64,000 bases of DNA, from positions 1-64,000 of the forward strand of contig MEDY01000035.1 in NCBI GenBank assembly GCA_001724265.1. The letters are read 5' to 3'. Shown here piece after piece: positions 1 to 64,000 of this stretch. Under the pieces are notes generated by a model. That model was not told where the DNA came from. It was given only the letters and a program-made list of their open reading frames with translations, and made no database searches. Each line of letters opens with the position of its first letter. Position 1 is the stretch's first letter. Both the position numbers and the translations under genes were made by a program. The DNA comes from Rhizaria sp. SCN 62-66. Lineage: Eukaryota.

Positions 1-1074
1 TCGTGTTTGTGCGCAAATGGTTAGCAATCTCACATTGTAGTTGCGCACTCTTCGACACCACCTGCCCCGTCCCTTCCGTTGGGGTTCTCAAAATATCATA
101 CCAAGCCTCCGATACAAGGGTGGTGTTTTCTGTGAACACACACAGAAGGATTCTGTCTTTAAAGTGTGTGTTTTCTGTCTTTAAAGTATATGTTATCAGC
201 ATATAATTCGAATTTATGTATTAAAATGCTTATTGATCACTTATCATTTGTTACACAAGAAACACCAATTTTGAACACAGAAACACCACCTTTGGACACA
301 CAGAGGGGAATACACCGTAGGCCGTCTTAGTCACCGTCTCACATGCTTTTTTATGTAAAATGTCGTGCGTCACATTAGCGTGTGTGCTCTGTTCGACCGA
401 TGTGATCATACGAGCATCTTCTGCTTCACGCGTTGGCAGTGTATTAATATAATATTATATGCATTTGAGCCTCAACTGATAATCAAGTTGAATCAAGCGC
501 AGCATCTTGTACATTCTTTTACGAAATTAATATTATCATGTGTTCTGTTGTGGACCGAATAAATCTTGATTTCATGACTCGAGCAGTGGCTTTGGTGAGG
601 TTTCGCTCGCTTGCAACTCGGAACGTAACTTCTGACGATAACTAAAGTGAGTCGAGATAGGCCACAGCAGCAGGCCGAACGTGAATTTTAACGGAATATA
701 GTAGATGTGTAGAATATCAGTTTTATGTAAAAACTACGACTTCATATGTCTTCATCCCATTGTGCTGTGTTTTAAATTGTTAAAGTCGGATTTTTTGTGG
801 TGTGACTAACCATGGTAACAATTGGTAGTTCGTTGCCTCCCCACGCGCCGCTTTAACAAACAGGTTTTTCATCATAACTCGTCATTTCTTTGCGCGTTTC
901 CAGGCTGAATTCTAGTACTAAATTGTATAAAATATTTTGATAATTGCACACAATTACAATTAAACCGATATTTATGGCGTGAATGTAACAATTACTTTTG
1001 GCCCTCTCAAGCGTCTCGTTTACCCTTTATTTGCGGACCTTCTTTGCCGTTTTGCTCCTTTCATATCAGCACTT

Positions 1075-2682
1075 ATGTCGTCAAGCCACAGCCAGGCGTG
1101 GAGGTGTCGTGCTTGCCAGACGTTGAACACGTCCGGGGTGCAGTGCCAGTCTTGCCCGGGCCGCCGTGCTTCGTTCAGCGTTGCTGCGGCCAGTCCGCTG
1201 GCAAACAGCAACAGCGGCAGCAACAGCGGCAGCCACGCGACGGCTGTGTCTCCCAGCGCGAGCAACATCAGCATGACCGAAGTCGTGAGGAAGGACCCGT
1301 CGGTGCCCGCGCTGCCGTCCATGCAGTACGACACGGACCTCCCGCCCGACTGGCAGCGCGTGTACGACCACTTCGGCCGCGAATACTACGTCAACCACAT
1401 CACGCAGGAAAGCCAGTGGGATCGCCCCCAGGCGCAGGCCCCTGTTGCCGCGCCCCTTGCCTTTCTGCGCCGCGCCAGCACGCATCTTTTTGTGCAGGCG
1501 CCGCCCTCGTACGAGGTCGCCGTGAGCGACGGCGGCGCGAACCCTGACGTCGGCTTCGGCGCCTAGTCTCAGGCCTCCGCGCACTCTCAGCAGCAGCAGC
1601 AGCAGCACGGCGGCTACCCACTCGACATGGAGCGCGTGCCCGTGCTGCCGGACGCCGTCCCTGAGGCCGTGGCGGACCCCTACGCCGCGGCCAACGCGGC
1701 CGATGAGGTGAACCCCGCTGAGCTGGGCCCCATCGCGGGCCGGCCGTTCGCACGCCGCAACCCCGACGAAGAGCCCAACTTCGGCGTCTTGCGCGCGCGC
1801 TCGTTCCGCGCCGAGCGTGACCTGCGCGGCAACTGCTGCAAGGTTATTTTTATTGATACGATGGGGCGTAACAAGGCGCTGTGTGTGTTCAGCATGCTCA
1901 TGTGGGGATTTTTCGCAGGTTTCTTCGCCATTTGGGCTGACCACGGCTTTAACGGCGCCGCGCTCGGCCTGTTCATCACATTCTGCGTCATCTACGGCAT
2001 CTTTTTCATCACTTTTGTCATGATTGGCGGCTGCTCCCCGCTCTGCATGGCGTGCTGCACCGTCTCCAGCAGCTGCTGCGTCAACGACTACGTCGTCGAG
2101 GCTGTGCAGGCCGAGGCCAGCTCCTCCGTCGACAACGTCCGCGGCTACCTCGCCGCGCTGCACGAGGCCACTCCGGAGCTTCGACTGCACGTCACGTGCT
2201 CGCACACCGTCTCCACGGGTTCGGGCAAGCGCCGCCGCACGCGCACCGTCGTCACGTACCGCGGCAGCAAGGTAATCGATCTCGTTTCGCACCGCGACCT
2301 GAGCGTCACGCCCGCCGTCTACGCCGCGGCCGTGGCGGCGGACCCGGCGTCGTACGCGTGCGTGACCTACGACCTTGAGTGGGATGGATCGGAGGAGACC
2401 AAGGCACGTGTCGAGCGCGAGAAGACACAGTACTACATGGATAACCGCCACCGTGACACGTCGTGCAGTGTCAGTCTCGTGTATTCGCTGGGGCCGGAGA
2501 GGCGCATGGTTGACGTGCTGTGCAAGGACGAGGGCTGTCGGTACTACCTCGCCAATTTCTTTATTAATCGTTGCTGTATGTATTTGGCCATGTACGCGTC
2601 GCTGTATCTGCCGTATATCTGCCTTTGGAAGTGCCTCGTGCGTCCTTTCCGTTACACAAACACCAAGTACATTGTTGTCTGA
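1075..2682 (+). CDS. RanBP2-type-like Zn finger + WW domain + TMEM151-like membrane protein; one gene read through an in-frame TAG at 1564-1566
   Basis: ATG 1075. WRCRACQTLN..CQSC Zn-finger-like motif, WW domain LPPDWQRVYDHFGREYYVNHITQESQWDRP, PPSY motif. TAG 1564 is followed in the same frame by SQASAHSQQQQQQHGG into ORF 1627-2682 (TM helices; ATPELRLHVTCSHT..RTVVTY..HRDLS resembles TMEM151). Ends TGA. The paralogue at 55767 has WW and TM regions in one uninterrupted ORF. Confidence 0.75.
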
Positions 2683-3005
2683 GTGCATACGCTGAACGCG
2701 ACTTAGTTTTCATCATGCTCCTTGTGCTCCACTATCATCAAGTATGTCGTTGTCTGAGTCATTTTACAACTTAGTGCAGCTAGGTTCGGTTGTTTGTGCA
2801 GCTGTGCAGTTTAATGCCGTGTAGTTAATTTAATGCAGTGTTGTGTTGTGTGGAGGTGCTGGTGCCTATGCCATGTAACACGGTGACTGTGATATGAAGA
2901 TGAGGCTTGATATGCCCGAGACGAGATTAGTAAAAGGTGCCACAACAACTTACATTAAGCGCACAGCAATCATGTCCGGCGTGTGTTGAGTTGTTTTTTT
3001 TTGTG

Positions 3006-3040
3006 TTTTTTTTTTTTTTTGTGTGTGTGTGTGTGTGTGT
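3006..3040. repeat. T15 followed by (GT)10 microsatellite
   Basis: Read directly: poly-T 3006-3020, GT x10 3021-3040, intergenic. Confidence 0.95.
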
Positions 3041-3537
3041 TTTTTGTTATCCGATGCTTACATGACGGTGCGGACGATAAAAGAATGTATACGTGTGTAC
3101 ATGCGTATCCGTCGTCTTGTATGAGCTAATTTAAATAGAGGATAGGCATCGAACTCGGTACTTCAACGAAACAATACAATTTTCCAATGTGATTTTATTT
3201 CTCACCCGCATTATGATAAAGTGAGTTCATAATTGTTGGATTTTGAGTTATATCTGCTTGCTTGATTGACTAGATAGATAACGACGCTGCTTTGCGCGAA
3301 ACAAAGCGGGTCTAGAAATGGCTAAATAAACTGGAGAAATGTGAAGAGTTCCATGTGCAGAGGCTGTCATAGGCTAGCTCCAAGTTGCAGCAACGCATGG
3401 CTGCATGTATGACAGCTGTCACATTGTCCATGACACTGCATTAACAGCCGTGAGAAAACTTCGTTGCAAAAAGTGTAATCGCAGGTGAGACCACACGTGC
3501 ATCTTAAGAGCCCTCTGTACAGAGTCAGAATTCTTCT

Positions 3538-4575
3538 TCACGCAATGCGCGTGCGCTTTGTGATCTGACCCGGCAACGCGCCCGCACCCACCGCCGCCAC
3601 ATCCGCGTATTCCTCGGCGGCAGCGCCTGTATTCGCGTTTCCGTCAGCCTTTGCCTTTGCCTTTGCCTGGGATTCCGCTTCCGCTTCTGCGGAGGCGTTG
3701 AAAGCGCGCATAGTCGCGATGACCGCAGCCTCAGCGGCCTCCGCGTCGGCGGCGTCCATGGCGGCGACCGCGGCCGCGGGCAGCGGCGCGCCCGCGGCGA
3801 CAGAGGCGGCGGCGGCAGAGGCGGCGGCGGCAGCGCCGGCGACTGCGGGGGCCGCCAAGGCTGCGGGTAGTGTGAGTGAGCGCTCGGCGCGCAAAGAGAG
3901 AGCGGAGCGCTCTTGCCGGTTGGCCAGGAAGTGAATGAAATCACCGGATGTCGTAAGAGTTTGGCGGAACTGGGGAAGTGTGAATTGGTGGGTCGAGAGG
4001 TGGAGCGAAGAGAGAGAGATGTGAGGGGGGAGTTGAGGACGAATGTGTGGTGTTGGGGATGCAATCTGCAACACAGAGGATGAGGAAGATTATATACATA
4101 TGAATTTACATATAGCAGGAAGATTGTTAAAGGCAACATGAGCAACAAAGAATCCCGTGAAATGAGCGAATATGCGCGACGTACCTCAGGAAGGAGAAGT
4201 TGCTCGAGGAAGTAGAGTCCGTCGATGTGTTGCACAAAACGCGCGTAGTCGGGACCACGGAAGTACTAGGATATATAGACAGCAGAAACAGCACAACAAG
4301 AGGAAACATAACAGTGAGAACAACATGAAGATACAATTGAAAGAGGGCACTTATTGACCAGGATGGCGAGGATAACGTACCTGAAGGTAGGTGATGTAGT
4401 TGAGGAAGGTCGGCTTATCAAGAACGCCCTTCTGAGCCAGGATGCAGAGGTACTGAGGACTGGCAAGCAGCTCAACAAACTCGAGATCCATGATGAAGCG
4501 CACGTTGTCGCAGTGAGCAACCTCGCGCAGGTCGTCGACCAACAAGGACTGGTTCGCCGCGCCACCGTCGTTCAT
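3538..4575 (-). CDS. MED31: Mediator subunit 31 (SOH1/MED31), 3 exons
   Basis: Exons 4575-4381, 4265-4185, 3969-3538. GTACGT..AG introns 4380-4266 and 4184-3970. Spliced product RFIMDLEFVELLASPQYLCILAQKGVLDKPTFLNYITYLQ|YFRGPDYARFV..YFLEQL..|FRQTL matches the MED31 signature. Stop TGA. Confidence 0.9.
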
Positions 4576-5112
4576 GATGAGTGTGTGGCTGACGAGCAAG
4601 GTGACTGCGCCCTGAATGATAATGAGAGTGCAAGGAAGTATGGTAAAGGTATAATAGAGTTAGCACAAGGGAAATACGAATTAGCACAAATAAAGACGAC
4701 TTAACGTTCAAGGCGCCGCGCAAGATGGTCGTGAATATGTTGGACGAACTATCGAGTCCGTGCTCACGGTCATCGGCTGGCGGGCAAAGTGTGCTGACGG
4801 TATCGAAAGAAACGCCCTGTTCCTGTGGCCTGCACACGAGTAGGATAGGGATTCTACGTGGTGCAGTATTACCAATGCACATGGCTGGACCTATGTTTTA
4901 ATTTGAAACATCGTCCTGGCGCCGCATATGTGTGCTTTCATGACCGGCTCAGAGGAGAGCAGGAGAGGAGGCACGAATCTTTCGCTGAGTCATTGTGACG
5001 GCTTTAACGCACGATGTGAACTGATCTAAGTTATGAAACACGCACATATAGCTAGACCCTTACGCCACACTTTGATTTCACTCTGTTTTGTTTTCATACC
5101 TGTTGCTTGTAG

Positions 5113-6096
5113 ATGCGTGTGGTCAGCCTTCTCGCCGTCTCGCTTGTCGGTCTGCTCGCGGGCGTGCAGGCGCACGAGTACGGCCCTTCACTGCCGCCGG
5201 CGCCGCAGATGAACCAGTTCCCGGGTCCTCAGAACGGTCCCCAGAACAACAACTGGAACTTCCGCTCTTGGCTGTCAAACGCGTTCAAGCGCACCCCCCA
5301 GAACGAGCTCAGCTGCAAGTACACTGACCCTGTCTCCGGGACCAACTTCGACCTCACCAAGGCGCGCAAGGCCCAGGGCGACTATAACGGCGCCGACATG
5401 CGCTTCCGCTACGCCATGAACTTCTGCGGACCCGCCAACACGCCTGGCCCCTGCGCGCTGCACAAGGGCTCGGTGTGCCAGTTCTCGACGCTGTCGGGCA
5501 GTTACGTCGCCAACCTCGGTTCGTGGTCAAACTCGCCCCCGCCGCAGTTCGCCGTGAGTGATAGCAACAACCCCTCTGCGGGGCTCACGCTGACGTACGC
5601 CAACGGCGACACGTGCTTTATCAATCGCGCCGTTATGCCGCGCAAGACGATCGTGCACCTTATGTGCGGCGACTCTGACGACACGAGCTTCACCATCAAC
5701 GAAATCCCCAATATGTGCACGTTCCATATCCGCTACCGCACCACCGCGGCCTGCGGACTGGGCTCCTCGGCCTCGGCCACGCTCATCAAGTTCCTCGTTA
5801 TCGTGCTCGTCGTCGCCGCTATTTACATCGCCGCCGGATGCTTCTACAACGTCCGTTTCCACGAGAAGAAGTGGGGCAAGCTCGACACGATCCCCAACTA
5901 CGACTTCTGGCTCGCCGTGCCCGGTTACGCGGGCGCCGCGGCGACCTGGTCCTACGAGACGGCCACGGAGCGCTGGCGCCAATGGCGCGGCAAGGACGGC
6001 GGCGACTACGCGCCCGTGGCCGGCAGTGAGGAGGATGCTGGTGGAGCCCCGCACTCGGCTGTTGACGACCACGACGGCGGCGTCGCCGACCTCTAA
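5113..6096 (+). CDS. Mannose-6-phosphate receptor / ATG27-like type I membrane protein
   Basis: Signal peptide, Cys-patterned MRH-like domain (YAMNFCG..C..GSVCQ; LTYANGDTC..IVHLMC..CTFHIRYRTTAAC), TM helix, then YIAAGCFYN..IPNYDFW typical of the CD-MPR/ATG27 tail. Stop TAA. Confidence 0.85.
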   Translation: MRVVSLLAVSLVGLLAGVQAHEYGPSLPPAPQMNQFPGPQNGPQNNNWNFRSWLSNAFKRTPQNELSCKYTDPVSGTNFDLTKARKAQGDYNGADMRFRYAMNFCGPANTPGPCALHKGSVCQFSTLSGSYVANLGSWSNSPPPQFAVSDSNNPSAGLTLTYANGDTCFINRAVMPRKTIVHLMCGDSDDTSFTINEIPNMCTFHIRYRTTAACGLGSSASATLIKFLVIVLVVAAIYIAAGCFYNVRFHEKKWGKLDTIPNYDFWLAVPGYAGAAATWSYETATERWRQWRGKDGGDYAPVAGSEEDAGGAPHSAVDDHDGGVADL

Positions 6097-6711
6097 GCGA
6101 AGCACAGCAACAGGCAAAAGCAGCGGTAACGATTTTAGATAGTCGATATGTACATATACAAGCGCGACGTTAAGAGAGATGTCGGTGCGGTGTTGATATG
6201 TGAGTGTCATGTTGTTGTTGCTGTTGTCAGCTTGCTTGCTTGATGTGTGACACAAGTTATATTGAGTGTTGCTTGCAGAAATTTAGTTTCTTTATGTTTT
6301 GTTGTTGTTTTTTTATTCTGATTATGTACATGTACAATAGTAAAACCAATACATAATCTTTCATTCTAGACAACAAACAAAACAATACTTGCTTCGTCTT
6401 TTGCTTGGTGCAGCGAACCCAAACTTGACAGTACATTATGATAAAGAGTCTCATAAAAAGCACTCAAAGTGACAGGCGTTGTATTAAATATATTCTTTTA
6501 CGAAACAAACGTATTTTCTCACTTATCTTGACATCTAGTCGCTTGCACAGGCATGCCTGTGTGTGATAATCACACACGCGTTGTTGTTTAAGCTTACTAT
6601 AACTTCCAGCCTCCTCTCCTGCTACTGCTTGCCCTCAAGCACACGCGCGCGCGCGCATCTCAGTCATCCTAGTTTGCGTGTTTGCGCTCAGTTTGCGTGT
6701 TTGCGCTGCAT

Positions 6712-8235
6712 TTACGCCTTGTAGGCGCCCTGCTTATCGAGCACGCGCATCTCCGCGATGGACTCACCGACAATCTCGGTCGCGAGATCGGCCTCGGCCT
6801 CGGTCATGTTGAACGAGGGCGTGAAGCGGAGCGCGTTCTTGCCACCGTGAATCACGCCGAGACCGTTGCGACGGCACAGCACCTCGAGCGAAAGCGGGTG
6901 GCCGTAAGCGCGCCACTGCGGGTGGAGGTGCGCCGCGACGATCAGCCCGGTGCCGGAGGTGGACTCGATGACGTCGGAGTTGTCCTTGCGGAGCGCCTCG
7001 AGGCGGCCCTTAAAGTAGTCGCCGATGTCGTTGATGTTCTTGCGGAGTTCGGGAGTCATCGAGTTGAGCACGGCCGTCGCGACATCGAGCGCGCGGGGGT
7101 TGGTGGTCATGGTGTTGCCGTAGAGGCCGCGGGAGTAGATCTCCTGCACGCGCGGGCCGAGGGCCAGCACTGACAGCGGGTACTGGCCGCCGTTGAGGGC
7201 CTTGGAGTAGGTCTCGAAGTCGGGCGCGGCGGCGTCCTGGAAGCCGGGGTAGTCCATGAGGGACAGCGTGCCGCGGGAGCGCATGCCGGCCTGGATCGAG
7301 TCGACGAGCAGGAGCGAGCGGTACTTGTCGGTCATCTCACGGGCGACATCGTAGAACTCGCGGGTGATCGCCAGACCGGGGTTGCCCTCGCCCATGACGG
7401 GCTCCATAAGCATGACCTCGACGTGGAGGCCCGCGGTCTCGATCTCGTCGAAGACGCGGCGCAGGTCGGCGACGTTGTTGGGCTCGACGGTGAACAGAGG
7501 GAGCTCGTTGTCCTTGTTGGAGAAGGACTTGAGATACTGGTCGTAGACGGAGCGGGTCGAGTCGGAAGCGTGCGCGGGACGCTCCGTGCGGCCGTGGAAA
7601 GAGCCCTTGAGCGAGACGAGGCAGGAGCGGCGGCCGTTGTGGGGTCCGCCCTTGGAGGTCATGCGCTTGGCGTCGATGTCGGCGATGCGCATGGCGAGGG
7701 ACACGGACTCGGAGCCAGAGTTGAGGCAGACAAACGACTCATAGGGGCAGACGCCGCCGCGCGTGTGGCCGATCTCGCGGCGGATGGCGGCGTTGAAGCG
7801 CATTTGCGAGAACGACGGGGTCATGACGTTGGCCACGACGTGGGGCTGAGCCAGAGCCTCCATGACCTGGGGCGGCGCGTGGCCGAGGCCAAGCATGCCG
7901 TAGCCGTCGGTGCAGTACACCGCGGCGCCAGTGTGAGTGACCATCCAGTTGCCCGCGCCGCCGATGGGGATGTAGGGGTTGACGGCGGTGGCGTCGTAGA
8001 ACTGCAGCAGGCCCTTCTGGACCTCGACCAGCGCGTCCTTCTCGTCCATCTTCATAACGGCGGGGAACTCGGTCACCAGCTTCGCGTGGGCCGCCTCGGC
8101 GCGCTCGCCGGCAAGGATGAGGTTCGGGTCGCTGGCGAACTTCTTGAGGAGCGTGTCAGAGACGCCCCGGGTCACGGTCTTGATGCCGGCGGACTTGGCG
8201 AACTGGCGCAGGGTGGTGAGCGACTTCTGAGACAT
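6712..8235 (-). CDS. Class-III PLP-dependent aminotransferase, L-lysine 6-aminotransferase-like (bacterial type)
   Basis: 507 aa intronless ORF. LNSGSES, SFHGRT, MEPVMGEG, LLVDSIQAG, TYSKALNGG (PLP lysine), GNTMTTNP, LRFTP. Stop TAA. Confidence 0.88.
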   Translation of the reverse strand: MSQKSLTTLRQFAKSAGIKTVTRGVSDTLLKKFASDPNLILAGERAEAAHAKLVTEFPAVMKMDEKDALVEVQKGLLQFYDATAVNPYIPIGGAGNWMVTHTGAAVYCTDGYGMLGLGHAPPQVMEALAQPHVVANVMTPSFSQMRFNAAIRREIGHTRGGVCPYESFVCLNSGSESVSLAMRIADIDAKRMTSKGGPHNGRRSCLVSLKGSFHGRTERPAHASDSTRSVYDQYLKSFSNKDNELPLFTVEPNNVADLRRVFDEIETAGLHVEVMLMEPVMGEGNPGLAITREFYDVAREMTDKYRSLLLVDSIQAGMRSRGTLSLMDYPGFQDAAAPDFETYSKALNGGQYPLSVLALGPRVQEIYSRGLYGNTMTTNPRALDVATAVLNSMTPELRKNINDIGDYFKGRLEALRKDNSDVIESTSGTGLIVAAHLHPQWRAYGHPLSLEVLCRRNGLGVIHGGKNALRFTPSFNMTEAEADLATEIVGESIAEMRVLDKQGAYKA

Positions 8236-9056
8236 CGGTAGGAACCTGCGTGCGGAAAAGAAAAGAAGAAAACGGGGAGTGTAAAGGGGGGTGAGTTGGA
8301 TGCAAGAAAAATATGAATTGTGGGAAAAGATGGGTTATGGGGACGAAAATTGCCGAATAAGGGGGAAAAGTGTGTCCCGGATTCGAGGTGTGGTGCGAGT
8401 TGAAGTTTAAATTCTTTTGATGATACGCAAAGGACCCGGGAGCAGGGAGTCCAAAAGAGCCTATTCTCCGTGGTATGTAGGCAATCACACTTTAGGAAAG
8501 TGTATCGCTCCATTATTCGCAGGGCGATGAACACGGGGCGGGGAAAAATGGATGACGCTCGATCTCGTCGCTCGGTCGAGGGATCCGAGAGATTTACGGC
8601 TTCGCCCCACGAATCCTGCGCTGCGACTGACACATTAATACCTCTATCCTCTCATAATGGGTATAAATCGCACTTTAGAGAAGGCGCTACACCACACCTT
8701 GACGGACGCTGGAGCTCAGGCGTTTGAAAGAAAGGTCCAACCCATTAACGTCTTGAACCCCGGTGTAAGTGGCCACCCTGCCCACGGTCACTGACCGTGA
8801 GCATGCCTCGAGGAGGGGGAACGCTATAAAAGTGCATTAATAATCGTTTTATTGATTCTAGATAAACACATAGCGCAGATATATCAACATGTTGAAGTTT
8901 TGTGTCGCATCTGCAATATCATAGAGATGCGTTTTACTAAACGCTCAAACTATAGTAAGTCTAAATAACAAAGCACGTTAGATATCCACAGATCTGATTT
9001 ATGAAGTCGACGCTTCAGGGCTCGGAGTTCCAGCTTCGTAGCTCCGACGCGATCGC

Positions 9057-12000
9057 TTAGTCGTTGTAAGCCAGCTTAAACGTCGGCATCATAACCTGTC
9101 CCGCCGGGGTAAGCACGACAGCGCCGCGCACAGTCACCGCAACATCAAACGGCGACAACGACAGTGAATGATCCCCTTTGATTCCGGTACAGCTATTGCG
9201 CACAGCTCCAAACCCGTCACGAGACTGTTGTTGTTGTTGCTGGGACTGTTGTTGCAGTGACTGAAGCGTCGCAGTGACTTGTTGATACAGCTGCTGCTGG
9301 TGCTGCTGCGACGGCGCCGGCGGAGGCGGATACAGCGGGCTTTGCGCCGGCAGCAGCATCGAGCCGACTGGCACCGCGCCCATGGCCACACGGTACACAG
9401 TCGCAGCCGTCCGGCCGGTACTTATGGGGGTACTCGTGGGGCTCCTAGTGCCGTCGCGCACGGCCCAGAGCTCAATCACGCCGCGCCTCGGCGCGAGCAA
9501 CAGCACGTGCAGCGCGTTCGAAGCCGTCTCAGCCTCAGTCATGGCCGCGATAGACTGCGCGACAGCCTGTGTAGAGGATGGCTGCAACACTGCGGAGGAG
9601 ATTTGGCGCACCGACTGCGAGTGTGACTGAAACTGCGGTTGTGACTGCGGCGTCGAGGTTGTTGACTGGAGGCAGCGGAAGTCAAGCGCTACCCAGGCCG
9701 CGCTGGCGTCTCGGAGCCCCTTCCACAGCCTCAGCAGCGTCGCCCCGCCGGCCGGCCCGCCCGCGCGCAGCAGAGCGGCGCGGCCTAAGCCGTCGGTCCA
9801 CACAGCGAACGGAGGCGGATTGCTGACGCTATCGCTATAGCTACAGCTGCTGTTGTGGGAGGCCGCTGCACCGCTGCGATTATGCTGGCGATGCGAGCTG
9901 CTGCCGCTGCCGCGGCTGCTGCTGCCGCGGCTGCTGTCGCCGATGCGACTGTCGCTGGACACGGAGGGGTACCGGGGCAGCAGCAGGCGCGCTGTAACCG
10001 AGCCCGGAAGAGGGACACCGACCGTCGCAGCGGAGACCGCGCCCCACCGAGCCCACATGGACCCATGAGTACCGTGCGTACCAGTATTCCCAGCAGTCCC
10101 ATGAGTTCCACTTGACCCATGAGTACCAGAAGTACCAGCGGTCCCGCCGCTAGAATAAGCCCCAATCACGCTCGCATCTCCAGCGTTCGCGAGAGCGCTC
10201 ACGCTCACGCTTGCGAGAGAGCTCAAGTTAGCGCTGACTAAGGAGTCTGCGAGTGGGCGCGCCGAGAGGACCGCAAACGCAGCAACCTGACCCAGCGCGG
10301 GCGCGGGCAACAGCGCAGTCACACGGCGCGGACCGTCGGCCAAAGCGCCGGCGCCCGCAGCGGCACACACGCGGGGGCGCGCTGCTGCGGAAGATGCAGC
10401 GCTCTGATTCTGACTCTGATTTTGACGCGAACGCGGTTGTATAGGTGGATGTTCATCACCCTCGTCGTCATCCTCCTCATCGTCCTCGTCGTCTTGGTCG
10501 TCATTCGCCTCGGTCTCGGCGTTCGCAGTCCCTGTCTCAGCTGTGGGGCTCGAGGGTGTCGCAGGAGTGCCCCAGAACGAGGTCCATAGCGCGCCCGCGA
10601 CCGTTGACGCCGCGCTGGCCGCGAGCGCGAGGCCCGCCCGCGCCGCGGCCCCGGCAGCCTCGCGCGCCCAATCGCGGTTCCGCATCCTCCTCCGCCGCCG
10701 CTGGGGCCGCGGCTGCTACAGACCGTGAATGTGAGCGCCGTGGCCGTGGGCGCTATAACTGTGGGACGGGTGGCTGCTGCTGCTGTGGGGTAAATCTGGG
10801 GCGGTCCAGTCGCTGTGCTCGACTGGCAAAGCGACTGTGTGAGAGGGACGACTCACAGTCGCTGTCCCCGTCTTGATTGCAGTCCGAGAGCAGGATGACC
10901 CAGTGACCGTGTTGGTGACTGTGAGCAGCGAGGGGGCAGTGCCGGCGACGACCAACGCAGGCGGAGCGTTGTCGGGCCAAACCCCCGCCACCGCCGCCCC
11001 TGTGCTTGCAGCAGCAGCAGCAGGACTTGAAGACATGGATTCAGGGTTATACTCATGACGTTGGCCTTCTTGCTGCTGCTGCTGCTGCTGCTGCTGATGT
11101 TGTTGTTGTTGTTGTTGTTGTTGCTCAGAGTGTAGCCCGAGCTCTGCCAAGAACGCGTCTCGCGAGGGCGCGAGCGGCACAGGCGGCGCCGCGACAGCCG
11201 CCGCGGCCACCGCGCCCGCTTCCTCTTGGGCAGAGCGGCTGAGCGGCGTCGGCAGCAGCGTGACGCGCGCGCCGGTCAGCGGGAGCCTCGCCACCGCGTC
11301 GGGTGAGCGGGCGCCGGGGACGCCAACCAGCGCGGAGAGCGCGGAGTGACAATGGGCGGACAGGGCCCGCAGGGGCAGCGCGGTGACTGCGCGCGGCTGA
11401 GTCAGCAGCAACACACCGTCGCCGCCACCGCAGTCATCGCCGTCGCCACTGAGTGACTCCGACGGCTGCAGCCGCGACCGCGACTGCAACCGTGACCGTG
11501 GGTCTGTCGTCGTCGTCGTCGTCGTGGCTGTTGTGGCTGTTGCGGCAGGGTGGGAAATTGAGGGCGCGGGGCGCAGGGGCCGGGAGCGAACTGGCGCGGC
11601 GAGAGACAGGCCGCGCACGGGGCCCGCTAATGCAATGCGTGCAGTCTCACTTACGGCAGCCAGAGCCGCCCTCGCAGTCTAAGCGTCGTCGCCGTCGCCA
11701 GTCTCCGCGAGGTCGGTGCTCAAGTCGGAGACGGAGGCGGAGGCTTCAGTGAGTGCGGTGGCCGAGACTGCGGTGACGGCGAGGGGGTCGACAACGAGCA
11801 GCCGCCCGCGGGAGGTGCCCAGGAGCAGAACACTGTGCGTCGCCCGCAGCACATCACCCCCCGGCGCGGATGCCGCCGCTGAGGCTGATGCTGAGGCTGA
11901 GGCCGAACCACAGGCGGAGCGCGCGGCGGCAATGGCGGCGGCGACGGCGGCGGGCGGCGCGAGCGCGAGCGCGGGCGCAGGCACAGGCGCGGCGTGCACC

Positions 12001-12575
12001 GGGATCCACAGCGCTGACGTCACCGCCTCAACACTTGCAACAGCAGCAGCAGCGGCAGCAGCAGCAGCAGCAGCACCACCACCACCACCACCGCCACCAC
12101 CAGCGCCAGTTACCGATAGTAGAGAGATGGGGGATGGAGCGGGGACCTGTGAGGGGTCGAGGCGGGCGAGAAGGTCGGGCAGCGTCACGCGGAGCGTCTC
12201 AAAGGGGCCCTGCGCGGGATTGTGGCGGGGTCCAACCCCGCCGCCGAGCTCGAAGCATCCGGGACACATCAGCGCGCGCCGCGCGGGGCGGATGAGCCAC
12301 AGGGACGCGCCTTGGGCGACGGCAACGCAGCAGAGGTCGGGCGTCGCGGCGACCACGCAGCCGGCGAGCGGAGACGCGGCCTCGAGTAACGATGCAGAGG
12401 CTGCAGCAGCGGCCGAGGTTGCACCGGAGGCTGGGGAGGCGTCGGGTGGTGATGATAGAGCGGCGAGGGAAGCGACGACCCCGGCGAGCAAAGGAGGCGG
12501 GTGCTGACGCCAGTCGGGGCCGCCAAACGCGAAGTCGACGGGTGAGAGCGTGATCAGCCCCGCGGTGGCGTCCAT
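9057..12575 (-). CDS. RAB3GAP2: Rab3 GTPase-activating protein non-catalytic subunit (RAB3GAP2 N-terminal domain)-like; read through two in-frame TAGs (11679-11681, 10716-10718)
   Basis: Three consecutive ORFs in one frame separated only by single TAGs. LLLGTSRGRLLV in the first segment; WTDGLGRAALL..LRLWKGLRDASAAWV..LLLAPRRGVIELW in the last (family motif RMWKGYRDAQ..APRRGxxEVW). First ATG 12575, stop TAA 9057-9059. Confidence 0.8.
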
Positions 12576-12969
12576 GCGTGGCTGTGGAGCGGGGCTGAGG
12601 CGAGGAAGAGCGTCAAGCACGGGCGGGGTCAAGATAAGATTCGGTTCGAGGGGTTAACTCTGTGGTGGAGCAACAGCAACAAACTAAAATAGAGATGCAT
12701 GCAGCAGGGTGTCCGTCAGTGGGAGTATTATAAATGAGAAATATACGTATTCGTAAAATGATATATGTATATAAATAAGTACACGCTTGAGACGATGGGA
12801 AACTCGGCTGGCGCCGAAATTAACATTAGCCTCAACCCGCCTCTCGGTCGTTGCACTGGCCACAAACAAGTTTCCTCCACATGACATTATAAATGTTCCT
12901 TCTACGTTTAAAAGTGGGGTTATATAGCAAAAACAAGTTTTATATCCTAATCGATGGCTATCGTCTCAA

Positions 12970-15900
12970 ATGCATGACTCTATTCGCTCACGCTCCGCAC
13001 TTTGCGCTTCACGGCACGTCTCTTCGGTCTTCGGCAGCCGTACTTTTCCCCCCTACCCAAAACAGCTTGTAGACGTATCCTCGCTTCCCAGCTCAACCGC
13101 GCGTCTGCCCGTAACTCCCGTCCTCCCGATGGGCACCCGCTTCCGCTTCTACGTGCACGCGCCGTCGCCGGTGTTTGTGCCGCAGATGCGCGCCGAAGTC
13201 GAGACGCTGCTCAAGAGCGCGTCGCCCAACGCCAAGCTGCCGCGTCTCCACGCGTCCGGCACTTGCGGCCTCGAGTTCTCCGCCTCGCTGCGCGACATGT
13301 ACGTTCTCTCCAACGGGCTCCGCACCGCCGACGACATGCTCATCCAGCTCGCCCCGCGCAACGCCCGCGCCGGTTCGTATAACCAACTCGTGCGCACTCT
13401 GCAGGCGGTCCCGCTGCACGCCTTTGCTCACCGGTTCCAGCCCTGGCGCGACGCCGCGGGCCGCAAGCCGCGCGCGCGCTCCGAGGAGTCCCGCGAGCAG
13501 CAGCTCGCCGAGGCGCACCTGCTGCACAACAACGTCCGCGTGCTCTCCGACCGGTCGATCCTCAGCGATAAGCCGATGCTGCAGGACGTGGCCCGCGCGG
13601 CAGTCAGGGACATGCTCGCCCTGCGCCCGCGCCAGCGCCTCCGCGCGCGTGCTGTTGAATACACCGAGAACCCTCGTCTGTGGGGGCGCACGCTGGGCTC
13701 GCTGGAGGAGAGCCGCCGGGCGCGGCATGCGCTGACCGACGCCGCCACCGCGGCCGCCGCCAGGGCGCTCGGTGGCGACGAGGAGGATTGCGACGGTGGC
13801 GACGACGTAGTTAACACAGACGCTCGCACTGCAACTACGACAATCTCGAGCTCAACTTCTGCGAAGAGTGTCTCTGCAGCCTCTGCTGCTGCTCAGAGGG
13901 ATAACAATGCTGATGAGTTGCCATTTGGCGAGAGTGCCGCTCTCAAGCTCGAGGACGCGAATGCCGCCGACGAGGAGGATGCTGCGACCGCGGCGCGTGA
14001 CGCCGCCGCCGACGCTGCACTGCTGCGCCGTTTGCGCTCCGGTGACCGCATCCTACTTGACCAAGAGCAAGACCAAGACCAAGAGCACGACGATAACAAC
14101 GAGGACGGGTTTGTCAGCGAACACGACCACGCGACTTCTCTTGTCGCGGCAGACTCTACCGCGGGCTCTGCACTGGCACCTGTGGGCACCTACGACCCCG
14201 GTTTTGCGCCCGGCCGCGGCCGCCAGCCCTCGGGCCCCATGGCCGTGGTCCCCCGCACATCTACTATGCCGCCCTCGACGCTCATGGTGCCGCCGCCTCC
14301 GACCGACGACATGGCGCCCGCGGCGATGACGCTGCGGCTCGACCGCAACGCGCTCACCCTGTCCATGTCCGTCGCCGGGCACAAGGACCACGCACTACAC
14401 AAGCGCGGCTGGCGGTCCCGTGTCGTCGAGACCTCGATGCGCGAGACCGTCGCCGCGGGTCTGCTAGGACTGGTGGTGCAGAACTCGACGCCACTGTCCC
14501 CTCAGTCGCCGCTGCTGAAGCTGGGCACGGATCCCGTGTTCACGGCGCCGCTGTCCGGTGCGCTCCGCAGGCTCGCGCTCGACATCCCCTCGCTCGCGGC
14601 CGCGGCGCGCGCGGTCGAGGGCGAAGTTAGCGCGGCCAACAGCGGCGCTCTGACTGGCGGACAACAGCAGTCGCAGTCTCAGCAAGCGATTGCAGGCGCT
14701 GCGGGCTCCTTGATTAAGCCCTTTGCGTCTGCTGCTGCTGCTGCGGCGAGGAGTGGCGCCACGTCCTCAGTCTCTAACAAGTCGACGACGGCTAGCAACA
14801 ACAACAACAACAACAACAACAACGAAGATGTCAATGACGCTCCCGCTGGCGCTGAGGTCACTGCGCCTGTCGAGATAGATGTCGCTGCTGCTTCTGAGGG
14901 AACGCGTGCCCCTGCTGAGGGAACACGTGCCCCCGCGGTGCCGGTACCCATGCCCCGCGGCGGCTACCTCAACCTCTCCTCTTACGCCGCGCCCCCCGCC
15001 GACTTCACCGCTGCAACCGGCGCTGCCTCTGCCTCTGGCGCCGCCTCTGCTTCTCGCGCTGGCACTGGCTCTGCGGCGGGTGCCGGCACGCTCGCGACCA
15101 CTGCCGGCGCCTCCGCCCTGGCGCTGCAGACCCAGACTGGCGGTGGCGGCGGCGGCACTGCGGTGCTCCCCGCGGCTGCGACGGCGGCCCAACTGGCCGA
15201 GGTGGCGTCGATGGTGACGGCGCCGGTCGAGCGCGGGACCGTCTTTTCGCAGTTCCTCGAGGCGGCCCGCGAGTCGGTCGCCGCCGCGCCCCTCACACTC
15301 CCGTCCTCCTCCGACAATAACAGCATCAACAGCAACAACAACAACAGTAACAACACCGCCGCAAAGAGTGGCTCTCATCACGGCAAGGACACGGAGATGG
15401 ACAACGCGTTTGCGGTGGCGGAGCTGCTAGCGCAGTCGCCGCGCGCACTGGACAAGAGCGCCAGTCTTTCCCCGCCGCACGTGCACGCGCGCGACGGCGC
15501 TTCTCTATCAGAAGTGCTCGGGTACACGTTGTCCGCGGGGATCATGGGCGCGAGCCCGACGATGCGACTGTTTGACCCGTTTTGCGGGTCTGGAACCACG
15601 GTCATCGAGGCCGTGTACGCGTGGATGGGGCTGCCCACGCCGCCACTGCCGCGCGCCTTTGCGTTCCAGGACTGGCCGGTCCACAACGAGCTCGAGTACA
15701 ACACGCTGCTGCACGACTGGGCGCGCCGCTACGAGGACATCATTCAGACGTACATCGCGACCTTCGGCGCGTCCAAGGCGTTGTGGAAGGCCGGTGAGAC
15801 GCCTGCCGACGCACTCTCGCTCGACAACTTTCCTCTGTTCGTGGGGTCCGACCTGCGCGCCAAGGCGGTCATGTCAAGCGTCAACAACGCGCGCGACGCC

Positions 15901-16719
15901 GGCGTGGGGCTCTTCACGCAGTTCTACCAGGGCGACTTCGAGGACGTCATCTCGGAAGCCGGCACCGCGTGGGTTGACCTCCTCGTGCAGCAGGAGAAGG
16001 CCCGCGAGGAGCGCATGCGGCGCGCGCGAACTGCGCCTCGCGCCGGGCGCCGCAGCGGCGGGCTCGGCGTCGACCGCGCTGCGCTCCGCGATGAAGCGAA
16101 CGAAGAAGAAACCACTGCATCTGCTGCGGCGGTAGCAGAGCCTGCGTTTGGGACGAAGCGGTCTGAGACGCTCAAGACGCTTCCGAAGGCGGGGGCATCG
16201 CGCCCGAGCAATATTGTCACTTTAGACGCGATGGGCGCGGTGCGTCCGGTGCCGAAGCAGGACGCGCGCGGGCGGCCATTGCTCGACCTGCCGTACCCGT
16301 ACCTCAAGGGATACACAATGGTCAGCAACATCCCCTGGGGCGTGTCAGACGAGGACACACGTGGCGCGGGCGGACGGCGCGCGATCAACACCACGCAACA
16401 GGAGAGTATGGAGTCGCTCTACATGCGTCTCGGCCGTTCGCTGTACCGCCACAGCCACATGTTCCGGGACGTGTTCGTGCTGTCGGCGCACGCCAACTTC
16501 GAGCGCCACACGCGGCTGGGCGCGGAGCGGGCCGCGCGCGAGGACGAAGGCGCGCGCGCGGGCGGGCTAGATGCCGCGCGCCGCAAGGATGTGATGCTGC
16601 GGAATCAAGTCGTCAAGAGCCAGGGCGGGGGCGCGGCGGATTTCAAGTGGGAGAAGATCTGCTCGTTCTATAACAACGGTGTCAAGACGCATCTGCTCAA
16701 GCTCGATACCAGCAAGTGA
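12970..16719 (+). CDS. RlmL/THUMP-family (UPF0020-like) SAM-dependent RNA methyltransferase with large low-complexity insertions
   Basis: LHKRGWR..SMRETVAAGLL, LFDPFCGSGTTVIEA (motif I), FVGSDL..NNARDAGV..FYQGDF, MVSNIPWG (NPPY-like), FYNNGVKTHL. True start may be ATG 13129. Stop TGA. Confidence 0.78.
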   Translation: MHDSIRSRSALCASRHVSSVFGSRTFPPYPKQLVDVSSLPSSTARLPVTPVLPMGTRFRFYVHAPSPVFVPQMRAEVETLLKSASPNAKLPRLHASGTCGLEFSASLRDMYVLSNGLRTADDMLIQLAPRNARAGSYNQLVRTLQAVPLHAFAHRFQPWRDAAGRKPRARSEESREQQLAEAHLLHNNVRVLSDRSILSDKPMLQDVARAAVRDMLALRPRQRLRARAVEYTENPRLWGRTLGSLEESRRARHALTDAATAAAARALGGDEEDCDGGDDVVNTDARTATTTISSSTSAKSVSAASAAAQRDNNADELPFGESAALKLEDANAADEEDAATAARDAAADAALLRRLRSGDRILLDQEQDQDQEHDDNNEDGFVSEHDHATSLVAADSTAGSALAPVGTYDPGFAPGRGRQPSGPMAVVPRTSTMPPSTLMVPPPPTDDMAPAAMTLRLDRNALTLSMSVAGHKDHALHKRGWRSRVVETSMRETVAAGLLGLVVQNSTPLSPQSPLLKLGTDPVFTAPLSGALRRLALDIPSLAAAARAVEGEVSAANSGALTGGQQQSQSQQAIAGAAGSLIKPFASAAAAAARSGATSSVSNKSTTASNNNNNNNNNEDVNDAPAGAEVTAPVEIDVAAASEGTRAPAEGTRAPAVPVPMPRGGYLNLSSYAAPPADFTAATGAASASGAASASRAGTGSAAGAGTLATTAGASALALQTQTGGGGGGTAVLPAAATAAQLAEVASMVTAPVERGTVFSQFLEAARESVAAAPLTLPSSSDNNSINSNNNNSNNTAAKSGSHHGKDTEMDNAFAVAELLAQSPRALDKSASLSPPHVHARDGASLSEVLGYTLSAGIMGASPTMRLFDPFCGSGTTVIEAVYAWMGLPTPPLPRAFAFQDWPVHNELEYNTLLHDWARRYEDIIQTYIATFGASKALWKAGETPADALSLDNFPLFVGSDLRAKAVMSSVNNARDAGVGLFTQFYQGDFEDVISEAGTAWVDLLVQQEKAREERMRRARTAPRAGRRSGGLGVDRAALRDEANEEETTASAAAVAEPAFGTKRSETLKTLPKAGASRPSNIVTLDAMGAVRPVPKQDARGRPLLDLPYPYLKGYTMVSNIPWGVSDEDTRGAGGRRAINTTQQESMESLYMRLGRSLYRHSHMFRDVFVLSAHANFERHTRLGAERAAREDEGARAGGLDAARRKDVMLRNQVVKSQGGGAADFKWEKICSFYNNGVKTHLLKLDTSK

Positions 16720-17109
16720 GGAAAAGTGTTGTTACAACCAAAGCCAAGGCGAAAACAAGGCAAAGCTAAACGAGGGAAGGCGCAAGGTATTTATATTTAT
16801 AAAATATGATTGTTGAGTTGGTAGCGAGCTGCTCCGATGAAAAAACTAATATTAAGCTGTATTGAGGCATCGTAGTGGCCTGATTATGGCCCTGTTATTC
16901 AACAAATGCATTATCCAATCAATCAATACACATATCACATATCTTGTGAAATATCACCCTACTTAACAATAAAGATCGCACTGACTGACGAGGTGATGAG
17001 CCCATGAATCACTATATATGTACACGTACATAAGGACTTGACAAAGCGAAGAGTATTATTCGCTAGTGCCTGCATATGCGTGCATCCAGTTCTCAAACAG
17101 TGAAACACT

Positions 17110-17758
17110 TCAGTGGTCGGCGAGGTCAATCTCTGACTTGTTGTCCTCAACGAGCGAGAGCCTGAGGCGCTCGAGCTTGACCTGGAGCTCGGGTACGATG
17201 GCGACGATGAGCCCGCGGTTGACGCCGAGAGAGGCGACGAACGTGATGATGAGGGGGAGGTGCGCAACGTGCATGACAAGGTAGTCCTCGTAGAGCGTCG
17301 TGATGGTCGAGTTGGTGCCCAGCCCGAGCTTGCTGGCCATGCCCGTGGTCGTCGCGAAGACGACCGAGCCCGGGTCCGTGGCCAGCACGGGGGCCTGGTT
17401 GTGCGAGTACCCTTGTGTGTCTGTGAGCTCGATCTGCACGGGGAAGAGCGGGACGTGGTGGGGCGTGTCCTGGCGCATCACGCGCGAGTAGACGGCACCT
17501 TCAGAGTCGCTGATCACGATGCCGTACAGACCCTCCGTCCTGAGGGATAAGCATGAGTCGCAGAAGGGTGTGAGTGAGAGAGAGAAGCAATGAAAGAAAC
17601 TAGAAGTGAGTGCAGGGAAGCCGTGGTGCAAGGTATGAAACTATGAAGCAATATTGTGGTATTTCCCATAGATAGCAGCGTGGATATTCGACGTACCGGC
17701 CAATAACCTTTTCGAGTGAGGTGTTGATGGTCTCCGAAGTGACGGGATTAGCAGCCAT
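17110..17758 (-). CDS. LAMTOR3: Ragulator subunit LAMTOR3 (MP1)-like, 2 exons
   Basis: Exons 17758-17697 and 17539-17110, GTACGT..CAG intron 17696-17540. EGLYGIVISDSEG..FATTTGMASKLGLGTNSTI..LPLIITFVAS..NRGLI matches LAMTOR3. Stop TGA. Confidence 0.88.
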
Positions 17759-19011
17759 GCGGTAGAGCCCTGGGGAAACAGAAGAGGCGATTATGCGATG
17801 AGAGTGCATTTTTAGAAGGATTAATTTACTAGTGGAGTCGAATACATGCTTTAAACAGTGAATATATCTAATACATCTCATTTTTACGATCGGGTCATTC
17901 TGCAGTCACTCTGAAAGTATAGGTGTCGACGAGCCCTTGCTTCAGTGGTGAAGCCGTAGACGCAGCGTGCAACTTGTGGTTACGCTGAAGAAATCATAAG
18001 ATAGAACGCAAAGGATAGAGTGTTTCGGCATCAAAAACCTAGTGTCATGATACAAACAAATCTAACAGACTTGTAGACATGTGCTGAATGCATAATATTA
18101 GGATACAGTACGTGTATTACGAGGGGAAAAGACAAATAAGTTTCAGAGATCGTCTGGTCACAACACGACGAATTCGGACCTGCAGGTTTGCGGTTAAAGT
18201 CAAGAAAAATTGGCGAAAAAAGTAAAGATATATCAGGTTATTACCACCGATTATACACTCAAGCGTGCATGAAGAACGACGATGACGACAGCAACAAATC
18301 GTTATTTTTTGGGCAAGGAAACAGAAAAATAGGAGAGGAGGGGCTACATAACAGACGAGGGACTGTGTGGTGAGGGGGCAGCGGGCCACAAACGGCAGCA
18401 GTGGACGCGGTGGACTGGGTGGGACTGTGCGTTAAGAGGTTTATATATAACGCGCGTCACACAGCACCGCGCCGTATCGCTGTCACTGGTGGGACCGCGC
18501 CGCCACCACACGCCCTGTATCGCTCGTTGCTCGCCGCAGTGCAGTGTGATCTTCGTGAAATCACAGTGTGTTTGTGTGTGTGAGAGAGAGTGGGATGAAC
18601 GGGCGAGCGAGAGAGAGGGAAGAAAAAAGAATAGTCGATACGAATCGAAACAAACGAGTCACGATTATTTTAGTGGATTTAGGTGTGGAGATCGATAAGA
18701 AAACTACGAGTGTTATATATGAGTCTGTGGCAGTGAGAGTTTTGCGTCGGTTCACACAATCACTCTATCACGAACGCAAGTACACTGCACAAAGACAGAA
18801 CAGACATACAAACACAGAGCAAAACAAAGACCACGCATAACGTCGAATCTCTCAATATCGGCAGAGGTCTAACAAAATGCTGATCGCATCCTTGCAATTG
18901 CGAAAAACGTGTTTCAGCTAGCTGACTTCTAATGAGAGCGTGAGCGCGAGGCCCGCGAACATGTTGTCCGCACAGACTGAGGCACAACATGGAGCAAACC
19001 CGACGCGTCGC

Positions 19012-20223
19012 TTATGAGAGCGTGAGGCCCGCGAACGTGTCCGCGAGCGCGTCCGCCGTGGGCGACTGCGTGGCGTCTGCGGGGCCAGCGCCGGGCGAGT
19101 CAAGCGCCTCGGGTGCCTCGGGTCCGGGGCTGCCATTGCCATCGCCGTCGCCGCCGGCGTCGTTGGGCCCCGGGCCGCCGCCGTTAGTGCCTGTGAAGAC
19201 ATCGGGGGACACGTCGGGGGCCAGCTCGGCGGCGTCGGGCTCTCCCTCGGCGGGCTCCTCGCCGCCCGCGGCGCCGACCGCGGGGGCCGGGCCGCCCGGG
19301 GTGGTGCGCGCGGACCAGTCCCACACGAGGTCGTACTGGAAGCCCTGCTTGTTGAAGAGCTCGCGGAAGAGACGGCGCAGGTAGAAGTAGTCAGGCTTGT
19401 CGTCGAAGCGCAGGGAGCGACAGTAGTTGAGGTACGAGACAAACTCGGTCGGGATGCCCTTGCAGAGGACTTCGACAGGGGTGCAGATCTTCTTCTCAGA
19501 GATACGCTCGTACTTCTCCTTCTTGGAGAAGGCGCGCAGTCCCTGCCACGGCAGCACGCCCTTGCAGAAGTACACGAGCACGAAGCCCAGCGACTCGAGG
19601 TCGTCGCGGCGGGACTGCTCGATGCCGAGGTGCGTGTTGACCGAGGCGTAGCGCGCGGTGCCGGTGAGGTTGCGGAGCTCGTTGTAGGGGATGTGCTGGT
19701 GTGTCTTGGGGTCGCGGAACTTCTTGGCGAGACCGAAGTCGATGACGTAAACGAGGTTTTGGTACTTGTTGCGGCCGATGACGAAGTTGTCGGGCTTGAT
19801 GTCACGGTGGATAAAGTTGCGCGAGTGCACGTAGCCGATGCGTGCGATGAGCTGGTCCGCGAGCATCAGCGTCGTCTTGAGGGAAAACTTACGCCCGCAG
19901 TGGTTGAAGAGGTCCTCGAGCGATGAGCCGAGGAGGTCCATGACGAGGACGAAGTAGTCGCCTTCGCGGCCGAACCAGTGCACGCGCGGGATGCCGAGCG
20001 CGGTGACGTTGGTCATCGACAGCAGGATAGTGTAGAGCTTGTACTCGTACGACAGCTGCGGATGCTTGCTGTAGACGGACTCGAGCTTGATCGCAACAAG
20101 CTCGTTATTCTGAATGTTCGTGCCCTGGTAGATGTCGCCGAAAGAGCCGTGGTTGATCTTGCGGTTCATGCGGAAGCGTCCGCCAACCCGCACCTCCACA
20201 GAGGCCGCAGGGGGCTTTGACAT
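19012..20223 (-). CDS. CK1: Casein kinase 1
   Basis: [81 protein letters not shown] 20223, stop TAA. Confidence 0.97.
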
Positions 20224-20839
20224 TCTGGCCGACGGTCCCTTTACAATGAATACAAAGAGGTGAGGCAAATAGATAGCGGGGGAGTGGTGAGAAGGTGTGA
20301 GGTAATTTGATGCAAAGCAAGGAGATATCGTGCAGTATTCAGGATTCCCGGCGCAAGATAAGAGACAATTTAGAAGTATGCATCGGAAGACGGCTCAGAG
20401 GGCGACAATAAGCGTCCATTGGCGTCGCTGCAGCACAAAAGCAGAGCAGTGAGCGAAAGCGGAGACGAGGCAAGGACGCGGCTAATCCGGTCATGCACGC
20501 AAAAACCGACGTCAGACGCTAAAATAACATCATAACGGAATGGACAAAAGACCAATTTACAATGTGGCAAATCCCGTAGTCTTCCTCCGATTTTGGACGG
20601 GCGGGCTGGTCGCATTTCAATTCCGCGGTCCACCCATTTTCGCTTGGTCGGCTCAAAGAAATGCATTCTGTCCCTTTTTTGCGAACCGCGTGAGGTCAAC
20701 ATCGCGATTTGTGGTCAGCGTTTGAGCTCATTAGATTTCTCTGTCTACGATCCGTTGTTTGAAGGTGTGCGCAGTGTGACTAACTGTACTTACCATTTTT
20801 TGTTTAATCTCATTTTATTTTTGTGACAGGGTGTCCAGA

Positions 20840-22291
20840 ATGGAGGCTGACCCGTCTGACCTCGTGCGCACCTCGGCGGCTCTGGTCGCTCTCAACAGCC
20901 AGCACGTCGTGGGCATCGACATGGCGGCGATCAATAACCTCGCAGCGACGCTCTTCACCCCAGAGAAGATTGCGGACGTCAAGGCGAAGTTCACCGAGCG
21001 CACGGCGTCGCCCATGCTGTTCGATACACTGGAGAGCGAGATCAACTTCGCGACCGTCAATGCCATGCTCGCCTTCGGCAGCGGCTACCGACCTGAACTG
21101 CACCGCCTCTGCGGCCGCGGCGCCGCCGAAACGATGCTTTACGGCATGATCGGGCTCCATATGACACACGGCGACCTGAACGCGGACGTTCTGCTTGCGC
21201 TTACACTCGAGGAGGTCGCCGAGAGCTTCCAGCTCCCGCTCAACGAAGAGTATGAGCTAAGTCCCGCCGTGCGCGCCTACCGTGCGTCGCCGCTCAAGCC
21301 GCTGCTTGACGCCGTGCACGGTGCGCTGACAGGCGCCGGAGGGAAGCTTCGCAAGCTGCGTTACCCCGATTTCGCTGCGTATTTGGCCTCGCATGCGCGC
21401 CGTCACGCAGCCTACGACGCGGAGGGCGCTGTCTCCTACCGTTGCCAGCCGGTTATCGCGGCGCTCGTGAAGGATTTCCCCCAGTTTGACGACGCTGCTG
21501 ACGTTGTGCTTGTGCCCCCCGCCGCCGCGGGCAATGCGAAGGACGCCGCCGCGAAGCCCGAGACTAGCGACGCTGCTGCTGCAGCTGCTGCTGCTGCTGC
21601 TGCTGCGGACGCTGATGCTGCGGACGCTGATGCTGCTGCGAATGCGACGAGTGAGCTGACGACCCGCGTGCGCGCGCACGTGTACAAGAAGGCGCAGCTG
21701 CTGATGGCTGACCTGGCGACGCGCTGCGCGGGCCGTGAGCAGAGCTTCGCGTGGAGTGACGCCGCCGCCACACTCACGATCTTCGCCGATAACGTCGTGC
21801 CGGCGATGCTGACCAAGCTAGGCGTGCTGCAGCCGTGCGCGCGCGTTGAGCGCCGCATCGCCGCGCAGCAGCCGCTTGCGCGGTCGTCGGCGTATACACT
21901 GCGCTGTGCCGCAGTTGCCGCGTGCGAGCTCCTCCTCGACGCCGTAAACGCTGAGTCTGCCGCCGCCACGGACTCTGCCGCCGTGGCCACCCCTGCCAGT
22001 GATGATACTGCGGAGAACGCGCTCGAGTCGGGTCTGCGGTCGCTGGTCACCACCGCCGCTGTCACGGTCGAGGCCGTTGCAAGCGAGGGTGCTGAGGCGC
22101 CCGTGGTGGTCGCGAGTACTCCTGAGGGCGGGTTCCCAGTCGTGCCCGCACCCGTGACTTCACTGCGAGCGCGCGCTCGTGGCGTGCTGAGTGGGCCGGA
22201 GCTTGATTTCTTTCTGTATACGATGGGCAAGGAGACGCCCGAGCTGCGCCAGCTTGAACGCCACGTCTACCGAGATACTATCGCTTATTGA
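20840..22291 (+). CDS. Queuosine salvage protein (DUF2419/QNG1-like)
   Basis: FPQFDD..VYKKAQLLMADL..LTIFADNVVPAMLTKLGVL..LDFFLY..RH....IAY match DUF2419 motifs. ATG 20840, stop TGA. Confidence 0.8.
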   Translation: MEADPSDLVRTSAALVALNSQHVVGIDMAAINNLAATLFTPEKIADVKAKFTERTASPMLFDTLESEINFATVNAMLAFGSGYRPELHRLCGRGAAETMLYGMIGLHMTHGDLNADVLLALTLEEVAESFQLPLNEEYELSPAVRAYRASPLKPLLDAVHGALTGAGGKLRKLRYPDFAAYLASHARRHAAYDAEGAVSYRCQPVIAALVKDFPQFDDAADVVLVPPAAAGNAKDAAAKPETSDAAAAAAAAAAAADADAADADAAANATSELTTRVRAHVYKKAQLLMADLATRCAGREQSFAWSDAAATLTIFADNVVPAMLTKLGVLQPCARVERRIAAQQPLARSSAYTLRCAAVAACELLLDAVNAESAAATDSAAVATPASDDTAENALESGLRSLVTTAAVTVEAVASEGAEAPVVVASTPEGGFPVVPAPVTSLRARARGVLSGPELDFFLYTMGKETPELRQLERHVYRDTIAY

Positions 22292-23230
22292 GCGACATAT
22301 AACGTGTTAAGATGCCGTGACTGCGACAATGTGTTCAGGTGCAACACGTCTGCGATGGATGAAGATCAAGCGAATTTTATTGAAAGCGTGTGTGTGGTCG
22401 CAAACAGGCCAGATGCGGGTTAAATCAATGCGTATTCTGTCTATAAGAACTATTATGAGCTTAAATGCCCCGAATAAGAATACACTTGATATTGCGTCCA
22501 TTACTTGGTTGTCACACACTGCCTGCTTCGTCCGAGACTCTAACCGATCGTGCGTACCTCTCGGATTCAGAGCTACACATCACACAAAGTACTATAGGGC
22601 CTAGTCTAAATGCTCTTGATTGCGCTGTAATCGGGTCTTCGTGACGGTGTCGACTTTGACAGCGTCTGCAGCATCGTTGATGTAACCATATCCTGGGCTG
22701 TGATTGATCCTCGCGAAACGAGTTGGAATTTCTCGCCATCCCTGCGGGTATAAAACAAAAAGAAACAAGCATAATAAAATGAGTTAATAAGAAGCAGCGG
22801 TAATTGGCGGCTATTAATTTGCAGCTCAAGGATCAAATGTGCCCGTGGCTTTAGGCACAGACGATGCACACTTAACAAAACGATTTGTGGTGGAAACAAA
22901 ATCAACCGCCGACCGACCGCAGAGTCGCTCTTCGAGTCGCCATCAATCTTCGATATGCCCAGCGAATAACTATAGTCCACGCTGAGCTGTCTTTGTGGTC
23001 ACAGATTCTTGTGGGCTCTCATCGTGCATTCACGTCAGTCATGCGTGGCCGCTAGAACCCACCGCAGAAGGATAAGATTGGACTAAATCACAGTGTATTC
23101 TACGTTTAGTGTGAAATCTAAATAACCCCCAAACAAGGGCTTGTCTATTTGACAGTTACTACAGTCATCTTGCAAAGTAATTTCAATGAGTAAGTATTGT
23201 CGAAATATAATCAACACGATTTTAATGCGT

Positions 23231-26200
23231 TTAATGGCGCGACGTCTCCTTGACGACCTTGAGCCGGAACTTGTTCACCACAGGTTGCTGCACAAGCGCG
23301 TCCTCATCGCCCGCGGCCTCCGCGTCCGGCGGCGTCAGCGGGACGAGCTGCGTCGACGGCGGGTTGTGGCGCACATACACCGCGCCCGCCGGCAGATCAT
23401 GCATCACCGCCTCGCGCGCGCCACTGGCCCCGCGGCGCACGGGCCGCAGCAGCGCGGGCACTGACGCCGCGCCGGTGTGGTGCATCGCAACATCGGGCGC
23501 CTGCGTGGCCCCGCGCGCCCACAAACACACCGGGAACGGCATCTTGCGGTGCGCGGCGGGGAACAGCGCGGCGAGGCGCTGTTGCACGATCTTGGCGGCA
23601 TCGATACGCTCGGCCTCGACCGACTTGGCCAGCGCTGCGACTTCGCGCGGCAGCATGTAGTGTACGTATCGCGCGCGCAGGAAGACGACCGTGGTGAGGC
23701 TGCGCGCCGCGCGGGCCGCGCGCGACAGCGGCGGCGGCAGCGGGATACCTTGGGGCGAGAACTCAACGCGCGGCACGCCCACGCCCGGGAGCTCAAGCGA
23801 CGCCAGCAGAGACGCCGATGACGCGGCACCCTCGGCGAAGGCGTTAGCGCCGACGCCGGGGAACAGGCTCAGGGCGCGCTCGTCGTCCTCGGGGCCCGGC
23901 GCAACAGCGATGGCGCTGTAGTCGCGGGTCTTGGCGCGCAAAAGCACCTCATCGCCGAAGAAGCGGCGCTGCGTTACGCGTTTGACGGCAACCGAAACGG
24001 GGCGCGAGGTCTCTTCCACGGCCCACTCGGCGGGACCCAGCGGCCAACGGCGGCCTTCGGTCACCTGCACTTGCCGCCGCAGCTCAACTGCGCCCGCGGC
24101 GATGAACGCCAGCGAGTCCGCCGCCATGCCCTGCGACCACACACGCTCACCGGGCGCGAAGGACCGCGCCTGCACGACGGCCTGCAGACGGCGCAGCCGC
24201 GCGGGCGGCCACGAGGCGAGCACGGGCACGGTCGCCAGGAACGCCACGGCAGTGTGGGCCTGCTTTTGACGGTAGCGCAGGTCCGTCGAGTCGAGCGCGA
24301 AGAATGACAACGTGAGCACCACGCAGTCTGTCGCCGCGACGACCGTGTCGGTGCGCGCGCGCGTCATCATGCCGTGCTCGCCGCGCACCTGGCTCCACAG
24401 CTCGAAGCGCCGCCGTGCCAGACGCTCGCGCCGCCGCGCCGCGCTCGCCTCAGCGCGCGCCGCAGCGGCTTCGGCGTAGCGCAGGCTGCTGCGCGCTCCG
24501 AGTCGCGAGTGCCGCGTCGTGCTCGCCGCGCTCCTCCCGCCCAGGCCGCTTGCACTGGCGCCGCCGGTGCCGGTGTAGGCGCCGTCGTCGGAGGCGGCGG
24601 CCGTGGCAGCGGCGGCGTCGACGGCGTGCAGCACGGCCTCGGCGTCCATATCATCGCCGACATCGACCGTAAGCCCCGCGCCGCCGCACTGCTGCTGCAG
24701 ACCGGCGGCCGCGTCGCTGCCGGCCACACCGTCCTCCGGCGACACTGGCGCGGGCGCGGTGTGGCCGCCGCCGCTGCGGGACTGCGCAATGGGGAAGAGC
24801 GGTTTAAGCTCGCCTTCTTCTGTCTCCTCTTCCTCGCGCTGCGCCGTCCAGCCGTGCTCGCGGCGCACTCCTTGCGCGGCCTTGGACAGAGCGTGCAGCG
24901 TCAGCCCCGCGCGCGCCGCCGCGCCCAGCTCCGAGTCCACCAGCGACCGCTTGCGCGCGTGCGTCGGGACGCCGCCACTCCTGCGCGGCAGCGCGCCTTT
25001 GCCGACAGAGTTACGGTCCTTGCCGTCGCCGCTCCCCGCCGCAGCTGACCTGGCGCTGCGCGAGCTGTGGGCTGAGGCATGAGCCGTGCTGCTGCCGCTG
25101 CTGCTGCGACCGCTACTGCTACGGCCGCGGCGGCTGTCAATATCGTCGTCGTCGCTGTCGTCGCCGGGTTCTGCGGCGGCGCAGCGCGCGGCGACGATGG
25201 CCAGGTCCGCGGCGTCCATCGCCAGAAGCCGCTTTGACGCGGCCACTTCGCGCGGGTCTGCCGCCGCCGCCGCCGCCTCAGCATCAAGCTCAGCCCCCCC
25301 ATCACCGTCGTAGCTGTCGCTGGTGTTGGCCCCGTGGCCGCGGAGCCCGCCGCGCGCGGCCGCAGCGACGGCGGCGGACCGCTGTCGCAGCTCCTCGGCA
25401 AGTGCGATCGCGCGGTCGGCACGGCGGCGCGCGCGGGCCGCGGCGGCCGCAGTCGCAGGATCCGAGTGTGCTGCAACCGCCGCGCGCAACGCCAGTGAGC
25501 GTGGGCTCGGCGGAACAGCGGCGACCGCAGTCTGAGCCGGCGCCGGAGCAAACGCGCTCCCGACGCGCACGACGTGCGGGCCCGCGGCAGGCGCGAGAGA
25601 GCTGGAGCTCGCACTCCCGCTCGCGCTTCCAGTTGTTGACACCGCAGTGGCAGAATTAGCAGCGACAGCGGCTGCGGCAGGTGTGGCGGCGAAGGCGGCG
25701 GCGGACGCGGGCGTCATTTGCGGGAAGAACTTCGAGCAGTACGCGGAGTAGTACACCACTGCGTCCGCAAAGTGCTTGCGGCGACGTGCGAGCGCAGCGG
25801 CCCGCACTGAATAGCGCACGAGGCGCCACAGCGAGAGGATGTAGCGGCGTCGCGCGTCGCGAACGGCCTGCGCGCGGATCAGAGCGAGGACTTCGTGGCC
25901 GAACGTGGCGCCGGGCAGCACAGGCACGTAGAACGGGTCCGGGCTCGCGTGAAGCACCAGCGGCGGCTGCGCGCGGCGCCGCGGCGGTGCATTCGCAGCC
26001 ACATTCGCGGTCGCAGAGGCAGAGATGCTGGATGTTAGTGGCTTTTGCGCGGCCGCCGCGGCGTCGAACGTGAAGGCCGGATTACGCGTGAAAAGCGTTG
26101 GCGAAACCAGTGGCGCCAGTCTCGGCGCGTCAAGATCGTACTCGTCATCCTCTTCGCTCACCGAGCCACCGCCTGGAGCAGTAGTAGCCCAGTCTGCGCC

Positions 26201-29200
26201 GCGGCCTGGCTCAGGCGCGTCGCCCGCCACTGCGACTGCCACAAGGCGCGAGCCCAGTCGCGCGGCCGGGAACGCCTCCACGCGGCCCAGCGGCGGCGGC
26301 ACAGTCGCAGCGACAGCGGCAGCAGCTGCGGCAGCGGCGGCAGCGGTGGGAGAGGAAGCAGTGGGACCAGCGGGATTGGTAGACTCAGTGCTGCCTGAGA
26401 GCAGGGCCTGCGCGTGCGCCATCGCGGCCGCGGGCTCGGGCGCGAGCGCGATGAATGCGCCCGACTGCGCCGCCAAATCAACCGCCCAGCCTTCGACGGG
26501 GACCAGGTGGCCGAGAGGCCCCCGCGCCCACGACTGGTGCAGGGGGACGTCACCCGCAGCGGCGGCGGCCCTCTCGGCCTCAGCCGCAGCGGCAGAGGCA
26601 GAGGCACAACCGCCGGTAGGGGAGTTAGCCGCTGAGGAAGAAGAAGAGGAGGCCGACGCAGTGGAAGGATGACGGTGCAAGCCGGTGCAGAACTTGCCCG
26701 CGGCCGCGCCCGACAGCGGCGGCAGCGGGCCGGCGTCGGCCGCGGCGGCGACTGCGGCGCGCAGAGAGTCCTCAGGACGCCGTCGCAATGCCTGCCGAGA
26801 CGCGCCGCGCCCGCCCGCGCCACCATGCGCTTGCGCCTGAGCCTGTGCTTGGGCAGCGGCGGCGGCGGCAGCAGCGGCGGCAGTGGGGAGGTGCGCGGTG
26901 TCGGGGAGGAATGTTTCGCGGTCGGCGACGCGGCCTCCGATCTTGCGCAGCGCGACGCCGGACCGCAGCATGTACACCGTGCCGGCGGGGTCGCCTTGTT
27001 GGTAGATGACGGAGCCGGCGGGCACGCGGCGCACGCGCACCAGCCTCAGCAGCGCGCGCAACAGCGCCTGGGGATGCTCGGCCAACCACGCGATGCGCGT
27101 CGCTGCTAGATTCGCCGCAGACGCAGACGCAGACGCGGCGCCGTTGTGCGCACCATGTGTACCGTATGCACTGGGCAAGGAGTCTGCAATGAGACTGCGG
27201 AGGAGCGCGCATGCTGCCGAGAGCGCGGCGGCGCCGGCGGCGGTGTGGGTGAGCACTGAGGGCGCCGCACCGGGCACTGCGGACACAGCGACGCCGACGA
27301 CAGGCGCTACAGTCGCCGCAGCGCTGCTAGTAGTTGACGGCGTGTGCCCAGACGATGTCGCGCGCGATGTCGTTGTCGCAGTCGACGACGACGCCGACGA
27401 CAATGAGGACAAGGGCGCGAGTGATGATGAAGATGATGATGCACTGGCGGCGGCGGCGGTGGCAGCGGTAGAGCTTGTGGCGGCGGTGGGCGGGCGCTGT
27501 GTCGTCGTTGCTGCCGCCAAAGGAGCCGTTGCGCCTGCGACCGCGGCGGCGGCGGCGGGCGGCAGGCCTTGCAGTCCGCGCAACGCCGGTGTGCGGCCGA
27601 CAAGCCACGCAGCGAGCCTGCGCACGTGCACATCCGACCGCTCGTCGGGGAACGAGGCTAGAAGTGCGAGGCCTAAGTCGCCGGCGGGCTGACGGGCGGC
27701 GGCGCGGAAGTCGGCCCGCGCCCAGAGCCAGCCGGGGAAGACTCCGCGCGCGCGGTGGTCGGCCAGCGCGGCTGTCTGCTGCCAGAGGAAGCCGCGGAGG
27801 CGGGCAACTTGCGCCGGCGTCAGCCCGCGGTGCAGCGAGGTGAGGCGCGCGGCCGAGAACGGGTCCGCTTCGGGGGGCAGAGTCGCGAGGGCCGAGCGCG
27901 AGGGCAGAGTGCCGCCGAGCGCGGCCTGCAGCGTCGCCACGGCCGAAGACGCAGACATGGCAGCAGCGGAGAGTCCACCGCCCGCAGACACGAGAGCATG
28001 CGCGTGTGCGTCGCCTTGAGCAGCAGCAGCACCGGCGGCGATGGCGTTGGCGTTGGCGTTGGCGTTGGCGTTGGCGTTGGCGTTGGCGTTGTTGCTGTTG
28101 TTGTTGTGTGCGTCGGCGGCGGCGGCGTGGGGCGCTGTGGCGGGGCGCAGCGGGCCAGTGTAGCGTCCGTCCTTGCGCGGCCGCGCGCGTGACCGCTGTT
28201 CCAGCGCAGCGGCGTGCGCAGTGAGCAGCGCTGCGATGTACTCTGCGACTGAGGCGTCGACACCGGAGGATCTGAGTGACGAGACCGCACTCTGCGCGGC
28301 CAGTGAGTCGGACCCGTCGTCCACCGGCAGCGTCGGCATCGCAGTCGCATTCCGCAGCGCGGCCGCAGTATTTGCAGTCGCGACGCGGGCGGTCGAGGCG
28401 CGCGCCGGCGGGGTGGGGGCGAAACTGACCGTGGCAGTGCCGGGCTTGCGCGACGCGACGGCGGCTTCAAACGCGGCGGACGCGGCGGGAAAAGCTTCAT
28501 CGCCGCCGGCGTCGGTCGCCGCGTCTTCGGCAGTATCGCTGTCTTCGTCATCCTCCGTTGCAGCGGCGACAGCGCTGCTCTCAGCGCGGCTGCGCACTGA
28601 AGGGAAGCCAGAGAAGCCGAGCGCGGCGGCCGCTGCGGGGCTGTTGTGCGCGCCGAGGACGGATGACGGCCGGGAGCCCGCTGAGGACAACGAGCCCGTG
28701 GTGGACGAGGAGGCAGTGCCGGGTGGGAGTAGTCCGAAGCCGCCTTGCGCCCAGCGCACCGGCCCGCGCACCGCGGCTAACTCCGCCACACCGCCACTGG
28801 GATTGCCGTTGCCACCGGTGTTGAAGCCGGAGCTCGTGCCGGGGCGGGACTCGCCGGCGCCGCGCGTACCGGGGCGAGAACCCGTGAGTGCGCGCGATAC
28901 AGGCCGCGACCCCACAGTGTTTCCACCCATACTGCCCAGATTATTGCTGTTAAAGCTACTGCCGCTGTTGGAAGCGCCGCCGCCGGTGACCGTGCTGACC
29001 GTGGGCGCGGGCGGAAAGCTGTCGAGCGACTCGCCGGCAAGCTGCTCGGCGGCAGACGCGGCGCCCGCTACTGTCGCATACGCGTCCGCCGCGGCCGCGG
29101 CGGCTGCTGTGGAGGCGGCGGTGCGCGGTGGCCGACGCTCGCGGCCCATGTTCCTGCGCGGCGCCGTCGCGGGGTCCCGCGGCCCGCCCTCAAGCGACGC

Positions 29201-31915
29201 GTTCAGCTGCGACGCCGGCAGCGGCGCAACCGTCCACATCTCGGCCACCGCGTCACCGTTGTTCTCGCCGCTCTTCGCGGTGATGGTATCGCGCGGGGCA
29301 CGGGCGACGGCGGCCGCGTGCGCCGCGGCCGTGCGCTGCGCACCCGCCACTGCCGCGATGTGCGGCGGCAGCACCGCGGGCGGCAGCGTGCGCGCGAGCA
29401 CCGCGGCGGCGGCGGCGAGGTCGGCGGCAACCGCGGCCTGGAGAGACTCGCCGCCGCGCGCGCCCGCGGTGTCGGCGGCGGTCTGCGCGGCAGCCACGTC
29501 GGCCTCGGCAGCGGTGTCCGCGAGCACGAGCTCTGCGACAGCGGCCGTGACAGCGGCCGACGAGGGCCTGGTGAGGGCCCCGGTCTCCAGTCGGTGTAGC
29601 CGGTCAGCGGCCTCGCGCATCAGCGCCTGGTGCGCGTGGACCTGCACCGCGCTCCGCAGAAGAGCGGCTGAGGGGCCGGCAATCACGGGGCCCGCGCCGC
29701 CCAAGACGCCGGCAGCGGCGACCAGGGAGGGCTGAGCGACGCTCACACGCGGACCGGACCGGGGCGCAGCCGCCGTCACACTCGCAGTATTGTTCGAATT
29801 GTTCACATTTGCGGCATTAGTGGATGCGCCAGTGGGGTTGGCGTTAGGCGCAGCCGTCGCGCCGCCGTCAGTGCCGACTTCCGTGAGGGAGAAAACGGCA
29901 GAATTGGGGTCACGCGCTGCCGCCGCCGCCGCCGCTGCCGCTGATGTTGCAGATGCATCGTCGCCGCCGTTACCACCGCTTGTACTACCGTCAGCGTTCA
30001 TAATGACGCCGTTGTTGTCATCGCCAGCAGCGGCTTCGTCGCCGTTTGCCGCGTCAATGCGGCGGCGCACGACACGCTCTTCGTCATCCTCGTGGCGCAG
30101 CAACGGCAAGTAGTGGTTGTGCGCCGCCATAGCGGCCACCGCACCCATGGCGCCGTCAGCGCCGCCGTCGCCGCTGCCCAGCGCGCTTCTACCCCCGTCC
30201 GTACTGTCCCCGCCGCCAGTCAACCCAACGACAGTGACATAGTCCGTGCCACCCCTGCTGTTGCTAGGACTGGGATCGGAGCCGGGGTCTGCGGTGCTGG
30301 GGGGCAAGCGGTCATCGCACCGCGGCGGCGGCTGCAGCGGCGGCTCCGCAAGCAACTGCGGCGCGGGCAGCGCGTTGGCGCGTTCTAGCGGGTCGCGACC
30401 GGGCATCGCAGCGCGCGCGTGCGCTGCGGCTGCGGCGAGAAGCTCGGGCGCGCGGCGGCGGAAGCGGCGCGCGAGCAGCGCCGAGCCCTGTGCGCCGCGG
30501 GGGCCGCCCGCGCCCGCGGCGTTGACGTTGCCCTCGAGCAGAGCGGCCGCCACATGCGCGGGCGGCGCCGGAAGACGGGCGCGCGTGGTCGATGACCGAA
30601 AAATGCCACCGCGCAGCAGGGCGAGCTCTTCGTCGGCGCCCGCGGTGGCGAGGTTGGCGCGGTGATCACGGGCAGCCGAGGCGGTGCGGGCGAAAACACC
30701 GCGTGAGTCAAGCCCCAGAGCCGCCGCTGCGCCGATACCAGCGCCCGTGCCGGTGCCAGAGCCAGCGCCAGTGCCGCCGATGAAGGTCGCGTTCGCGCCG
30801 TGGTCGCCGCTCCCGTCGTAGTCAGCGGCGTCTTCAGCGGCGTGGGGCCCCATAGTAGGCCCGCGGGGGTCGGAGTCTCCGAGAAAAAGCCGCATACGCT
30901 CAGCGCGCGCGCGCTCTACCCACCCTGCCCCCACCTGCGCCCCGGGCCCCGCCGCCGCCGCCGCGGCCGCCGCGGCCGAGGCTGTAGCTGTGAGACGCGC
31001 GTCGCGGTGGCGCAGCAGTGCCCGGTCGAGTCCCCGGGGGCCCATGCCGGCGGGCAGCAGTCGCGCGGCAGAAGCCACGGCTGCGGCGGCTGCGGCGGCG
31101 GCAGCGGGGTCGGCGGTTGAGGAGGCTGCGGAGTATTTGGCGGCGTTGTAGCGTTGGAACACGAAGGCAGGCGCGGTAGAAGGTGCGGATAGCGCGGCGG
31201 CAGCGGGGGGCGCTGCAGAGCCAGCACGCGAACCCACGCCAGTGCCAGCGCCAGTGCCAGTGCCAGCGTTGGCGCCAACGGCAGAGGCAGGTGCAAAGCC
31301 GAAGGCCTGTGTGACGTCGTCGACAGTGCCCCAGCCAGCAATGCCAGGTCCCGGCGTCAAACCTGACGGCGGCATAGCGCCGGCACAAGTGGTGTTGTTG
31401 TTATTGTTGTTGTTGTTGCTGTTGTTGTTGTTGCTGTCGTTGTTGTTCGTTGCGCCGGGGGCCCAACCAGGGGCGTAGTCGTCGACGTCGTCCACGGGAG
31501 CCGCGAAAAGCCCGCCGCGGCTGCGGCTCGCGGTCTGCGGTAGCGGCGCGGGCGCGGCGAAGGCGTCCGCAGCAGCAGCGGCGGGGCGCGCGGCGCCGCG
31601 AGAGGAGGATGAGGACGATGACGTCGCAGCGGTTGCGGGGGCGTAGTAGTTCATCGAGGCCTGGGGCACCATGGCGGGCGGCGCGGGGCCGTAGCTAACG
31701 TCGCCGGACGCAGCAGTGCCGCGGAAGTCGGGCACCGGGCGGGAGCGCGGGGCAACGCCGTCGATGAAGTTGGGCAGCGCGGTGGGCTGGCGCGCCTTCG
31801 CGATGGTCGAGATGAGTTCCTTAGCTCGGCGTGAGGCACCGGCAGACGCGTGGCCGTCGTTGGTGGCGCTGACGCGGTGAGGCATGAAGCGGTCCCGGTC
31901 GCTGGCGTTCATCAT
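23231..31915 (-). CDS. Very large (~2890 aa) cyclic-nucleotide-binding domain protein, mostly low complexity
   Basis: Uninterrupted ORF. cNMP motifs VPAGSVIYQQGDPAGTVYMLRSG, GATFGHE, RTDTVVAATDCVVLTL; second domain FAPGERVWSQGMAADSLAFIAAGAVEL..FFGDEVL..RDYSAIA. First ATG 31915, stop TAA. Confidence 0.8.
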   Translation of the reverse strand: MMNASDRDRFMPHRVSATNDGHASAGASRRAKELISTIAKARQPTALPNFIDGVAPRSRPVPDFRGTAASGDVSYGPAPPAMVPQASMNYYAPATAATSSSSSSSRGAARPAAAAADAFAAPAPLPQTASRSRGGLFAAPVDDVDDYAPGWAPGATNNNDSNNNNSNNNNNNNNTTCAGAMPPSGLTPGPGIAGWGTVDDVTQAFGFAPASAVGANAGTGTGAGTGVGSRAGSAAPPAAAALSAPSTAPAFVFQRYNAAKYSAASSTADPAAAAAAAAAVASAARLLPAGMGPRGLDRALLRHRDARLTATASAAAAAAAAAGPGAQVGAGWVERARAERMRLFLGDSDPRGPTMGPHAAEDAADYDGSGDHGANATFIGGTGAGSGTGTGAGIGAAAALGLDSRGVFARTASAARDHRANLATAGADEELALLRGGIFRSSTTRARLPAPPAHVAAALLEGNVNAAGAGGPRGAQGSALLARRFRRRAPELLAAAAAHARAAMPGRDPLERANALPAPQLLAEPPLQPPPRCDDRLPPSTADPGSDPSPSNSRGGTDYVTVVGLTGGGDSTDGGRSALGSGDGGADGAMGAVAAMAAHNHYLPLLRHEDDEERVVRRRIDAANGDEAAAGDDNNGVIMNADGSTSGGNGGDDASATSAAAAAAAAARDPNSAVFSLTEVGTDGGATAAPNANPTGASTNAANVNNSNNTASVTAAAPRSGPRVSVAQPSLVAAAGVLGGAGPVIAGPSAALLRSAVQVHAHQALMREAADRLHRLETGALTRPSSAAVTAAVAELVLADTAAEADVAAAQTAADTAGARGGESLQAAVAADLAAAAAVLARTLPPAVLPPHIAAVAGAQRTAAAHAAAVARAPRDTITAKSGENNGDAVAEMWTVAPLPASQLNASLEGGPRDPATAPRRNMGRERRPPRTAASTAAAAAAADAYATVAGAASAAEQLAGESLDSFPPAPTVSTVTGGGASNSGSSFNSNNLGSMGGNTVGSRPVSRALTGSRPGTRGAGESRPGTSSGFNTGGNGNPSGGVAELAAVRGPVRWAQGGFGLLPPGTASSSTTGSLSSAGSRPSSVLGAHNSPAAAAALGFSGFPSVRSRAESSAVAAATEDDEDSDTAEDAATDAGGDEAFPAASAAFEAAVASRKPGTATVSFAPTPPARASTARVATANTAAALRNATAMPTLPVDDGSDSLAAQSAVSSLRSSGVDASVAEYIAALLTAHAAALEQRSRARPRKDGRYTGPLRPATAPHAAAADAHNNNSNNANANANANANANANAIAAGAAAAQGDAHAHALVSAGGGLSAAAMSASSAVATLQAALGGTLPSRSALATLPPEADPFSAARLTSLHRGLTPAQVARLRGFLWQQTAALADHRARGVFPGWLWARADFRAAARQPAGDLGLALLASFPDERSDVHVRRLAAWLVGRTPALRGLQGLPPAAAAAVAGATAPLAAATTTQRPPTAATSSTAATAAAASASSSSSSLAPLSSLSSASSSTATTTSRATSSGHTPSTTSSAAATVAPVVGVAVSAVPGAAPSVLTHTAAGAAALSAACALLRSLIADSLPSAYGTHGAHNGAASASASAANLAATRIAWLAEHPQALLRALLRLVRVRRVPAGSVIYQQGDPAGTVYMLRSGVALRKIGGRVADRETFLPDTAHLPTAAAAAAAAAAQAQAQAQAHGGAGGRGASRQALRRRPEDSLRAAVAAAADAGPLPPLSGAAAGKFCTGLHRHPSTASASSSSSSAANSPTGGCASASAAAAEAERAAAAAGDVPLHQSWARGPLGHLVPVEGWAVDLAAQSGAFIALAPEPAAAMAHAQALLSGSTESTNPAGPTASSPTAAAAAAAAAAVAATVPPPLGRVEAFPAARLGSRLVAVAVAGDAPEPGRGADWATTAPGGGSVSEEDDEYDLDAPRLAPLVSPTLFTRNPAFTFDAAAAAQKPLTSSISASATANVAANAPPRRRAQPPLVLHASPDPFYVPVLPGATFGHEVLALIRAQAVRDARRRYILSLWRLVRYSVRAAALARRRKHFADAVVYYSAYCSKFFPQMTPASAAAFAATPAAAAVAANSATAVSTTGSASGSASSSSLAPAAGPHVVRVGSAFAPAPAQTAVAAVPPSPRSLALRAAVAAHSDPATAAAAARARRRADRAIALAEELRQRSAAVAAAARGGLRGHGANTSDSYDGDGGAELDAEAAAAAADPREVAASKRLLAMDAADLAIVAARCAAAEPGDDSDDDDIDSRRGRSSSGRSSSGSSTAHASAHSSRSARSAAAGSGDGKDRNSVGKGALPRRSGGVPTHARKRSLVDSELGAAARAGLTLHALSKAAQGVRREHGWTAQREEEETEEGELKPLFPIAQSRSGGGHTAPAPVSPEDGVAGSDAAAGLQQQCGGAGLTVDVGDDMDAEAVLHAVDAAAATAAASDDGAYTGTGGASASGLGGRSAASTTRHSRLGARSSLRYAEAAAARAEASAARRRERLARRRFELWSQVRGEHGMMTRARTDTVVAATDCVVLTLSFFALDSTDLRYRQKQAHTAVAFLATVPVLASWPPARLRRLQAVVQARSFAPGERVWSQGMAADSLAFIAAGAVELRRQVQVTEGRRWPLGPAEWAVEETSRPVSVAVKRVTQRRFFGDEVLLRAKTRDYSAIAVAPGPEDDERALSLFPGVGANAFAEGAASSASLLASLELPGVGVPRVEFSPQGIPLPPPLSRAARAARSLTTVVFLRARYVHYMLPREVAALAKSVEAERIDAAKIVQQRLAALFPAAHRKMPFPVCLWARGATQAPDVAMHHTGAASVPALLRPVRRGASGAREAVMHDLPAGAVYVRHNPPSTQLVPLTPPDAEAAGDEDALVQQPVVNKFRLKVVKETSRH
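28043..28090. repeat. (GGCGTT)8 hexamer repeat encoding an Asn-Ala dipeptide run in the cNMP gene
   Basis: Read directly. Confidence 0.9.
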
Positions 31916-32495
31916 GGTAAGTGGGTGTCTCGCTGAACGCTGATCAAGAACCTTGCTGGGTCGCCCAAGAGGCAAGCGGGTAAGGTGTGAGCAAAGGAAG
32001 GACTGAGGGTGAATTTGGCGCACGGGTTCTGGGATATATGAGAGGGCTGTAGGGTTTAAAACAAAATATATAATACGTCGTAGTCGATAAAATGTGTTGC
32101 CTTTGTTTTATCATCAGATGACGGACTCCTCGATAACTGCATGCTATAACGGATCCCGATTCGAAAGCGTTGATCGGTGCTCAGTCGCGGTCGCTGCCGT
32201 GGCCCAAAAACGGTTACTTTTGGTCTCAATTTCAAAGTCTTGGTACAGTCTATTGGATCCCTGCCATCAAGATTTGGCAACGTATTTGAATGGTACTCTT
32301 TGAAATATTTTATGTATGTAAATTGCAATTTACTCAATTTTGATCTCCGTTTTCTGCGTCTATCCCTGATTTCCTCTTCCACACTGCCCAGTCGCAGTCG
32401 AGCTTCAACGCTTGCTTTTTGATCCGCTTGCCCAGAGGACACGCCTAGTCAGCTAAAGGAGTTCGGTGGACCTTTTTCCCAAAGGTTGAGTACCC

Positions 32496-35228
32496 ATGGC
32501 GCACGCGCACTACAACCTCCTGTGGCAGAAGGCCATGGAGGAACTAAGCGAGCTGATCGAGGTGGAGAACCCGCCGCCCCAGTACGACGCCAACGGCCGC
32601 GTGATCCCCGAGCGTCCCATGTCCTGGAACGCGGCACACCGCCACTACGCGTTGCTCTACATTAAGTACCTGCAAGTTTTCCGCAAGCTCGAGAAGTGCC
32701 ACGACCAGATCGTGCACCCGCAGAAGCGCCGCGACATCCGCGTCACTCTCGACGTCGTCATGGCCCGCGTGGTGCAGCTCAAGGCGCAGCTCAGCGTCTT
32801 CGGCCCGGGCGGCCGCCAGTCCGACTTCCCCAACCTCGACGGGTACCTTGTGGGGCTTAAGCTTGCACCCGCAGACCTGGACGTGCCGATCCCGCACTAC
32901 TTCAAGGAGCGTCGCCCCGAAGACGAGGCCGAGGCGGACCGCCGCGCGCTGCTCGCGAAATGCCTCGACGAACGCGGCGTCGCCGGTGCCGCGCTGCCGT
33001 CGGAGGACTCCACGCTGCCCGTTGCGGGCCACATGACCCGCGAGCGCGCGATCCAGATCATCCAGAAGAACGAGCGCGGCCGCCAAGCCGCCGCCCGCGC
33101 GCGGTTGCTTAAGGAGCTCCGTGACGAAGACGCCATGCGCCAACGCCACGAAGCCGCCGGCGCGCTTGAGCGCGACCCGCACGCCGCCGCTACGGTGATC
33201 CAGAAGGCCGTGCGCGGCTTCCTCTCGCGCCTGCGGTCCAAGGCCGATGCCGCAGAAGAACTCGTGTTTCTCGGAATGGAGGCCGCGCCGGGCGCCGGCG
33301 GGGCCCTCGGCGGAGGCGGCGCTGCTGGTGCGGGCGCTGCCGGCGGCGCGGGCGCGGGTGGGTACGACCCCGTGGTGAAGGCGGCGCAGGTCCGCAAGAG
33401 CCGCAAGGCGCGTCAGGCCGACCACGAGGTTCTTTACGGCGAGGCACTAGTGGAGCTTGAGCAGCAGGTCAGCAACGCAGTGGGGCCTGAACTGCGCGAT
33501 GCGCTGTGGACGGAGCGGTACGAGTGGTGGCTTGGCGAGAAGCAGCGCACGGGCAAGGCGCCGAAGTCGCTCGATGGCTATTATGCGATGGTGGCAGAGC
33601 GGGACAAGCCACCGGAGGACCCCGCGGCTGTTGAGGCGGCACAGAAGAAGGCGGAGGCCGAGGCTGAGGCGGCGCGGCGCGCGAAACGCAACGCGGCGGC
33701 GGGGCGCACGGCCGCGCCGTCGGTGGGGCGCAAGCGGAAGGAAGAGGAGCCTGCGAGCAAGGTGACCCAGGTGTCGGGCTCTGATCTAATGGCGCCATTG
33801 ACGGAGACAGTGATTAAGTACCGTGAGCTGTGGGCGACGATGGACGAATCGCAGAACCACGCGCAGACGCACGACGAGACGGTGGCGCGCGCGAAATTGC
33901 TGCCGGAGGTCAAGGAGCGGATCCAGGCTGAGGTGGACGTGCAGCTGTTGGGCTACTTGGAGAACATCCAGGCGAAGCTGGCTGCTGGTAAGAAGAAGAA
34001 GGGCAAGGGCAAGGCCAAGAAGGGCGACGGCAGCAAAAAGGGCGCGGCGGGCGGCGACGGCAAGAAGAAGGCCAAGGGTGGCGCCAAGACAAAGCGCAAG
34101 AAGTGGATCGAGGGCGAGAAGGCGTGCGCGCACATGTCTCTCGTGGACATGATCACTGCGCTGATCAAGCTCAACATCCTCCAGGACCAGGCCCGCGCGC
34201 GCCCGCTCGGGGATTACGTGGGCGACATCAACTACATCGGCTCAGTGTACCAGGACGCCGGTGTGCCCGTTGACCCCACTGCCGCACAGATCCGTCAAAC
34301 GCTCACCGAGCTCTTCGTCCTGCCGCAGGGCTCGGCGTTCGTCAAGGAACACGTGCCCGCGCGCTCCGCGCTGTTGCTGTACGGCCCGCGCGGCACGGGC
34401 AAGACGATGTTAACGCGCTCGCTGGCGTGGGAGTCGCGTGCCGTGTGGCTCGACCTCTCTCCGGCCAATCTAGACCGCAAATTAGGCGCCAAGGCCGAGA
34501 TCCAGAAGCTGCTGTACATGGTCTTCCGCGTCGCTAAGGAGCTCCAGCCGGCCGTCGTGTTCATTGACGAAGCGGAAAAGATGTGGGCCGCCGGCAAGGG
34601 CAAGACCAAGACGGGCGCGCCGCGCAAAAACAACACGCCTCTGGGCCGCGTGCGCAAGTCTCTGGCCGTACAGCGCGCTGCTCTGGCGCCGACGGACCGC
34701 GTGATCGTCGTGGGCAACTCACGGCAACCGTTCCACGCGCGGACCAACATCGCGGACCTGTGCAAGTTCTTCGATTATCAGCATCAGGGCAAGATGATCT
34801 ACTGCCCGTGTCCCGGCTACCACTCGCGGCTGCAGCTCTGGGCGCGGTTCATCGAAAACACAGGTCTCGCGGTGTCCCAGCTCGCGCGTTCCGATAAATT
34901 CGACCTCTCGACGCTGGCGTTTATCACAGAAGGCTTCTCCGCGGGCGCGATGGAGCAGGCCGTGCAGATGACGCTGACGCCGCGCCGTGTGGAGAAGATC
35001 CTTGCCACTGGCAAAGAGCTCGACATGGCGGAGCTGCTCAAGGCGCTTGCTAAGATGCCGTACACGTACCAGGAGGAGTACGTCGCGTTCGCCAACTTCA
35101 CTTTCCTGGTCACGGGCGAGAAGGAGCGTCTGCGCCTGATGCAGCTCGCGGCGCTCAAGGAGGAGGAGCTCCGTGCCGCCGCTGCCAAGAAGCAGGGCCT
35201 CCGCAAGCCCAGCAAGCCCAAGGCGTGA
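32496..35228 (+). CDS. IQCA1: IQ and AAA domain protein, dynein regulatory complex subunit 11
   Basis: LYIKYLQVFRKLEKCHDQIVHPQKR N-terminal signature, IQ motif IQKAVRGFLSR, Lys-rich linker, Walker A GPRGTGKT, Walker B VFIDEAE. Stop TGA. Confidence 0.92.
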   Translation: MAHAHYNLLWQKAMEELSELIEVENPPPQYDANGRVIPERPMSWNAAHRHYALLYIKYLQVFRKLEKCHDQIVHPQKRRDIRVTLDVVMARVVQLKAQLSVFGPGGRQSDFPNLDGYLVGLKLAPADLDVPIPHYFKERRPEDEAEADRRALLAKCLDERGVAGAALPSEDSTLPVAGHMTRERAIQIIQKNERGRQAAARARLLKELRDEDAMRQRHEAAGALERDPHAAATVIQKAVRGFLSRLRSKADAAEELVFLGMEAAPGAGGALGGGGAAGAGAAGGAGAGGYDPVVKAAQVRKSRKARQADHEVLYGEALVELEQQVSNAVGPELRDALWTERYEWWLGEKQRTGKAPKSLDGYYAMVAERDKPPEDPAAVEAAQKKAEAEAEAARRAKRNAAAGRTAAPSVGRKRKEEEPASKVTQVSGSDLMAPLTETVIKYRELWATMDESQNHAQTHDETVARAKLLPEVKERIQAEVDVQLLGYLENIQAKLAAGKKKKGKGKAKKGDGSKKGAAGGDGKKKAKGGAKTKRKKWIEGEKACAHMSLVDMITALIKLNILQDQARARPLGDYVGDINYIGSVYQDAGVPVDPTAAQIRQTLTELFVLPQGSAFVKEHVPARSALLLYGPRGTGKTMLTRSLAWESRAVWLDLSPANLDRKLGAKAEIQKLLYMVFRVAKELQPAVVFIDEAEKMWAAGKGKTKTGAPRKNNTPLGRVRKSLAVQRAALAPTDRVIVVGNSRQPFHARTNIADLCKFFDYQHQGKMIYCPCPGYHSRLQLWARFIENTGLAVSQLARSDKFDLSTLAFITEGFSAGAMEQAVQMTLTPRRVEKILATGKELDMAELLKALAKMPYTYQEEYVAFANFTFLVTGEKERLRLMQLAALKEEELRAAAAKKQGLRKPSKPKA

Positions 35229-35664
35229 TCAGGTGAGTGACCTCACTCTCTCTCGTGCGTCTGCTGAATACACAAGACTTCATTGTTGCATCTCAATACT
35301 GATGTGGCTTAGGATCATTCGTGTATTCTTTCGTTGGTGGTGAGTCGATTACATGGATTTGATATGTAACAATTACATTTTGTCGAACTAGTGGTGCGGT
35401 TGAGCTCGTCATGTTCACTGCGACCACTGAAACACAGAAGTATAGCACGAAGAAACAAGACAAGGAAACGAAAAAGCAAAAGCTGGCAATAAGTGACAAA
35501 AACAGAACAAGAGACAAATGAGAGAACGGAAAGAATAACAATAATAAATTTAGTGATTGTTAGTTGAATAATTCGTCGTTAATGACTCGTTTATAACAAA
35601 AAACGTAATGAGAGTGAGTCTTCAAATTAGAGTGCGTTACAGCGCGCATGGACATTATTTATAC

Positions 35665-38600
35665 TCACTCCTCGGAGCCGTCGTCGTCCTCATCGCGTTC
35701 GTCGGCGTCACTGACCGGCGCGAGAGTCGCAGACACAGGTCCCCACCCGGCGGGCGCCATGCCGATGCTGAGCCTGCGCGCGACCGACTGTGCGAGCCTC
35801 GGTGAAGCCGCGTCCCCGGCCTCGACACCGGAAATGTCCGCGGCGGTCGAGTCAAGCGCGACGAAACCGAACGGCGCGGCGCCGTCTTCGCCCGGGGAAT
35901 CCCCACCGCTGCCACCGCTGCTGCCGCTGCCGCTGCGCGCGACAGCCTCGCCCATTCCGTGCGCGCGCATGGTTCCGAAAAAAGACCTCCGCTTCGTTGC
36001 CGCGATCTCCGCCGGGGACGCGAGCGCCAACGGGGAGCCGAGCACAGAGCGACGGTGCGCGCCGGGAGCCGTGGCGCCGGTGAGGTGAGCCTGGATACCC
36101 GCAGTGAGGAGCTGGCCGGTCTGCTCGCACTCGCCGGCGGGCGCAGTGTGGGCGTCCTCGGTACCGATAAAATCGAGAATGTGTTGTTGGCCAGCGGCCT
36201 CCATTGCGGCGACCACGTCAGCTTCGATGACGTCGTCCTCAGCGTCAGCGTCAGCGTCGTCGCCGAGCCCGTCTCCCCCGTTGCCGTCGCTATCGTCTTC
36301 ATCCTCGTCCTCGGCGGCGACGTCGCCAGCGTGGACATCGTCGACGGACACTGACAGCGTGCTGCCAACGCCAGAGCTGGAGTTGACAAGCGTCGCACCA
36401 GAGCCCGTGGCAGCAGCGCCAGTGGCAGTGGCAGCGCTGCGAGCGAGCGCGCGCGCGTCGGCCTCAGCCTCGGCCTCCGCAGCCAGTGCGGCAGCGGCGG
36501 CGGCGCCCGCAGCGGCGGCGGCTGCGATGGTCTCGGCGACAGACGGGGACGTTGCCGAGAGGGGCAACGGCGGCGGCAGCAGCTTGCGAGGGCTACCACT
36601 CGCACTCGCAACAGCAGCGCCAGCAGAGCCGAAGCTCGTGGGGATCGCCTCAGTGCCGGCGCGAGGCAGCGACGACGGCGCCGGCAGCGGCATCAGCTGC
36701 AGAACGCTGTGGCGCTGTAGTGGGCCGCGCGCCCCCAAGTCTGCGTTCGGCAGCGACCCAGGGCCTGCGAGCGATGACCGGTGGTTGCGGGGCGCCAAGC
36801 GCCGCGCCGCGCCCACAGTCGGGGACCCGCCGCCGAACGCGCGGTGCCCCGCCCCCCTCGCCGCAGCGGTGGTTGTGATAGCACTAACGGCTGACCGCAA
36901 CCCACCGCCCATACCGCTGCTCTCGCCGCCGATGGGAACGCCGATACGGCGGCGCGGCGACAGCAGACCGCCGCTGACGCCCGCTGCAGACGCGGACTGC
37001 GCGGCGAGTTTGGCGCGCGCCTCCGTCTCCAACTGCGCGCGGACATCCTCATCGAGCAGGAAGGCTTCGAACAGCAGCCGGTTGTGGCGCCACGTGCGCG
37101 CGGTGATGAGCTGCACGAACCGGCGCCGCGTGGGGGCGTCGCGGAAAAACACGAGCATTTCGCCCTCATCCTGTGGCTCACCCGCGGCGGCCGCAGCGGA
37201 CGACTGCGCCGCTGCGGCCGCGGAGGCCGGAAGCCCGCCCGCGACGACGACGAGCAGGGGGAACGGCGTGGGCATCGATGACTTGCGCAGACGCTGCCGG
37301 GCGCGCGCCACAGCGGCCGCCAGAGCGGCGGCGTCCGGCCCGTTGGCCGCGCCCAGCGCACCGCCGGCGCCGGACTTAACGAAGTGGCCCCCAGCGCCGC
37401 CCGCGGCTCCGTCAGCACCGCCGGCGCCGAGTCCACCGCCGTTTGCAGCAGTGGAGTCATCGGATTCGACGAGGCTGAGCGACGTGTGCTGCTCACGCAA
37501 GCGCAGTGCGGCCTGGGCCTTGATGGCGGACCGGGACACAGACGGCGACGGGGGCTCCACAGCACCGTGTGCACTCGAGGCGTTAGACGAGTCTGATGAC
37601 GAGCGCTTGACTGCGGCGTCGTCATACGCGGTGGCGGCAGCGGCGTCGGCATCGAGGTCGCGCACGACAGTGCCTGTCAGGGCAGCGATCTCGGCGGCAT
37701 CGGCTTCGAGAGCAGCCGCCTCTGCCGCGGCGGCAGCGGTCGATCCGCCGGTCAGCGCGGCCGCCACGCGGGAGATCGTGCACGGCTGCTTCGCGCTAAT
37801 CGCACCCGCACTCGCAGAGAAAGCAGAGGATGAAGTTGAGGCAGGCGCGGCGGGCGTGCCAGTGGCGGACCCAGGAGTGGGCTTGCGGACAGCCCAACGC
37901 AGCACGTTCCCAGAGAGCTCAAGCGTTCCCATCTCCCATTTGGCGGAGAAAAACGACTTGACAAGCACGAACACAGGACTCGTGGCTGCGGCGGCCTCGT
38001 CGTCAGCCAGCCGTTCGACCGCGCGGCGCAGGACCGTGGTCACACGCGCGTCGAACCAGTCTGGCCCCGCGGCCAGCGCGGCGCGGCGGGCGCGGTCGGT
38101 GAGGAACTCGACGAACATCTGCGTGCCGAACAGCGCCTCGAGCGCGGGGCGTGTCTCCGGCGGGGACTCGTCGAGGAATTCCTCACGGCGGAACATGCTT
38201 GCCGAAAGCGATGCGAGCGACTCTTCCTCGGCCGGGGCCGCGGAGCCGCCTTTGCGCGCGGATGACGTGGCCGCGAACGACGCCGCGGCGGCCTGCTTCA
38301 TTGCGCGCCGCTGCAGCACGTGCGCCGGCACTGGCCGCAGGAAGAACCGGTACCCGCGCAACAGTGAGACGAAGGCGTCGAGGCAGCGCTCGCGGAGACG
38401 GAGCACGGTGAGGTCCATCAGCGCTGCGGCCGGGGTGGCGACGACTTCGACTGCGACGGTGGCGGCGAACTCTGGCCCGTCGATGCTGCGCATCATCACA
38501 CGCGCAGCAAGGGCGAGAGCCGACGACGATGATGAAGAGGAGGATGAGGATGACTGAGAGATCTTCTCTTCGTCACCGCCAGTGTGGCCACCGTGGGAGC

Positions 38601-41600
38601 GTTTCGCGGTCTCGACAGCGTCAGCGGCGTCTGCTTCGAGCAGCGCACGGCGGTACCGCTCCAGAGCCCCGCGCAGAGCCGGGTCGGCCACACCAGCCGC
38701 AACTGCGCCAGTGTCATTGCCGCCGCCGCCGCCGGTCTTAGAGGCGGACTTGCCAGACGCAGCTGCGGCGGCTGCAGCTGCGGCGGCGACTGTCGCGGCC
38801 TCGTCGTCGGTCACGGCGTCGAGTGGAGCGACGCGGGAGAGCAATTGCGAGCCGCGAGACGCCATGACGATCAGCGCAGACTCGCTGCGCGCGCGGAGCC
38901 CGGCGGCGGCGGTCGCGGTGCGCCCGGGGAGAGAAACCTCATCGTCTAACGCAGTCGCAGACGCAGATGATGCTGGCAACGACGCTGCTGCTGCGTAGGT
39001 GTTGGCACTGGCAGCGGCCGTGGCGGCGGCGGCGGCGGCGGCGTCGCGCGCGCGCTGGCGGCGGGCCGTGGCGATTGCAAAGTCAGCCAACTGACCGCGC
39101 ACCGCCTCGGCCTCAGTCGCCGCCGCCTGCAGGCGCGCGTGCAGCGACTCCGGTAAAAGCGGCCGGAACTGGCACTGGGGCGCCGCGAGCTGCGTCGAGA
39201 CCGAGGGATACGCCAGCGGAGTGCTGGCGCTGGCGCCTGGCACGGGCGCGGGGGACGGGGGGTCGCGGGCGGCGGTGGGCAGCCGCACCGAAGACGAGTC
39301 CAAGTCAAGCACCATCACGTGCGCCGGGGCACAGTCGCGCAACGCGGTGAGTCCGCCGATTACGAAGGGCTGTGGCGCGTGTAAAAAGTCTGCCAAACAC
39401 ACCGGCAGCAACGGAATATACACGAGCGAATGTGTCAACGGCGCCAGGAGCGCGAGGAGACTCTCGCAGACGTGCAGCAGAGGCCGCGGCGCGGAGGCCG
39501 TCACCAGCAGCGGCGTCTCCTGCAACAGCGCGTCGATGACCAAGCTCAGCACGTCCGGCTCCACGCGGCGGAGCAGGTGGGAAAAGTCGGCGTCGACCCT
39601 CGGCGCGCCGGCGGGCCCCAGTGCGCAGCTCGCCGCGGCAGCCGGGGTGACGGCAGTGAGTGACTGCGGCGCCGGTGCGTCGGGCGAGGGCAGAGGGGCC
39701 GGCGGGGCGAGCGCGGCGTTGAGCGCGGCCGTCAGCCGGGCCAGCCACGCCGGAGTGATGGTGCGCACGTAGGGATGCAGCCGGTGCTTATCCGAGCTGT
39801 TACCGCTGCCGCTGGTATTCTTGCCTGTGTCGCGCATGGTGAGGAGGTACGACTGACGGCGCGCGGGCTCTGATGTAAGCGTAGACGCCGACGCCGACGC
39901 GAAGGCCTTGGCAGCGGCGGAGGAGACAGCGCAGAGTGGCACTGGAGCGCACGGGAGGAAAGGCAGTGGGTGGACGAACGGCAGCCAGATCGTCGAGGGG
40001 GGCGCGAACGGCGACGGCACGCTCACCGCCGCCGCCGCCGACGACGACGAAGCTGAGGACGCTGCTGCAACTGCGGCAGCTGCTGCAGCGGCGAGGGCGG
40101 TGGGCGACGACGGCGTGAGTTCAGACGCGGAGCTAATAAGCCGCGACGGCGCCGGCGACACGGAGTGGCGGTGCGATGGCTTGAGACGCGCTGCCCGCTG
40201 CGGCGCCGCACTGGCCGCAGCAGCAGCAGCAGAGGCGGCCGTGGCGGCGGAGGACGTCACAGGGTTGAGGATCGCGCCGAGACAGATGCACGCGAGCAGC
40301 GGCAGCGCCAGCGGCGGCAGCGACGGCGGCAGTGAGCCTGGTAGAGAGGCCAGCTGCGCGCCCCACGATGCCACTCCGGCCGTGGCCAGGCAACGGCAGA
40401 GGGGCGCGGTAGCGATGCCACCGGCGTCTCTCCCAGTCGCTTGCTTCTTATCATGATCCTTCGCTGTATTCGCTGTCTGAGACTGCGGCTGGCGCTGCGC
40501 CTGGGATTCAGACTGGCATTGCTCTGTCGCGGCTGCAATGGCCTCCGGCGATACACCGGCCGCCGTGCACACAGCCACGTGCGGCGCCAGTCCGCAACCA
40601 CTCACGGTCCCACTGCCACTGCCGCTGCCACTGCCGCTACCGCCACCGCTGCTGCTGCTGTCGGCTGTTGCGCCCTGAAGCGTGGATTTGCTGTTGCGGC
40701 GTGCAACCGCTGCATCGGGGTCCATGGTGGGCTCGAACACCTTCGAGTCTGCGAATCGGCCCGCGGATGACCCCCAGGGCCTGAGCGCGCCGTCGGGGGC
40801 GGCGGCAGCAGTCTCGTCATCGTCGTCGTAGGCTGGCACACTGCAGTTGCTGGACGCGCCGGCGACTGCGGCGGCTGTAGCGGCACTGGCGCAGACTCCG
40901 TTGAGAAGACTGTTCGCCTCGGATGCTGTGCACGGCATCACACCCGGCGCTCCGCCGACCCCGAGACTAGCGCCAGTCCCAGTCCCAGCGCCAGCGCCGA
41001 CGCCGGTGCCGGTGCCAGTGGTGGAGGTGGCGGCGGTAGACTGGGAACAGCTGTTGGCGGCGAGCGCGGCGGCGGAGGCAGTGTACGAGCCCGCGCTGCC
41101 GCAGCTGCTGGCGCCGCACGCTGTTACCAGCGCAGGTGGGATGAATGCATGCGCGAGTGCTTCAAGGAATCCTTCGAAGAACCTGTGCAGCGGGCGGCGC
41201 GCAACGAGAACGAGCGCTTGCGAGGCGTAGACGGCGGCGGGGAGAGTGAACCCGGTCATATCGAGGTCGATGTCGGAGTTGACGAGCATGAACGAGCCGA
41301 CCTGCGCGCGGACAGTCGCGAGCAGCGACGGCGGGAGTGCGGCGTGCGTCGTCAATACGTAGCAGTAAGACCGTGTACCGTCGAGCCCGGTCAGGGCGCA
41401 ACCGTGCACGGAGCGTGGGGCGCGGGCGCCGGCGAGATGGCAGCCGCCAGGGAAAGCGAAGAGCTCGAGCCCGATCGGCAGAGAACGCGCGGCGGGGGAC
41501 GCGGCGCCTGAGGAAGACGAACCGTCGCCGCCGCCGCCCGCGCTAGCGCCTGCGCGAGAATCGCTGGAGAGCGGCGAAACATACGAGTGCAATCCCCCCG

Positions 41601-42261
41601 CACCGCTGGCGGCGGTGGCGGCGGCGGACGGGAATGCGAACATGTGGGGCGCGAAAAGGGCGTCGAAGGAGATCGACGCCGCGGTCTGCGCGTGCGCAAT
41701 GCGGGTCGGGAGCGCGCATTCGGGGTCGAGCAGCGACTGCGTTTGCTGCCGCGAGAGGTCCCAGAACGCCGGCGACTCCAGGTCGGCCTCGATCACAGCG
41801 ACGTGGGTGACGAGAGAGAGGAACAACATGCGGGCAGCGCGGAGAAGGACGGAACGCGCGAGAGGGTCTGCGGGGACTTCGACCGGCGGGCCACGCGTGG
41901 TAAGTGCTGAGGAAGACGCGGCCGTCGCGGCAGCTGCGGCGGCGGCGGCCGAGGACGCGAGACACGCCGCCGTGCCACTAGCGCTGAGAGTGCCGCTGCC
42001 GACAGGGCCGTAACCGCCACCTGTGGAAATGGAGTTAGCGCGGGAGCCGGCTTCCGCGCCGGCGGGGCCCGCGGTGGCGGAGCGGCGCTGGCGCATCTGT
42101 GGGCGCTGCAGATGCAATGATGAAGAAGCGACGTTGTTGTTGTTGTTGTTGTTTTGTGCGTCAGCGAGCGCGGCGGCGTCGTTGCAGCCGGCGGATGAGG
42201 GCACGACGCCTTGGGCAAAGATGCGTTCAGGAGCTCCTGAACCGAGCGGATGAGCGCTCAT
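35665..42261 (-). CDS. DENN-domain Rab GEF with probable C-terminal split PH-like domain
   Basis: uDENN ELFAFPGG..LTGLDGTRSYCYVL; cDENN ALLQETPLLV..CESLLALLAPL..YIPLLP..FLHAPQPFVIG; dDENN AFVSLLRGYRFFL..FRREEFL..TQMFVEFL. 2198 aa, stop TGA. Confidence 0.9.
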   Translation of the reverse strand: MSAHPLGSGAPERIFAQGVVPSSAGCNDAAALADAQNNNNNNNVASSSLHLQRPQMRQRRSATAGPAGAEAGSRANSISTGGGYGPVGSGTLSASGTAACLASSAAAAAAAATAASSSALTTRGPPVEVPADPLARSVLLRAARMLFLSLVTHVAVIEADLESPAFWDLSRQQTQSLLDPECALPTRIAHAQTAASISFDALFAPHMFAFPSAAATAASGAGGLHSYVSPLSSDSRAGASAGGGGDGSSSSGAASPAARSLPIGLELFAFPGGCHLAGARAPRSVHGCALTGLDGTRSYCYVLTTHAALPPSLLATVRAQVGSFMLVNSDIDLDMTGFTLPAAVYASQALVLVARRPLHRFFEGFLEALAHAFIPPALVTACGASSCGSAGSYTASAAALAANSCSQSTAATSTTGTGTGVGAGAGTGTGASLGVGGAPGVMPCTASEANSLLNGVCASAATAAAVAGASSNCSVPAYDDDDETAAAAPDGALRPWGSSAGRFADSKVFEPTMDPDAAVARRNSKSTLQGATADSSSSGGGSGSGSGSGSGTVSGCGLAPHVAVCTAAGVSPEAIAAATEQCQSESQAQRQPQSQTANTAKDHDKKQATGRDAGGIATAPLCRCLATAGVASWGAQLASLPGSLPPSLPPLALPLLACICLGAILNPVTSSAATAASAAAAAASAAPQRAARLKPSHRHSVSPAPSRLISSASELTPSSPTALAAAAAAAVAAASSASSSSAAAAVSVPSPFAPPSTIWLPFVHPLPFLPCAPVPLCAVSSAAAKAFASASASTLTSEPARRQSYLLTMRDTGKNTSGSGNSSDKHRLHPYVRTITPAWLARLTAALNAALAPPAPLPSPDAPAPQSLTAVTPAAAASCALGPAGAPRVDADFSHLLRRVEPDVLSLVIDALLQETPLLVTASAPRPLLHVCESLLALLAPLTHSLVYIPLLPVCLADFLHAPQPFVIGGLTALRDCAPAHVMVLDLDSSSVRLPTAARDPPSPAPVPGASASTPLAYPSVSTQLAAPQCQFRPLLPESLHARLQAAATEAEAVRGQLADFAIATARRQRARDAAAAAAATAAASANTYAAAASLPASSASATALDDEVSLPGRTATAAAGLRARSESALIVMASRGSQLLSRVAPLDAVTDDEAATVAAAAAAAAAASGKSASKTGGGGGNDTGAVAAGVADPALRGALERYRRALLEADAADAVETAKRSHGGHTGGDEEKISQSSSSSSSSSSSALALAARVMMRSIDGPEFAATVAVEVVATPAAALMDLTVLRLRERCLDAFVSLLRGYRFFLRPVPAHVLQRRAMKQAAAASFAATSSARKGGSAAPAEEESLASLSASMFRREEFLDESPPETRPALEALFGTQMFVEFLTDRARRAALAAGPDWFDARVTTVLRRAVERLADDEAAAATSPVFVLVKSFFSAKWEMGTLELSGNVLRWAVRKPTPGSATGTPAAPASTSSSAFSASAGAISAKQPCTISRVAAALTGGSTAAAAAEAAALEADAAEIAALTGTVVRDLDADAAAATAYDDAAVKRSSSDSSNASSAHGAVEPPSPSVSRSAIKAQAALRLREQHTSLSLVESDDSTAANGGGLGAGGADGAAGGAGGHFVKSGAGGALGAANGPDAAALAAAVARARQRLRKSSMPTPFPLLVVVAGGLPASAAAAAQSSAAAAAGEPQDEGEMLVFFRDAPTRRRFVQLITARTWRHNRLLFEAFLLDEDVRAQLETEARAKLAAQSASAAGVSGGLLSPRRRIGVPIGGESSGMGGGLRSAVSAITTTAAARGAGHRAFGGGSPTVGAARRLAPRNHRSSLAGPGSLPNADLGARGPLQRHSVLQLMPLPAPSSLPRAGTEAIPTSFGSAGAAVASASGSPRKLLPPPLPLSATSPSVAETIAAAAAAGAAAAAALAAEAEAEADARALARSAATATGAAATGSGATLVNSSSGVGSTLSVSVDDVHAGDVAAEDEDEDDSDGNGGDGLGDDADADAEDDVIEADVVAAMEAAGQQHILDFIGTEDAHTAPAGECEQTGQLLTAGIQAHLTGATAPGAHRRSVLGSPLALASPAEIAATKRRSFFGTMRAHGMGEAVARSGSGSSGGSGGDSPGEDGAAPFGFVALDSTAADISGVEAGDAASPRLAQSVARRLSIGMAPAGWGPVSATLAPVSDADERDEDDDGSEE

Positions 42262-42959
42262 GAAAGAAAGTTAGACTAAGGCCAAGATGGCCAGGGGTAA
42301 ATTCGCCAATAGGGTTCAGTGTTCAACAGGATATCCTGAACCGGGAGCTGGAATTCCGGTGCAAACGCTCTGAGAAGGTCGAAACCAAGGAGATTCGCAT
42401 GGCGACATGGGGAAACATTGAGTTATGAGGCAAGATATCGGCGGTGTAGCATACAAAATTCAAATCTAGTTAATAAACACTAACATGCTAGCGTATCAAC
42501 TACGGCTGCATCACCTGACGAGTCCATGTACAAGAAATTGTCGCTGTGCAAACGTCGTGTGCAGACCATCTTCGGTCAGATTGTGGCTTGCGCCTCGTCG
42601 CTCCGAGAGTGTTGTCGCAATGATGCATTTCACGCTGCAAAGCGCGGATATATGCAAACTTCAAGAGACATAGTGCGTTAGCAAGCGGCAATTCATCCAG
42701 AATTTCCGTTATCCGTAGTAAAAACAACCCGACGTGTGTATTAAGTCCGATATCGGGATATTAAGATAGGATTCTAGGTATCATAACAGATGCGCCAGTC
42801 ATGCTTGCCGCGCCACTCTGGCCCCACAGCAGTTGCGAGCGCTTCACAAAACGCACGCAAACAGAAGGACTATATATAAGTATCGCAAATATTTAAAAAA
42901 AATATACTCTCATTCATCACGCATATAGCGCGCATGAAAGCGAAGCGGGATCTTCCGCT

Positions 42960-43805
42960 TCAGATCCAGAGTACCGCGTGGTCGATCGGCTTCTGGATCT
43001 CATTCTCCAGCGCCTCAAGCAACGGCGGGAGCTTATCTTCCCAGTGTGTCGCGTCCGCGTGCCCCACCGTGCTCTCCGGCCGCGGCAGGTGCTGCGACAG
43101 CCGCGCCAGCAGCGCCGCCGCGGCCTCCGCGCCCTTGGCCGGCGGCGCGATGGCCGCATGCAACGCGTTGACCAAGCGCAGCGCCAGAACAGCGGCGCGC
43201 GACGCGTCCTCATGCGTGTCGGGCGTCTCGAGGTTCACAACGTGGCACGGCGCGAGCTGCGCACCCGTGCGCTGGCGCAGGTCGTCAACAACCGTGTTGT
43301 AGACGTGCATCTCGAATGTGAGGACGAGGTCGAACCGCGCAGTGCGAGCGTCTTGCCAGCGCTCAGGCGCGGCCTTGACGCGGGCGTCGCGTTCGAGCAT
43401 CGGGAGCGTGCCGAGACGCTGGTGCACCTCCTCGCCCTTGCGCCGGAGGTCGGCCGCCATCTCGGTGTACGGCGTGCCGAACGGGAACTCGTTCTTGCCG
43501 CCGGGCACTTCGCCGACGAGGGAGACTTTGGTGCCGACACCGAAGCTCGACACCAAGTGGTAGCCGTGCTGCAGCAACGCGTAGTGGGCCTCCATCGAGC
43601 GGTTCACGTTGGAGCGGCAGACCAGCGCGACGGAGATCTGACCGTGGCGGTGCGCGGTGCGCGCCCCGGTCGCTACAGCAGCCGCGGCCGCTGACGCTTG
43701 AGCTGGAGTGGTGGCGGCAACGGCGGCGGCTGCTGCGGCTGCGGGTGGAGCGCGTGGGTCGGACGAGCCCGCTGCGGGGCCGCGCGCCATGCGGGGGTCA
43801 CTCAT
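42960..43805 (-). CDS. SSU72: RNA polymerase II CTD phosphatase Ssu72
   Basis: Catalytic VCRSNVNRSMEAH (CX5R), VSSFGVG, FGTPY, KAAPERWQ, FDLVLTFE..VVDDL, HVVNL..DTHEDA. Stop TGA. Confidence 0.95.
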   Translation of the reverse strand: MSDPRMARGPAAGSSDPRAPPAAAAAAAVAATTPAQASAAAAAVATGARTAHRHGQISVALVCRSNVNRSMEAHYALLQHGYHLVSSFGVGTKVSLVGEVPGGKNEFPFGTPYTEMAADLRRKGEEVHQRLGTLPMLERDARVKAAPERWQDARTARFDLVLTFEMHVYNTVVDDLRQRTGAQLAPCHVVNLETPDTHEDASRAAVLALRLVNALHAAIAPPAKGAEAAAALLARLSQHLPRPESTVGHADATHWEDKLPPLLEALENEIQKPIDHAVLWI

Positions 43806-44367
43806 GATGAGTGCTGTAACGCGTGAAAGTAGTCAGAGAGATAAAGATAAGCGTTGAAGACAGCTTGGGGATCGTTTGGGAAAAGTGGTGAAAGAACACG
43901 GAAAGCCAGTCAGACGAGCGGTCACTTATGCAGGTGGATGAAGGCCAAGCACGATTCGGATTCAAATAGTTTCTTGGTATCAATCAACTCAGCAAATCAC
44001 ATAGATGGAATTGCGCTGTCATTCTTAATAGACGGACTTAGTCGTGTTATCCAACGCTGTAAAGTTGACCTTCGTTGTGCGGCGGCTTGACTTCCTCCGG
44101 TCAACCTAGCCCCTCTCAAGAGGGAGCAGATTTTTTTAATGTTACATCGAATTCCGAGCGACATTGCCCGCAGAGTACACTGTTTTGCAGTGTATCTTGG
44201 CATTTCATATGTTATTTGCTCTTCATTTTAGTTAAATCCCGAGTCTGTGTGAAATAGCCTCATGCCGCCTCCTTTCTAACGCACCGTCCACAAACACGAA
44301 TCTGCTTTCCCCCCGACTTGAAATCTGACCTCGGCCACCATTTTCTCGTTTCCACCGCAGCTCTGCA

Positions 44368-46032
44368 ATGTCGGATACACCTGCTGAGCCTCCCGCGCTT
44401 GTCCCGCGGCCGTCCCTGACGCAGCGCCTGTCGGTGACACTGCGCCGCGAGCCCGCGGGTGCGGTCAAGTTCAACATCGACGGTGGCGAGGAGACTGTCA
44501 CCGTTCCTGGCGGCTCCCCCGACGCCGTGGCGCCGCTTCCGTTCGACGACGAGGCCTTCATCGCCAGCCGCAACGCGTTTCTCGCCGAAGTGCGCGAGGA
44601 CGACGACGAAGACGCTGATTCCGCTCTTACCTCGCCCGTAGCGACCATTACGAGCGCGCCTGCACCCGATGTTCGCGTGCTTCCTTGCTCCACCTCGCCG
44701 TCGTCCTCTGCGCCCGAGCCCGACGCACAGACCGACGCCGCGGCGTCCCCATGCGCTGCCGCGTCCCCCGCCTGCACATCCCCGCAGTCTGACGCCGTGC
44801 CGCCGCCGCCCCCGCCGCCGCCCGCCGCTCCCGCTGCCACTCCCACTCCCGCTCCCGCTGGTGTCAACATCGACATCGACATCGCCGCTCTGCCCTCGGC
44901 CGCTGCTTCTCCCGCGAACGACACCGACTCCAGCGCCGTCAGCCCTACTGCCACAGCTGCTGCTGCCGACTCCGCTGCCCCGTTCTCCCCGGCCTCCTTC
45001 TTCACCAACGCTGCGAGCTCAAATACTGCAGCCTCTTCCGCTGCCCGCGCCGCCGCGCTCTCCCCCACTGCCTGTGCCGTTGCCCACGCCGCCGCCATTG
45101 GCGCCCCCACTGCACCGTCCGTTCCCTCTATCCCGGGCCCGCCCGCCGCGCTGCCGCCGCCGCTGCCCACAAGCTCCGCCGCAAGCTCCGCCGCGCCGAC
45201 CCCGTCCTGCGGAAGCTCTGCCGCCAGCGCTGCCCGCGCCGGCGCGCTGGCGACTGTGACCGCGGCGGAGCAGCGCGCGGTCGGCGAGCTGCGCGTGCAC
45301 CAGGGCGCCACGTCCCACGTCGTCAAATCCGTTCACCGCACTGCGCACGTCACCTATGACCCCGAAACGGGCCGTTTCTCCGACGTGCCCCCCGAGTGGC
45401 GCGATGAGCTCGCCAAGGCCTTCGGGCTCCCGCTCGCGCTCACAGCCTCGCACGCCGTCGAGGGGTACACTGCGCGGCTCCCGCCCGTGCTGCTGCACTT
45501 GCGCGAGAGCCTCATCGCCCACGGCGGGCTCGCCACGCCCGGTGTGTTCCGCGTGGCGCCCGATAACTCCGCTGCGACAGCCGCCAAAGCCGCGCTTAAC
45601 GCGTGCGGCGGCCGTTTCCCGCCCTGTGACGACGTGCACATCGCAGCGAACCTGCTCAAGGTGTGGTTCCGCGACCTCCCCGCGCGGTTGTTCGCCCCGC
45701 TGTCGGAGACGGACATGTTGGCGTGCGCAACGCCCGACGCCGCGGGTGCGCTGCTTATGGCTCACTTCAGGGACCCGCACTTGACGCTGCTGCTGTGGCT
45801 GCTTGACCTGTGCGCGGATGTCGCTGCGCGTGCAAGTGAGAACTTGATGACGCCGCAGAACCTTGCGATTGTGTTCGCGCCCAACGTGTTCAGGATTGCG
45901 GACATTACGGACCCGACGATTGCGGCCAAGATTGACGTCATGTCGCATATGTTGCTGTGTAAGAAGCTCACGGCGTTCCTTGCGCTCGCGATTGACTGGC
46001 GCGCGAAGGATACCACGCGTCCCCGTCCCTGA
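44368..46032 (+). CDS. RhoGAP with CRIB/PBD-like motif
   Basis: VHRTAHVTYDPETGRFSDVPPEW (CRIB-like), then GGLATPGVFRVAP (Arg finger), ANLLKVWFRDLP, NLMTPQNLAIVFAPNV. Stop TGA. Confidence 0.9.
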   Translation: MSDTPAEPPALVPRPSLTQRLSVTLRREPAGAVKFNIDGGEETVTVPGGSPDAVAPLPFDDEAFIASRNAFLAEVREDDDEDADSALTSPVATITSAPAPDVRVLPCSTSPSSSAPEPDAQTDAAASPCAAASPACTSPQSDAVPPPPPPPPAAPAATPTPAPAGVNIDIDIAALPSAAASPANDTDSSAVSPTATAAAADSAAPFSPASFFTNAASSNTAASSAARAAALSPTACAVAHAAAIGAPTAPSVPSIPGPPAALPPPLPTSSAASSAAPTPSCGSSAASAARAGALATVTAAEQRAVGELRVHQGATSHVVKSVHRTAHVTYDPETGRFSDVPPEWRDELAKAFGLPLALTASHAVEGYTARLPPVLLHLRESLIAHGGLATPGVFRVAPDNSAATAAKAALNACGGRFPPCDDVHIAANLLKVWFRDLPARLFAPLSETDMLACATPDAAGALLMAHFRDPHLTLLLWLLDLCADVAARASENLMTPQNLAIVFAPNVFRIADITDPTIAAKIDVMSHMLLCKKLTAFLALAIDWRAKDTTRPRP

Positions 46033-46975
46033 GCTGCGCAACTCGACTGCGCAGTGCAGTGCAGATAAGAGCTCTATTTCCAGAACTGTGACAGCGACTT
46101 GCAGACAGTAAAGGACGGACCGACTGCGAGAGAAGGCCGGTTAGGGCAGGGCAGGGCCACGCGTCAAATGCACAATCATACGCATGCATAAAGACGCATA
46201 TTCATGCAAATTTCTGCTTACATAGACATATCGAGTCTGTGTGTGATGTGCCTAATTGTCTTCGTGCTGTTTATGTGGATAATTTAGCGCGCACTGTCTG
46301 TGAAAGATCGCAGTGACACTCTGCTTGCCATGTTGGTCGTTTTATATCACGAATACTAAGACGAATGAGACTAGTACTGTCATTTAGTATGTTTTTCTGA
46401 CGCTATATCTGCCGATTTTGTCCTTGTTTGTTTGTTTGTCTGTTGCAAATATCTGTCTGCGTCTCTCGACACTTACTAAGTTCCTGCAGTCGGACGATGA
46501 TGATGCAGTGACGCCTCTCTGCGGCTTCCTTTCTTTGTACATTTTACCCCCTCATCAACACGTGTAACGATAAAAATACACCACCCAATTGTAATGACAC
46601 TACTCACAACAATCATATCGCGTGCTATCATCTGTCCGCACACTGGCCAGGTACGCATATTAGAACAAGTGAACTGGTGTGAATTTGCTGCTGTTAGACT
46701 ATTGCATCGGTCTTGCTGCTGCCTTGCCAGGTTAATGGACATGTAATTACGTCTTTGTGAGCCTGTGAGCCTAGTAGCCTTGGCTTCGCCAGCTCCTACA
46801 CCGCCGTGTAATACATGTACATGTACCAACTTATCTGTTCATTCAATACAACAAATGAGAGAAAACAAAAGCAACTTCAATCTATGTATAGCTTTTTACA
46901 AGTGGAAAATAAAAAACAACCACAAGATGTGCCTCAATCGTACATGTACATATGTATCAGTGCATCTGTACTCGC

Positions 46976-49900
46976 TTAATCATCGTAGCCCATGAGCCCA
47001 CCGTCACTCTCCGCCTCCTCTGGCCGTACATATCCCAGCTGTTCGTCCAGACGGACAGTGAGATTGCCTGCGCCCTCAATGCCCGCAAGTATGCGCCCGC
47101 CTCCGACACCCGCACTGCCGCCGCCGCGGCCGTTGGGACCCGCAGCGCGCGCTTCGTGCTCCGAGACTGCGGTCCACTGGGGACCGTTGGGGCAGGAGCA
47201 GCCGCGCTCGGGAATGCCGGGGCCGTACTTGGTGCAACCGACGCCGCACTGGGCGCAGATAAACCACGTGGTTATGGCAGTCTTGGTCAGCAGTCTACGT
47301 GGGATCAAAATTGCGAGAAAAAAAATAACATAAAACAGAAAGTGTGATGCAAGAGACAGCAAGCAGCGTCGTGAGGCATATCATATCAAATTTCATTGTG
47401 AAATGCGAGAAGAGAACTAAAATGGACGTACTTATGGTTGTTGTTGGCGCAGAAGATGGGTTTGAATGGGACCCACTTCTTGGGCACACCACACGTTGGG
47501 TCTGTAATATGACCAAAAAAAAGTGAAAATACACATTAACAAACATGAAACAAAGCGATTGGAAAGAAAATTAGCATGAATTACATATACATATTAGATT
47601 ACAAGATGAATAGTTAAAATTATTGAAGTTACAACGATAACGTACCTGAGCACTTAAAGAGCGTGGCCGTGCCCTGCGTCTTCTGCTTAAGTTTCTCCTC
47701 GAGAGCCTCGAGCCTCTCCGCGCGCGCCAGCTGCGCATCCAGCGTCTTAAACTGTTCGCTGCGCGCCACAGCCTTGTTCGCCTCACGCGTCGCAGTGCTA
47801 TGCGCTGCCAACCGTTCTGCTGGATCGTAACCAAACCGCGCGATCGCCTCAGCGCGCGCCGCTGCAGCCTCAGCCTCTTCCGCCGTCTGCGCGCGCGACG
47901 CAGTGCCAGCGGCGGTCGCAGTCGCAGTGGATTTGTCGCCCGTGTCAGCATCGGCGTCGGCGGGACGCGCGCTCTTGCTGGCAGCGGCCGCAGCTGGCAG
48001 CGTGGGGGGCGCGCGCTTGTAGACTGAAACACCGGACACACGCGCAGTCGATCCCCCAGGCTGCAGCGAAGAATCAACGCATGCGCCAGCAGACAGCGCC
48101 GCCGTCGCGCGCGCCACGGCCGCAGCAGCAGCCTCTGGAGTGGGACCAACAACGGGGCGTTGCGCTTCGTCAAGCATAGCCGAGTAAGACGCAGCTGCCA
48201 CTGCGGACGCGCCACCGCGCGCGCCAGTTGCTGAGCCGAATAACCTGCCGCCAAAAAGCGCCTTGGAAAGCGATAGGTTCGTTGCAAGCGCAGCGGCCGC
48301 AGGCGGACTCGACGCTTTCGCTGCTGCCGACGTCGCGGCAGGAGATGCGTTTGTGGTGGCAGAGGCTGTGGCGGAGGCAGCGGCAGCGCGCTGTGCCGCG
48401 AGCTTGGCGCGCGCGGCCTCGGCGGCAGCAACCTGTGCAGGTGTGGTATCAACCTCGTTTGTCGCCACATGCGAGGCCGAGGGCGACTGTGACGCAGTTT
48501 GCAAAGCGGGCACAAAGAACCCTGTTGGTGCAGGGCGTGAGACGCCGGAGAACGACGAGCCGTACAAAGAGCGGCGCGGCGCAGTTGCGTCAGGTAACGA
48601 CGCTGAGACCGGTTGAGTGGCGGTCTGCGACTGCGACTGGGACTGGCACTGTGATTGGGAATGTGTCTGTGGTTGTGGTGTGTGCGTTTGCGACTGAGAC
48701 CGTGAGACCGCGGGCGACGCGGCAGGACTCACTGCAGTAGCGCTGCTGCCACTGCTTTCACGGTCGTGTTGACGCAGCACCGCGGCGCGCGCGGCAGCGG
48801 CTGAGGGCTGCGAGTTTGCGTGCGGCGGCAGCGTGCGCAGCCCAGGTGCCTCACTCAGAAGATCCGGCGTGCCCGCGGTCGGCGCCGCGCCCGCGACGAC
48901 GAACCGACTCAACGTGCTGTTGTCCGCGCCGGCAGTGGAGACAGTCGCAATTGTACGCATCGTCGCGGTCACGGTGCCCGTCACCGCCGCGGCGGATGCA
49001 GCACCGACCGAGTGCCGGCGGTACAGCGAGCCCGCAGACGAAGCAGAACTACTGGCAGTGCCGCTCTTTTGACTCGCGCCGGCAGTGGTGGCGGGAGCGG
49101 GGCCGAGATCTGCGAGTGTGAGCCGGCGCGGTGCTTCACCTGCCGCGCCAGTGCGTGCGGCCAAGTCAGCGGCGACTGCGCGCATGACACTTTGTGCACC
49201 GCGTGACTGCAGGCGCGCCAGAGCCAGTCCGCCAGCTACTGTCGACTCAGTAGCGGCCTGTGAAGCCGCAACAGAGACAGACGCAGGAGCTGAAGCGGTG
49301 GAGGATGAACGAGCAGGAGAAGCAGATGCCAACGATGACGACGATGATGATGAAGATGTAGTCATGGTTGGCTTCAAACTCGTTGTGTTCGCTGCAGTTG
49401 GAGGCTGCGGGCCAGCAACAGCCGCAGCGCTCGCATCCTTGTTCTCACCGCTTTCAGCTTTGCAGCTAATGCCGTGATGCATTGGCTCCCCCTGCTTGGC
49501 GGAAGCCGACGCTGTTTTGTCTGCTGTTGCTGTTGCTGTTGCAGCGGCTACAGCGGCTGCGCGCTCTTTGTCGGCGCGCACCGCAGCGGGCACCAGCGCC
49601 TGCGCAACTGCGGCAACAACGTCGAAATCAGCGAGCGCTGTGGCACGCGCCGCACGGGCCGCGCGCGAGTCACCGGCGGGCAGCTAAACGCCCGCAGCGG
49701 CTGCGTGGCGCGAAAACAGCGACGGCGCCGACGGGCCCTGCTCCAGAGCGTCGGCGGCGCCGGCGCGCTGAGCTGCGACTCGCGCGCGCGCGACCTCCGC
49801 CTGTTGCTCGACAGGCAGCTGCGTCACCAACCCACCGACACCGCCAGCAGCGGCACCAGCGTGCGATCGACTGCTGAGAGTGGCGGCGTTGCTGTCGTTG

Positions 49901-51378
49901 TCGTTGTCAGCGGCAGCGGCAGCGGTGGCGGGGGAGTTGTGGTCGTCCTCGTGTTCCGACTCCTCGTGTTCCGACTCTTCGTCTGAGCCGAAAAGCTGGT
50001 CCACGGCGGCAGCAGCGGCGTCGCGGCGGCGGGTTGCGGCGGCAGCGTCCTCCGCAATCGAAGCAGCAAGCGCGAACGCGAATTCGTCCTCGGCTGCGAC
50101 GCCCGATGCAGCGGCGCGGGCCAACGCAGCGGCGCCCGAGGCAGCTGCAGTGTTGCGGCCACCTTTCATAGTCGCGGTCGCCGCAGCGGCGCGGGCCGCC
50201 TCGGTAGGCCGCGCTGCAGACGCAGACGCAGACGATGGAGGCTGAGTCGAAACAGAGGAATTGGAGGCAGAGGTGACTGAGACGCCCGATCCAGCTCGGA
50301 AGGATCCGATGTTAACAGGCGCTGACGAAGGATTATACAGCTGCGGGCGCGCTTGCGATGCGTGTGAAAGCGCATTCTTCGTGTGCTCCAGACACATGAG
50401 CTCGCGCCTGTCCTTGTTGTTAAGCCAGACAGAGCAGCGGGAGACTGCTTCGCGGCCCCGCATAGAGCCAGTGCACTGTGACAAGTCACTCGCAGTGCCT
50501 ACCAGGAGCACTTGACGCGGGAATTTGACCGTGAGCGCATAGCCGACGCGGACAAAGTCGGGCGGCGCGTGTTGCTGGTACCCGGGCACGTGCGGCTCAC
50601 GGCGGACGACTTCGGCGCCGCCAAAGACCAGTAGCGAGCCTGTTTTGACTGAGAGCAGGGGCTCGACCGCGCCGTCGACTAGCATGACCGAGACAAGGCG
50701 GCGATCCATGTCAAACACACGCCACGTCGTGTAGGGCTTGCCGTACTGCGAGCTCTTGACGTCGCCTTTGCTGTAGAGCACGCCGAACGTCGCCCAGCCA
50801 GCCAGTGCGCGTTCAGGGCGGACTTCACTCAGAGGCACGACCGTAACACCCTTGAGCTGCGCGGCGAGCGCGTCTTCGGAAACAAGCCGCGCATGCACGC
50901 GCACGCCCGTGCTGGCGTCCACGCGCGCATCGGCGGGGGCCGCGGGGACGGAGACCACGGGCGCGGCCATCGGCGCGGTCGCGACGGCCGAAGCACCGCT
51001 GCGGAGAGTGCTGCCGCCACTGCCGCCGGAGTGCCAGTGAGGTGACAGCAGCGCGGGCGCGCGGGAGCGCTGCTTGGCGGCTGCGGCCTCGCCCAACGCC
51101 TGCACACCGCCCGTCTTCGTAGCATAGGCGTTCATCTTGTCGCGCGCAGCAACCACGCTTGCGGGCAAGGGCTTCGAAGACTTTGCAGAAGGACCTGAGC
51201 CACCGGAGGGCTTCTGGTCGGGCTCATCGTCCGCCTCGCTCATCATCACCGTCGACCGCGCGCCAAGACGCGCACCAGCCATGAAAGCAGCGGCCTTTTG
51301 TGCCGGAGTAAGATTCGCCGGCTTCCCGGCTGCAGAGACGCCCGCGCCGGAAGAGGGCGGGAGCTTGCCAGAAGACAT
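46976..51378 (-). CDS. MCM10: Replication factor MCM10, 3 exons, read through an in-frame TAG at 49684-49686
   Basis: OB-fold region WATFGVLYSK..GKPYTTWRVFD and Zn finger C(TGSMRGREAVSR)C..N..C..H before the TAG. After it, LEALEEKL and the C-terminal Zn motifs rebuilt by splicing (exons 51378-47646, 47501-47432, 47294-46976): FKCSDPTC..FCANNNH..FICAQCG..CSC..W. Stop TAA. Confidence 0.88.
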
Positions 51379-51863
51379 GCTCAGCCGTCTGGTTAAAAGT
51401 AAGGATATCGAGGCATAAACAATTTGTGGGAATACATAAAAGAATTCAATGGTAGATCTTTCAAAATATTCTTAAGAAATAACAATGATAATACTATTAA
51501 CGGACGATGCCATGCATCTTGACTGAGCGATTCACAGCTGCTGCGCCATCGTCTGCGCGCGAACCGCAGTCTCCGACCATCACCACGAAAGCGTGTCTCA
51601 AGTTGTCAGAACAGTCACGTCTTTCTCATGCTGAAAGCTGTTTTAGCTGCTCTTGTTACCTGTAAAGCTTTTGAGTAAATTATGATCGGCTTGTTTATTG
51701 ACCCGGATCCCAATCATTCACAGACTTTAGACCTACATCAACGTCGAACAATCACAACTGTCAGCTGCGGTAGTGGACATACATTTTCCTTAAAATATTA
51801 TCAAATTCCCCCGTCGCTTTGCCCTGCGCGCTGCCCGTTGCCTTCACGCTGTGCGCGCGGCTC

Positions 51864-54259
51864 TTACAACTTCTGTGGTCGGCTGGGCGTGTGCGGGCTA
51901 CCGTCTACCACTAGATCTGGTGACACGGCGCGCAGGCGGTCGATAAAGTAAGCACGCATCTCGCGCTGTGCCAACTGTTTCAGCAACAGCATTGACAGTC
52001 GCAGCACGTTGCCATCCACGTCTTTCACCATTACCCGCTGGGATTTCTTGGTACTACTACCATTAAGCTTATGAAAGACACTCCTGTTCTTCGTTTTACC
52101 CACATCTGCGCGTTTAGTGCTTACCTGAGAGATGACATGGTGCTCGACATCGTGAATCATTGACGCATACTTGCCTCCCTGAAAGAGACGATGAGCTGCT
52201 TCAAAGTCCTCTGCGCCAAACGCGCTCCCAGGTGGTGCTATGACATGTGGGAGTCCCGCGATGTCAGCCGCTTGACAAATCCACTTACTTGTACTCAGCA
52301 GGGTGGCAACAGGCACCCAACGCACGGCGACAGTCTGGCCCTTGATGGCCCAGTATGGATTTTCTGCGACGTTTTTGCTCAGCTCCGGCGACGCCATTGC
52401 GTCTGCCCGGAGTGCGCGGTGCAGCACAGGCAGTCCGCGAAGAACAGCTGGCATCGGTGGTGACTCGTGTTGCTCTCTCGCAAGTCCCTTCGCGATATAT
52501 TTCCGAAGCTGCGGTCCCGGTGGCAACTGCCTCGTTGGATGAAACAAAGTTGGTGTGCGTGGTTGCGCAGACACGCACACAGGCCACACAGTTGCAGGAA
52601 CAGCATTTTGGGATAGTTTTGCGCCCTCAACGCGCGCACGCGCCAGCGTCCGACCCAATTCGCTTACCGTCGTCTCCGCCGCCGCAATTGCGGAGGCCGA
52701 GACAAGCGCGGGCACAAGGACCGGATTGATTCCCCTTGCTTCAACTGCACCCTGAGTGCCTTCAATGGCGCCGTCTCCACCTTCCGCAGATTGATATACT
52801 GCCGACGAAAAGTCGCGGTCAATGTCGATCACGTGCGCAAGCATCTTCATGTCTTTGAGCCACACCACAGCGTGGCCCGCTGCGGCAGCCGCGGCGCGCG
52901 CGGTCGCCGCGCTTAACTCGCGCGAGCTCCACGCATGTGGAGAGAAGGGCCGTACAGGGGCGTCAGCAGCGTCGACCAGAGTGAGCATTGCATGCTCAGG
53001 AGGCAGTACCTCGTCAATGTGGGTCAGCCACTGCGCCGACGTCCTCACGCGCGACACGAGGGGCGTGCCTTGCGATTGCGCGGCAGCGGCGGTCAGACCG
53101 CTTTCAGAGTCAGACTCGCCCCCACTCTCACACTCAACCTCTACGTCTCGGAAATAGCCTTCACAGCCGTCTTCACTCTAGCTCTCGCTCTCCCCCTCAC
53201 CCTCACGTTCGCTGCCGCTCTCCTGGTCACTCTGACTTCCTGCGCCGTCGCGGTCGCCACAGTCTGTGGTCGCCGTAGTTGGAACAGTAGCGTCAGCACC
53301 GTCTGCGCTACCCCCTGCAGCAGGTCTAGGAGCGCCCTTCGCGCGCACGTACTCGCGCATCACGGCCATGCGCACCGCGTCAGACGCAGCAAACGCCGCG
53401 CCGCCCGACATCAACCCAGTTTCGCGGCGCACGTGCGGCGACAGCAGGTCCATTGCTTCAGCATTAAACTTGCGCAGGGCCGTGTACAGTGACGTTGGAT
53501 CGCTCGGGTGGCGGCTGCCGCCGGCTAGTACAGCAAACAGAGAGCTCCTCGACTTGTCTCTCTTGCTAGTTATGTCTTCGCGCGGTTCAAGTGCAACAAG
53601 TGCACATAGTCCCGCCCCAGGCAATACCGCAAGTGGAAGTACGCCCGCGCTGGCGTAGGTCACCTCTTCAACAGCTTGTGCAGCGAGAGGACGCAAGTAA
53701 CTACTGCGACACGGAAATTTCTTAGGAAGCTATACAGCAAAAGGCAGCGCATCTGGCGTAGGATTTAACGCCAGCAGACCCCCGTGATCATTTGTTGCAG
53801 TCTGCAGTGCCTAAGCCGCAGTGACGGCCGCTGCAATTGAGCTAGCCACAGGGTTTGCAACGAATAGGTTATTGTGCAGCCCGGGCGGTATTTCTCAAGC
53901 ACCGCTTGAGGGCTCAGGACAGAGTTATCAACGCTTGTGATAAAGCAGCAGCCATCATCAGACTTGCGCGTGGATCTGCTCTGCTTTTTCCGACGGCCAG
54001 AAGGTGTTCCAGGTTGGCTGGAGACTCCTGTCCGCGCCGGATGGCCTTTAGCGGCGGGGTGGTTGCTATCGCCCGATTGCAGGACCACTGCGGCGTCGCT
54101 AGCGACAACGTTCTCAGCAGGTGTTAGACCCAAAAGTTGAGCGACATGGAGATTAATCTTCTAAAGTTGGCATTTAAGACAGTTGAGGCTGCTGCTTTCA
54201 CTACACTCTGCGCAACAGCTCTGAACCACAGCAAAGCCCTTGCTCCCAGATAAAGCCAT
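51864..54259 (-). CDS. Uncharacterised protein with a degenerate Nudix-like motif; four in-frame TAGs and one apparent frameshift near 53770-53895
   Basis: ATG 54259 preceded by a splice-acceptor-like tract. TAGs at 54161, 53811, 53730, 53178 each followed by a continuing open frame. SAGVLP..LAGGSRHPSDPTSLYTALRKFNAEA resembles a Nudix box with lost Glu residues. Stop TAA 51864-51866. The 5' part is in a different frame from the rest. Confidence 0.5.
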
Positions 54260-54545
54260 AGTGATAGGAGACTATAAGCGAAGAAACTGGACGGAAGAAG
54301 CAAAACAAACATCGAAAAAATGTCAATGAATCCAAATATTGCACAATCAGCTCCTAAGACAATCCGACTAAGTCACAATACGTCACATAACTTTGCAGTT
54401 TGCCTACTTCGACCGGTAACTTTGACGAGCATATCTCAGAGATTCAGTCAAAGCTTGAGTGTTGTGTAAAATGCATTGGAAATAAAATGTCGTGAATACA
54501 ATGCTACTACAAGTAGTACCTCGTTAATGAGGTTTTCACTTCATC

Positions 54546-54599
54546 TAACACATTTTGTTTGACGAGGACCAGTTGGTCCTCGTCAAACAAAATGTGTTA
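54546..54599. repeat. Perfect 26-bp inverted repeat with 2-nt spacer
   Basis: TAACACATTTTGTTTGACGAGGACCA (54546-54571) - GT - TGGTCCTCGTCAAACAAAATGTGTTA (54574-54599), exact reverse complements. Confidence 0.97.
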
Positions 54600-55766
54600 A
54601 TTCTCTGGACTCACGTCACCACGACGAGAGAGGTTCACAAAAAATCGACGCAATCAACTGAGAACCGGTTGATAACATCAAGAATTAGCCATAGAAATGC
54701 AGTTTTATGACAAATAATATAGTCGTCAGTATGAAAATAAGTTTAGTTTTGACAAAGGCTTTTGCTCTAACCCTAATAACCATCATATTGTATAACTGTT
54801 CAGCCATATACTACACTTTGATGAGTGTCTGTGCTACTTTAAGTCATCATGTGCGAAAATAATTTTTATTATGGAGTTCGTTTGCTATACTGTGACAGAA
54901 ATGTAACTTTTTTGTCTCGATCGTAAAAAGTCCTGGAGTAACTGACTTATAAACTCGATAGTGCGTCGATAGGCGGCTTAAAGATGAGAAAAAGCGTGGC
55001 ATACAAGGTGAAATTCGTCATACAATTGCATATTGGTTGGTGTATTATACAAGCATAACCCATGTGTTCAAGCGCTGATATTGCAATTTTTTGAAGAGAA
55101 ACCAAGATATAGGCGCACGAATCACGCCCACTTGTATGCGCAACGCAACTCTGGTCACGTGTGAAGTTTGAAGTAGATATCTCTGCGTAAACAAAGATTT
55201 GTGAAGTCAATTTTGAATGGAAGATGCTTTATTAATCACTAGATTTGAATCCTGATTTATAGTTGATATGTCTTTTTGACAGACTTGAAAATCATTTTAG
55301 GCGATAAAAAATCGGATCGTCAGAAATCAGAAAGAGTTCCGCGGTCATCACAGCCACCAGAAGTTTCACCATGCGACGTGACCTGTGGCAGTGTGGCTGG
55401 AGAGGCGGGCTGTTTACAAGTGCACGGCATAAAATTCATCGTGAAGTAGGAAACTACGAAGATTCTACGAACATTCAAGAGATATTCAACACAGATATAT
55501 TTGTACACGTGCGCCTTCTGCCTTCTGTTATGAACATGTATCAGGCAAAGTTGACGAGATGGGAAGGGAGGCTGGCCGTTGCGTTCGGCTTGCTTCTTCC
55601 CGGGGGAATGGGAAAGACCCGCGTCGCGTTTATTTGGAACTGTGTTATAACTTGAAGAAACTGCTTGAACACGTGTTTTTACATTGTATTTATTGCACCT
55701 TACTCACCCTGCCAACCAAAAACATATTTTTCCCGCGCCCTCGCACCGCAGACCAGACCTCTCTCG

Positions 55767-57737
55767 ATGTCGGCCTCCCCTCCTTCCTACCCGGCGGACC
55801 TCCCACAGGGCTGGGAGCGCAGCACTGACAAGTGGGGCCGCGAGTTTTACATCGACCACAACACAGGCCGCACCCAGTGGGAGCGTCCCCAGTCCACGGA
55901 GACCGTCGACAAGCCCACCGCGCCTCCCGCCTACCAGGACGTCAGCCAAGCCCCGCCGTACCAAGCGGGCTCCTTCGCGGTCGACCCTTCCCTCGCTGGA
56001 TCCACCGCAAGCTCCGGCAGCGCGCCCCCGCAGCTGCAGCAGTACCCACAGCCCGGTTATCTCCCCGGTCAGCCTCTGCAGCTAAACATCGCCCCCGTCG
56101 CCCCCGTCGCGCCCGGCGGTCCGATCATCCTCCAAGTCGCCGGCGCTGGCATGCTCGCGGTCGGCGACACGGCCTACACCGCCGGGCAAAGTGACCCGTC
56201 GCTGGCCCCCGGCGCTCCCACCGCGCAGCCCCAATCCACGCGCGATACGCTTGCTCCTGGGTACTCGGCGGTGAACGACGCGCTCGAGCCCTTCGCGTTC
56301 GAGCGTCTCGGCTTTCTCTCGGCCTGCGCGCGCGGATTGGAAACGTACCCTATCGCGTGCGCGCTAACGCTGGTGACGCTGCTGCTCTTTGCCGGGTTTG
56401 CTGTGTTGCTGGCCGTCATGCTAAACACGGAGACAGATTATTGGGGCGACCACGATCTGTCGTACCTCCCCGGTATCATCATCTGCGGCATGTTTGGCTT
56501 CATGACGTACATCGTCAACTGCTCGGTGCACTTGGCCGCTGTGCCGTGCTGCGACGGATGCTGCTTCTACAACGGCACCAAGCCTTCGCTGTCCCGCAAC
56601 CGCGCGCGCGCGGCGCCGCAGGCCAACGCGCATAACGCCACTTCCCTCTTCGGCGGCGCTGGAGGCGGTCCCTTCAACGGCGGGTTCGCCATCAACAACG
56701 GCCGCGGGCAGCAGGCAAACCGCACGCCGTGCATGCCGAAGTACCGCGACTGGTTCAACGCGCACATGTCGGAGGCCGGAACGTACCGCGATTTGGAGGA
56801 TTACCTCGATGAGACGCGCACGGCACGCATGACCCTGAGTGCGCGTGTGCGCTGCTTTGCGTCGGAGCAGGGCCCCATGATGTCGTGGGCGCGCATCAAC
56901 GTCACCTACATGTCCGTCAGATGATAACTCTCATTTTCTCGCGATTTTATTTCAGCTGTTTAGATTGTTTTGATTCTTTGATTCTTGTTCTCATTTGCTT
57001 GATTGTGCTAATATTTCCGTTGTTTTCTTGTTTTTCTTGTAGTGCTGAGACCCCGCTGACGATCGCGTCGGCGCGCGACACCACGATTTCGTCCGAAGAT
57101 CTCCGCACGTGGCTGCGCGAGCAGGCCCGTGGTGACACGTTCCTGGCTACTCTTGACCACACATTCGACGCGACGCCGCAGAGTCGCGATGTGCTCAATG
57201 CGGTGTGCACGCATTACCAGGGCGTTATGGCGTCGGTTGCGACCTCGTCTAGCGCGTGGATCGAGTTCGAGCCCCTGGTCGCGCCCGTCAAGGGCACGTT
57301 TATCGTCAGTGAGGTGCGTTTCTGGAGGAACAGCTCTTCGTGCTATCTTACAATGTGCTGTAAACTTCGTGTTTTCTCATTTGAAGCGATATATTGATTA
57401 TTTTTAAAGTGAACTGTATGGGTCAAGACTATTTTAAGGCGTTTATGTTGGATAATCTTACTCACAATGCGATCTTTGCGACTTGGTTGTTTTCTTTGCT
57501 ATCATTGCTTTTGCACCGTGACAGAACTCGGGCGGTTCATTTTACGTCTCGTGCATGCGCTCATGCTGGTGCCCGACGTTCGCGGTCATGTTCTGCTGTG
57601 TGCCGTGCTACGCCGGTTTGTGGCACTGGGTGCCGCGCGTCCGTGTGGGCTCACGCAAGCTTATCAATGTCGCACCTCCGATCCTTGAGTCGGACCCCAG
57701 CCGTCTCCGCATCATTGGCCGCATGCAGGTCGCGTGA
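55767..57737 (+). CDS. WW domain + TMEM151-like membrane protein, 3 exons (paralogue of 1075-2682)
   Basis: WW LPQGWERSTDKWGREFYIDHNTGRTQWERP, PPSY/PPAY motifs, two TM helices. Exons 55767-56911, 57043-57313, 57525-57737; introns GTCCGT..TAG (56912-57042) and GTGCGT..CAG (57314-57524). Stop TGA. Confidence 0.75.
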
Positions 57738-58407
57738 ACACAGCGCAATACCTCACTTTATCAACCTCGCGCGACATGGTCCGCTTTCTGGGCCCGTTCT
57801 TAGCTTACAGCACGAGATACGCCGTCCGGAACGCTGCGTTTGACGCCGCTTCGCGGGGGCAGGAACTCTTGTGACACGTGAGGAACCAGCCGTCAGAAAT
57901 GGAACAATAGTATGATCTATAGCATGTTTTTGCGACAACGAGCCAGCGAGATAGTTTTAAACTTGCTTAAATAAAGTTGTTTGTGTTTATCCAGCCCTCG
58001 GGAGGCTCATTTGACACGCAGCTGCCTTGTTCTCTGCTTCTCACCACAAACGATGCGAGTTTAGACCCATGAAGGCGGTCGAAGAGTCGGACATTCTCTG
58101 AGAGGCTCGAACGCTGGTTCTGAATCCGTCGTGCCGCTTGCGGGCGCATCAGCTGCATGGTATACACGAGTATAATCTAATTTTTAATTTCATATTGCGC
58201 GAGTCGCACATCTACTCTGTTCCCGGAGGGTGCAATCAAGGCACCCGCGCCCTGCCAAATGCAACTTCACAAGGCTTCTTCAAAATGAGTACCACACAAT
58301 TGTTTTGCATCCTATGCGAAAGATGCAACAACAGCACACTAGAAAGGCGTCTTATCTTACCATTAACTTTCTTTTATTTTCATTACACTTGCCCTTTTCT
58401 CTCCAGC

Positions 58408-58683
58408 ATGTCTGCTGAGCGCACTCCGCTCTCGCCGTCGTCAGGCTCCTCGCAGGCCGCACGACTCGCGCTCGGAGCCCCTGTGTCTGCAGCAGACTCT
58501 TCCTCCGCCGGCCCGACGCCATACGCGGGCATGCCGCTGGACAGAGCGCCGCAGCTCGCCATGTCTCTCGACGACGACGTCTCGATGACATCTCCGCCGC
58601 CCTCGCTGGCGATGTTGTCACCACCGAGCACGCTGCAGCGTACACGCACCTTCACAAGCCCGCCATCGTCTTCCTACGCACAT

Positions 58684-58738
<55 letters not shown>

Positions 58739-61700
58739 CGCCCACGCCCGCAGGCCAGGGCTTTTCCACACAGACCTCGCTATCGACGGGCATCCCTATG
58801 CTTTCCCGAGCTTTATCACACGTGTCACTGACTTCACCGCCCGCGGCGCGCCGCCACAACTCCATCGACATGACGACCTCCGGTTTAGCTCCGGGCGGCT
58901 CTGCGCTGTCTAACGGCGGCGGTAGCAGCGGCAGCGGCGGCGCAGACCGCCCCTCGCCGATGTTCCCTCCCGCGGACCCTTTCGCGATGCCCTCCGGTTT
59001 CTCAGTCACGCCACTCGTGCCACACAGCCACGGCGCACTCGCCGCCGCCGCCAGCATCGCCGCCGCAGCTGTGGTCGGCGCGACGGGCGGGAACGCACCC
59101 GCCACGCCGGCGCCGCGCGCGCAGCAGGGCCGGACAGCGGGTCTCCCCACGCCTGCACACGCGGCGCCCTCGCACTCACATTCGTCATCTTCAGCATCAC
59201 ACACTGCGCCGCACACAGCAGCAGCGCATGCTGCGGCGTCAACTCCGTCCTCTGGCTCCGGCTCCGGCTCTACAGCTGTGGGCTTAAGCACTGGCGCGGG
59301 CGCAAACACCGCTGACCCCGGAGCTACTGCTACTGCTGCTGGTGGTGGTGGTGGTGGTGGACTGCATGCGTCGCCGCCCTCTGGCGCTGCTCCTGGTCAG
59401 CAGAACGCTCACGGTCGCAGTCACGGTTATGGCCACCATCACGGCCGTGCGCGGTCGCGCTCTCGGTCACCGTACTCCCCTCAACAGGCTCAGACAGCGC
59501 AGGCGCAGACGCAGATGCAGTTGCAGCAGCAGAGCGGCGCGGGACTGGGGCTCGCCAGCTCAGGCTCAGACTCAGCCGCCGCGTCCCCCATCGACCTCGC
59601 GTCCTCCGCCGCGGCAACAGACGCTGCGACTAGGGGAGCACCTGCTGCGCGAGCGCGCGTGCGTTCCCGTGCGAGCGACGTGTTCACCAACTCGACCGAC
59701 GCGGACACAGAATACACCGCCGACGCCGACGCTGACGCCGCTACCACGGCCACCACGGATGCGTTCACCGACGCTGACCTCACCTTGACCGGCGACGCTG
59801 CCGCCGCCGGCTGTGACGCCGACGCGCCTGTCGCAGTTGGCGAGCTGGTGTCCACACTCGCACTGTGGCCCGCGCTGTCTCAGCACGGCGGCTTCACCGT
59901 CGAGCACTCGGAACGCGATGACCTGGTGCTGCGTCTCGCGGCGCTGCAGGACCGCGTTCCTGCGTGCGCGCGACTTGAAACGGCGCTGTCGATCCTCGCC
60001 ACGTCGCGCCCGTCGTTGCCGGCGCTGCGGAAGGCGCTGGCGCACTTTGCGGCCGCGAGCGAGGCTTTCCGCGCGATGCAGCCGCGAGAGGACCCCATGG
60101 GGGTGGCCACGCGCTCTGGCGCGAAGCTGCCGAAGCCTGACAGCGCCGCGACCACTATTGCGGGGCAGCAGCCGTCCTCGGCGACTGTGAGCCCTGTGCC
60201 CGGTGCTGCGACGAGTTTGGCGACCGACACCCCCCCGTCCGCGTCTGTGTCTGCATCCGCGTCTGCGTCCGCGCCAGTCATCAGTGTTTTCACAGGCTAT
60301 AGCGCTGCCGGCACTGCTTCCGCTGGCAAGGCGGCGCTGGCCGCGGGCTCCCCCGGTCAATCCCCTGCCACGGTTGACGGCACAGGCTCTGCTGCGGCAC
60401 ACGTGCCGGCGGCGGTGCCCACGGCGCGCGCGCGGCGGCTGGTGTGCCGTGAGGCCCGGTCTGGCGTGGGTATCGACATCTTTGAGGAGAGTGAAAGCCC
60501 TAGCAGCGATATCGATCACCACGACGACGACGATGACGAGTACGGCGATGCCGACAACTGCGACAGGGAGCTGTACTCGAACTACGGGTACCCCGAGCAT
60601 CGAGACGACGACACCTCCGGTGACGACAACGGTGAAAGCACGACTCTACTCTACGGTGCACACTCCCCGCTGCCGCTGCCCGCGCTGCCCACGTTGCCCG
60701 ACGCAGTCGCCACCGTGCTCGGCGACAGCGCCGGACCGGCCACTCCCCACGCCGGCACGCCCACCAACGCCACAGCGCCAGCGCACAGCAGCGGCGGCGG
60801 CGGCGGCGGCGTGGGCGGCATTGGCATGCCGCCGGTGTCGCCGCCGCGCCGCAGCCGCGGGCCCGCCCCCAGTGCCTCTTCCGGCGTCAGTCAAACGCAA
60901 CCACCGCGCTCTGGCTTACTACGGGGCAGCAGTAGCGGCGGCAGCAGCGGCGGCGGCGGCGCGGGGAGTGGGTCATGTCCGCCGTCCCCGGGGCCGGCCC
61001 CGCTGGCAGCGCCGTCGCTGGCGACTCCGTCGCTCAGCGCTGTGGCCACAGGCAGCGGTGCACTGAGCAGCTCGCGCGGGCGGCAGCAAGAGCGGCTGCG
61101 GCGGCGGCAGCGGCGCGAGCGCGGGTCCAACGACGCTGACGTCGACGGACTCACAGCCGAGGGCTCGGGCGCTGAGAGCGACTCCCACGGCGACCGCGGC
61201 CACGGTCACAGCCGCAACCGCGACCGCGATCATGACAATGACCACACTGACCTGGAGGCCTCTGTAGCGCGCTACGGCGCTGGCCCTGGCGCTGCCGACG
61301 GCGCTGGTGGCGACGCGCTTGCGCAGGGCGATAAAGACGCGTTGTTCGCCGCGCCGGAGCCGCAACCGACGCTGTGGCAGCGCGCCGTGCGCTTGCCCGC
61401 TGCGCCGCTGCGCGCACTCGCCAAGCGCGCGAAACGCCTGTGGACGCCCGCCGAGACCGCGGCCGCTGCAGCGAGCGCGGACGCCGACGGCGACAACACG
61501 GACGGCGGCGACGCCACCGATACCGGACGCGGCGCCGGCGCCGGCGCCGGCAGCGGGAGCAGCAGCGGTGATGTGACTTCGGGCGGAGGCGGCGGCGCGG
61601 GGTCGCTGCGTGCTAGGCAGACTGCACTGGCGGCCGCTGAGGGCCCGGAGCCTCGCACTGGAACACGCCCTCTCTCTGGCACCGGTGCTGCTGCTGGTGC

Positions 61701-64000
61701 GGCGCCGCCGTCGCCTGCGTTGAGAGCGGCGACGCGGTCCACCGCCGCGTCAAGCTCCAGCGCAGCTGCTGCGGCGAACGCGGCGGCGCGTGCGAGCGCG
61801 GCGGCGGCGCGCGCCACTGCCGCGGCGGCGCGGGCGCGCGCGGTGTGGCCTGTGCATGACATGACGCCGCGGCTGTGGCGGCGCTGTTGCGCGGCGTTCG
61901 CGGTCTCCGCGCTGCAGTTCTTGCTCAAAACGCTGTTTTCGGTGATGTTGGTGGAGTTGCGCGCGCTGCGCGAGTGTAGGCAGTTCTGGAAGGCGCGGAT
62001 GTCGCCGTCGGGGCTCGCGCGCTGGCGGCAGCTGTACGCAAACGCGCGGTCGCATGTGGTGACGCTGGGCCGTGTCGAGGCCGAGATGGTGCGTGATGTC
62101 GGCCGCTTGCACGCGCAGATCTTCTATCTCTCGTGTATCACGTGCTTTGGAGGCGCGCCCTTTGCAGATGGCGCACCGATCCCCGCAAGCGCGTGGTTTC
62201 CTGCCCCACCGACGCCGCCCACTCACGCGCATCCACATTCAAGCGTGCACGGGCACGGCCACGCGCTGTCGCCTGTCGATAGCGGTGACCATGCTGCTGC
62301 GTCTACCGCCACAATCACGCCGTCGCCGGTGCCGAGCGCGGCCGCGACCGTTGCGACGCTGCAGCCGCCGCAGATGGCGCGTCTGTCGTCGCTGAGCGCG
62401 CAGATGGGGCTCGGTCAGGGCGCTGCCACGCCGTTTTCCACCGGCGCGCGCGGCCCCGCTGCCACGGCGGCCGCGCTCTCTGCACAGGCGGCCGCGTACG
62501 CTCTCCCACCGGCCGCTTACACCGCGGCTGTCGCGGCCAACGCACCCCCCGTACTCGGCGACGACTCGGCGTCGTCCGGCGTTCTGACGATGCATAAATT
62601 AGGAGCGAACGCTGCGACACCGGTGCCCGCGGACGCGACGTTCGAGACTTTGGGCCGCATGACCCCGCTGCAGCAGTACGTCTTTGCTGCCGCGCGCGCT
62701 GTCAACGCGGACGCGCCGCCACCGTCGCCCATGGCTGCCGCGGCCGCGGGCGTGCTGACGGCGGACTCGGCGCTCGTGGAGCTGGTCCGTTTCTCGCGCG
62801 GCATGGCGCGCTGGCTGTCGTTCACTCCGCAACAGCAGACCGCGTTATTGGCCGTTGCGCACGTGCAGGGCGAAGCCGAGCGCGCTCCGGAGGCGTCGCT
62901 GATGGCGCATCCGGCCGACGTCGCCGCTGCGGCGGAGGCGGCGGCCGCGGCGCAGCGTGAGGGCGAGGAAGCGGCCCGCGCTGTGGGGATCCAGTCGCGC
63001 GAGGACGTGACGCCGGAGTTCCTTGTGGAGCTTGTGGCGTCATTCGCGGACTTGGTGCCGAAGCATGAGGCGTGGTTCCAGCGCCGCGTCGCTCTCTACG
63101 CGCCGCCGTCGCACTGGCGTCGTAACTGGATGGCGTACTTGGCTATCGCGGCGACGGGGCTCGGTGTCGGCCTGTGGGCGCACAGTAACCAGGATCGCGT
63201 TGCTGAAGCGACAGCGAGTATGGTGCTGTCGGCGAAGCATTTCTTCTACGAGCACATCCAGGAGCCGATTGAGAATATTACCAAGAAGGTTTTCTCCGCG
63301 TTCTTCAACGACCGTGTGGAGCGCCAGTCTGAGCTGCCCACAGCGGCCACGATCGCCGAGTCCCGCCGTGACCTGCGCCAGATGCTGCTTGATTTCGGGC
63401 GCGATTTCGCGTCGGATATCGCTGAAGCGGAGAAGACGAGCAAGGCAGCGTTTCTCCAGTCGCTGCCGGACCGTGCGGCGCGGGTCGACATGTCTGTCGT
63501 GATGAGCAAGTACACGACTGATATCCAGAAGCCGCTGTCGAACATCACCTCGGGCTCGCTCGTGCGCGGTCTATTGATCCAGGTCCAGAAGGTCAAGGCT
63601 GACGGCGAAGAGGCTATGCTCGACATGGACCAGATTATCGAGCAGAATGAGATCAACTTCAACATGCTTGCCACGATCCCGGCCATCCTCGTCGCCGGCG
63701 GCACGCTACTTGCTGTGAAGCGCGCCACGCAGTCGCTCTGGCGCCGCGCCCCCGCGCCCAAGGTGCTGCTTTTCGAGATGCGCCTTGTGCTCAGCAAGAT
63801 TGAGATGCTGCTCATCGACGTTGCCGCGCCATCCCCCACGCGTGCGACGGGGATGTACACCGAACCGCCCTTCCCACGCCCCGCGCCGCCGGTGCAAACC
63901 GCGGCCGCAGCGGCCGCGGCACAGCTGTCGCGCGCGATGCCTGCGGTGTTGCTGCACCCTCGCGGTCACATGCCTGCGCCCGACGCCGTGCTGCGGGACG
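58408..64000 (+). CDS. NCA2: NCA2/DGS1-like mitochondrial membrane protein with very long N-terminal extension (3' end beyond the window)
   Basis: Frame open from ATG 58408 to the window edge (so absent from the ORF track). From ~63120: RNWMAYL..FFYEHIQEPI..ESRRDLRQMLLDF..VMSKYTTDIQKPLSNITSGSLVRGLLIQVQKVKAD.E.AM..MDQIIEQNEINFNMLATIP, the NCA2 signature. Confidence 0.85.
58684..58734 (+). repeat. (CAG)15-CAA-CAG repeat encoding 17 Gln in the NCA2-like gene
   Basis: Read directly, in frame. Confidence 0.92.

Follow-up and report, generated by a model that had tools for sequence, protein, structure and literature searches.

Why would a compact protist genome carry what looks like the end of an intron directly upstream of its start codons? 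The question is raised by a 64-kb window (positions 1 to 64,000 of contig MEDY01000035.1 from Rhizaria sp. SCN 62-66), which is the whole stretch of DNA analyzed here. A preliminary description, made from the letters of this window, had pointed to a pyrimidine-rich tract and an AG shortly before the ATG of 13 genes and had proposed spliced-leader (SL) trans-splicing. SL trans-splicing has a patchy distribution among eukaryotes, and neither its origins nor its use outside operons has been settled. In the rhizarian Paulinella, SL trans-splicing with a leader of 28 to 33 nt is described in the available text of PMC6053224.

Results

Acceptor signals at gene starts

A splice acceptor signal lies a few nucleotides 5′ of the start codon at nearly every gene of this compact genome (Table 1). 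When the AG-to-ATG distances claimed for the 13 genes were re-read from the sequence in register, all 13 proved right. The same signal was found at four further genes, at 12575 (−), 32496 (+), 42261 (−) and, weakly, 31915 (−), and was absent before the ATG of gene 12970 (+). The gene names were confirmed by Pfam.

Table 1. Acceptor signals upstream of start codons in the 64-kb window
Gene	Coordinates	Strand	AG	nt to ATG	ATG	Features
WW-domain gene 1075	1040..1069	+	1068-1069	5		pyrimidine tract + AG; Y 0.80; GTTCGT upstream
MED31	4589..4642	−	4612-4613	36	4575	strong acceptor; Pfam Med31
MED31, second AG	4589-4590	−	4589-4590	13		site of the preliminary description; GTTCGT upstream
M6PR-like	5082..5112	+	5111-5112	0 (adjoining)	5113	pyrimidine tract + TAG
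Aminotransferase	8246..8277	−	8246-8247	10	8235	pyrimidine tract + CAG
RAB3GAP2-like	12595..12626	−	12595-12596	19	12575	pyrimidine tract + CAG; Y 0.80; new to the list
LAMTOR3	17770..17800	−	17770-17771	11	17758	pyrimidine tract + CAG; Pfam MAPKK1_Int; GTNCGT absent in 600 nt
CK1	20239..20270	−	20239-20240	15	20223	pyrimidine tract + AAG
QNG1-like	20775..20829	+	20828-20829	10	20840	TGACTAAC branch-like site, T-rich tract, CAG
DRC11/IQCA-like AAA gene	32460..32484	+	32483-32484	11	32496	short pyrimidine tract + AAG; Y 0.65; new to the list
DENN-domain gene	42276..42305	−	42276-42277	14	42261	TAG; Y 0.75
SSU72	43814..43850	−	43814-43815	8	43805	pyrimidine tract + CAG; GTCCGT upstream
RhoGAP	44320..44360	+	44359-44360	7	44368	pyrimidine tract + CAG
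MCM10	51389..51505	−	51389-51390	10	51378	CAG; GTCCGT at 51505; G+C 0.28
Gene 54259	54272..54315	−	54272-54273; 54287-54288	12; 27	54259	TAG; CAG (in order of the AGs); Y 0.85
WW paralogue	55720..55751	+	55750-55751	15	55767	pyrimidine tract + CAG
NCA2-like	58355..58406	+	58405-58406	1	58408	long pyrimidine tract + CAG

Enrichment was counted with a fixed criterion, namely, a best AG no more than 45 nt from the ATG with at least 75% pyrimidines in the preceding 20 nt. Twelve of 18 starts qualified, compared to 0/18 on the antisense strand of the identical windows and 2/16 on the sense strand 30 to 77 nt behind stop codons. In 2,000 resamplings of random intergenic windows, the average was 0.87 of 18 and the highest count 6; none reached 12. 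The base preceding the AG was C at 13 of 17 sites, T at 2, A at 2 and G at none. At the 18 starts, the best pyrimidine run was followed first by the purine pair AG in nine cases, by AA in four, by GA in two and by GG in one. The 150 nt upstream of the AGs contained 28 ATGs, against 30.4 expected from composition, which argues that this stretch is not constrained like a scanned leader. Internal ATGs located behind in-frame TAGs (10685, 1627 and 49482) lacked the signal; thus, it marks true gene starts.

The sites had also been said to look like the acceptors of true introns, and we found this resemblance to seven such acceptors. The pyrimidine fraction of the last 30 nt was 0.70 to 0.76 at the gene-start sites and 0.70 to 0.77 at the seven intron acceptors, and G never preceded the AG (0/17 start sites and 0/7 intron acceptors). 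The preceding AG lay at least 47 nt further upstream at 16 of the 17 start sites; in the seven introns, the AG-free zone measured 60 to 144 nt. All seven introns had the donor GT[ACG]CGT, and cis-introns with this strict donor occur in four genes of the window. The three introns that were measured are 131 nt (WW2 i1), 211 nt (WW2 i2) and 157 nt (LAMTOR3) long. Strong 5′ splice sites are retained in intron-poor lineages, according to the available text of PMC2483917. A branch-point motif was tried as a discriminator and dropped, the seven introns yielding only a loose CTNAY by eye.

Donor motifs upstream of the acceptors

Upstream of the acceptors, GT[ACG]CGT occurred 1.25 times per kb in sense and 1.36 times per kb in antisense orientation, compared to 0.94 per kb in all intergenic DNA. 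GTNCGT was absent within up to 600 nt upstream in 9 of 17 genes and present in 8. The genes previously described as lacking it (QNG1-like, RhoGAP and NCA2-like) indeed contained none within 600 nt, and the GTCCGT described for M6PR-like and the aminotransferase was located 357 and 462 nt upstream of their acceptors. An intron-like distance was observed for MCM10 (117 nt), MED31 (138 nt), SSU72 (224 nt) and gene 1075 (242 nt). The gene-start sites behave as acceptors without donors, as outrons do: the sense donor rate did not exceed the antisense rate, and nine genes lacked a donor. The MCM10 interval in Table 1 is a candidate ordinary 5′ UTR intron, a cis-spliced 5′ UTR intron is possible for MED31 given its GTTCGT, and a candidate 98-nt intron lies further upstream of gene 31915.

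RNA evidence at two gene starts

Contigs were compared from a public wastewater run labelled "RNA? (probably DNA)" (X1), a polyA-RNA run (X3) and a DNA-like run (X4). Gaps in X3 or X1 cover were used as evidence only beside a named contig end or a DNA-like run. All 13 aligned contigs of run X5 matched only partly, so this run says nothing on this organism.

One X1 contig (record 1; 1,772 nt, depth 13.8, 0 mismatches) matched 6503..8247, reaching from 209 nt past the stop codon to the A of the aminotransferase AG. Past 8247 it carried 27 extra letters, and among the joints listed none placed them in 4300-24299, a region for which joints with sides of 20 to 32 letters do appear among those listed. 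As judged by joint detection, and for this one gene, the putative leader of the aminotransferase is not encoded upstream (4300-24299). Another X1 contig (record 7; 391 nt) stopped precisely at the A of the CK1 acceptor (20240), without an extension; X4 was colinear with the genome over 20200-21127, that is, past this AG. The genome-colinear part thus began at the predicted AG at both starts for which an X1 contig end was listed (8247 and 20240). The match of both contigs includes the AG, which is what an added exon with AG at its 3′ end would produce. In the intergenic bin 8302-8968, depth was 0 in X1 and 6.3 in X4. At the aminotransferase and CK1, the RNA therefore speaks against the outcome that the preliminary description had set against trans-splicing, in which transcript 5′ ends run colinear through the AG or join a local upstream exon.

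In X1, 30 of 51 aligned contigs matched only partly, and 0.78 of the matched material continued unlike the window. Unmatched tails are thus common in this run, and the 27 letters could be a sequencing adapter or a chimera. Two stretches had low-depth, genome-colinear X3 contigs: 4779-5068, in the interval from MED31 to M6PR-like, and 12721-13131, which reaches into gene 12970.

Searches for a leader and an SL RNA gene

The proposal of SL trans-splicing thus stood in part: acceptors without donors and RNA breaks at two AGs speak for it, but a shared leader and an SL RNA gene were not seen. Among the X1 contig ends listed, which cover two starts, one of them with an extension, there was no leader common to two genes. 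The 64-kb window contained no SL RNA gene. Rfam and tRNA scans of it gave no matches, no intergenic [GT]AG directly followed by GT[ACG]CGT was present, and none of its 12 looser [GT]AGGT[AG] sites was SL-RNA-like, a regex scan returning no candidate with an Sm-like site. Absence of the gene from 64 kb says little about the whole genome. We also looked for a leader in translated form, as an N-terminal extension of database proteins, and dropped this approach: 18/18 relatives begin at M, with no shared extension.

Relatives and genome layout

In a single-gene tree, the organism grouped with Plasmodiophora and Bigelowiella (SH-aLRT 100, quick tree), which suggests a position within Rhizaria; a search for CK1 homologues gave no taxonomic signal. 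A metagenome scan with the aminotransferase returned three loci, none of them a transcript. One was 52% identical and probably bacterial, one (L002) was the 233-kb genomic contig of a relative with 67% protein identity and an acceptor signal at both of its two readable starts, and one was 100% identical to 3171-6910 of the window. Three genes of the window contain in-frame TAG codons; the sainouroid exLh reads TAG as a rare sense codon. The G+C content here is 52 to 73%, whereas that of the Rosculus vilicus genome is 37.7% (available text of PMC10770858), which rules this species out as the origin of the window. Genes alternate strands, and the remark that a leader would therefore not serve to resolve polycistrons is correct for this window, in which no operon-like gene pairs were seen and intergenic gaps measure 390 to 1,500 nt.

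Discussion

We regard SL trans-splicing, with most of the sites being outron 3′ splice sites, as the best reading of these observations and as slightly likelier to be right than wrong. Each gene would have its own transcript, begun some hundred bases further upstream. The spliceosome would recognize the pyrimidine tract together with the AG that comes next, cut off the upstream piece and attach in its place a short leader, about 29 nt long or longer and with AG as its last two letters, taken from an SL RNA encoded at a separate locus. Both the SL RNA gene and the identity of the added piece as a single shared leader are inferred here. Cap and most of the 5′ UTR would be supplied by the leader, which would explain how an acceptor can lie as near as 0 to 19 nt to the ATG. 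A minority of genes may have an ordinary 5′ UTR intron instead, namely, MCM10, MED31 and perhaps SSU72, gene 1075 and the gene at 31915.

The sites could alternatively be transcription starts, which we consider improbable. The pyrimidine tract would then act as a direction-specific core-promoter element, as the pyrimidine-rich Y patch does in plants, with the CA of CAG as initiator and 5′ UTRs of 2 to 21 nt, and the 27 letters in X1 would stem from a library adapter that reads ran into at a fragment end of constant position. This would agree with both X1 contigs matching up to and including the A (8247 and 20240) and the CK1 contig ending there, with the C before the A at 13/17 sites, as in Y-R initiators, and with the lack of X1 cover over 8302-8968. 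However, an initiator needs no G, yet every chosen site has G following the A, and the first purine pair was AG in 9/18 cases. The tract profile and the AG-free zone match those of intron acceptors, and the leaders of 2 to 3 nt at M6PR-like, NCA2-like and the aminotransferase of L002 would require near-leaderless translation, which to our knowledge is confined to Giardia, Trichomonas, Entamoeba and microsporidia. From reasoning on a 31-letter word graph, an adapter tail would be expected to measure about 30 letters, or 13 if unstranded, and not 27. The X3 contigs upstream of the AGs are a further, weak point against transcription starts.

Ordinary cis-splicing, in which the acceptor ends an intron that begins at a short noncoding first exon nearby, is in our estimation unlikely to account for the sites. 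It draws on the 8/17 genes with GTNCGT within 600 nt, on MCM10 (117 nt, G+C 0.28) and MED31 (138 nt), whose spacing is like that of true introns (131 to 211 nt), on the 98-nt candidate upstream of the gene at 31915 and on the X3 contig 4779-5068, which spans the would-be first exon of MED31. Yet the donor motif of 7/7 introns is not enriched in sense orientation (1.25 versus 1.36 per kb) and is missing from 9/17 genes. The 27 letters of the aminotransferase were unplaced in 4300-24299, which takes in all of the intergenic DNA upstream of this gene as well as the GTCCGT at 8707; no joint from 8247 was among those listed. The letters preceding the donor at 8707 are GC, so that an exon spliced from it would not end in the AG through which the X1 contig matches. 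Cis-spliced 5′ UTR introns thus do not hold as a general rule but are possible for MCM10 and MED31. It is hardly credible that the sites have no role at the RNA level, the pyrimidine-rich sense strand being a compositional or translational context and the AG a product of chance. The AGs were picked by eye, and the first purines must fall somewhere between a pyrimidine stretch and the ATG; however, such an origin is disfavored by 0/2,000 resamplings, by strand specificity (12/18 versus 0/18) and by RNA breaks at 2/2 predicted AGs.

SL trans-splicing was not found in Bigelowiella, Plasmodiophora or Reticulomyxa according to the available text of PMC6053224, and SL genes are putatively absent from the heterotrophic Paulinella ovalis according to that of PMC9311404. 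Our literature search, which covered few subscription journals, found no report of SL trans-splicing in a rhizarian beyond Paulinella. It has been proposed that SL trans-splicing in Paulinella arose with the endosymbiosis and helps to activate transferred genes (available text of PMC9311404 and PMC6053224). If our reading is true, photosynthetic Paulinella would not have invented SL trans-splicing among Rhizaria in connection with its endosymbiosis; the process would have an earlier origin or a second one. The endosymbiosis idea would be put to the test by another rhizarian lineage, heterotrophic and with a gene-dense, intron-poor genome, in which nearly every monocistronic gene is trans-spliced; such a lineage would also provide a small genome for studying why single genes get trans-spliced. 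Only tentatively, and with somewhat more doubt than trust, do we suggest the full picture of a free-living, probably heterotrophic rhizarian, common in wastewater and with a compact, intron-poor genome, in which almost all of the separately transcribed genes receive a leader of about 29 nt by trans-splicing, with TAG maybe a rare sense codon and SL trans-splicing older than or independent of that in Paulinella. For this organism and its relatives, gene prediction and 5′ UTR modeling should allow for an acceptor beside the ATG and possibly for in-frame TAG codons.

Several known systems share features with the sites described here. In Caenorhabditis elegans, a donorless acceptor lies a few nucleotides before the ATG in most genes, including monocistronic ones, and the SL1 leader makes up nearly the whole 5′ UTR. 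The layout of these acceptors is the same as that seen here; however, C. elegans is an animal with operons and SL2, and homology is not implied. In kinetoplastids, a long pyrimidine tract and the first AG set the trans-splice site, cis-introns are few, and genes form long same-strand polycistrons. Tract, first AG and scarcity of cis-introns are alike in our window, but many neighboring genes here point away from each other, and four genes have cis-introns whose donor is strict. Initiator and Y-patch promoters and the short 5′ UTRs of Giardia and Trichomonas likewise combine a pyrimidine-rich directional element with a C-A end near the ATG but have no AG requirement, no intron-end mimicry and no nongenomic 5′ extension.

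The comparison with Paulinella micropora and Paulinella chromatophora (Rhizaria, Euglyphida) stays within the supergroup that the tree suggests. In the available text of PMC6053224, their genes show an acceptor AG with a pyrimidine-rich region, the genomic copy lacks the SL, and monocistronic genes of all functions are targeted, all of which are likenesses. According to the same text, the Paulinella leader measures 28 to 33 nt, to be set beside the AG and 27 unmatched letters found here; its last letter is a G that follows a run rich in T, whereas any piece added here would have to close with AG. Paulinella has very large genomes with many repeats and introns (available text of PMC9311404), in contrast to the compact, intron-poor genome analyzed here. 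Leader, SL RNA genes and trans nature were shown by experiment in Paulinella (available text of PMC6053224), while the present case is built from sequence and contigs.

A splice acceptor-like signal precedes most start codons

The signal, a pyrimidine tract and AG a few nucleotides before the ATG, is a predicted acceptor without a donor (an outron). All 13 AG-to-ATG distances in the preliminary description proved correct when the sequence was re-read, and the signal was also seen at four further genes, 12575(-), 32496(+), 42261(-) and, weakly, 31915(-) (named by start-codon position and strand). Gene 12970(+) was the sole start of 18 without it. For scoring, the AG within 45 nt upstream of each start with the most pyrimidines in the preceding 20 nt was taken, and the threshold was set at 75%. 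At least 75% pyrimidines were reached at 12/18 gene starts on the sense strand, compared with 0/18 when those windows were read in antisense, 2/16 on the sense strand behind stop codons, and a mean of 0.87/18 (maximum, 6) in random intergenic windows. None of 2,000 resamplings of intergenic windows attained 12, and chance is a very improbable cause of the signal. Nine of the 18 starts had AG as the first purine pair behind their best pyrimidine run (four had AA, two GA, one GG, and two none). No such tract was read before the in-gene ATGs behind in-frame TAG codons (10685, 1627, and 49482); thus, the signal belongs to true gene starts.

The likeness of these sites to the acceptors of true introns, claimed previously, was upheld by a comparison of 17 upstream sites with seven intron ends. 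Pyrimidine fractions in the last three 10-nt bins were 0.70, 0.76, and 0.75 upstream and 0.71, 0.77, and 0.70 in introns. The base preceding AG was C at 13, T at 2, A at 2, and G at 0 upstream sites and C at four and T at three intron ends; the preceding AG lay at least 47 nt back at 16/17 upstream sites and 60 to 144 nt back in the seven introns. The 150 nt before the AG contained 28 upstream ATGs versus 30.4 expected from base composition, a count near expectation and thus unlike that of a scanned 5′ UTR.

Gene content, introns, and in-frame TAG codons

The window is eukaryotic and gene-dense, with about 20 genes that are, as described before, mostly single-exon and on alternating strands. 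Pfam confirmed the earlier gene names (WW, CIMR/ATG27 for M6PR-like, Q_salvage, Ssu72, RhoGAP, MCM10_OB, NCA2, Med31, and MAPKK1_Int for LAMTOR3). Coding DNA is G+C-rich (0.7 to 0.9 at third positions), and the spacers are A+T-rich; an unusually long one (~1.5 kb, gene 54259 to the WW paralogue) holds a perfect inverted repeat. All seven internal introns carry the donor GT[ACG]CGT (GTACGT in five, GTCCGT in one, and GTGCGT in one), a strictness typical of intron-poor genomes, and the three measured were 131 to 211 nt long. Removal of the two WW-paralogue introns restored the frame, and the spliced product aligned to its paralogue.

When a total of four TAG codons are read through, coding-like sequence goes on in frame in three genes; for one of these, the WW gene 1075, the alignment to its paralogue extends along the gene's length and spans the TAG. 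The roughly 17 gene ends that were read all close with TGA or TAA and never with TAG, and in-frame TAG is absent from the five longest genes. Either a rare sense codon or a leaky stop may account for these TAGs, all four of which lie within low-complexity sequence. UAG is on record as leucine in the rhizarian exLh (excerpt of PMC5304391).

Features of the window and their coordinates
Feature	Position	Strand	Observation
WW gene, 1075..2682	TAG 1564-1566	+	Coding-like sequence continues in frame
RAB3GAP2-like gene, 12575..9057	TAGs 11679-11681, 10716-10718	-	Coding-like sequence continues in frame
MCM10	TAG 49684-49686	-	Coding-like sequence continues in frame
WW paralogue, two introns	56912, 57314	+	Sequence reading
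LAMTOR3, one intron	17696	-	Sequence reading
MED31, two introns	4380, 4184	-	Sequence reading
MCM10 (last part of gene), two introns	47645, 47431	-	Sequence reading
DRC11/IQCA-like AAA protein gene	32496-35228	+	In named relatives, part of the dynein regulatory complex
TATAAAT-like boxes	about 12727, 12767		Ahead of gene 12970(+)
Non-coding stretch	18221-18560		Between LAMTOR3 and CK1 3′ end; under X1 contig (356 nt, depth 8.6)
Inverted repeat	54546-54599		26 nt, loop 2 nt

RNA contigs break at two predicted AGs

Contigs of public sequencing runs (X1, X3, X4, and X5) were compared with window 4300-24299. X1 and X2 are wastewater "RNA-Seq cDNA" libraries (share of words from the stretch, 0.38 and 0.37), X3 and X5 are activated-sludge poly(A) RNA (0.10 and 0.00), and the library type of X4 is not on record (0.89). 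X4 behaves as DNA: it had depth in 30/30 bins, and one contig was colinear over 20200-21127, a range that takes in the sites of CK1 and QNG1. Despite its automatic label "probably DNA", X1 behaves as RNA: its depth was ~14 over the aminotransferase and 0 over both 15639-17639 and the intergenic bin 8302-8968.

Gene starts were judged from RNA at two genes only, those for the aminotransferase and CK1. X1 record 1 (1,772 nt, 0 mismatches) matches 6503..8247, with the ends of the match 209 nt behind the aminotransferase stop codon and on the A of the predicted AG. It continues for 27 letters that match nothing in window 4300-24299, in a run in which unmatched tails are common, as 30/51 contigs match only in part and 0.78 of the compared sequence continues without resembling the window. 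Among the joints listed, which include some with sides of 20 to 32 letters, none starts from 8247. The end of X1 record 7 (391 nt) falls precisely on 20240, which is the A in the AG of CK1. Both contigs match the genome through the AG (two letters ambiguous), as expected for a joined exon that itself has AG at its end.

Gene 12970(+), the sole start lacking the signal, is also the sole start with an RNA-library contig colinear across it (X3; 12721-13131, 411 nt, depth 3), which begins in the spacer and enters the reading frame. A second low-depth X3 contig is colinear at 4779-5068, between MED31 and M6PR-like, and ends 43 nt before the M6PR AG. The two may represent pre-mRNA, a MED31 first exon, or carried-over DNA. 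The non-coding stretch near CK1, which has no Rfam match, may be a non-coding transcript in its own right or a long CK1 3′ UTR (~790 nt); at its end lies a (TG)n(AG)n repeat, from which an X4 contig departs from the window for 607 letters.

Cis introns, transcription starts, or trans-splicing as possible causes

The contig breaks contradict a colinear 5′ UTR at both genes judged. A local upstream exon, the other outcome that the preliminary description had set against trans-splicing, is contradicted at the aminotransferase and plausible for a few genes with an upstream donor. GTNCGT was present upstream at 8/17 genes, and its spacing was intron-like for MCM10 (117 nt, G+C 0.28), MED31 (138 nt), SSU72 (224 nt), and gene 1075 (242 nt), whose sites could be ordinary 5′ UTR introns. 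Its frequency was 1.25 per kb on the sense strand (11 in 8,809 nt), 1.36 per kb when these stretches were read in antisense (12), and 0.94 per kb in all intergenic DNA on both strands (25 in 26,684 nt). Within up to 600 nt upstream, it was absent at 9/17 genes (12575, LAMTOR3, CK1, 32496, 54259, the WW paralogue, and, as noted before, QNG1-like, RhoGAP, and NCA2-like). Since intron-poor lineages retain strong 5′ splice sites (excerpt of PMC2483917), the missing donors argue against cis introns as a general answer, and such introns are an unlikely main cause of the acceptors.

Both contig ends would fit if transcription began at the A of CAG and one contig carried an adapter. However, such starts explain less well the invariant G after the A and the likeness of the sites to intron ends, and they imply leaders of only 2 to 3 nt for M6PR-like and NCA2-like; moreover, we would presume an adapter tail from a 31-letter word graph to be about 30 letters rather than 27. 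We regard such starts as rather improbable. Spliced-leader (SL) trans-splicing, proposed in the preliminary description, is the reading toward which we lean slightly. It draws on acceptors without donor enrichment and on contig breaks at two predicted AGs, tempered by the partial matches of X1 contigs and by the two starts judged, and the 27 + 2 letters fit a leader of ~29 nt or more.

Relatives and comparison with known SL systems

The aminotransferase has as its best named relative an MMETSP entry assigned to Cercozoa (62% identity); for the DRC11/IQCA-like protein, it is Plasmodiophora brassicae (37%). A quick maximum-likelihood tree of this latter single gene, drawn from 27 picked of the 76 proteins found, grouped the window's protein in one clade with those of Plasmodiophora and Bigelowiella (SH-aLRT, 100) and separated it from stramenopiles, alveolates, chytrids, and green algae. 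The presence of this protein hints at a motile flagellum in the organism. L003, a contig from a public metagenome, is as a whole 100% identical to window 3171-6910, and the same strain is thus present in another data set. Part of a 233-kb metagenome contig (L002) stems from a relative with 67% aminotransferase protein identity. L002 has GTACGT donors (one at about 5236) and a pyrimidine tract plus AG at 0 and 18 nt before both of its two readable starts; over 1-11888, its G+C content (0.48 to 0.58) is lower than that of the window, and it shows no synteny to the window around the aminotransferase.

In the literature searched, no report of SL trans-splicing was found for any rhizarian other than Paulinella. 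According to excerpts, Bigelowiella, Plasmodiophora, and Reticulomyxa yielded no SL trans-splicing (PMC6053224), and heterotrophic P. ovalis putatively lacks the SL genes (PMC9311404). The excerpt of PMC6053224 describes SL trans-splicing with leaders of 28 to 33 nt in Paulinella micropora and P. chromatophora, compared with the ~29 nt or more suggested here by the 27 + 2 letters. If the SL reading holds, the window organism would add to the SL trans-splicing already known in Rhizaria.

Follow-up and report, generated by a model that had tools for sequence, protein, structure and literature searches.

The stop codons UAG and UAA nearly always change meaning together, and accounts of a split between them are confined to a handful of lineages (PMC5304391, PMC11687900, PMC10553269). 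The fornicate Iotanema spirale is reported to read UAG as glutamine and to stop at UAA and UGA, with UAG making up ~8% of glutamine codons and falling at conserved glutamine columns (Panek et al. 2017, PMC5304391). In the same account, the rhizarian exLh (Sainouroidea) reads UAG as leucine, with 384 in-frame UAGs in 71 genes and leucine at 82 of 86 hyperconserved positions, and one consistent amino acid at conserved columns is the hallmark of the published UAG-sense cases (PMC5304391). Among phyllopharyngean ciliates, UAG is described as leucine or glutamine with three independent origins; they came to light through mining of metagenomic and public assemblies, and two of the genomes are reported to carry suppressor tRNA-CUA genes (McGowan et al. 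2024, PMC11687900). A different route to genomic in-frame UAGs is reported from Fusarium and Neurospora, in which genes with premature stops are rescued by A-to-I editing of UAG to UGG in the mRNA (PMC11156358, PMC5496914).

Here, we analyse a stretch of 64,000 nucleotides from a metagenome assembly (the window). It is nuclear DNA from a eukaryote of bioreactor and wastewater metagenomes that is uncultured, rich in GC and poor in introns. TAG triplets lie within continuous, conserved coding frames of the window, are missing from its gene ends and are real in the DNA. The best reading is that UAG is translated while UAA and UGA terminate, which we consider probable.

Results

A first-pass annotation had proposed that UAG alone is reassigned, from eight single in-frame TAGs in four genes, each flanked by coding-like sequence. 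All eight triplets are present, at 1564 on the plus strand and at 10716, 11679, 49684, 53178, 53730, 53811 and 54161 on the minus strand, and five of them (1564, 11679, 10716, 49684 and 53178) fall in frame 0 of supported genes. At these five, codon log-odds and GC3 stay with frame 0, but at 53730, 53811 and 54161 the log-odds are near zero or negative and the in-frame status is doubtful. Likewise, three of the four genes are solid, but the fourth is a single uncertain locus at 51.8-54.3 kb. Orthologues prove an internal TAG at two sites, 1564 in a WW/TMEM151-like gene and 49684 in an MCM10-like gene; for 11679, 10716 and 53178, internal status was taken from frame continuity and codon statistics alone.

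The ZnF-WW-TMEM151-like gene (1075..2682, plus strand) encodes a RanBP2-like Zn-finger, a WW domain, a PPSY motif, a linker and a TMEM151-like membrane domain, and ends in TGA. Its TAG (1564..1566) is codon 164 from the ATG at 1075 and lies in the unconserved linker between the PPSY and RxRSFRxERD motifs, with a Pfam WW match upstream and a TMEM151-like C-terminal half downstream. Both halves sit in one ORF in two orthologues, P0007 (42% identity to the window's protein) and L002:89-1555 (48% by alignment, 44% by tblastn; ending in TAA), and in a paralogue within the window (55665-56924). Codon log-odds and a GC3 of 0.83-0.92 run unbroken over the TAG, which is followed by 371 open codons, the next ATG standing 20 codons downstream. 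Opposite the TAG, in an unconserved column, the orthologues have M or a gap and the paralogue T; the linker is longer than those of the orthologues. Translation of TAG 1564 is required for 1075..2682 to be read as a single protein.

The MCM10-like gene (46976..51378, minus strand) has a main exon (47646-51378) and putative Cys-rich 3' exons that would follow two putative introns with GTACGT donors (47502-47645 and 47295-47431, minus strand; read from the sequence alone) and would end in TAA (46976-46978). An MCM10 OB-fold is found at residues 158-252 (MCM10_OB, E 4.8e-12, above the family cut-off), together with a weak zf-primase match (E 0.12); Pfam gave no family for the part after the TAG, and the putative 3' exons, which might encode a C-terminal zinc domain of MCM10, gave no Pfam or PDB match when searched exon by exon. 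TAG 49684 (49684..49686) is codon 565, in a local GC of 0.76, and is followed by 684 open codons, the first ~69 of them without an ATG. On both sides of it the gene is colinear, up to LFKCSGT, with a relative's protein P0021 (1161 aa, one ORF), with GPSAPSLFSRHAAAA conserved on one side and ALADFDVVAAV on the other. The residue opposite the TAG is K, in an unreliable alignment column. Neither this alignment nor the WW/TMEM151-like one has a TAG in a conserved column, and the relatives' orthologues have no in-frame TAG.

The Rab3GAP2-like gene (9057..12575, minus strand) runs from an ATG at 12575 to TAA as one frame of 1172 codons, interrupted by two TAGs only. The first (11679..11681; local GC 0.65) is followed by 320 open codons, ~210 of which pass before an ATG, and the second (10716..10718) by 552. 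The best codon score is that of frame 0 along the whole gene, and public gene calls cut the frame into proteins of 300 and 542 aa. A RAB3GAP2_N match covers the last third only (model positions 326-409 of 419, residues 942-1066); Pfam searches at E up to 10 gave no match for the segments before and between the TAGs, and a word-indexed search with the whole protein gave none either. An exhaustive HMMER search returned the protein's own fragments, two weak matches to the C-terminal part of Rab3GAP2 and one false match, P0019, which was rejected as a homologue because it is an AAA protein matching by composition. Together, the word-indexed, HMMER and Pfam searches yielded no orthologue for the region of TAG 11679 and no homologue of the N-terminal segments. 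AlphaFold2 without an alignment gave an unusable model of the read-through protein (mean pLDDT 34).

At 51.8-54.3 kb, an unnamed ORF (51864-53849, minus strand) shows a moderate coding signal with a GC3 of 0.58, below that of the other genes. It has no Pfam family, and the part after TAG 53178 has no Atlas match. TAG 53178 (53178..53180) lies in an acidic low-complexity stretch, is followed by 437 open codons and is a probable coding site. The three TAGs at 53730, 53811 and 54161 (53730..54163, minus strand) belong to sequence with low coding scores, either upstream of this ORF or in a different frame, with a GC3 of ~0.4-0.55 and a GC of 0.43-0.58 within 45 nt on each side. No ATG occurs from these TAGs down to codon 131 of the ORF, which overlaps an ORF at 53765-54259 in a different frame. 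We do not regard them as convincing coding sites.

The window has a GC of 52-73% over its 64 kb and long genes, some of more than 2,000 codons; it holds no tRNA gene and no rRNA or other Rfam match. Its 17 ORFs end in TGA (10) or TAA (7) and never in TAG, so that within the window TAG is not a common C-terminus; frequent TAG at conserved C-termini genome-wide was among the observations that the first-pass annotation had named as refuting its proposal. Four of the TGA and TAA ends, those of the WW/TMEM151 gene, Ssu72, LAMTOR3 and an aminotransferase, coincide with the C-terminus of the respective family. After the 17 terminal stops the frame stays open for 0-83 codons (median 10), and after the five TAGs for 320-684, with no overlap between the ranges. 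Gaps between the listed ORFs are ~340 bp or more, and the pieces flanking the TAGs have no intergenic spacer.

An unbiased six-frame scan for lone stops flanked on each side by 150 or more open codons returned 14 cases (eight TGA, six TAG, no TAA). Relative to a supported gene, all eight TGA cases and one of the TAG cases are antisense or in another frame (shadow frames), which leaves the five TAGs as the only own-frame interruptions and bears out the earlier statement that no in-frame TAA or TGA interrupts a conserved gene. This is more than chance would give: TAG makes up 638 of the 3053 six-frame stops, and five TAGs in five shadow-type events would have p ~4e-4. Random nonsense mutation, at the codon usage seen, would yield TAG in 61-64% of cases, so five of five under plain mutation has p ~0.09, and the restriction of internal stops to TAG is weaker evidence than it appears. 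As a sense codon TAG is rare, with 5 occurrences in 15,754 codons, all in unconserved linkers and with no downstream context common to the five; none occurs in the three largest genes, which together have 7,082 codons, or in the other clean genes.

Contigs from other assemblies were mapped to positions 1-20000 of the window. TAG 1564 is the same in L001 and in a DNA contig of another study (X3, record 363-2210, 0 differences), TAG 10716 is the same in a contig of another run (X4, 10171-10964, 0 differences), and the same TAGs recur in assemblies of other years and studies. Each of the three segments of the Rab3GAP2-like gene has poly(A) RNA contigs on it (X7, records 28-30), as does the WW part of the ZnF-WW-TMEM151-like gene. 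Among the matches listed for positions 1-20000, no RNA contig bridges a TAG and no splice joint is credible, all joints having sides of 21-24 nt in low-complexity repeats.

Discussion

The proposal of the first-pass annotation is upheld in part, by five TAGs in validated frames, two of them with orthologue proof, by the absence of TAG from all 17 gene ends and by TAGs that recur in independent DNA assemblies, but it draws on 17 genes and on no TAG in a conserved column. Because the sample is of this size, the sense reading of UAG is one that we infer. UAG would then no longer act as a termination signal and ribosomes would insert an amino acid, presumably by means of a tRNA with anticodon CUA and with poor recognition of UAG by eRF1; UAA and UGA would be kept as stop codons. 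As all five TAGs lie in unconserved linkers, no amino acid can be assigned to the codon, and with none in a conserved column no consistent identity can be demonstrated. A rare UAG restricted to unconserved linkers would be in keeping with a reassignment that is recent or inefficient. More tentatively, the window could record codon capture at an early stage, in a non-ciliate lineage so far undescribed, with UAG gone from the terminators and just reappearing as a sense codon (~0.03% of codons, in unconstrained linkers).

Under the standard code, the TAGs could be overcome site by site, through A-to-I editing of UAG to UGG, as reported from filamentous ascomycetes, or through near-cognate tRNAs that read through the codon in a programmed or leaky way. 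In keeping with this explanation, the effect is confined to UAG, which is very rare, and every site falls in a tolerant linker; moreover, fungal A-to-I editing is reported to favour U at -1 and often to edit UAG stops, and genes that depend on such editing are described (PMC11156358, PMC5496914). However, were UAG a normal stop, only chance could account for its absence from 17 gene ends (probability ~0.02 with TAG at a fifth of genes), four of 17 genes in need of rescue is a high share, and the five sites have no downstream context in common. At the sites in positions 1-20000, the contig matches listed show no A>G difference, and no RNA contig among them bridges a TAG. We therefore regard rescue of individual sites as unlikely.

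It is similarly improbable that the TAGs truly end the proteins early, whether through nonsense mutations, in decaying pseudogenes or in split genes, with the downstream ORFs untranslated or starting at internal ATGs. The mutational excess of TAG (61-64%) would agree with this, as would public gene calls that treat the pieces as separate proteins, the ATG 20 codons beyond TAG 1564, and the 51.8-54.3 kb locus, which looks degraded (weak codon bias, four TAGs, overlapping frames). Yet the three solid genes have neither a frameshift nor a TAA or TGA interruption, and strong codon bias and orthologue-level conservation continue past the TAGs. There is also no ATG for ~210 codons after 11679 or ~69 codons after 49684, the pieces lack the spacers of ~340 bp or more that separate other ORFs, and the same TAGs are found in assemblies from other years and studies. 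Furthermore, MCM10 is a core replication factor.

That splicing removes the TAGs from the mature mRNA, in short in-frame introns that escaped recognition or in other excised segments, is very unlikely. The genome does have introns ending in YAG, and one of them carries an in-frame TAG (4266-4268): the reference intron (4266..4380, minus strand) is T-rich, 115 nt long with a GC of 0.41, has a GTACGT donor and ends in TAG. Other candidate introns with GTACGT donors (4066-4184, 17641-17696, and the two in the MCM10-like gene) bring the range to 56-144 nt and a GC of 0.26-0.41, whereas the surroundings of the five TAGs have a GC of 0.59-0.76 with codon periodicity. GTACGT-type donors are absent near four of the five, and for three, including 11679 and 49684, a strong donor is missing from the 400 nt upstream. 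A GTGAGT 138 nt upstream of TAG 10716 would define an in-frame intron of 141 nt, but that stretch is GC-rich, unlike the genome's introns; a GTACGT 172 nt upstream of TAG 53178 would define one of 175 nt and shift the frame, which is in fact kept. At 1564, the excess length of the linker over those of the orthologues could point to an intron, but the sole donor-like motif nearby (GTGAGC, 42 nt upstream) would delete a G-A-x-P block common with the orthologues. The frame is kept at all five sites, although two-thirds of introns would shift it. That the TAGs are sequencing or assembly errors, a concern with a metagenome assembly and one the first-pass annotation had itself raised, is hardly credible, as 1564 (X3, L001) and 10716 (X4) are unchanged in independent DNA assemblies and no differing letter occurs at any TAG in positions 1-20000 among the matches listed.

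If UAG is a sense codon, standard-code annotation of this organism's contigs is wrong at every TAG, since public gene calls cut there, leaving fragments of 351, 300 and 542 aa. A further independent split between UAG and UAA, if true, would be one more example from which to learn how stop codons are lost from the set of terminators, and the combination of GC-richness, few introns and sparing UAG use would give the wastewater case special value. Should the early-capture reading be true, UAG alone would have been reassigned independently here, in the most 'incipient' case recorded. UAG-only reassignment is itself an already known class, of which the window organism is likely a further case; the open-access literature searched yielded no described wastewater eukaryote with such a code.

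With the reported Fusarium and Neurospora editing, the window has in common the specificity for UAG and genomic in-frame UAGs in functional genes, but there UAG is described as still the normal terminator of other genes, in contrast to none of 17 here. The gene set of the window includes DENN, Rab3GAP2 and LAMTOR3, which we take to be unlike that of an ascomycete. Ciliate macronuclear genomes are AT-rich and gene-dense. The phyllopharyngean ciliates resemble the window organism in the reported reassignment of UAG alone, but their sense UAG is described as widespread (PMC11687900), whereas the window has sparse UAG, 52-73% GC and long genes. As in Iotanema, also a non-ciliate protist, UAG alone occurs inside genes and UAA and UGA stand at their ends. 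However, Iotanema is an anaerobic metamonad with UAG at a reported ~8% of glutamine codons, whereas the window organism has 5 UAGs in 15,754 codons and none in a conserved column; unlike Iotanema, it is GC-rich and encodes the mitochondrial ATP-synthase assembly factor NCA2. The rhizarian exLh is likewise UAG-only, with reported stops of UAA in 56 of 71 and UGA in 15 of 71 genes, compared with UAA in 7 and UGA in 10 of 17 here, but in contrast to its 384 reported UAGs in 71 genes, those of the window organism are sparse and their positions uninformative.

Results

All eight TAGs that the first-pass annotation had called in-frame are present at their positions, and five of them (1564 on the forward strand; 11679, 10716, 49684 and 53178 on the reverse strand) stand in frame 0 of supported genes. 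The remaining three (53730, 53811 and 54161, reverse strand) are not convincing: they fall in a stretch with 52% GC in which the codon score is about zero or negative, two ORFs overlap there, each in a different frame, and no usable ATG was found for the frame that holds them. The surrounding region (approximately 52000-56000) is an island of lower GC (0.52) in which codon bias is weak, frames overlap and four TAGs occur; it may represent a gene in decay, a gene of several exons or foreign DNA.

Gene 1 (1075-2682, forward strand) encodes a Zn-finger, a WW domain and a PPSY motif 5' of TAG 1564 and a TMEM151-like membrane domain 3' of it. Both halves form a single uninterrupted ORF in three comparisons: the orthologue P0007 (480 aa, 42% identity to the gene 1 protein); a second orthologue, L002:89-1555, which ends in TAA (48% identity to the window protein in the alignment, 44% by tblastn); and a paralogue within the window (55665-56924, forward strand; 27% identity along 275 aa that include the TAG 1564 site). 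The two paralogous genes share the combination of WW domain, PPxY-like motif and TMEM151-like membrane domain, and the same architecture is found in two relatives.

Read across TAG 49684, the MCM10-like gene (46976-51378, reverse strand) is colinear with P0021, a single ORF of 1161 aa from a relative. Conserved blocks lie immediately 5' of the TAG (GPSAPSLFSRHAAAA) and continue 3' of it (ALADFDVVAAV, GSLYRR, AGADNxTL, EAPGLR and FGYDP, to LFKCSGT). The ORF-level stop of this gene falls within an apparent intron, and the spliced reading ends in TAA too (46976-46978). Two more small exons at 46976-47646 (reverse strand), Cys-rich with C-x-C motifs and a TAA end, are a candidate 3' part of the gene; the KCSG/GT junction is identical in the relative, and the candidate exons, searched one by one, gave zero matches in Pfam and PDB.

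Sequence searches found no orthologues of the Rab3GAP2-like gene (9057-12575, reverse strand; TAGs 11679 and 10716) or of the unnamed ORF at 51864-53849 (reverse strand; TAG 53178), and coding across these TAGs rests on frame continuity and codon statistics. No ATG occurs for approximately 210 codons 3' of TAG 11679. Within the Rab3GAP2-like gene, GCC/GCG and CAG low-complexity repeats give depth spikes and many loose contig ends at 9339-10005 and 11340-12006; these repeats attract contigs of other organisms, and no credence can be given to the joints called in these two stretches.

The frame stays open for 320-684 codons past the five TAGs and for 0-83 codons (median 10) past each of 17 terminal TGA or TAA stops. 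A blind six-frame scan for single stops with at least 150 open codons on either side returned 14: five TAGs, each in the frame of its gene, and eight TGAs and one TAG in shadow frames, which are antisense to, or out of frame with, supported genes. As the first-pass annotation had claimed, the scan found neither TAA nor TGA interrupting any gene in its own frame. TAG at gene ends, which it had named as a sign against a sense UAG, is likewise absent: 0 of 17 ORFs in the window end in TAG, ten in TGA and seven in TAA.

The window has the style of a GC-rich genome (52-73% GC over 64 kb), with long, mostly unbroken ORFs on both strands and GC3 of approximately 0.75-0.9. Because GC is high, shadow ORFs antisense to real genes can run very long without a stop (535 and 817 aa, at 1081-2688, reverse strand, and 36104-38557, forward strand, among others), and in this genome ORF length by itself is no evidence for a gene. 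The genes encode eukaryotic proteins with housekeeping and trafficking roles, including WW-domain, Rab3GAP2-like, MCM10-like and DENN-domain proteins, Ssu72, LAMTOR3, RhoGAP, NCA2, a queuosine-salvage protein, an ATG27/CIMR-like receptor, a class-III aminotransferase and a kinase. No tRNA genes and no Rfam matches were found within the 64 kb. Short introns are few; the clearest (56-144 nt, T-rich, GC 0.26-0.41) have GTACGT donors. Five candidates, all on the reverse strand (4266-4380, 4066-4184, 17641-17696, 47502-47645 and 47295-47431), carry this donor, and such uniformity of the splice signal is striking in a genome otherwise poor in introns.

The source material is metagenomes of bioreactors, wastewater and activated sludge, and the DNA was found again across several studies and years. 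Contigs of 2025 runs (DNA, X4; poly(A) RNA, X7) differ from the window in clusters at 7333-7498 and 19260-19324, mostly by G/C exchanges, within the aminotransferase and kinase genes, which suggests that a related strain or species was present in those samples.

Discussion

On the sequence evidence, the best explanation is probably that UAG is translated and that termination uses UAA and UGA only. Genuine premature stops or split genes are an unlikely source of the TAGs, but given the codon usage here TAG is expected in 61-64% of random nonsense mutations, and the restriction to TAG therefore cannot, alone, exclude them. Site-specific editing or readthrough of UAG is equally improbable. That the TAGs sit in unrecognised in-frame introns is very doubtful, given that local GC at the five sites is 0.59-0.76 with codon periodicity, that no strong donor lies within 400 nt of three of them, and that the donor-like motifs near 10716 and 53178 are embedded in GC-rich, codon-like sequence. 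Sequencing or assembly error is highly improbable, since separate DNA assemblies keep TAG 1564 (another study's contig, X3, 363-2210, 0 differences, and a further DNA record, L001) and TAG 10716 (X4 contig, 10171-10964, 0 differences).

The proposed reassignment of UAG alone stands on in-frame TAGs in conserved genes and on the lack of TAG ends (0/17), but is weakened by sparse use and the lack of an amino acid. TAG makes up 5 of 15,754 codons and is absent from the large genes of the window; all five sites lie within unconserved linkers, which point to no particular amino acid for UAG. A further weakness is that, among the RNA contigs listed on parts of the TAG genes, none bridges a TAG.

Published work describes UAG-only reassignment in Iotanema spirale (UAG = Gln) and the rhizarian exLh (UAG = Leu) (PMC5304391), in phyllopharyngean ciliates (UAG = Leu or Gln) (PMC11687900) and in a ciliate that reads UAA and UAG as different amino acids (PMC10553269). 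We found no description of a wastewater eukaryote of such a kind in the open-access papers searched. The organism would add to these UAG-only codes, but differs from these in its very sparse use of UAG and in a GC-rich, intron-poor genome that encodes a mitochondrial ATP-synthase assembly factor.

Follow-up and report, generated by a model that had tools for sequence, protein, structure and literature searches.

Does the MCM10 gene of Rhizaria sp. SCN 62-66 end at the TAG codon that interrupts its reading frame upstream of a putative C-terminal zinc domain, or is this codon read, and if so by what means? The gene lies in the window analyzed here, positions 1 to 64,000 of contig MEDY01000035.1 (64,000 nt). 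The host is a wastewater protist with GC-rich coding DNA and is a probable cercozoan (Rhizaria): in a tree of a single gene, GRP94, with few named rows, it falls with Paulinella (87) and chlorarachniophytes (94) and is separate from Cafeteria. Tandem polyubiquitin, sought for the rhizarian insertion test, was not found. We consider it probable that this nuclear code uses UAG, rarely, as a sense codon, with Glu the likeliest meaning, and keeps UAA and UGA as stops. The preliminary description had proposed read-through in MCM10. Reading past the TAG is supported, and its cause appears to be a genome-wide reassignment of which the MCM10 TAG is one instance, not a read-through specific to this gene.

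The MCM10 gene and other TAG-bearing genes of the window

The sequence GGC GTT TAG CTG CCC is read on the minus strand, as had been described, with the TAG at 49684-49686 (codon 565, an inferred sense codon, probably Glu). The frame has 564 open codons from the ATG at 51378 to the TAG and 679 further open codons after it, in agreement with the roughly 2 kb of same frame noted earlier; the two alternative frames across this open stretch contain 9 and 23 stops. Exon 1 (47646-51378) encodes the internal domain, OB fold plus CCCH zinc finger (50419-50922), followed by a long Ala/Ser/Thr-rich linker of about 850 low-complexity residues in which the TAG is found. The internal domain matched Pfam MCM10_OB (E 1.7e-12) and the PDB Mcm10 structures 7y01, 3h15, and 3ebe (E 6e-7 to 8e-7); a zf-primase match (E 0.008) was below the Pfam cut-off. 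Judged by these matches, the part upstream of the TAG is MCM10.

Downstream, the preliminary description had two introns rebuilding a CCCH + CCCC domain. Two GT-AG introns inferred from the sequence, of 144 nt (47502-47645) and 137 nt (47295-47431), would join exon 1 to exon 2 (70 nt, 47432-47501) and exon 3 (46976-47294, ending with the TAA at 46976), giving a spliced product of 1,373 residues. The expected Cys/His pattern is present in the spliced cluster (47192-47652), with C1243 followed by C1248, C1262, and H1267 in exon 2 and by C1281, C1284, (C1288), C1300, and C1302 in exon 3; searched exon by exon against Pfam, PDB, and Atlas, it gave no MCM10 match. The C-terminal zinc domain is putative, recognized by its Cys/His pattern and position. 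Excerpts of a review (PMC5333062) describe MCM10 as an internal domain of OB fold and ZnF1 and a C-terminal domain of CCCH + CCCC. The gene here resembles this architecture in its internal domain and in the order of a C-terminal Cys/His cluster, and differs in the long low-complexity linker and in a cluster that lacks profile support. The same excerpts limit the C-terminal domain to metazoans and state that it is absent from yeasts, so a 564-residue MCM10 that contains the complete internal domain could be functional by itself.

An assembly error at the TAG is unlikely, because the identical 564-residue product was found on 7 contigs from three sources and the TAG is unchanged in a second study's contig (run X2, spanning 49478-49707), which extends only 21 letters past the TAG. 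A polyA-library contig spans 46987-47298 in the exon 3 region; among the run contigs listed none shows the exons joined and none from RNA crosses the TAG, and such absent cover is no evidence in either direction. Removal of the TAG by splicing was considered and rejected, as none of 52 in-frame GT-AG pairs around it had a donor like those of this genome. The preliminary description had raised the possibility of an intact MCM10 copy elsewhere; the genome search gave one match, MCM10 itself.

Besides the one in MCM10, four or more TAGs are in frame in the window, distributed over three other genes. The RAB3GAP2-like gene (minus strand, 9057-12575, TAA end) has TAGs at 11679-11681 and 10716-10718, and its sole Pfam domain (residues 923-1047) is downstream of both. 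A WW-domain membrane-protein gene (plus strand, frame 964-2682, TGA end) has a TAG at 1564-1566, and an unannotated gene (minus strand, frame ending with the TAA at 51864) has one at 53178-53180. Two more TAGs of the latter gene, at 53730 and 53811, may precede its start. MCM10, earlier ranked as the strongest read-through case of the window, is surpassed by the RAB3GAP2-like gene within it and by eRF1, with a TAG inside the N domain, outside it.

TAG inside genes and at gene ends

Internal in-frame stops were counted in 823 kb (201,489 codons), a six-frame model being used after a simple codon-score classifier was dropped because antisense frames confounded it. We found 37 TAG (about 7 of them doubtful and 4 from loci chosen because they bear a TAG), 9 TAA, and 2 TGA. 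Gene ends in the same sample comprised 30 TAA, 29 TGA, and 3 TAG (59/62 non-TAG), and internal and terminal usage differ with a Fisher p of 5e-16. All three terminal TAGs are doubtful, located after a true TAA or in a frame that runs on. With 300-nt margins the internal TAGs numbered 27 and the internal TAAs 3, and TAGs were located inside eRF1, kinase, UBC, SUV3, and UCH domains. Genome-wide, the pattern xDE[LF]+TRR (n = 34) ended in TGA 15 times, TAA 12 times, TGG 7 times, and never in TAG (0/27 stops after xDEL/xDEF). Since about 69% of random nonsense changes in this genome are expected to give TAG, the internal TAG excess alone proves little. TAG is in frame in intact genes and missing from gene ends.

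The codon is rare, at 38 of 201,489 codons (0.02%, or 0.4% of Glu codons if it encodes Glu), and from the lowest to the highest GC3 quartile its counts are 17, 9, 9, and 2. About 1,500 TAGs are expected to be in frame in the whole genome. The base that follows the 37 TAGs is C in 14, A in 11, T in 6, and G in 6. Ten dynein heavy-chain loci had no coding-frame TAG, TAGs occurring there only as 3' splice sites; lone-TAG flags likewise proved to be intron acceptors for 4/9 kinase flags and one further kinase flag, for 2/3 Helicase_C flags, and for the kinesin flag. Flags were also raised for DEAD and C505. Family searches for AAA (21 matches) and ABC (20 matches) gave no lone TAG. One Sel1-like gene (locus L133), with a TAA, a TGA, and two TAGs, looks decayed.

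The CUA-anticodon tRNA, eRF1, and the likely residue at UAG

One tRNA gene was found to have a CUA anticodon (G000:C84:76008-76080, minus strand, locus L086; the one tRNA in five pattern rows), compared with eight Glu(CUC) genes. It is 73 nt long, with every stem paired, a short variable loop, and poly-T downstream, and scores 58 bits in Rfam; we relied on this alignment, as free-energy folding was not significant (z -1.5). Its nearest neighbor among 47 other tRNA sequences is Glu(CUC), identical at 47/73 positions, followed by Glu(UUC) at 40; the alignment scores for Gln are 31.5 and 25.5, as compared with 47. It has U11-A24, U13.G22, A46, no base 47, and A37, which excerpts of PMC9976931 give as Glu determinants in E. 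coli. The strong Glu determinant C36, in contrast, counts against Glu here. Among 31 rows no UUA or UCA tRNA was recognized by the patterns, which intron-bearing or atypical tRNAs would evade.

A single eRF1 was found, and an in-frame TAG occupies human position E107 in its N domain; the TAG recurs in L147, a public contig of 100% identity. A metagenome scan returned nothing but an identical contig. In 120 homologues this column holds E in 106, D in 12, V in 2, and Q in none. The stop-reading motifs are altered: against these homologues the protein carries T32S, G57S, T58K, and K130Q (position 32 is T in 120/120 and position 58 T in 119), and E55, L69, S70, and Y125 are retained. In the nearest relative (P0004, 86%) the TAG site is Val and T32 is kept. 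The exon with this TAG has 90% GC3, a composition at which TAG hardly occurs otherwise. As its sequence reads, production of eRF1 itself needs UAG to be read.

Val in the relative weakened a first guess of Glu made from eRF1 alone, and Leu was tested and rejected: over eight TAG sites the Pfam bit sums were E 563.4, Q 561.8, K 561.5, S 556.4, Y 550.2, L 548.0, and W 545.7, and a 73-nt tRNA with a short variable loop does not suit Leu. Glu leads by 1.6 bits over Gln, 1.9 over Lys, and 15 over Leu; with so small an advantage over Gln, the call of Glu as the most likely residue comes mainly from the tRNA. Two further TAG sites have D in human SUV3 and yeast Ubc6, a second SUV3 and UBE2J2 have S at theirs, and the organism's own paralogues have D at two TAG sites, CAG (Gln) at two, and Thr at one. 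None of the TAGs found occupies an invariant Glu position, and several are inside Gln runs. The flanks of the 37 TAGs gave no support for Glu, being nearer those of CAG than of GAG (-28.8 vs -39.7 bits) and nearer those of TCG or TTG than both.

We propose that the CUA tRNA would derive from tRNA-Glu(CUC) by a single anticodon change, would carry Glu, and would out-compete an eRF1 whose UAG recognition T32S, G57S, and T58K may have weakened. A CUA anticodon being unable to read UAA, the two codons would be uncoupled. MCM10 would then be one 1,373-residue protein whose TAG is tolerated in an unconstrained linker, and with one tRNA gene UAG would be decoded slowly, consistent with the way high-GC3 genes avoid it.

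Alternative explanations and known codes

The same reassignment with Gln at UAG (by a Glu-like tRNA charged by GlnRS, as in an Iotanema-type code), or with a mixture of Glu, Gln, and Lys, seems to us unlikely. The paralogue CAGs, the Gln runs, the flanks, and the narrow Pfam gap all point toward Gln, and in E. coli amber tRNAs having U35 are often charged with Gln or Lys (excerpts of PMC9976931). However, the body of the tRNA resembles tRNA-Glu and neither of the Gln tRNAs, none of the 120 eRF1 homologues has Gln at the site, Asp is found at four other sites, and CAG-to-TAG transitions are the biggest mutational source of TAG whatever UAG means. Somewhat more credible, if still on the unlikely side, is a UAG that remains a working but avoided stop, partly suppressed by the CUA tRNA, so that internal TAGs yield full-length and truncated protein while reassignment is in progress. 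The rarity of TAG and its fall across the GC3 quartiles, the dynein loci, the single CUA gene against eight Glu(CUC) genes, and the intact E55, L69, S70, and Y125 of eRF1 agree with it, but no credible gene ends in TAG, eRF1 depends on UAG reading, and the established Blastocrithidia code likewise avoids reassigned codons in highly expressed genes (excerpts of PMC12153298). Partial suppression and sense-codon reading are not mutually exclusive.

A stop followed by C is a leaky context, and C directly follows the MCM10 TAG; the first in-frame Met past it is codon 633, and yeasts can do without the C-terminal domain (excerpts of PMC5333062). Programmed read-through confined to MCM10, or a split gene with its 3' half expressed on its own, is nevertheless very improbable: three further genes of the window have TAGs and dozens more are found outside it, each of the four bases occurring next to them; there is a cognate tRNA; and the MCM10 TAG has neither an AT-rich spacer nor a fall in coding signal. 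We give hardly any credit to a standard code in which the TAGs come from assembly errors, nonsense alleles, or pseudogenes, or to their removal by UAG-to-UGG editing. The expected share of TAG among nonsense changes and the decayed look of the Sel1-like gene would suit the former, yet the eRF1 and MCM10 TAGs recur in separate public contigs and the lack of terminal TAGs and the CUA tRNA would be left unexplained; as to editing, Trp scored worst of the seven residues.

Read from the sequence, the combination of in-frame UAGs, UAA or UGA gene ends, a CUA tRNA with no UUA tRNA found, and an altered eRF1 N domain is that of a UAG-only stop-to-sense code. Few nuclear codes uncouple UAG from UAA; those in a December 2024 list assign it to Leu, Gln, or Ser with UAA as stop, and UAG=Glu occurs there only together with UAA=Lys (PMC11687900). 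Literature searches gave no description of a code that has UAG=Glu while retaining UAA and UGA for termination. The rhizarian exLh (Panek et al. 2017, PMC5304391) is similar in that UAG alone is reassigned, to Leu, and genes end in UAA or UGA. In the present genome, however, Leu falls 15 bits below Glu, the tRNA has no long variable arm, eRF1 keeps L69 and has T32S and T58K where exLh has L69A, TAG is very rare compared with 384 in 71 exLh genes, and the CUA tRNA, only predicted for exLh, was found as a gene. Iotanema spirale and phyllopharyngean ciliates read UAG as Gln or Leu with UAA as stop (PMC5304391, PMC11687900). They share the uncoupling, and Iotanema eRF1 is also changed at T32 (to Gly), but the lineages are unrelated and the tRNA here is Glu-bodied, although Gln is compatible with the protein columns.

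Oligohymenophorea sp. PL0344 reads UAG as Glu by CUA tRNA genes most similar to tRNA-Glu, but has ten of them, with UAA=Lys and UGA as sole stop (PMC10553269), whereas here UAA is a main stop and one CUA gene was found. Excerpts of PMC12153298 describe a peritrich code with UAR=Glu and a Blastocrithidia code with UAR=Glu, UGA=Trp, and UAA also a stop, in which Glu is likewise inserted at UAG by tRNA-Glu(CUA) and reassigned codons are avoided in highly expressed genes; the recoded UAA makes up 1.4-2.3% of Blastocrithidia codons, in contrast to TAG at 0.02% here, in GC-rich coding DNA with UAA and UGA as plain stops. We saw no UAA reassignment of the kind found in these Glu codes: TAA ends 30/62 genes and no UUA tRNA was found.

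Release factors are known to autoregulate, as in bacterial RF2 and Mimivirus eRF1. We put forward, as a doubtful proposal, that this genome is at an early stage of stop-codon capture, with UAG gone from gene ends, one tRNA-Glu(CUA), and an eRF1 that still partly terminates, and that the UAG at E107 is a negative feedback switch, more eRF1 giving more premature termination in its own mRNA. If this is true, the switch would be a cellular eukaryotic counterpart of those systems, made from a code change.

If the favored reading of UAG as Glu with UAA and UGA as stops is true, it would be a further nuclear code and the second in Rhizaria, with an amino acid unlike the first, and both molecular halves, a CUA tRNA and a changed eRF1, are present in the genome. 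A TAG frequency of 0.02% in GC-rich coding DNA is the sort of early state predicted by codon-capture models. Standard gene calling shortens genes here, the public MCM10 product ending at residue 564. Since the relative at 86% identity retains T32, yeast offers a way to learn which of the eRF1 changes frees UAG.

The MCM10 locus

The MCM10 gene lies on C35:1-64000 of a eukaryotic assembly (34.9 Mb, 714 contigs). On the minus strand, the frame runs from an ATG at 51378 through 564 open codons to a TAG at 49684-49686, in the context GGC GTT TAG CTG CCC as first described, and continues for 679 further open codons, the other two frames across the stretch carrying 9 and 23 stops. After splicing through two GT-AG introns on the minus strand (47645-47502 and 47431-47295), the predicted product is 1,373 residues long, ending at TAA 46976. 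The preliminary description held that the introns rebuild the C-terminal domain. The introns and a CCCH cluster followed by a CCCC cluster were found, and the internal domain was identified by profile and structure-database matches, but the C-terminal cluster, searched exon by exon, gave no MCM10 match; the label of a putative C-terminal domain rests on the Cys/His pattern and position. An intact second copy, which would have spoken against read-through, was looked for and a single MCM10 locus was found in the genome.

The 564-residue product shortened at the TAG is encoded on seven public contigs from three sources. A contig from a second study spans the TAG without change and extends 21 letters past it, short of the 31-letter bridging rule. 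The sequencing runs compared were activated sludge and wastewater, according to their records; polyA-library contigs were found on either side of the TAG, and no spliced join across the introns was seen among the run contigs. We infer that full-length MCM10 is produced. The unannotated gene adjoining MCM10 (window 51328-53402) has a diverged second copy in sequencing run X4.

The C-terminal domain is reported missing in yeasts, and a review describes the CCCH and CCCC domain as confined to metazoans (PMC5333062); contrary to that statement, such a cluster is present at 47192-47652 in this unicellular MCM10. Because the domain is reported missing in yeasts, MCM10 is a weaker witness than the eRF1 or RAB3GAP2-like gene, not the strongest case as had been proposed. 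The interpretation as an MCM10 case is likewise only partly supported. TAG is not confined to this gene: it is also in frame in three other window genes (1564; 10716 and 11679 in the RAB3GAP2-like gene; 53178), two more being uncertain. No long frame in the window ends with TAG.

Distribution of TAG in the genome

We sampled 823 kb of the genome by six-frame model segmentation, with the three stops penalised equally. Within 201,489 codons, internal stops were 37 TAG, 9 TAA, and 2 TGA (27, 3, and 1 with 300-nt margins); four of the 37 TAGs came from loci chosen because a TAG was present, and approximately seven are doubtful (three clustered in locus L151, two in a decayed gene of L133, one in L114, and one in an L178 intron). 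Random nonsense changes in this genome would be expected to give ∼69% TAG. After exclusion of 154 ends located at splice donors and another 19 whose stop lay far off, the called gene ends were 30 TAA, 29 TGA, and 3 TAG. All three of the TAG ends are open to doubt: one comes after a true TAA, one lies within a Sel1-like repeat, and in one the frame runs on 25 codons to TAA. Independently of this sample, the genome-wide pattern xDEL/xDEF plus TRR was followed by TGA in 15, TAA in 12, TGG in 7, and TAG in none of 34 cases. The strong signal is therefore the complement, TAG within genes and absent at ends. TAG is very probably a sense codon.

TAG is rare (38 codons, compared with 7,700 GAG and 1,257 GAA), drops from 17 to 2 between the low and high GC3 quartiles, and is absent from ten dynein heavy-chain loci. 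In Blastocrithidia, reassigned codons are reported to be avoided in highly expressed genes, UAG making up 1.4-1.7% of codons (PMC12153298).

Several gene families were noted in passing. Paired kinase and Sel1-like genes (L133, L134, and L135) carry many in-frame TAGs, and the L133 Sel1-like copy, which appears decayed, contains TAA and TGA as well. Of two similar genes for WW-domain membrane proteins in the window, the one at 964-2682 (+) has a TAG and the one at 55656-56924 (+) has none. At L122:1501-1900 (contig C681), a ubiquitin-like domain with an in-frame TAG is fused to a long frame, which we take to resemble a phage-type S74 chaperone segment.

The CUA tRNA, eRF1, and the amino acid

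A CUA-anticodon pattern search gave five rows, one of which is a tRNA gene (C84:76008-76080, minus strand; 58 bits on Rfam, every stem paired, 3′ poly-T run), on a contig that also bears kinase and kinesin genes; a second pattern found no further copy, and there is one CUA gene versus eight for Glu(CUC). Compared with 47 other tRNA sequences, it is nearest to Glu(CUC) (47/73 identical), then Glu(UUC) (40), with Gln tRNAs scoring far below, and its acceptor-stem ends are common to Glu tRNAs only. It has U11-A24, U13.G22, A46, no base 47, and A37, all described as Glu determinants in E. coli; it has A36, not the strong determinant C36, and amber tRNAs in that bacterium are often charged with Gln or Lys (PMC9976931). 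We infer that it is charged with Glu. No UUA or UCA tRNA was recognised in 31 pattern rows, the patterns being ones that would miss intron-bearing tRNAs. The tRNA-Trp(CCA) genes (L049:602-674 and 5030-5102) have an A31-C39 mismatch, leaving four standard anticodon-stem pairs; TGA seems not to serve as a sense codon. An 85-nt tRNA at L009:2709-2793, unassigned by ARAGORN, is probably an intron-containing tRNA-Tyr.

The domain search found eRF1 and a Pelota-like gene. The eRF1 carries T32S (T in 120/120 homologues), G57S, T58K, and K130Q, and retains E55, L69, S70, and Y125. T32 has been linked to the guanine of UAG, and Iotanema has T32G (Panek et al., PMC5304391); in yeast, T32A is lethal and E107A alters read-through (PMC4381064). 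This eRF1 has probably lost recognition of UAG. The nearest relative, P0004 (86%), shares T58K, retains T32, and has Val at 107. An in-frame TAG (L032:1593-1595, contig C63) falls at human position 107 in the N domain, which is E in 106, D in 12, and V in 2 of 120 homologues; a public contig, possibly from the same population, matches at 100% identity across 1,626 bases, this TAG among them. Given the rarity of TAG, its presence here in an exon of 90% GC3 stands out. Release factors are autoregulated through an internal stop in Mimivirus and bacteria (PMC3521657), and plants have a different circuit (PMC5397192). The TAG could conceivably be a feedback site for eRF1 production, an unlikely reading because it was noticed after the fact at a single site.

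At eight TAG sites in Pfam domains, summed bits were near-equal for Glu, Gln, and Lys (563.4, 561.8, and 561.5), followed by Ser (556.4) and Tyr (550.2), and rule out Leu (548.0) and Trp (545.7). In a kinase alignment, Glu was first or joint first at two of three true sites and joint second at the other; a fourth was dropped as a splice acceptor. The SUV3 site has D in human SUV3 and S in a second Suv3, the UBC site D in yeast Ubc6 and S in UBE2J2, and the organism's own paralogues have D twice, Q (CAG) twice, and T once. Against Glu, several TAGs lie within Gln runs, none of the TAGs found coincides with an invariant Glu, and TAG flanks are nearer to CAG than to GAG contexts, with Ser and Leu contexts nearer than both; the flank result fits TAG born from any neighbouring codon in unconstrained sequence. 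If TAG is sense, Glu is the likely amino acid, mostly on the tRNA.

Lineage and known codes

In a GRP94 tree (60 of 120 hits), the organism falls in a long-branched clade beside Paulinella and chlorarachniophytes, away from Cafeteria, and the genome holds a complete dynein heavy-chain set. It is likely a cercozoan; Sainouroidea would be a guess, and it differs from Rosculus vilicus, which has 37.7% GC and lacks flagella (PMC10770858). The SSU rDNA (L056:1501-5945, contig C706) is very divergent, with four group I introns; the first has a 191-codon frame (2062-2637), by motif presumably a His-Cys box homing endonuclease. Ubiquitin genes (L120, L121, L123, L124, L182, and L183) are quite divergent single units with a Met-Ser-Met start, some of which end in a tail of three residues; tandem polyubiquitin turned up in none of the loci read.

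Reported UAG-only changes with UAA as stop assign Leu (rhizarian exLh, some ciliates), Gln (Iotanema, some ciliates), or Ser (Scotinosphaera) (PMC11687900, PMC5304391). UAG as Glu is known alongside UAA as Lys (PMC10553269). It is also known where UAA is Glu. No report of UAG as Glu with UAA and UGA as stops was found in a literature search that covered main texts, few of them from subscription papers. We concluded that the MCM10 TAG is a pointer to a genome-wide and probably new variant of the nuclear code.
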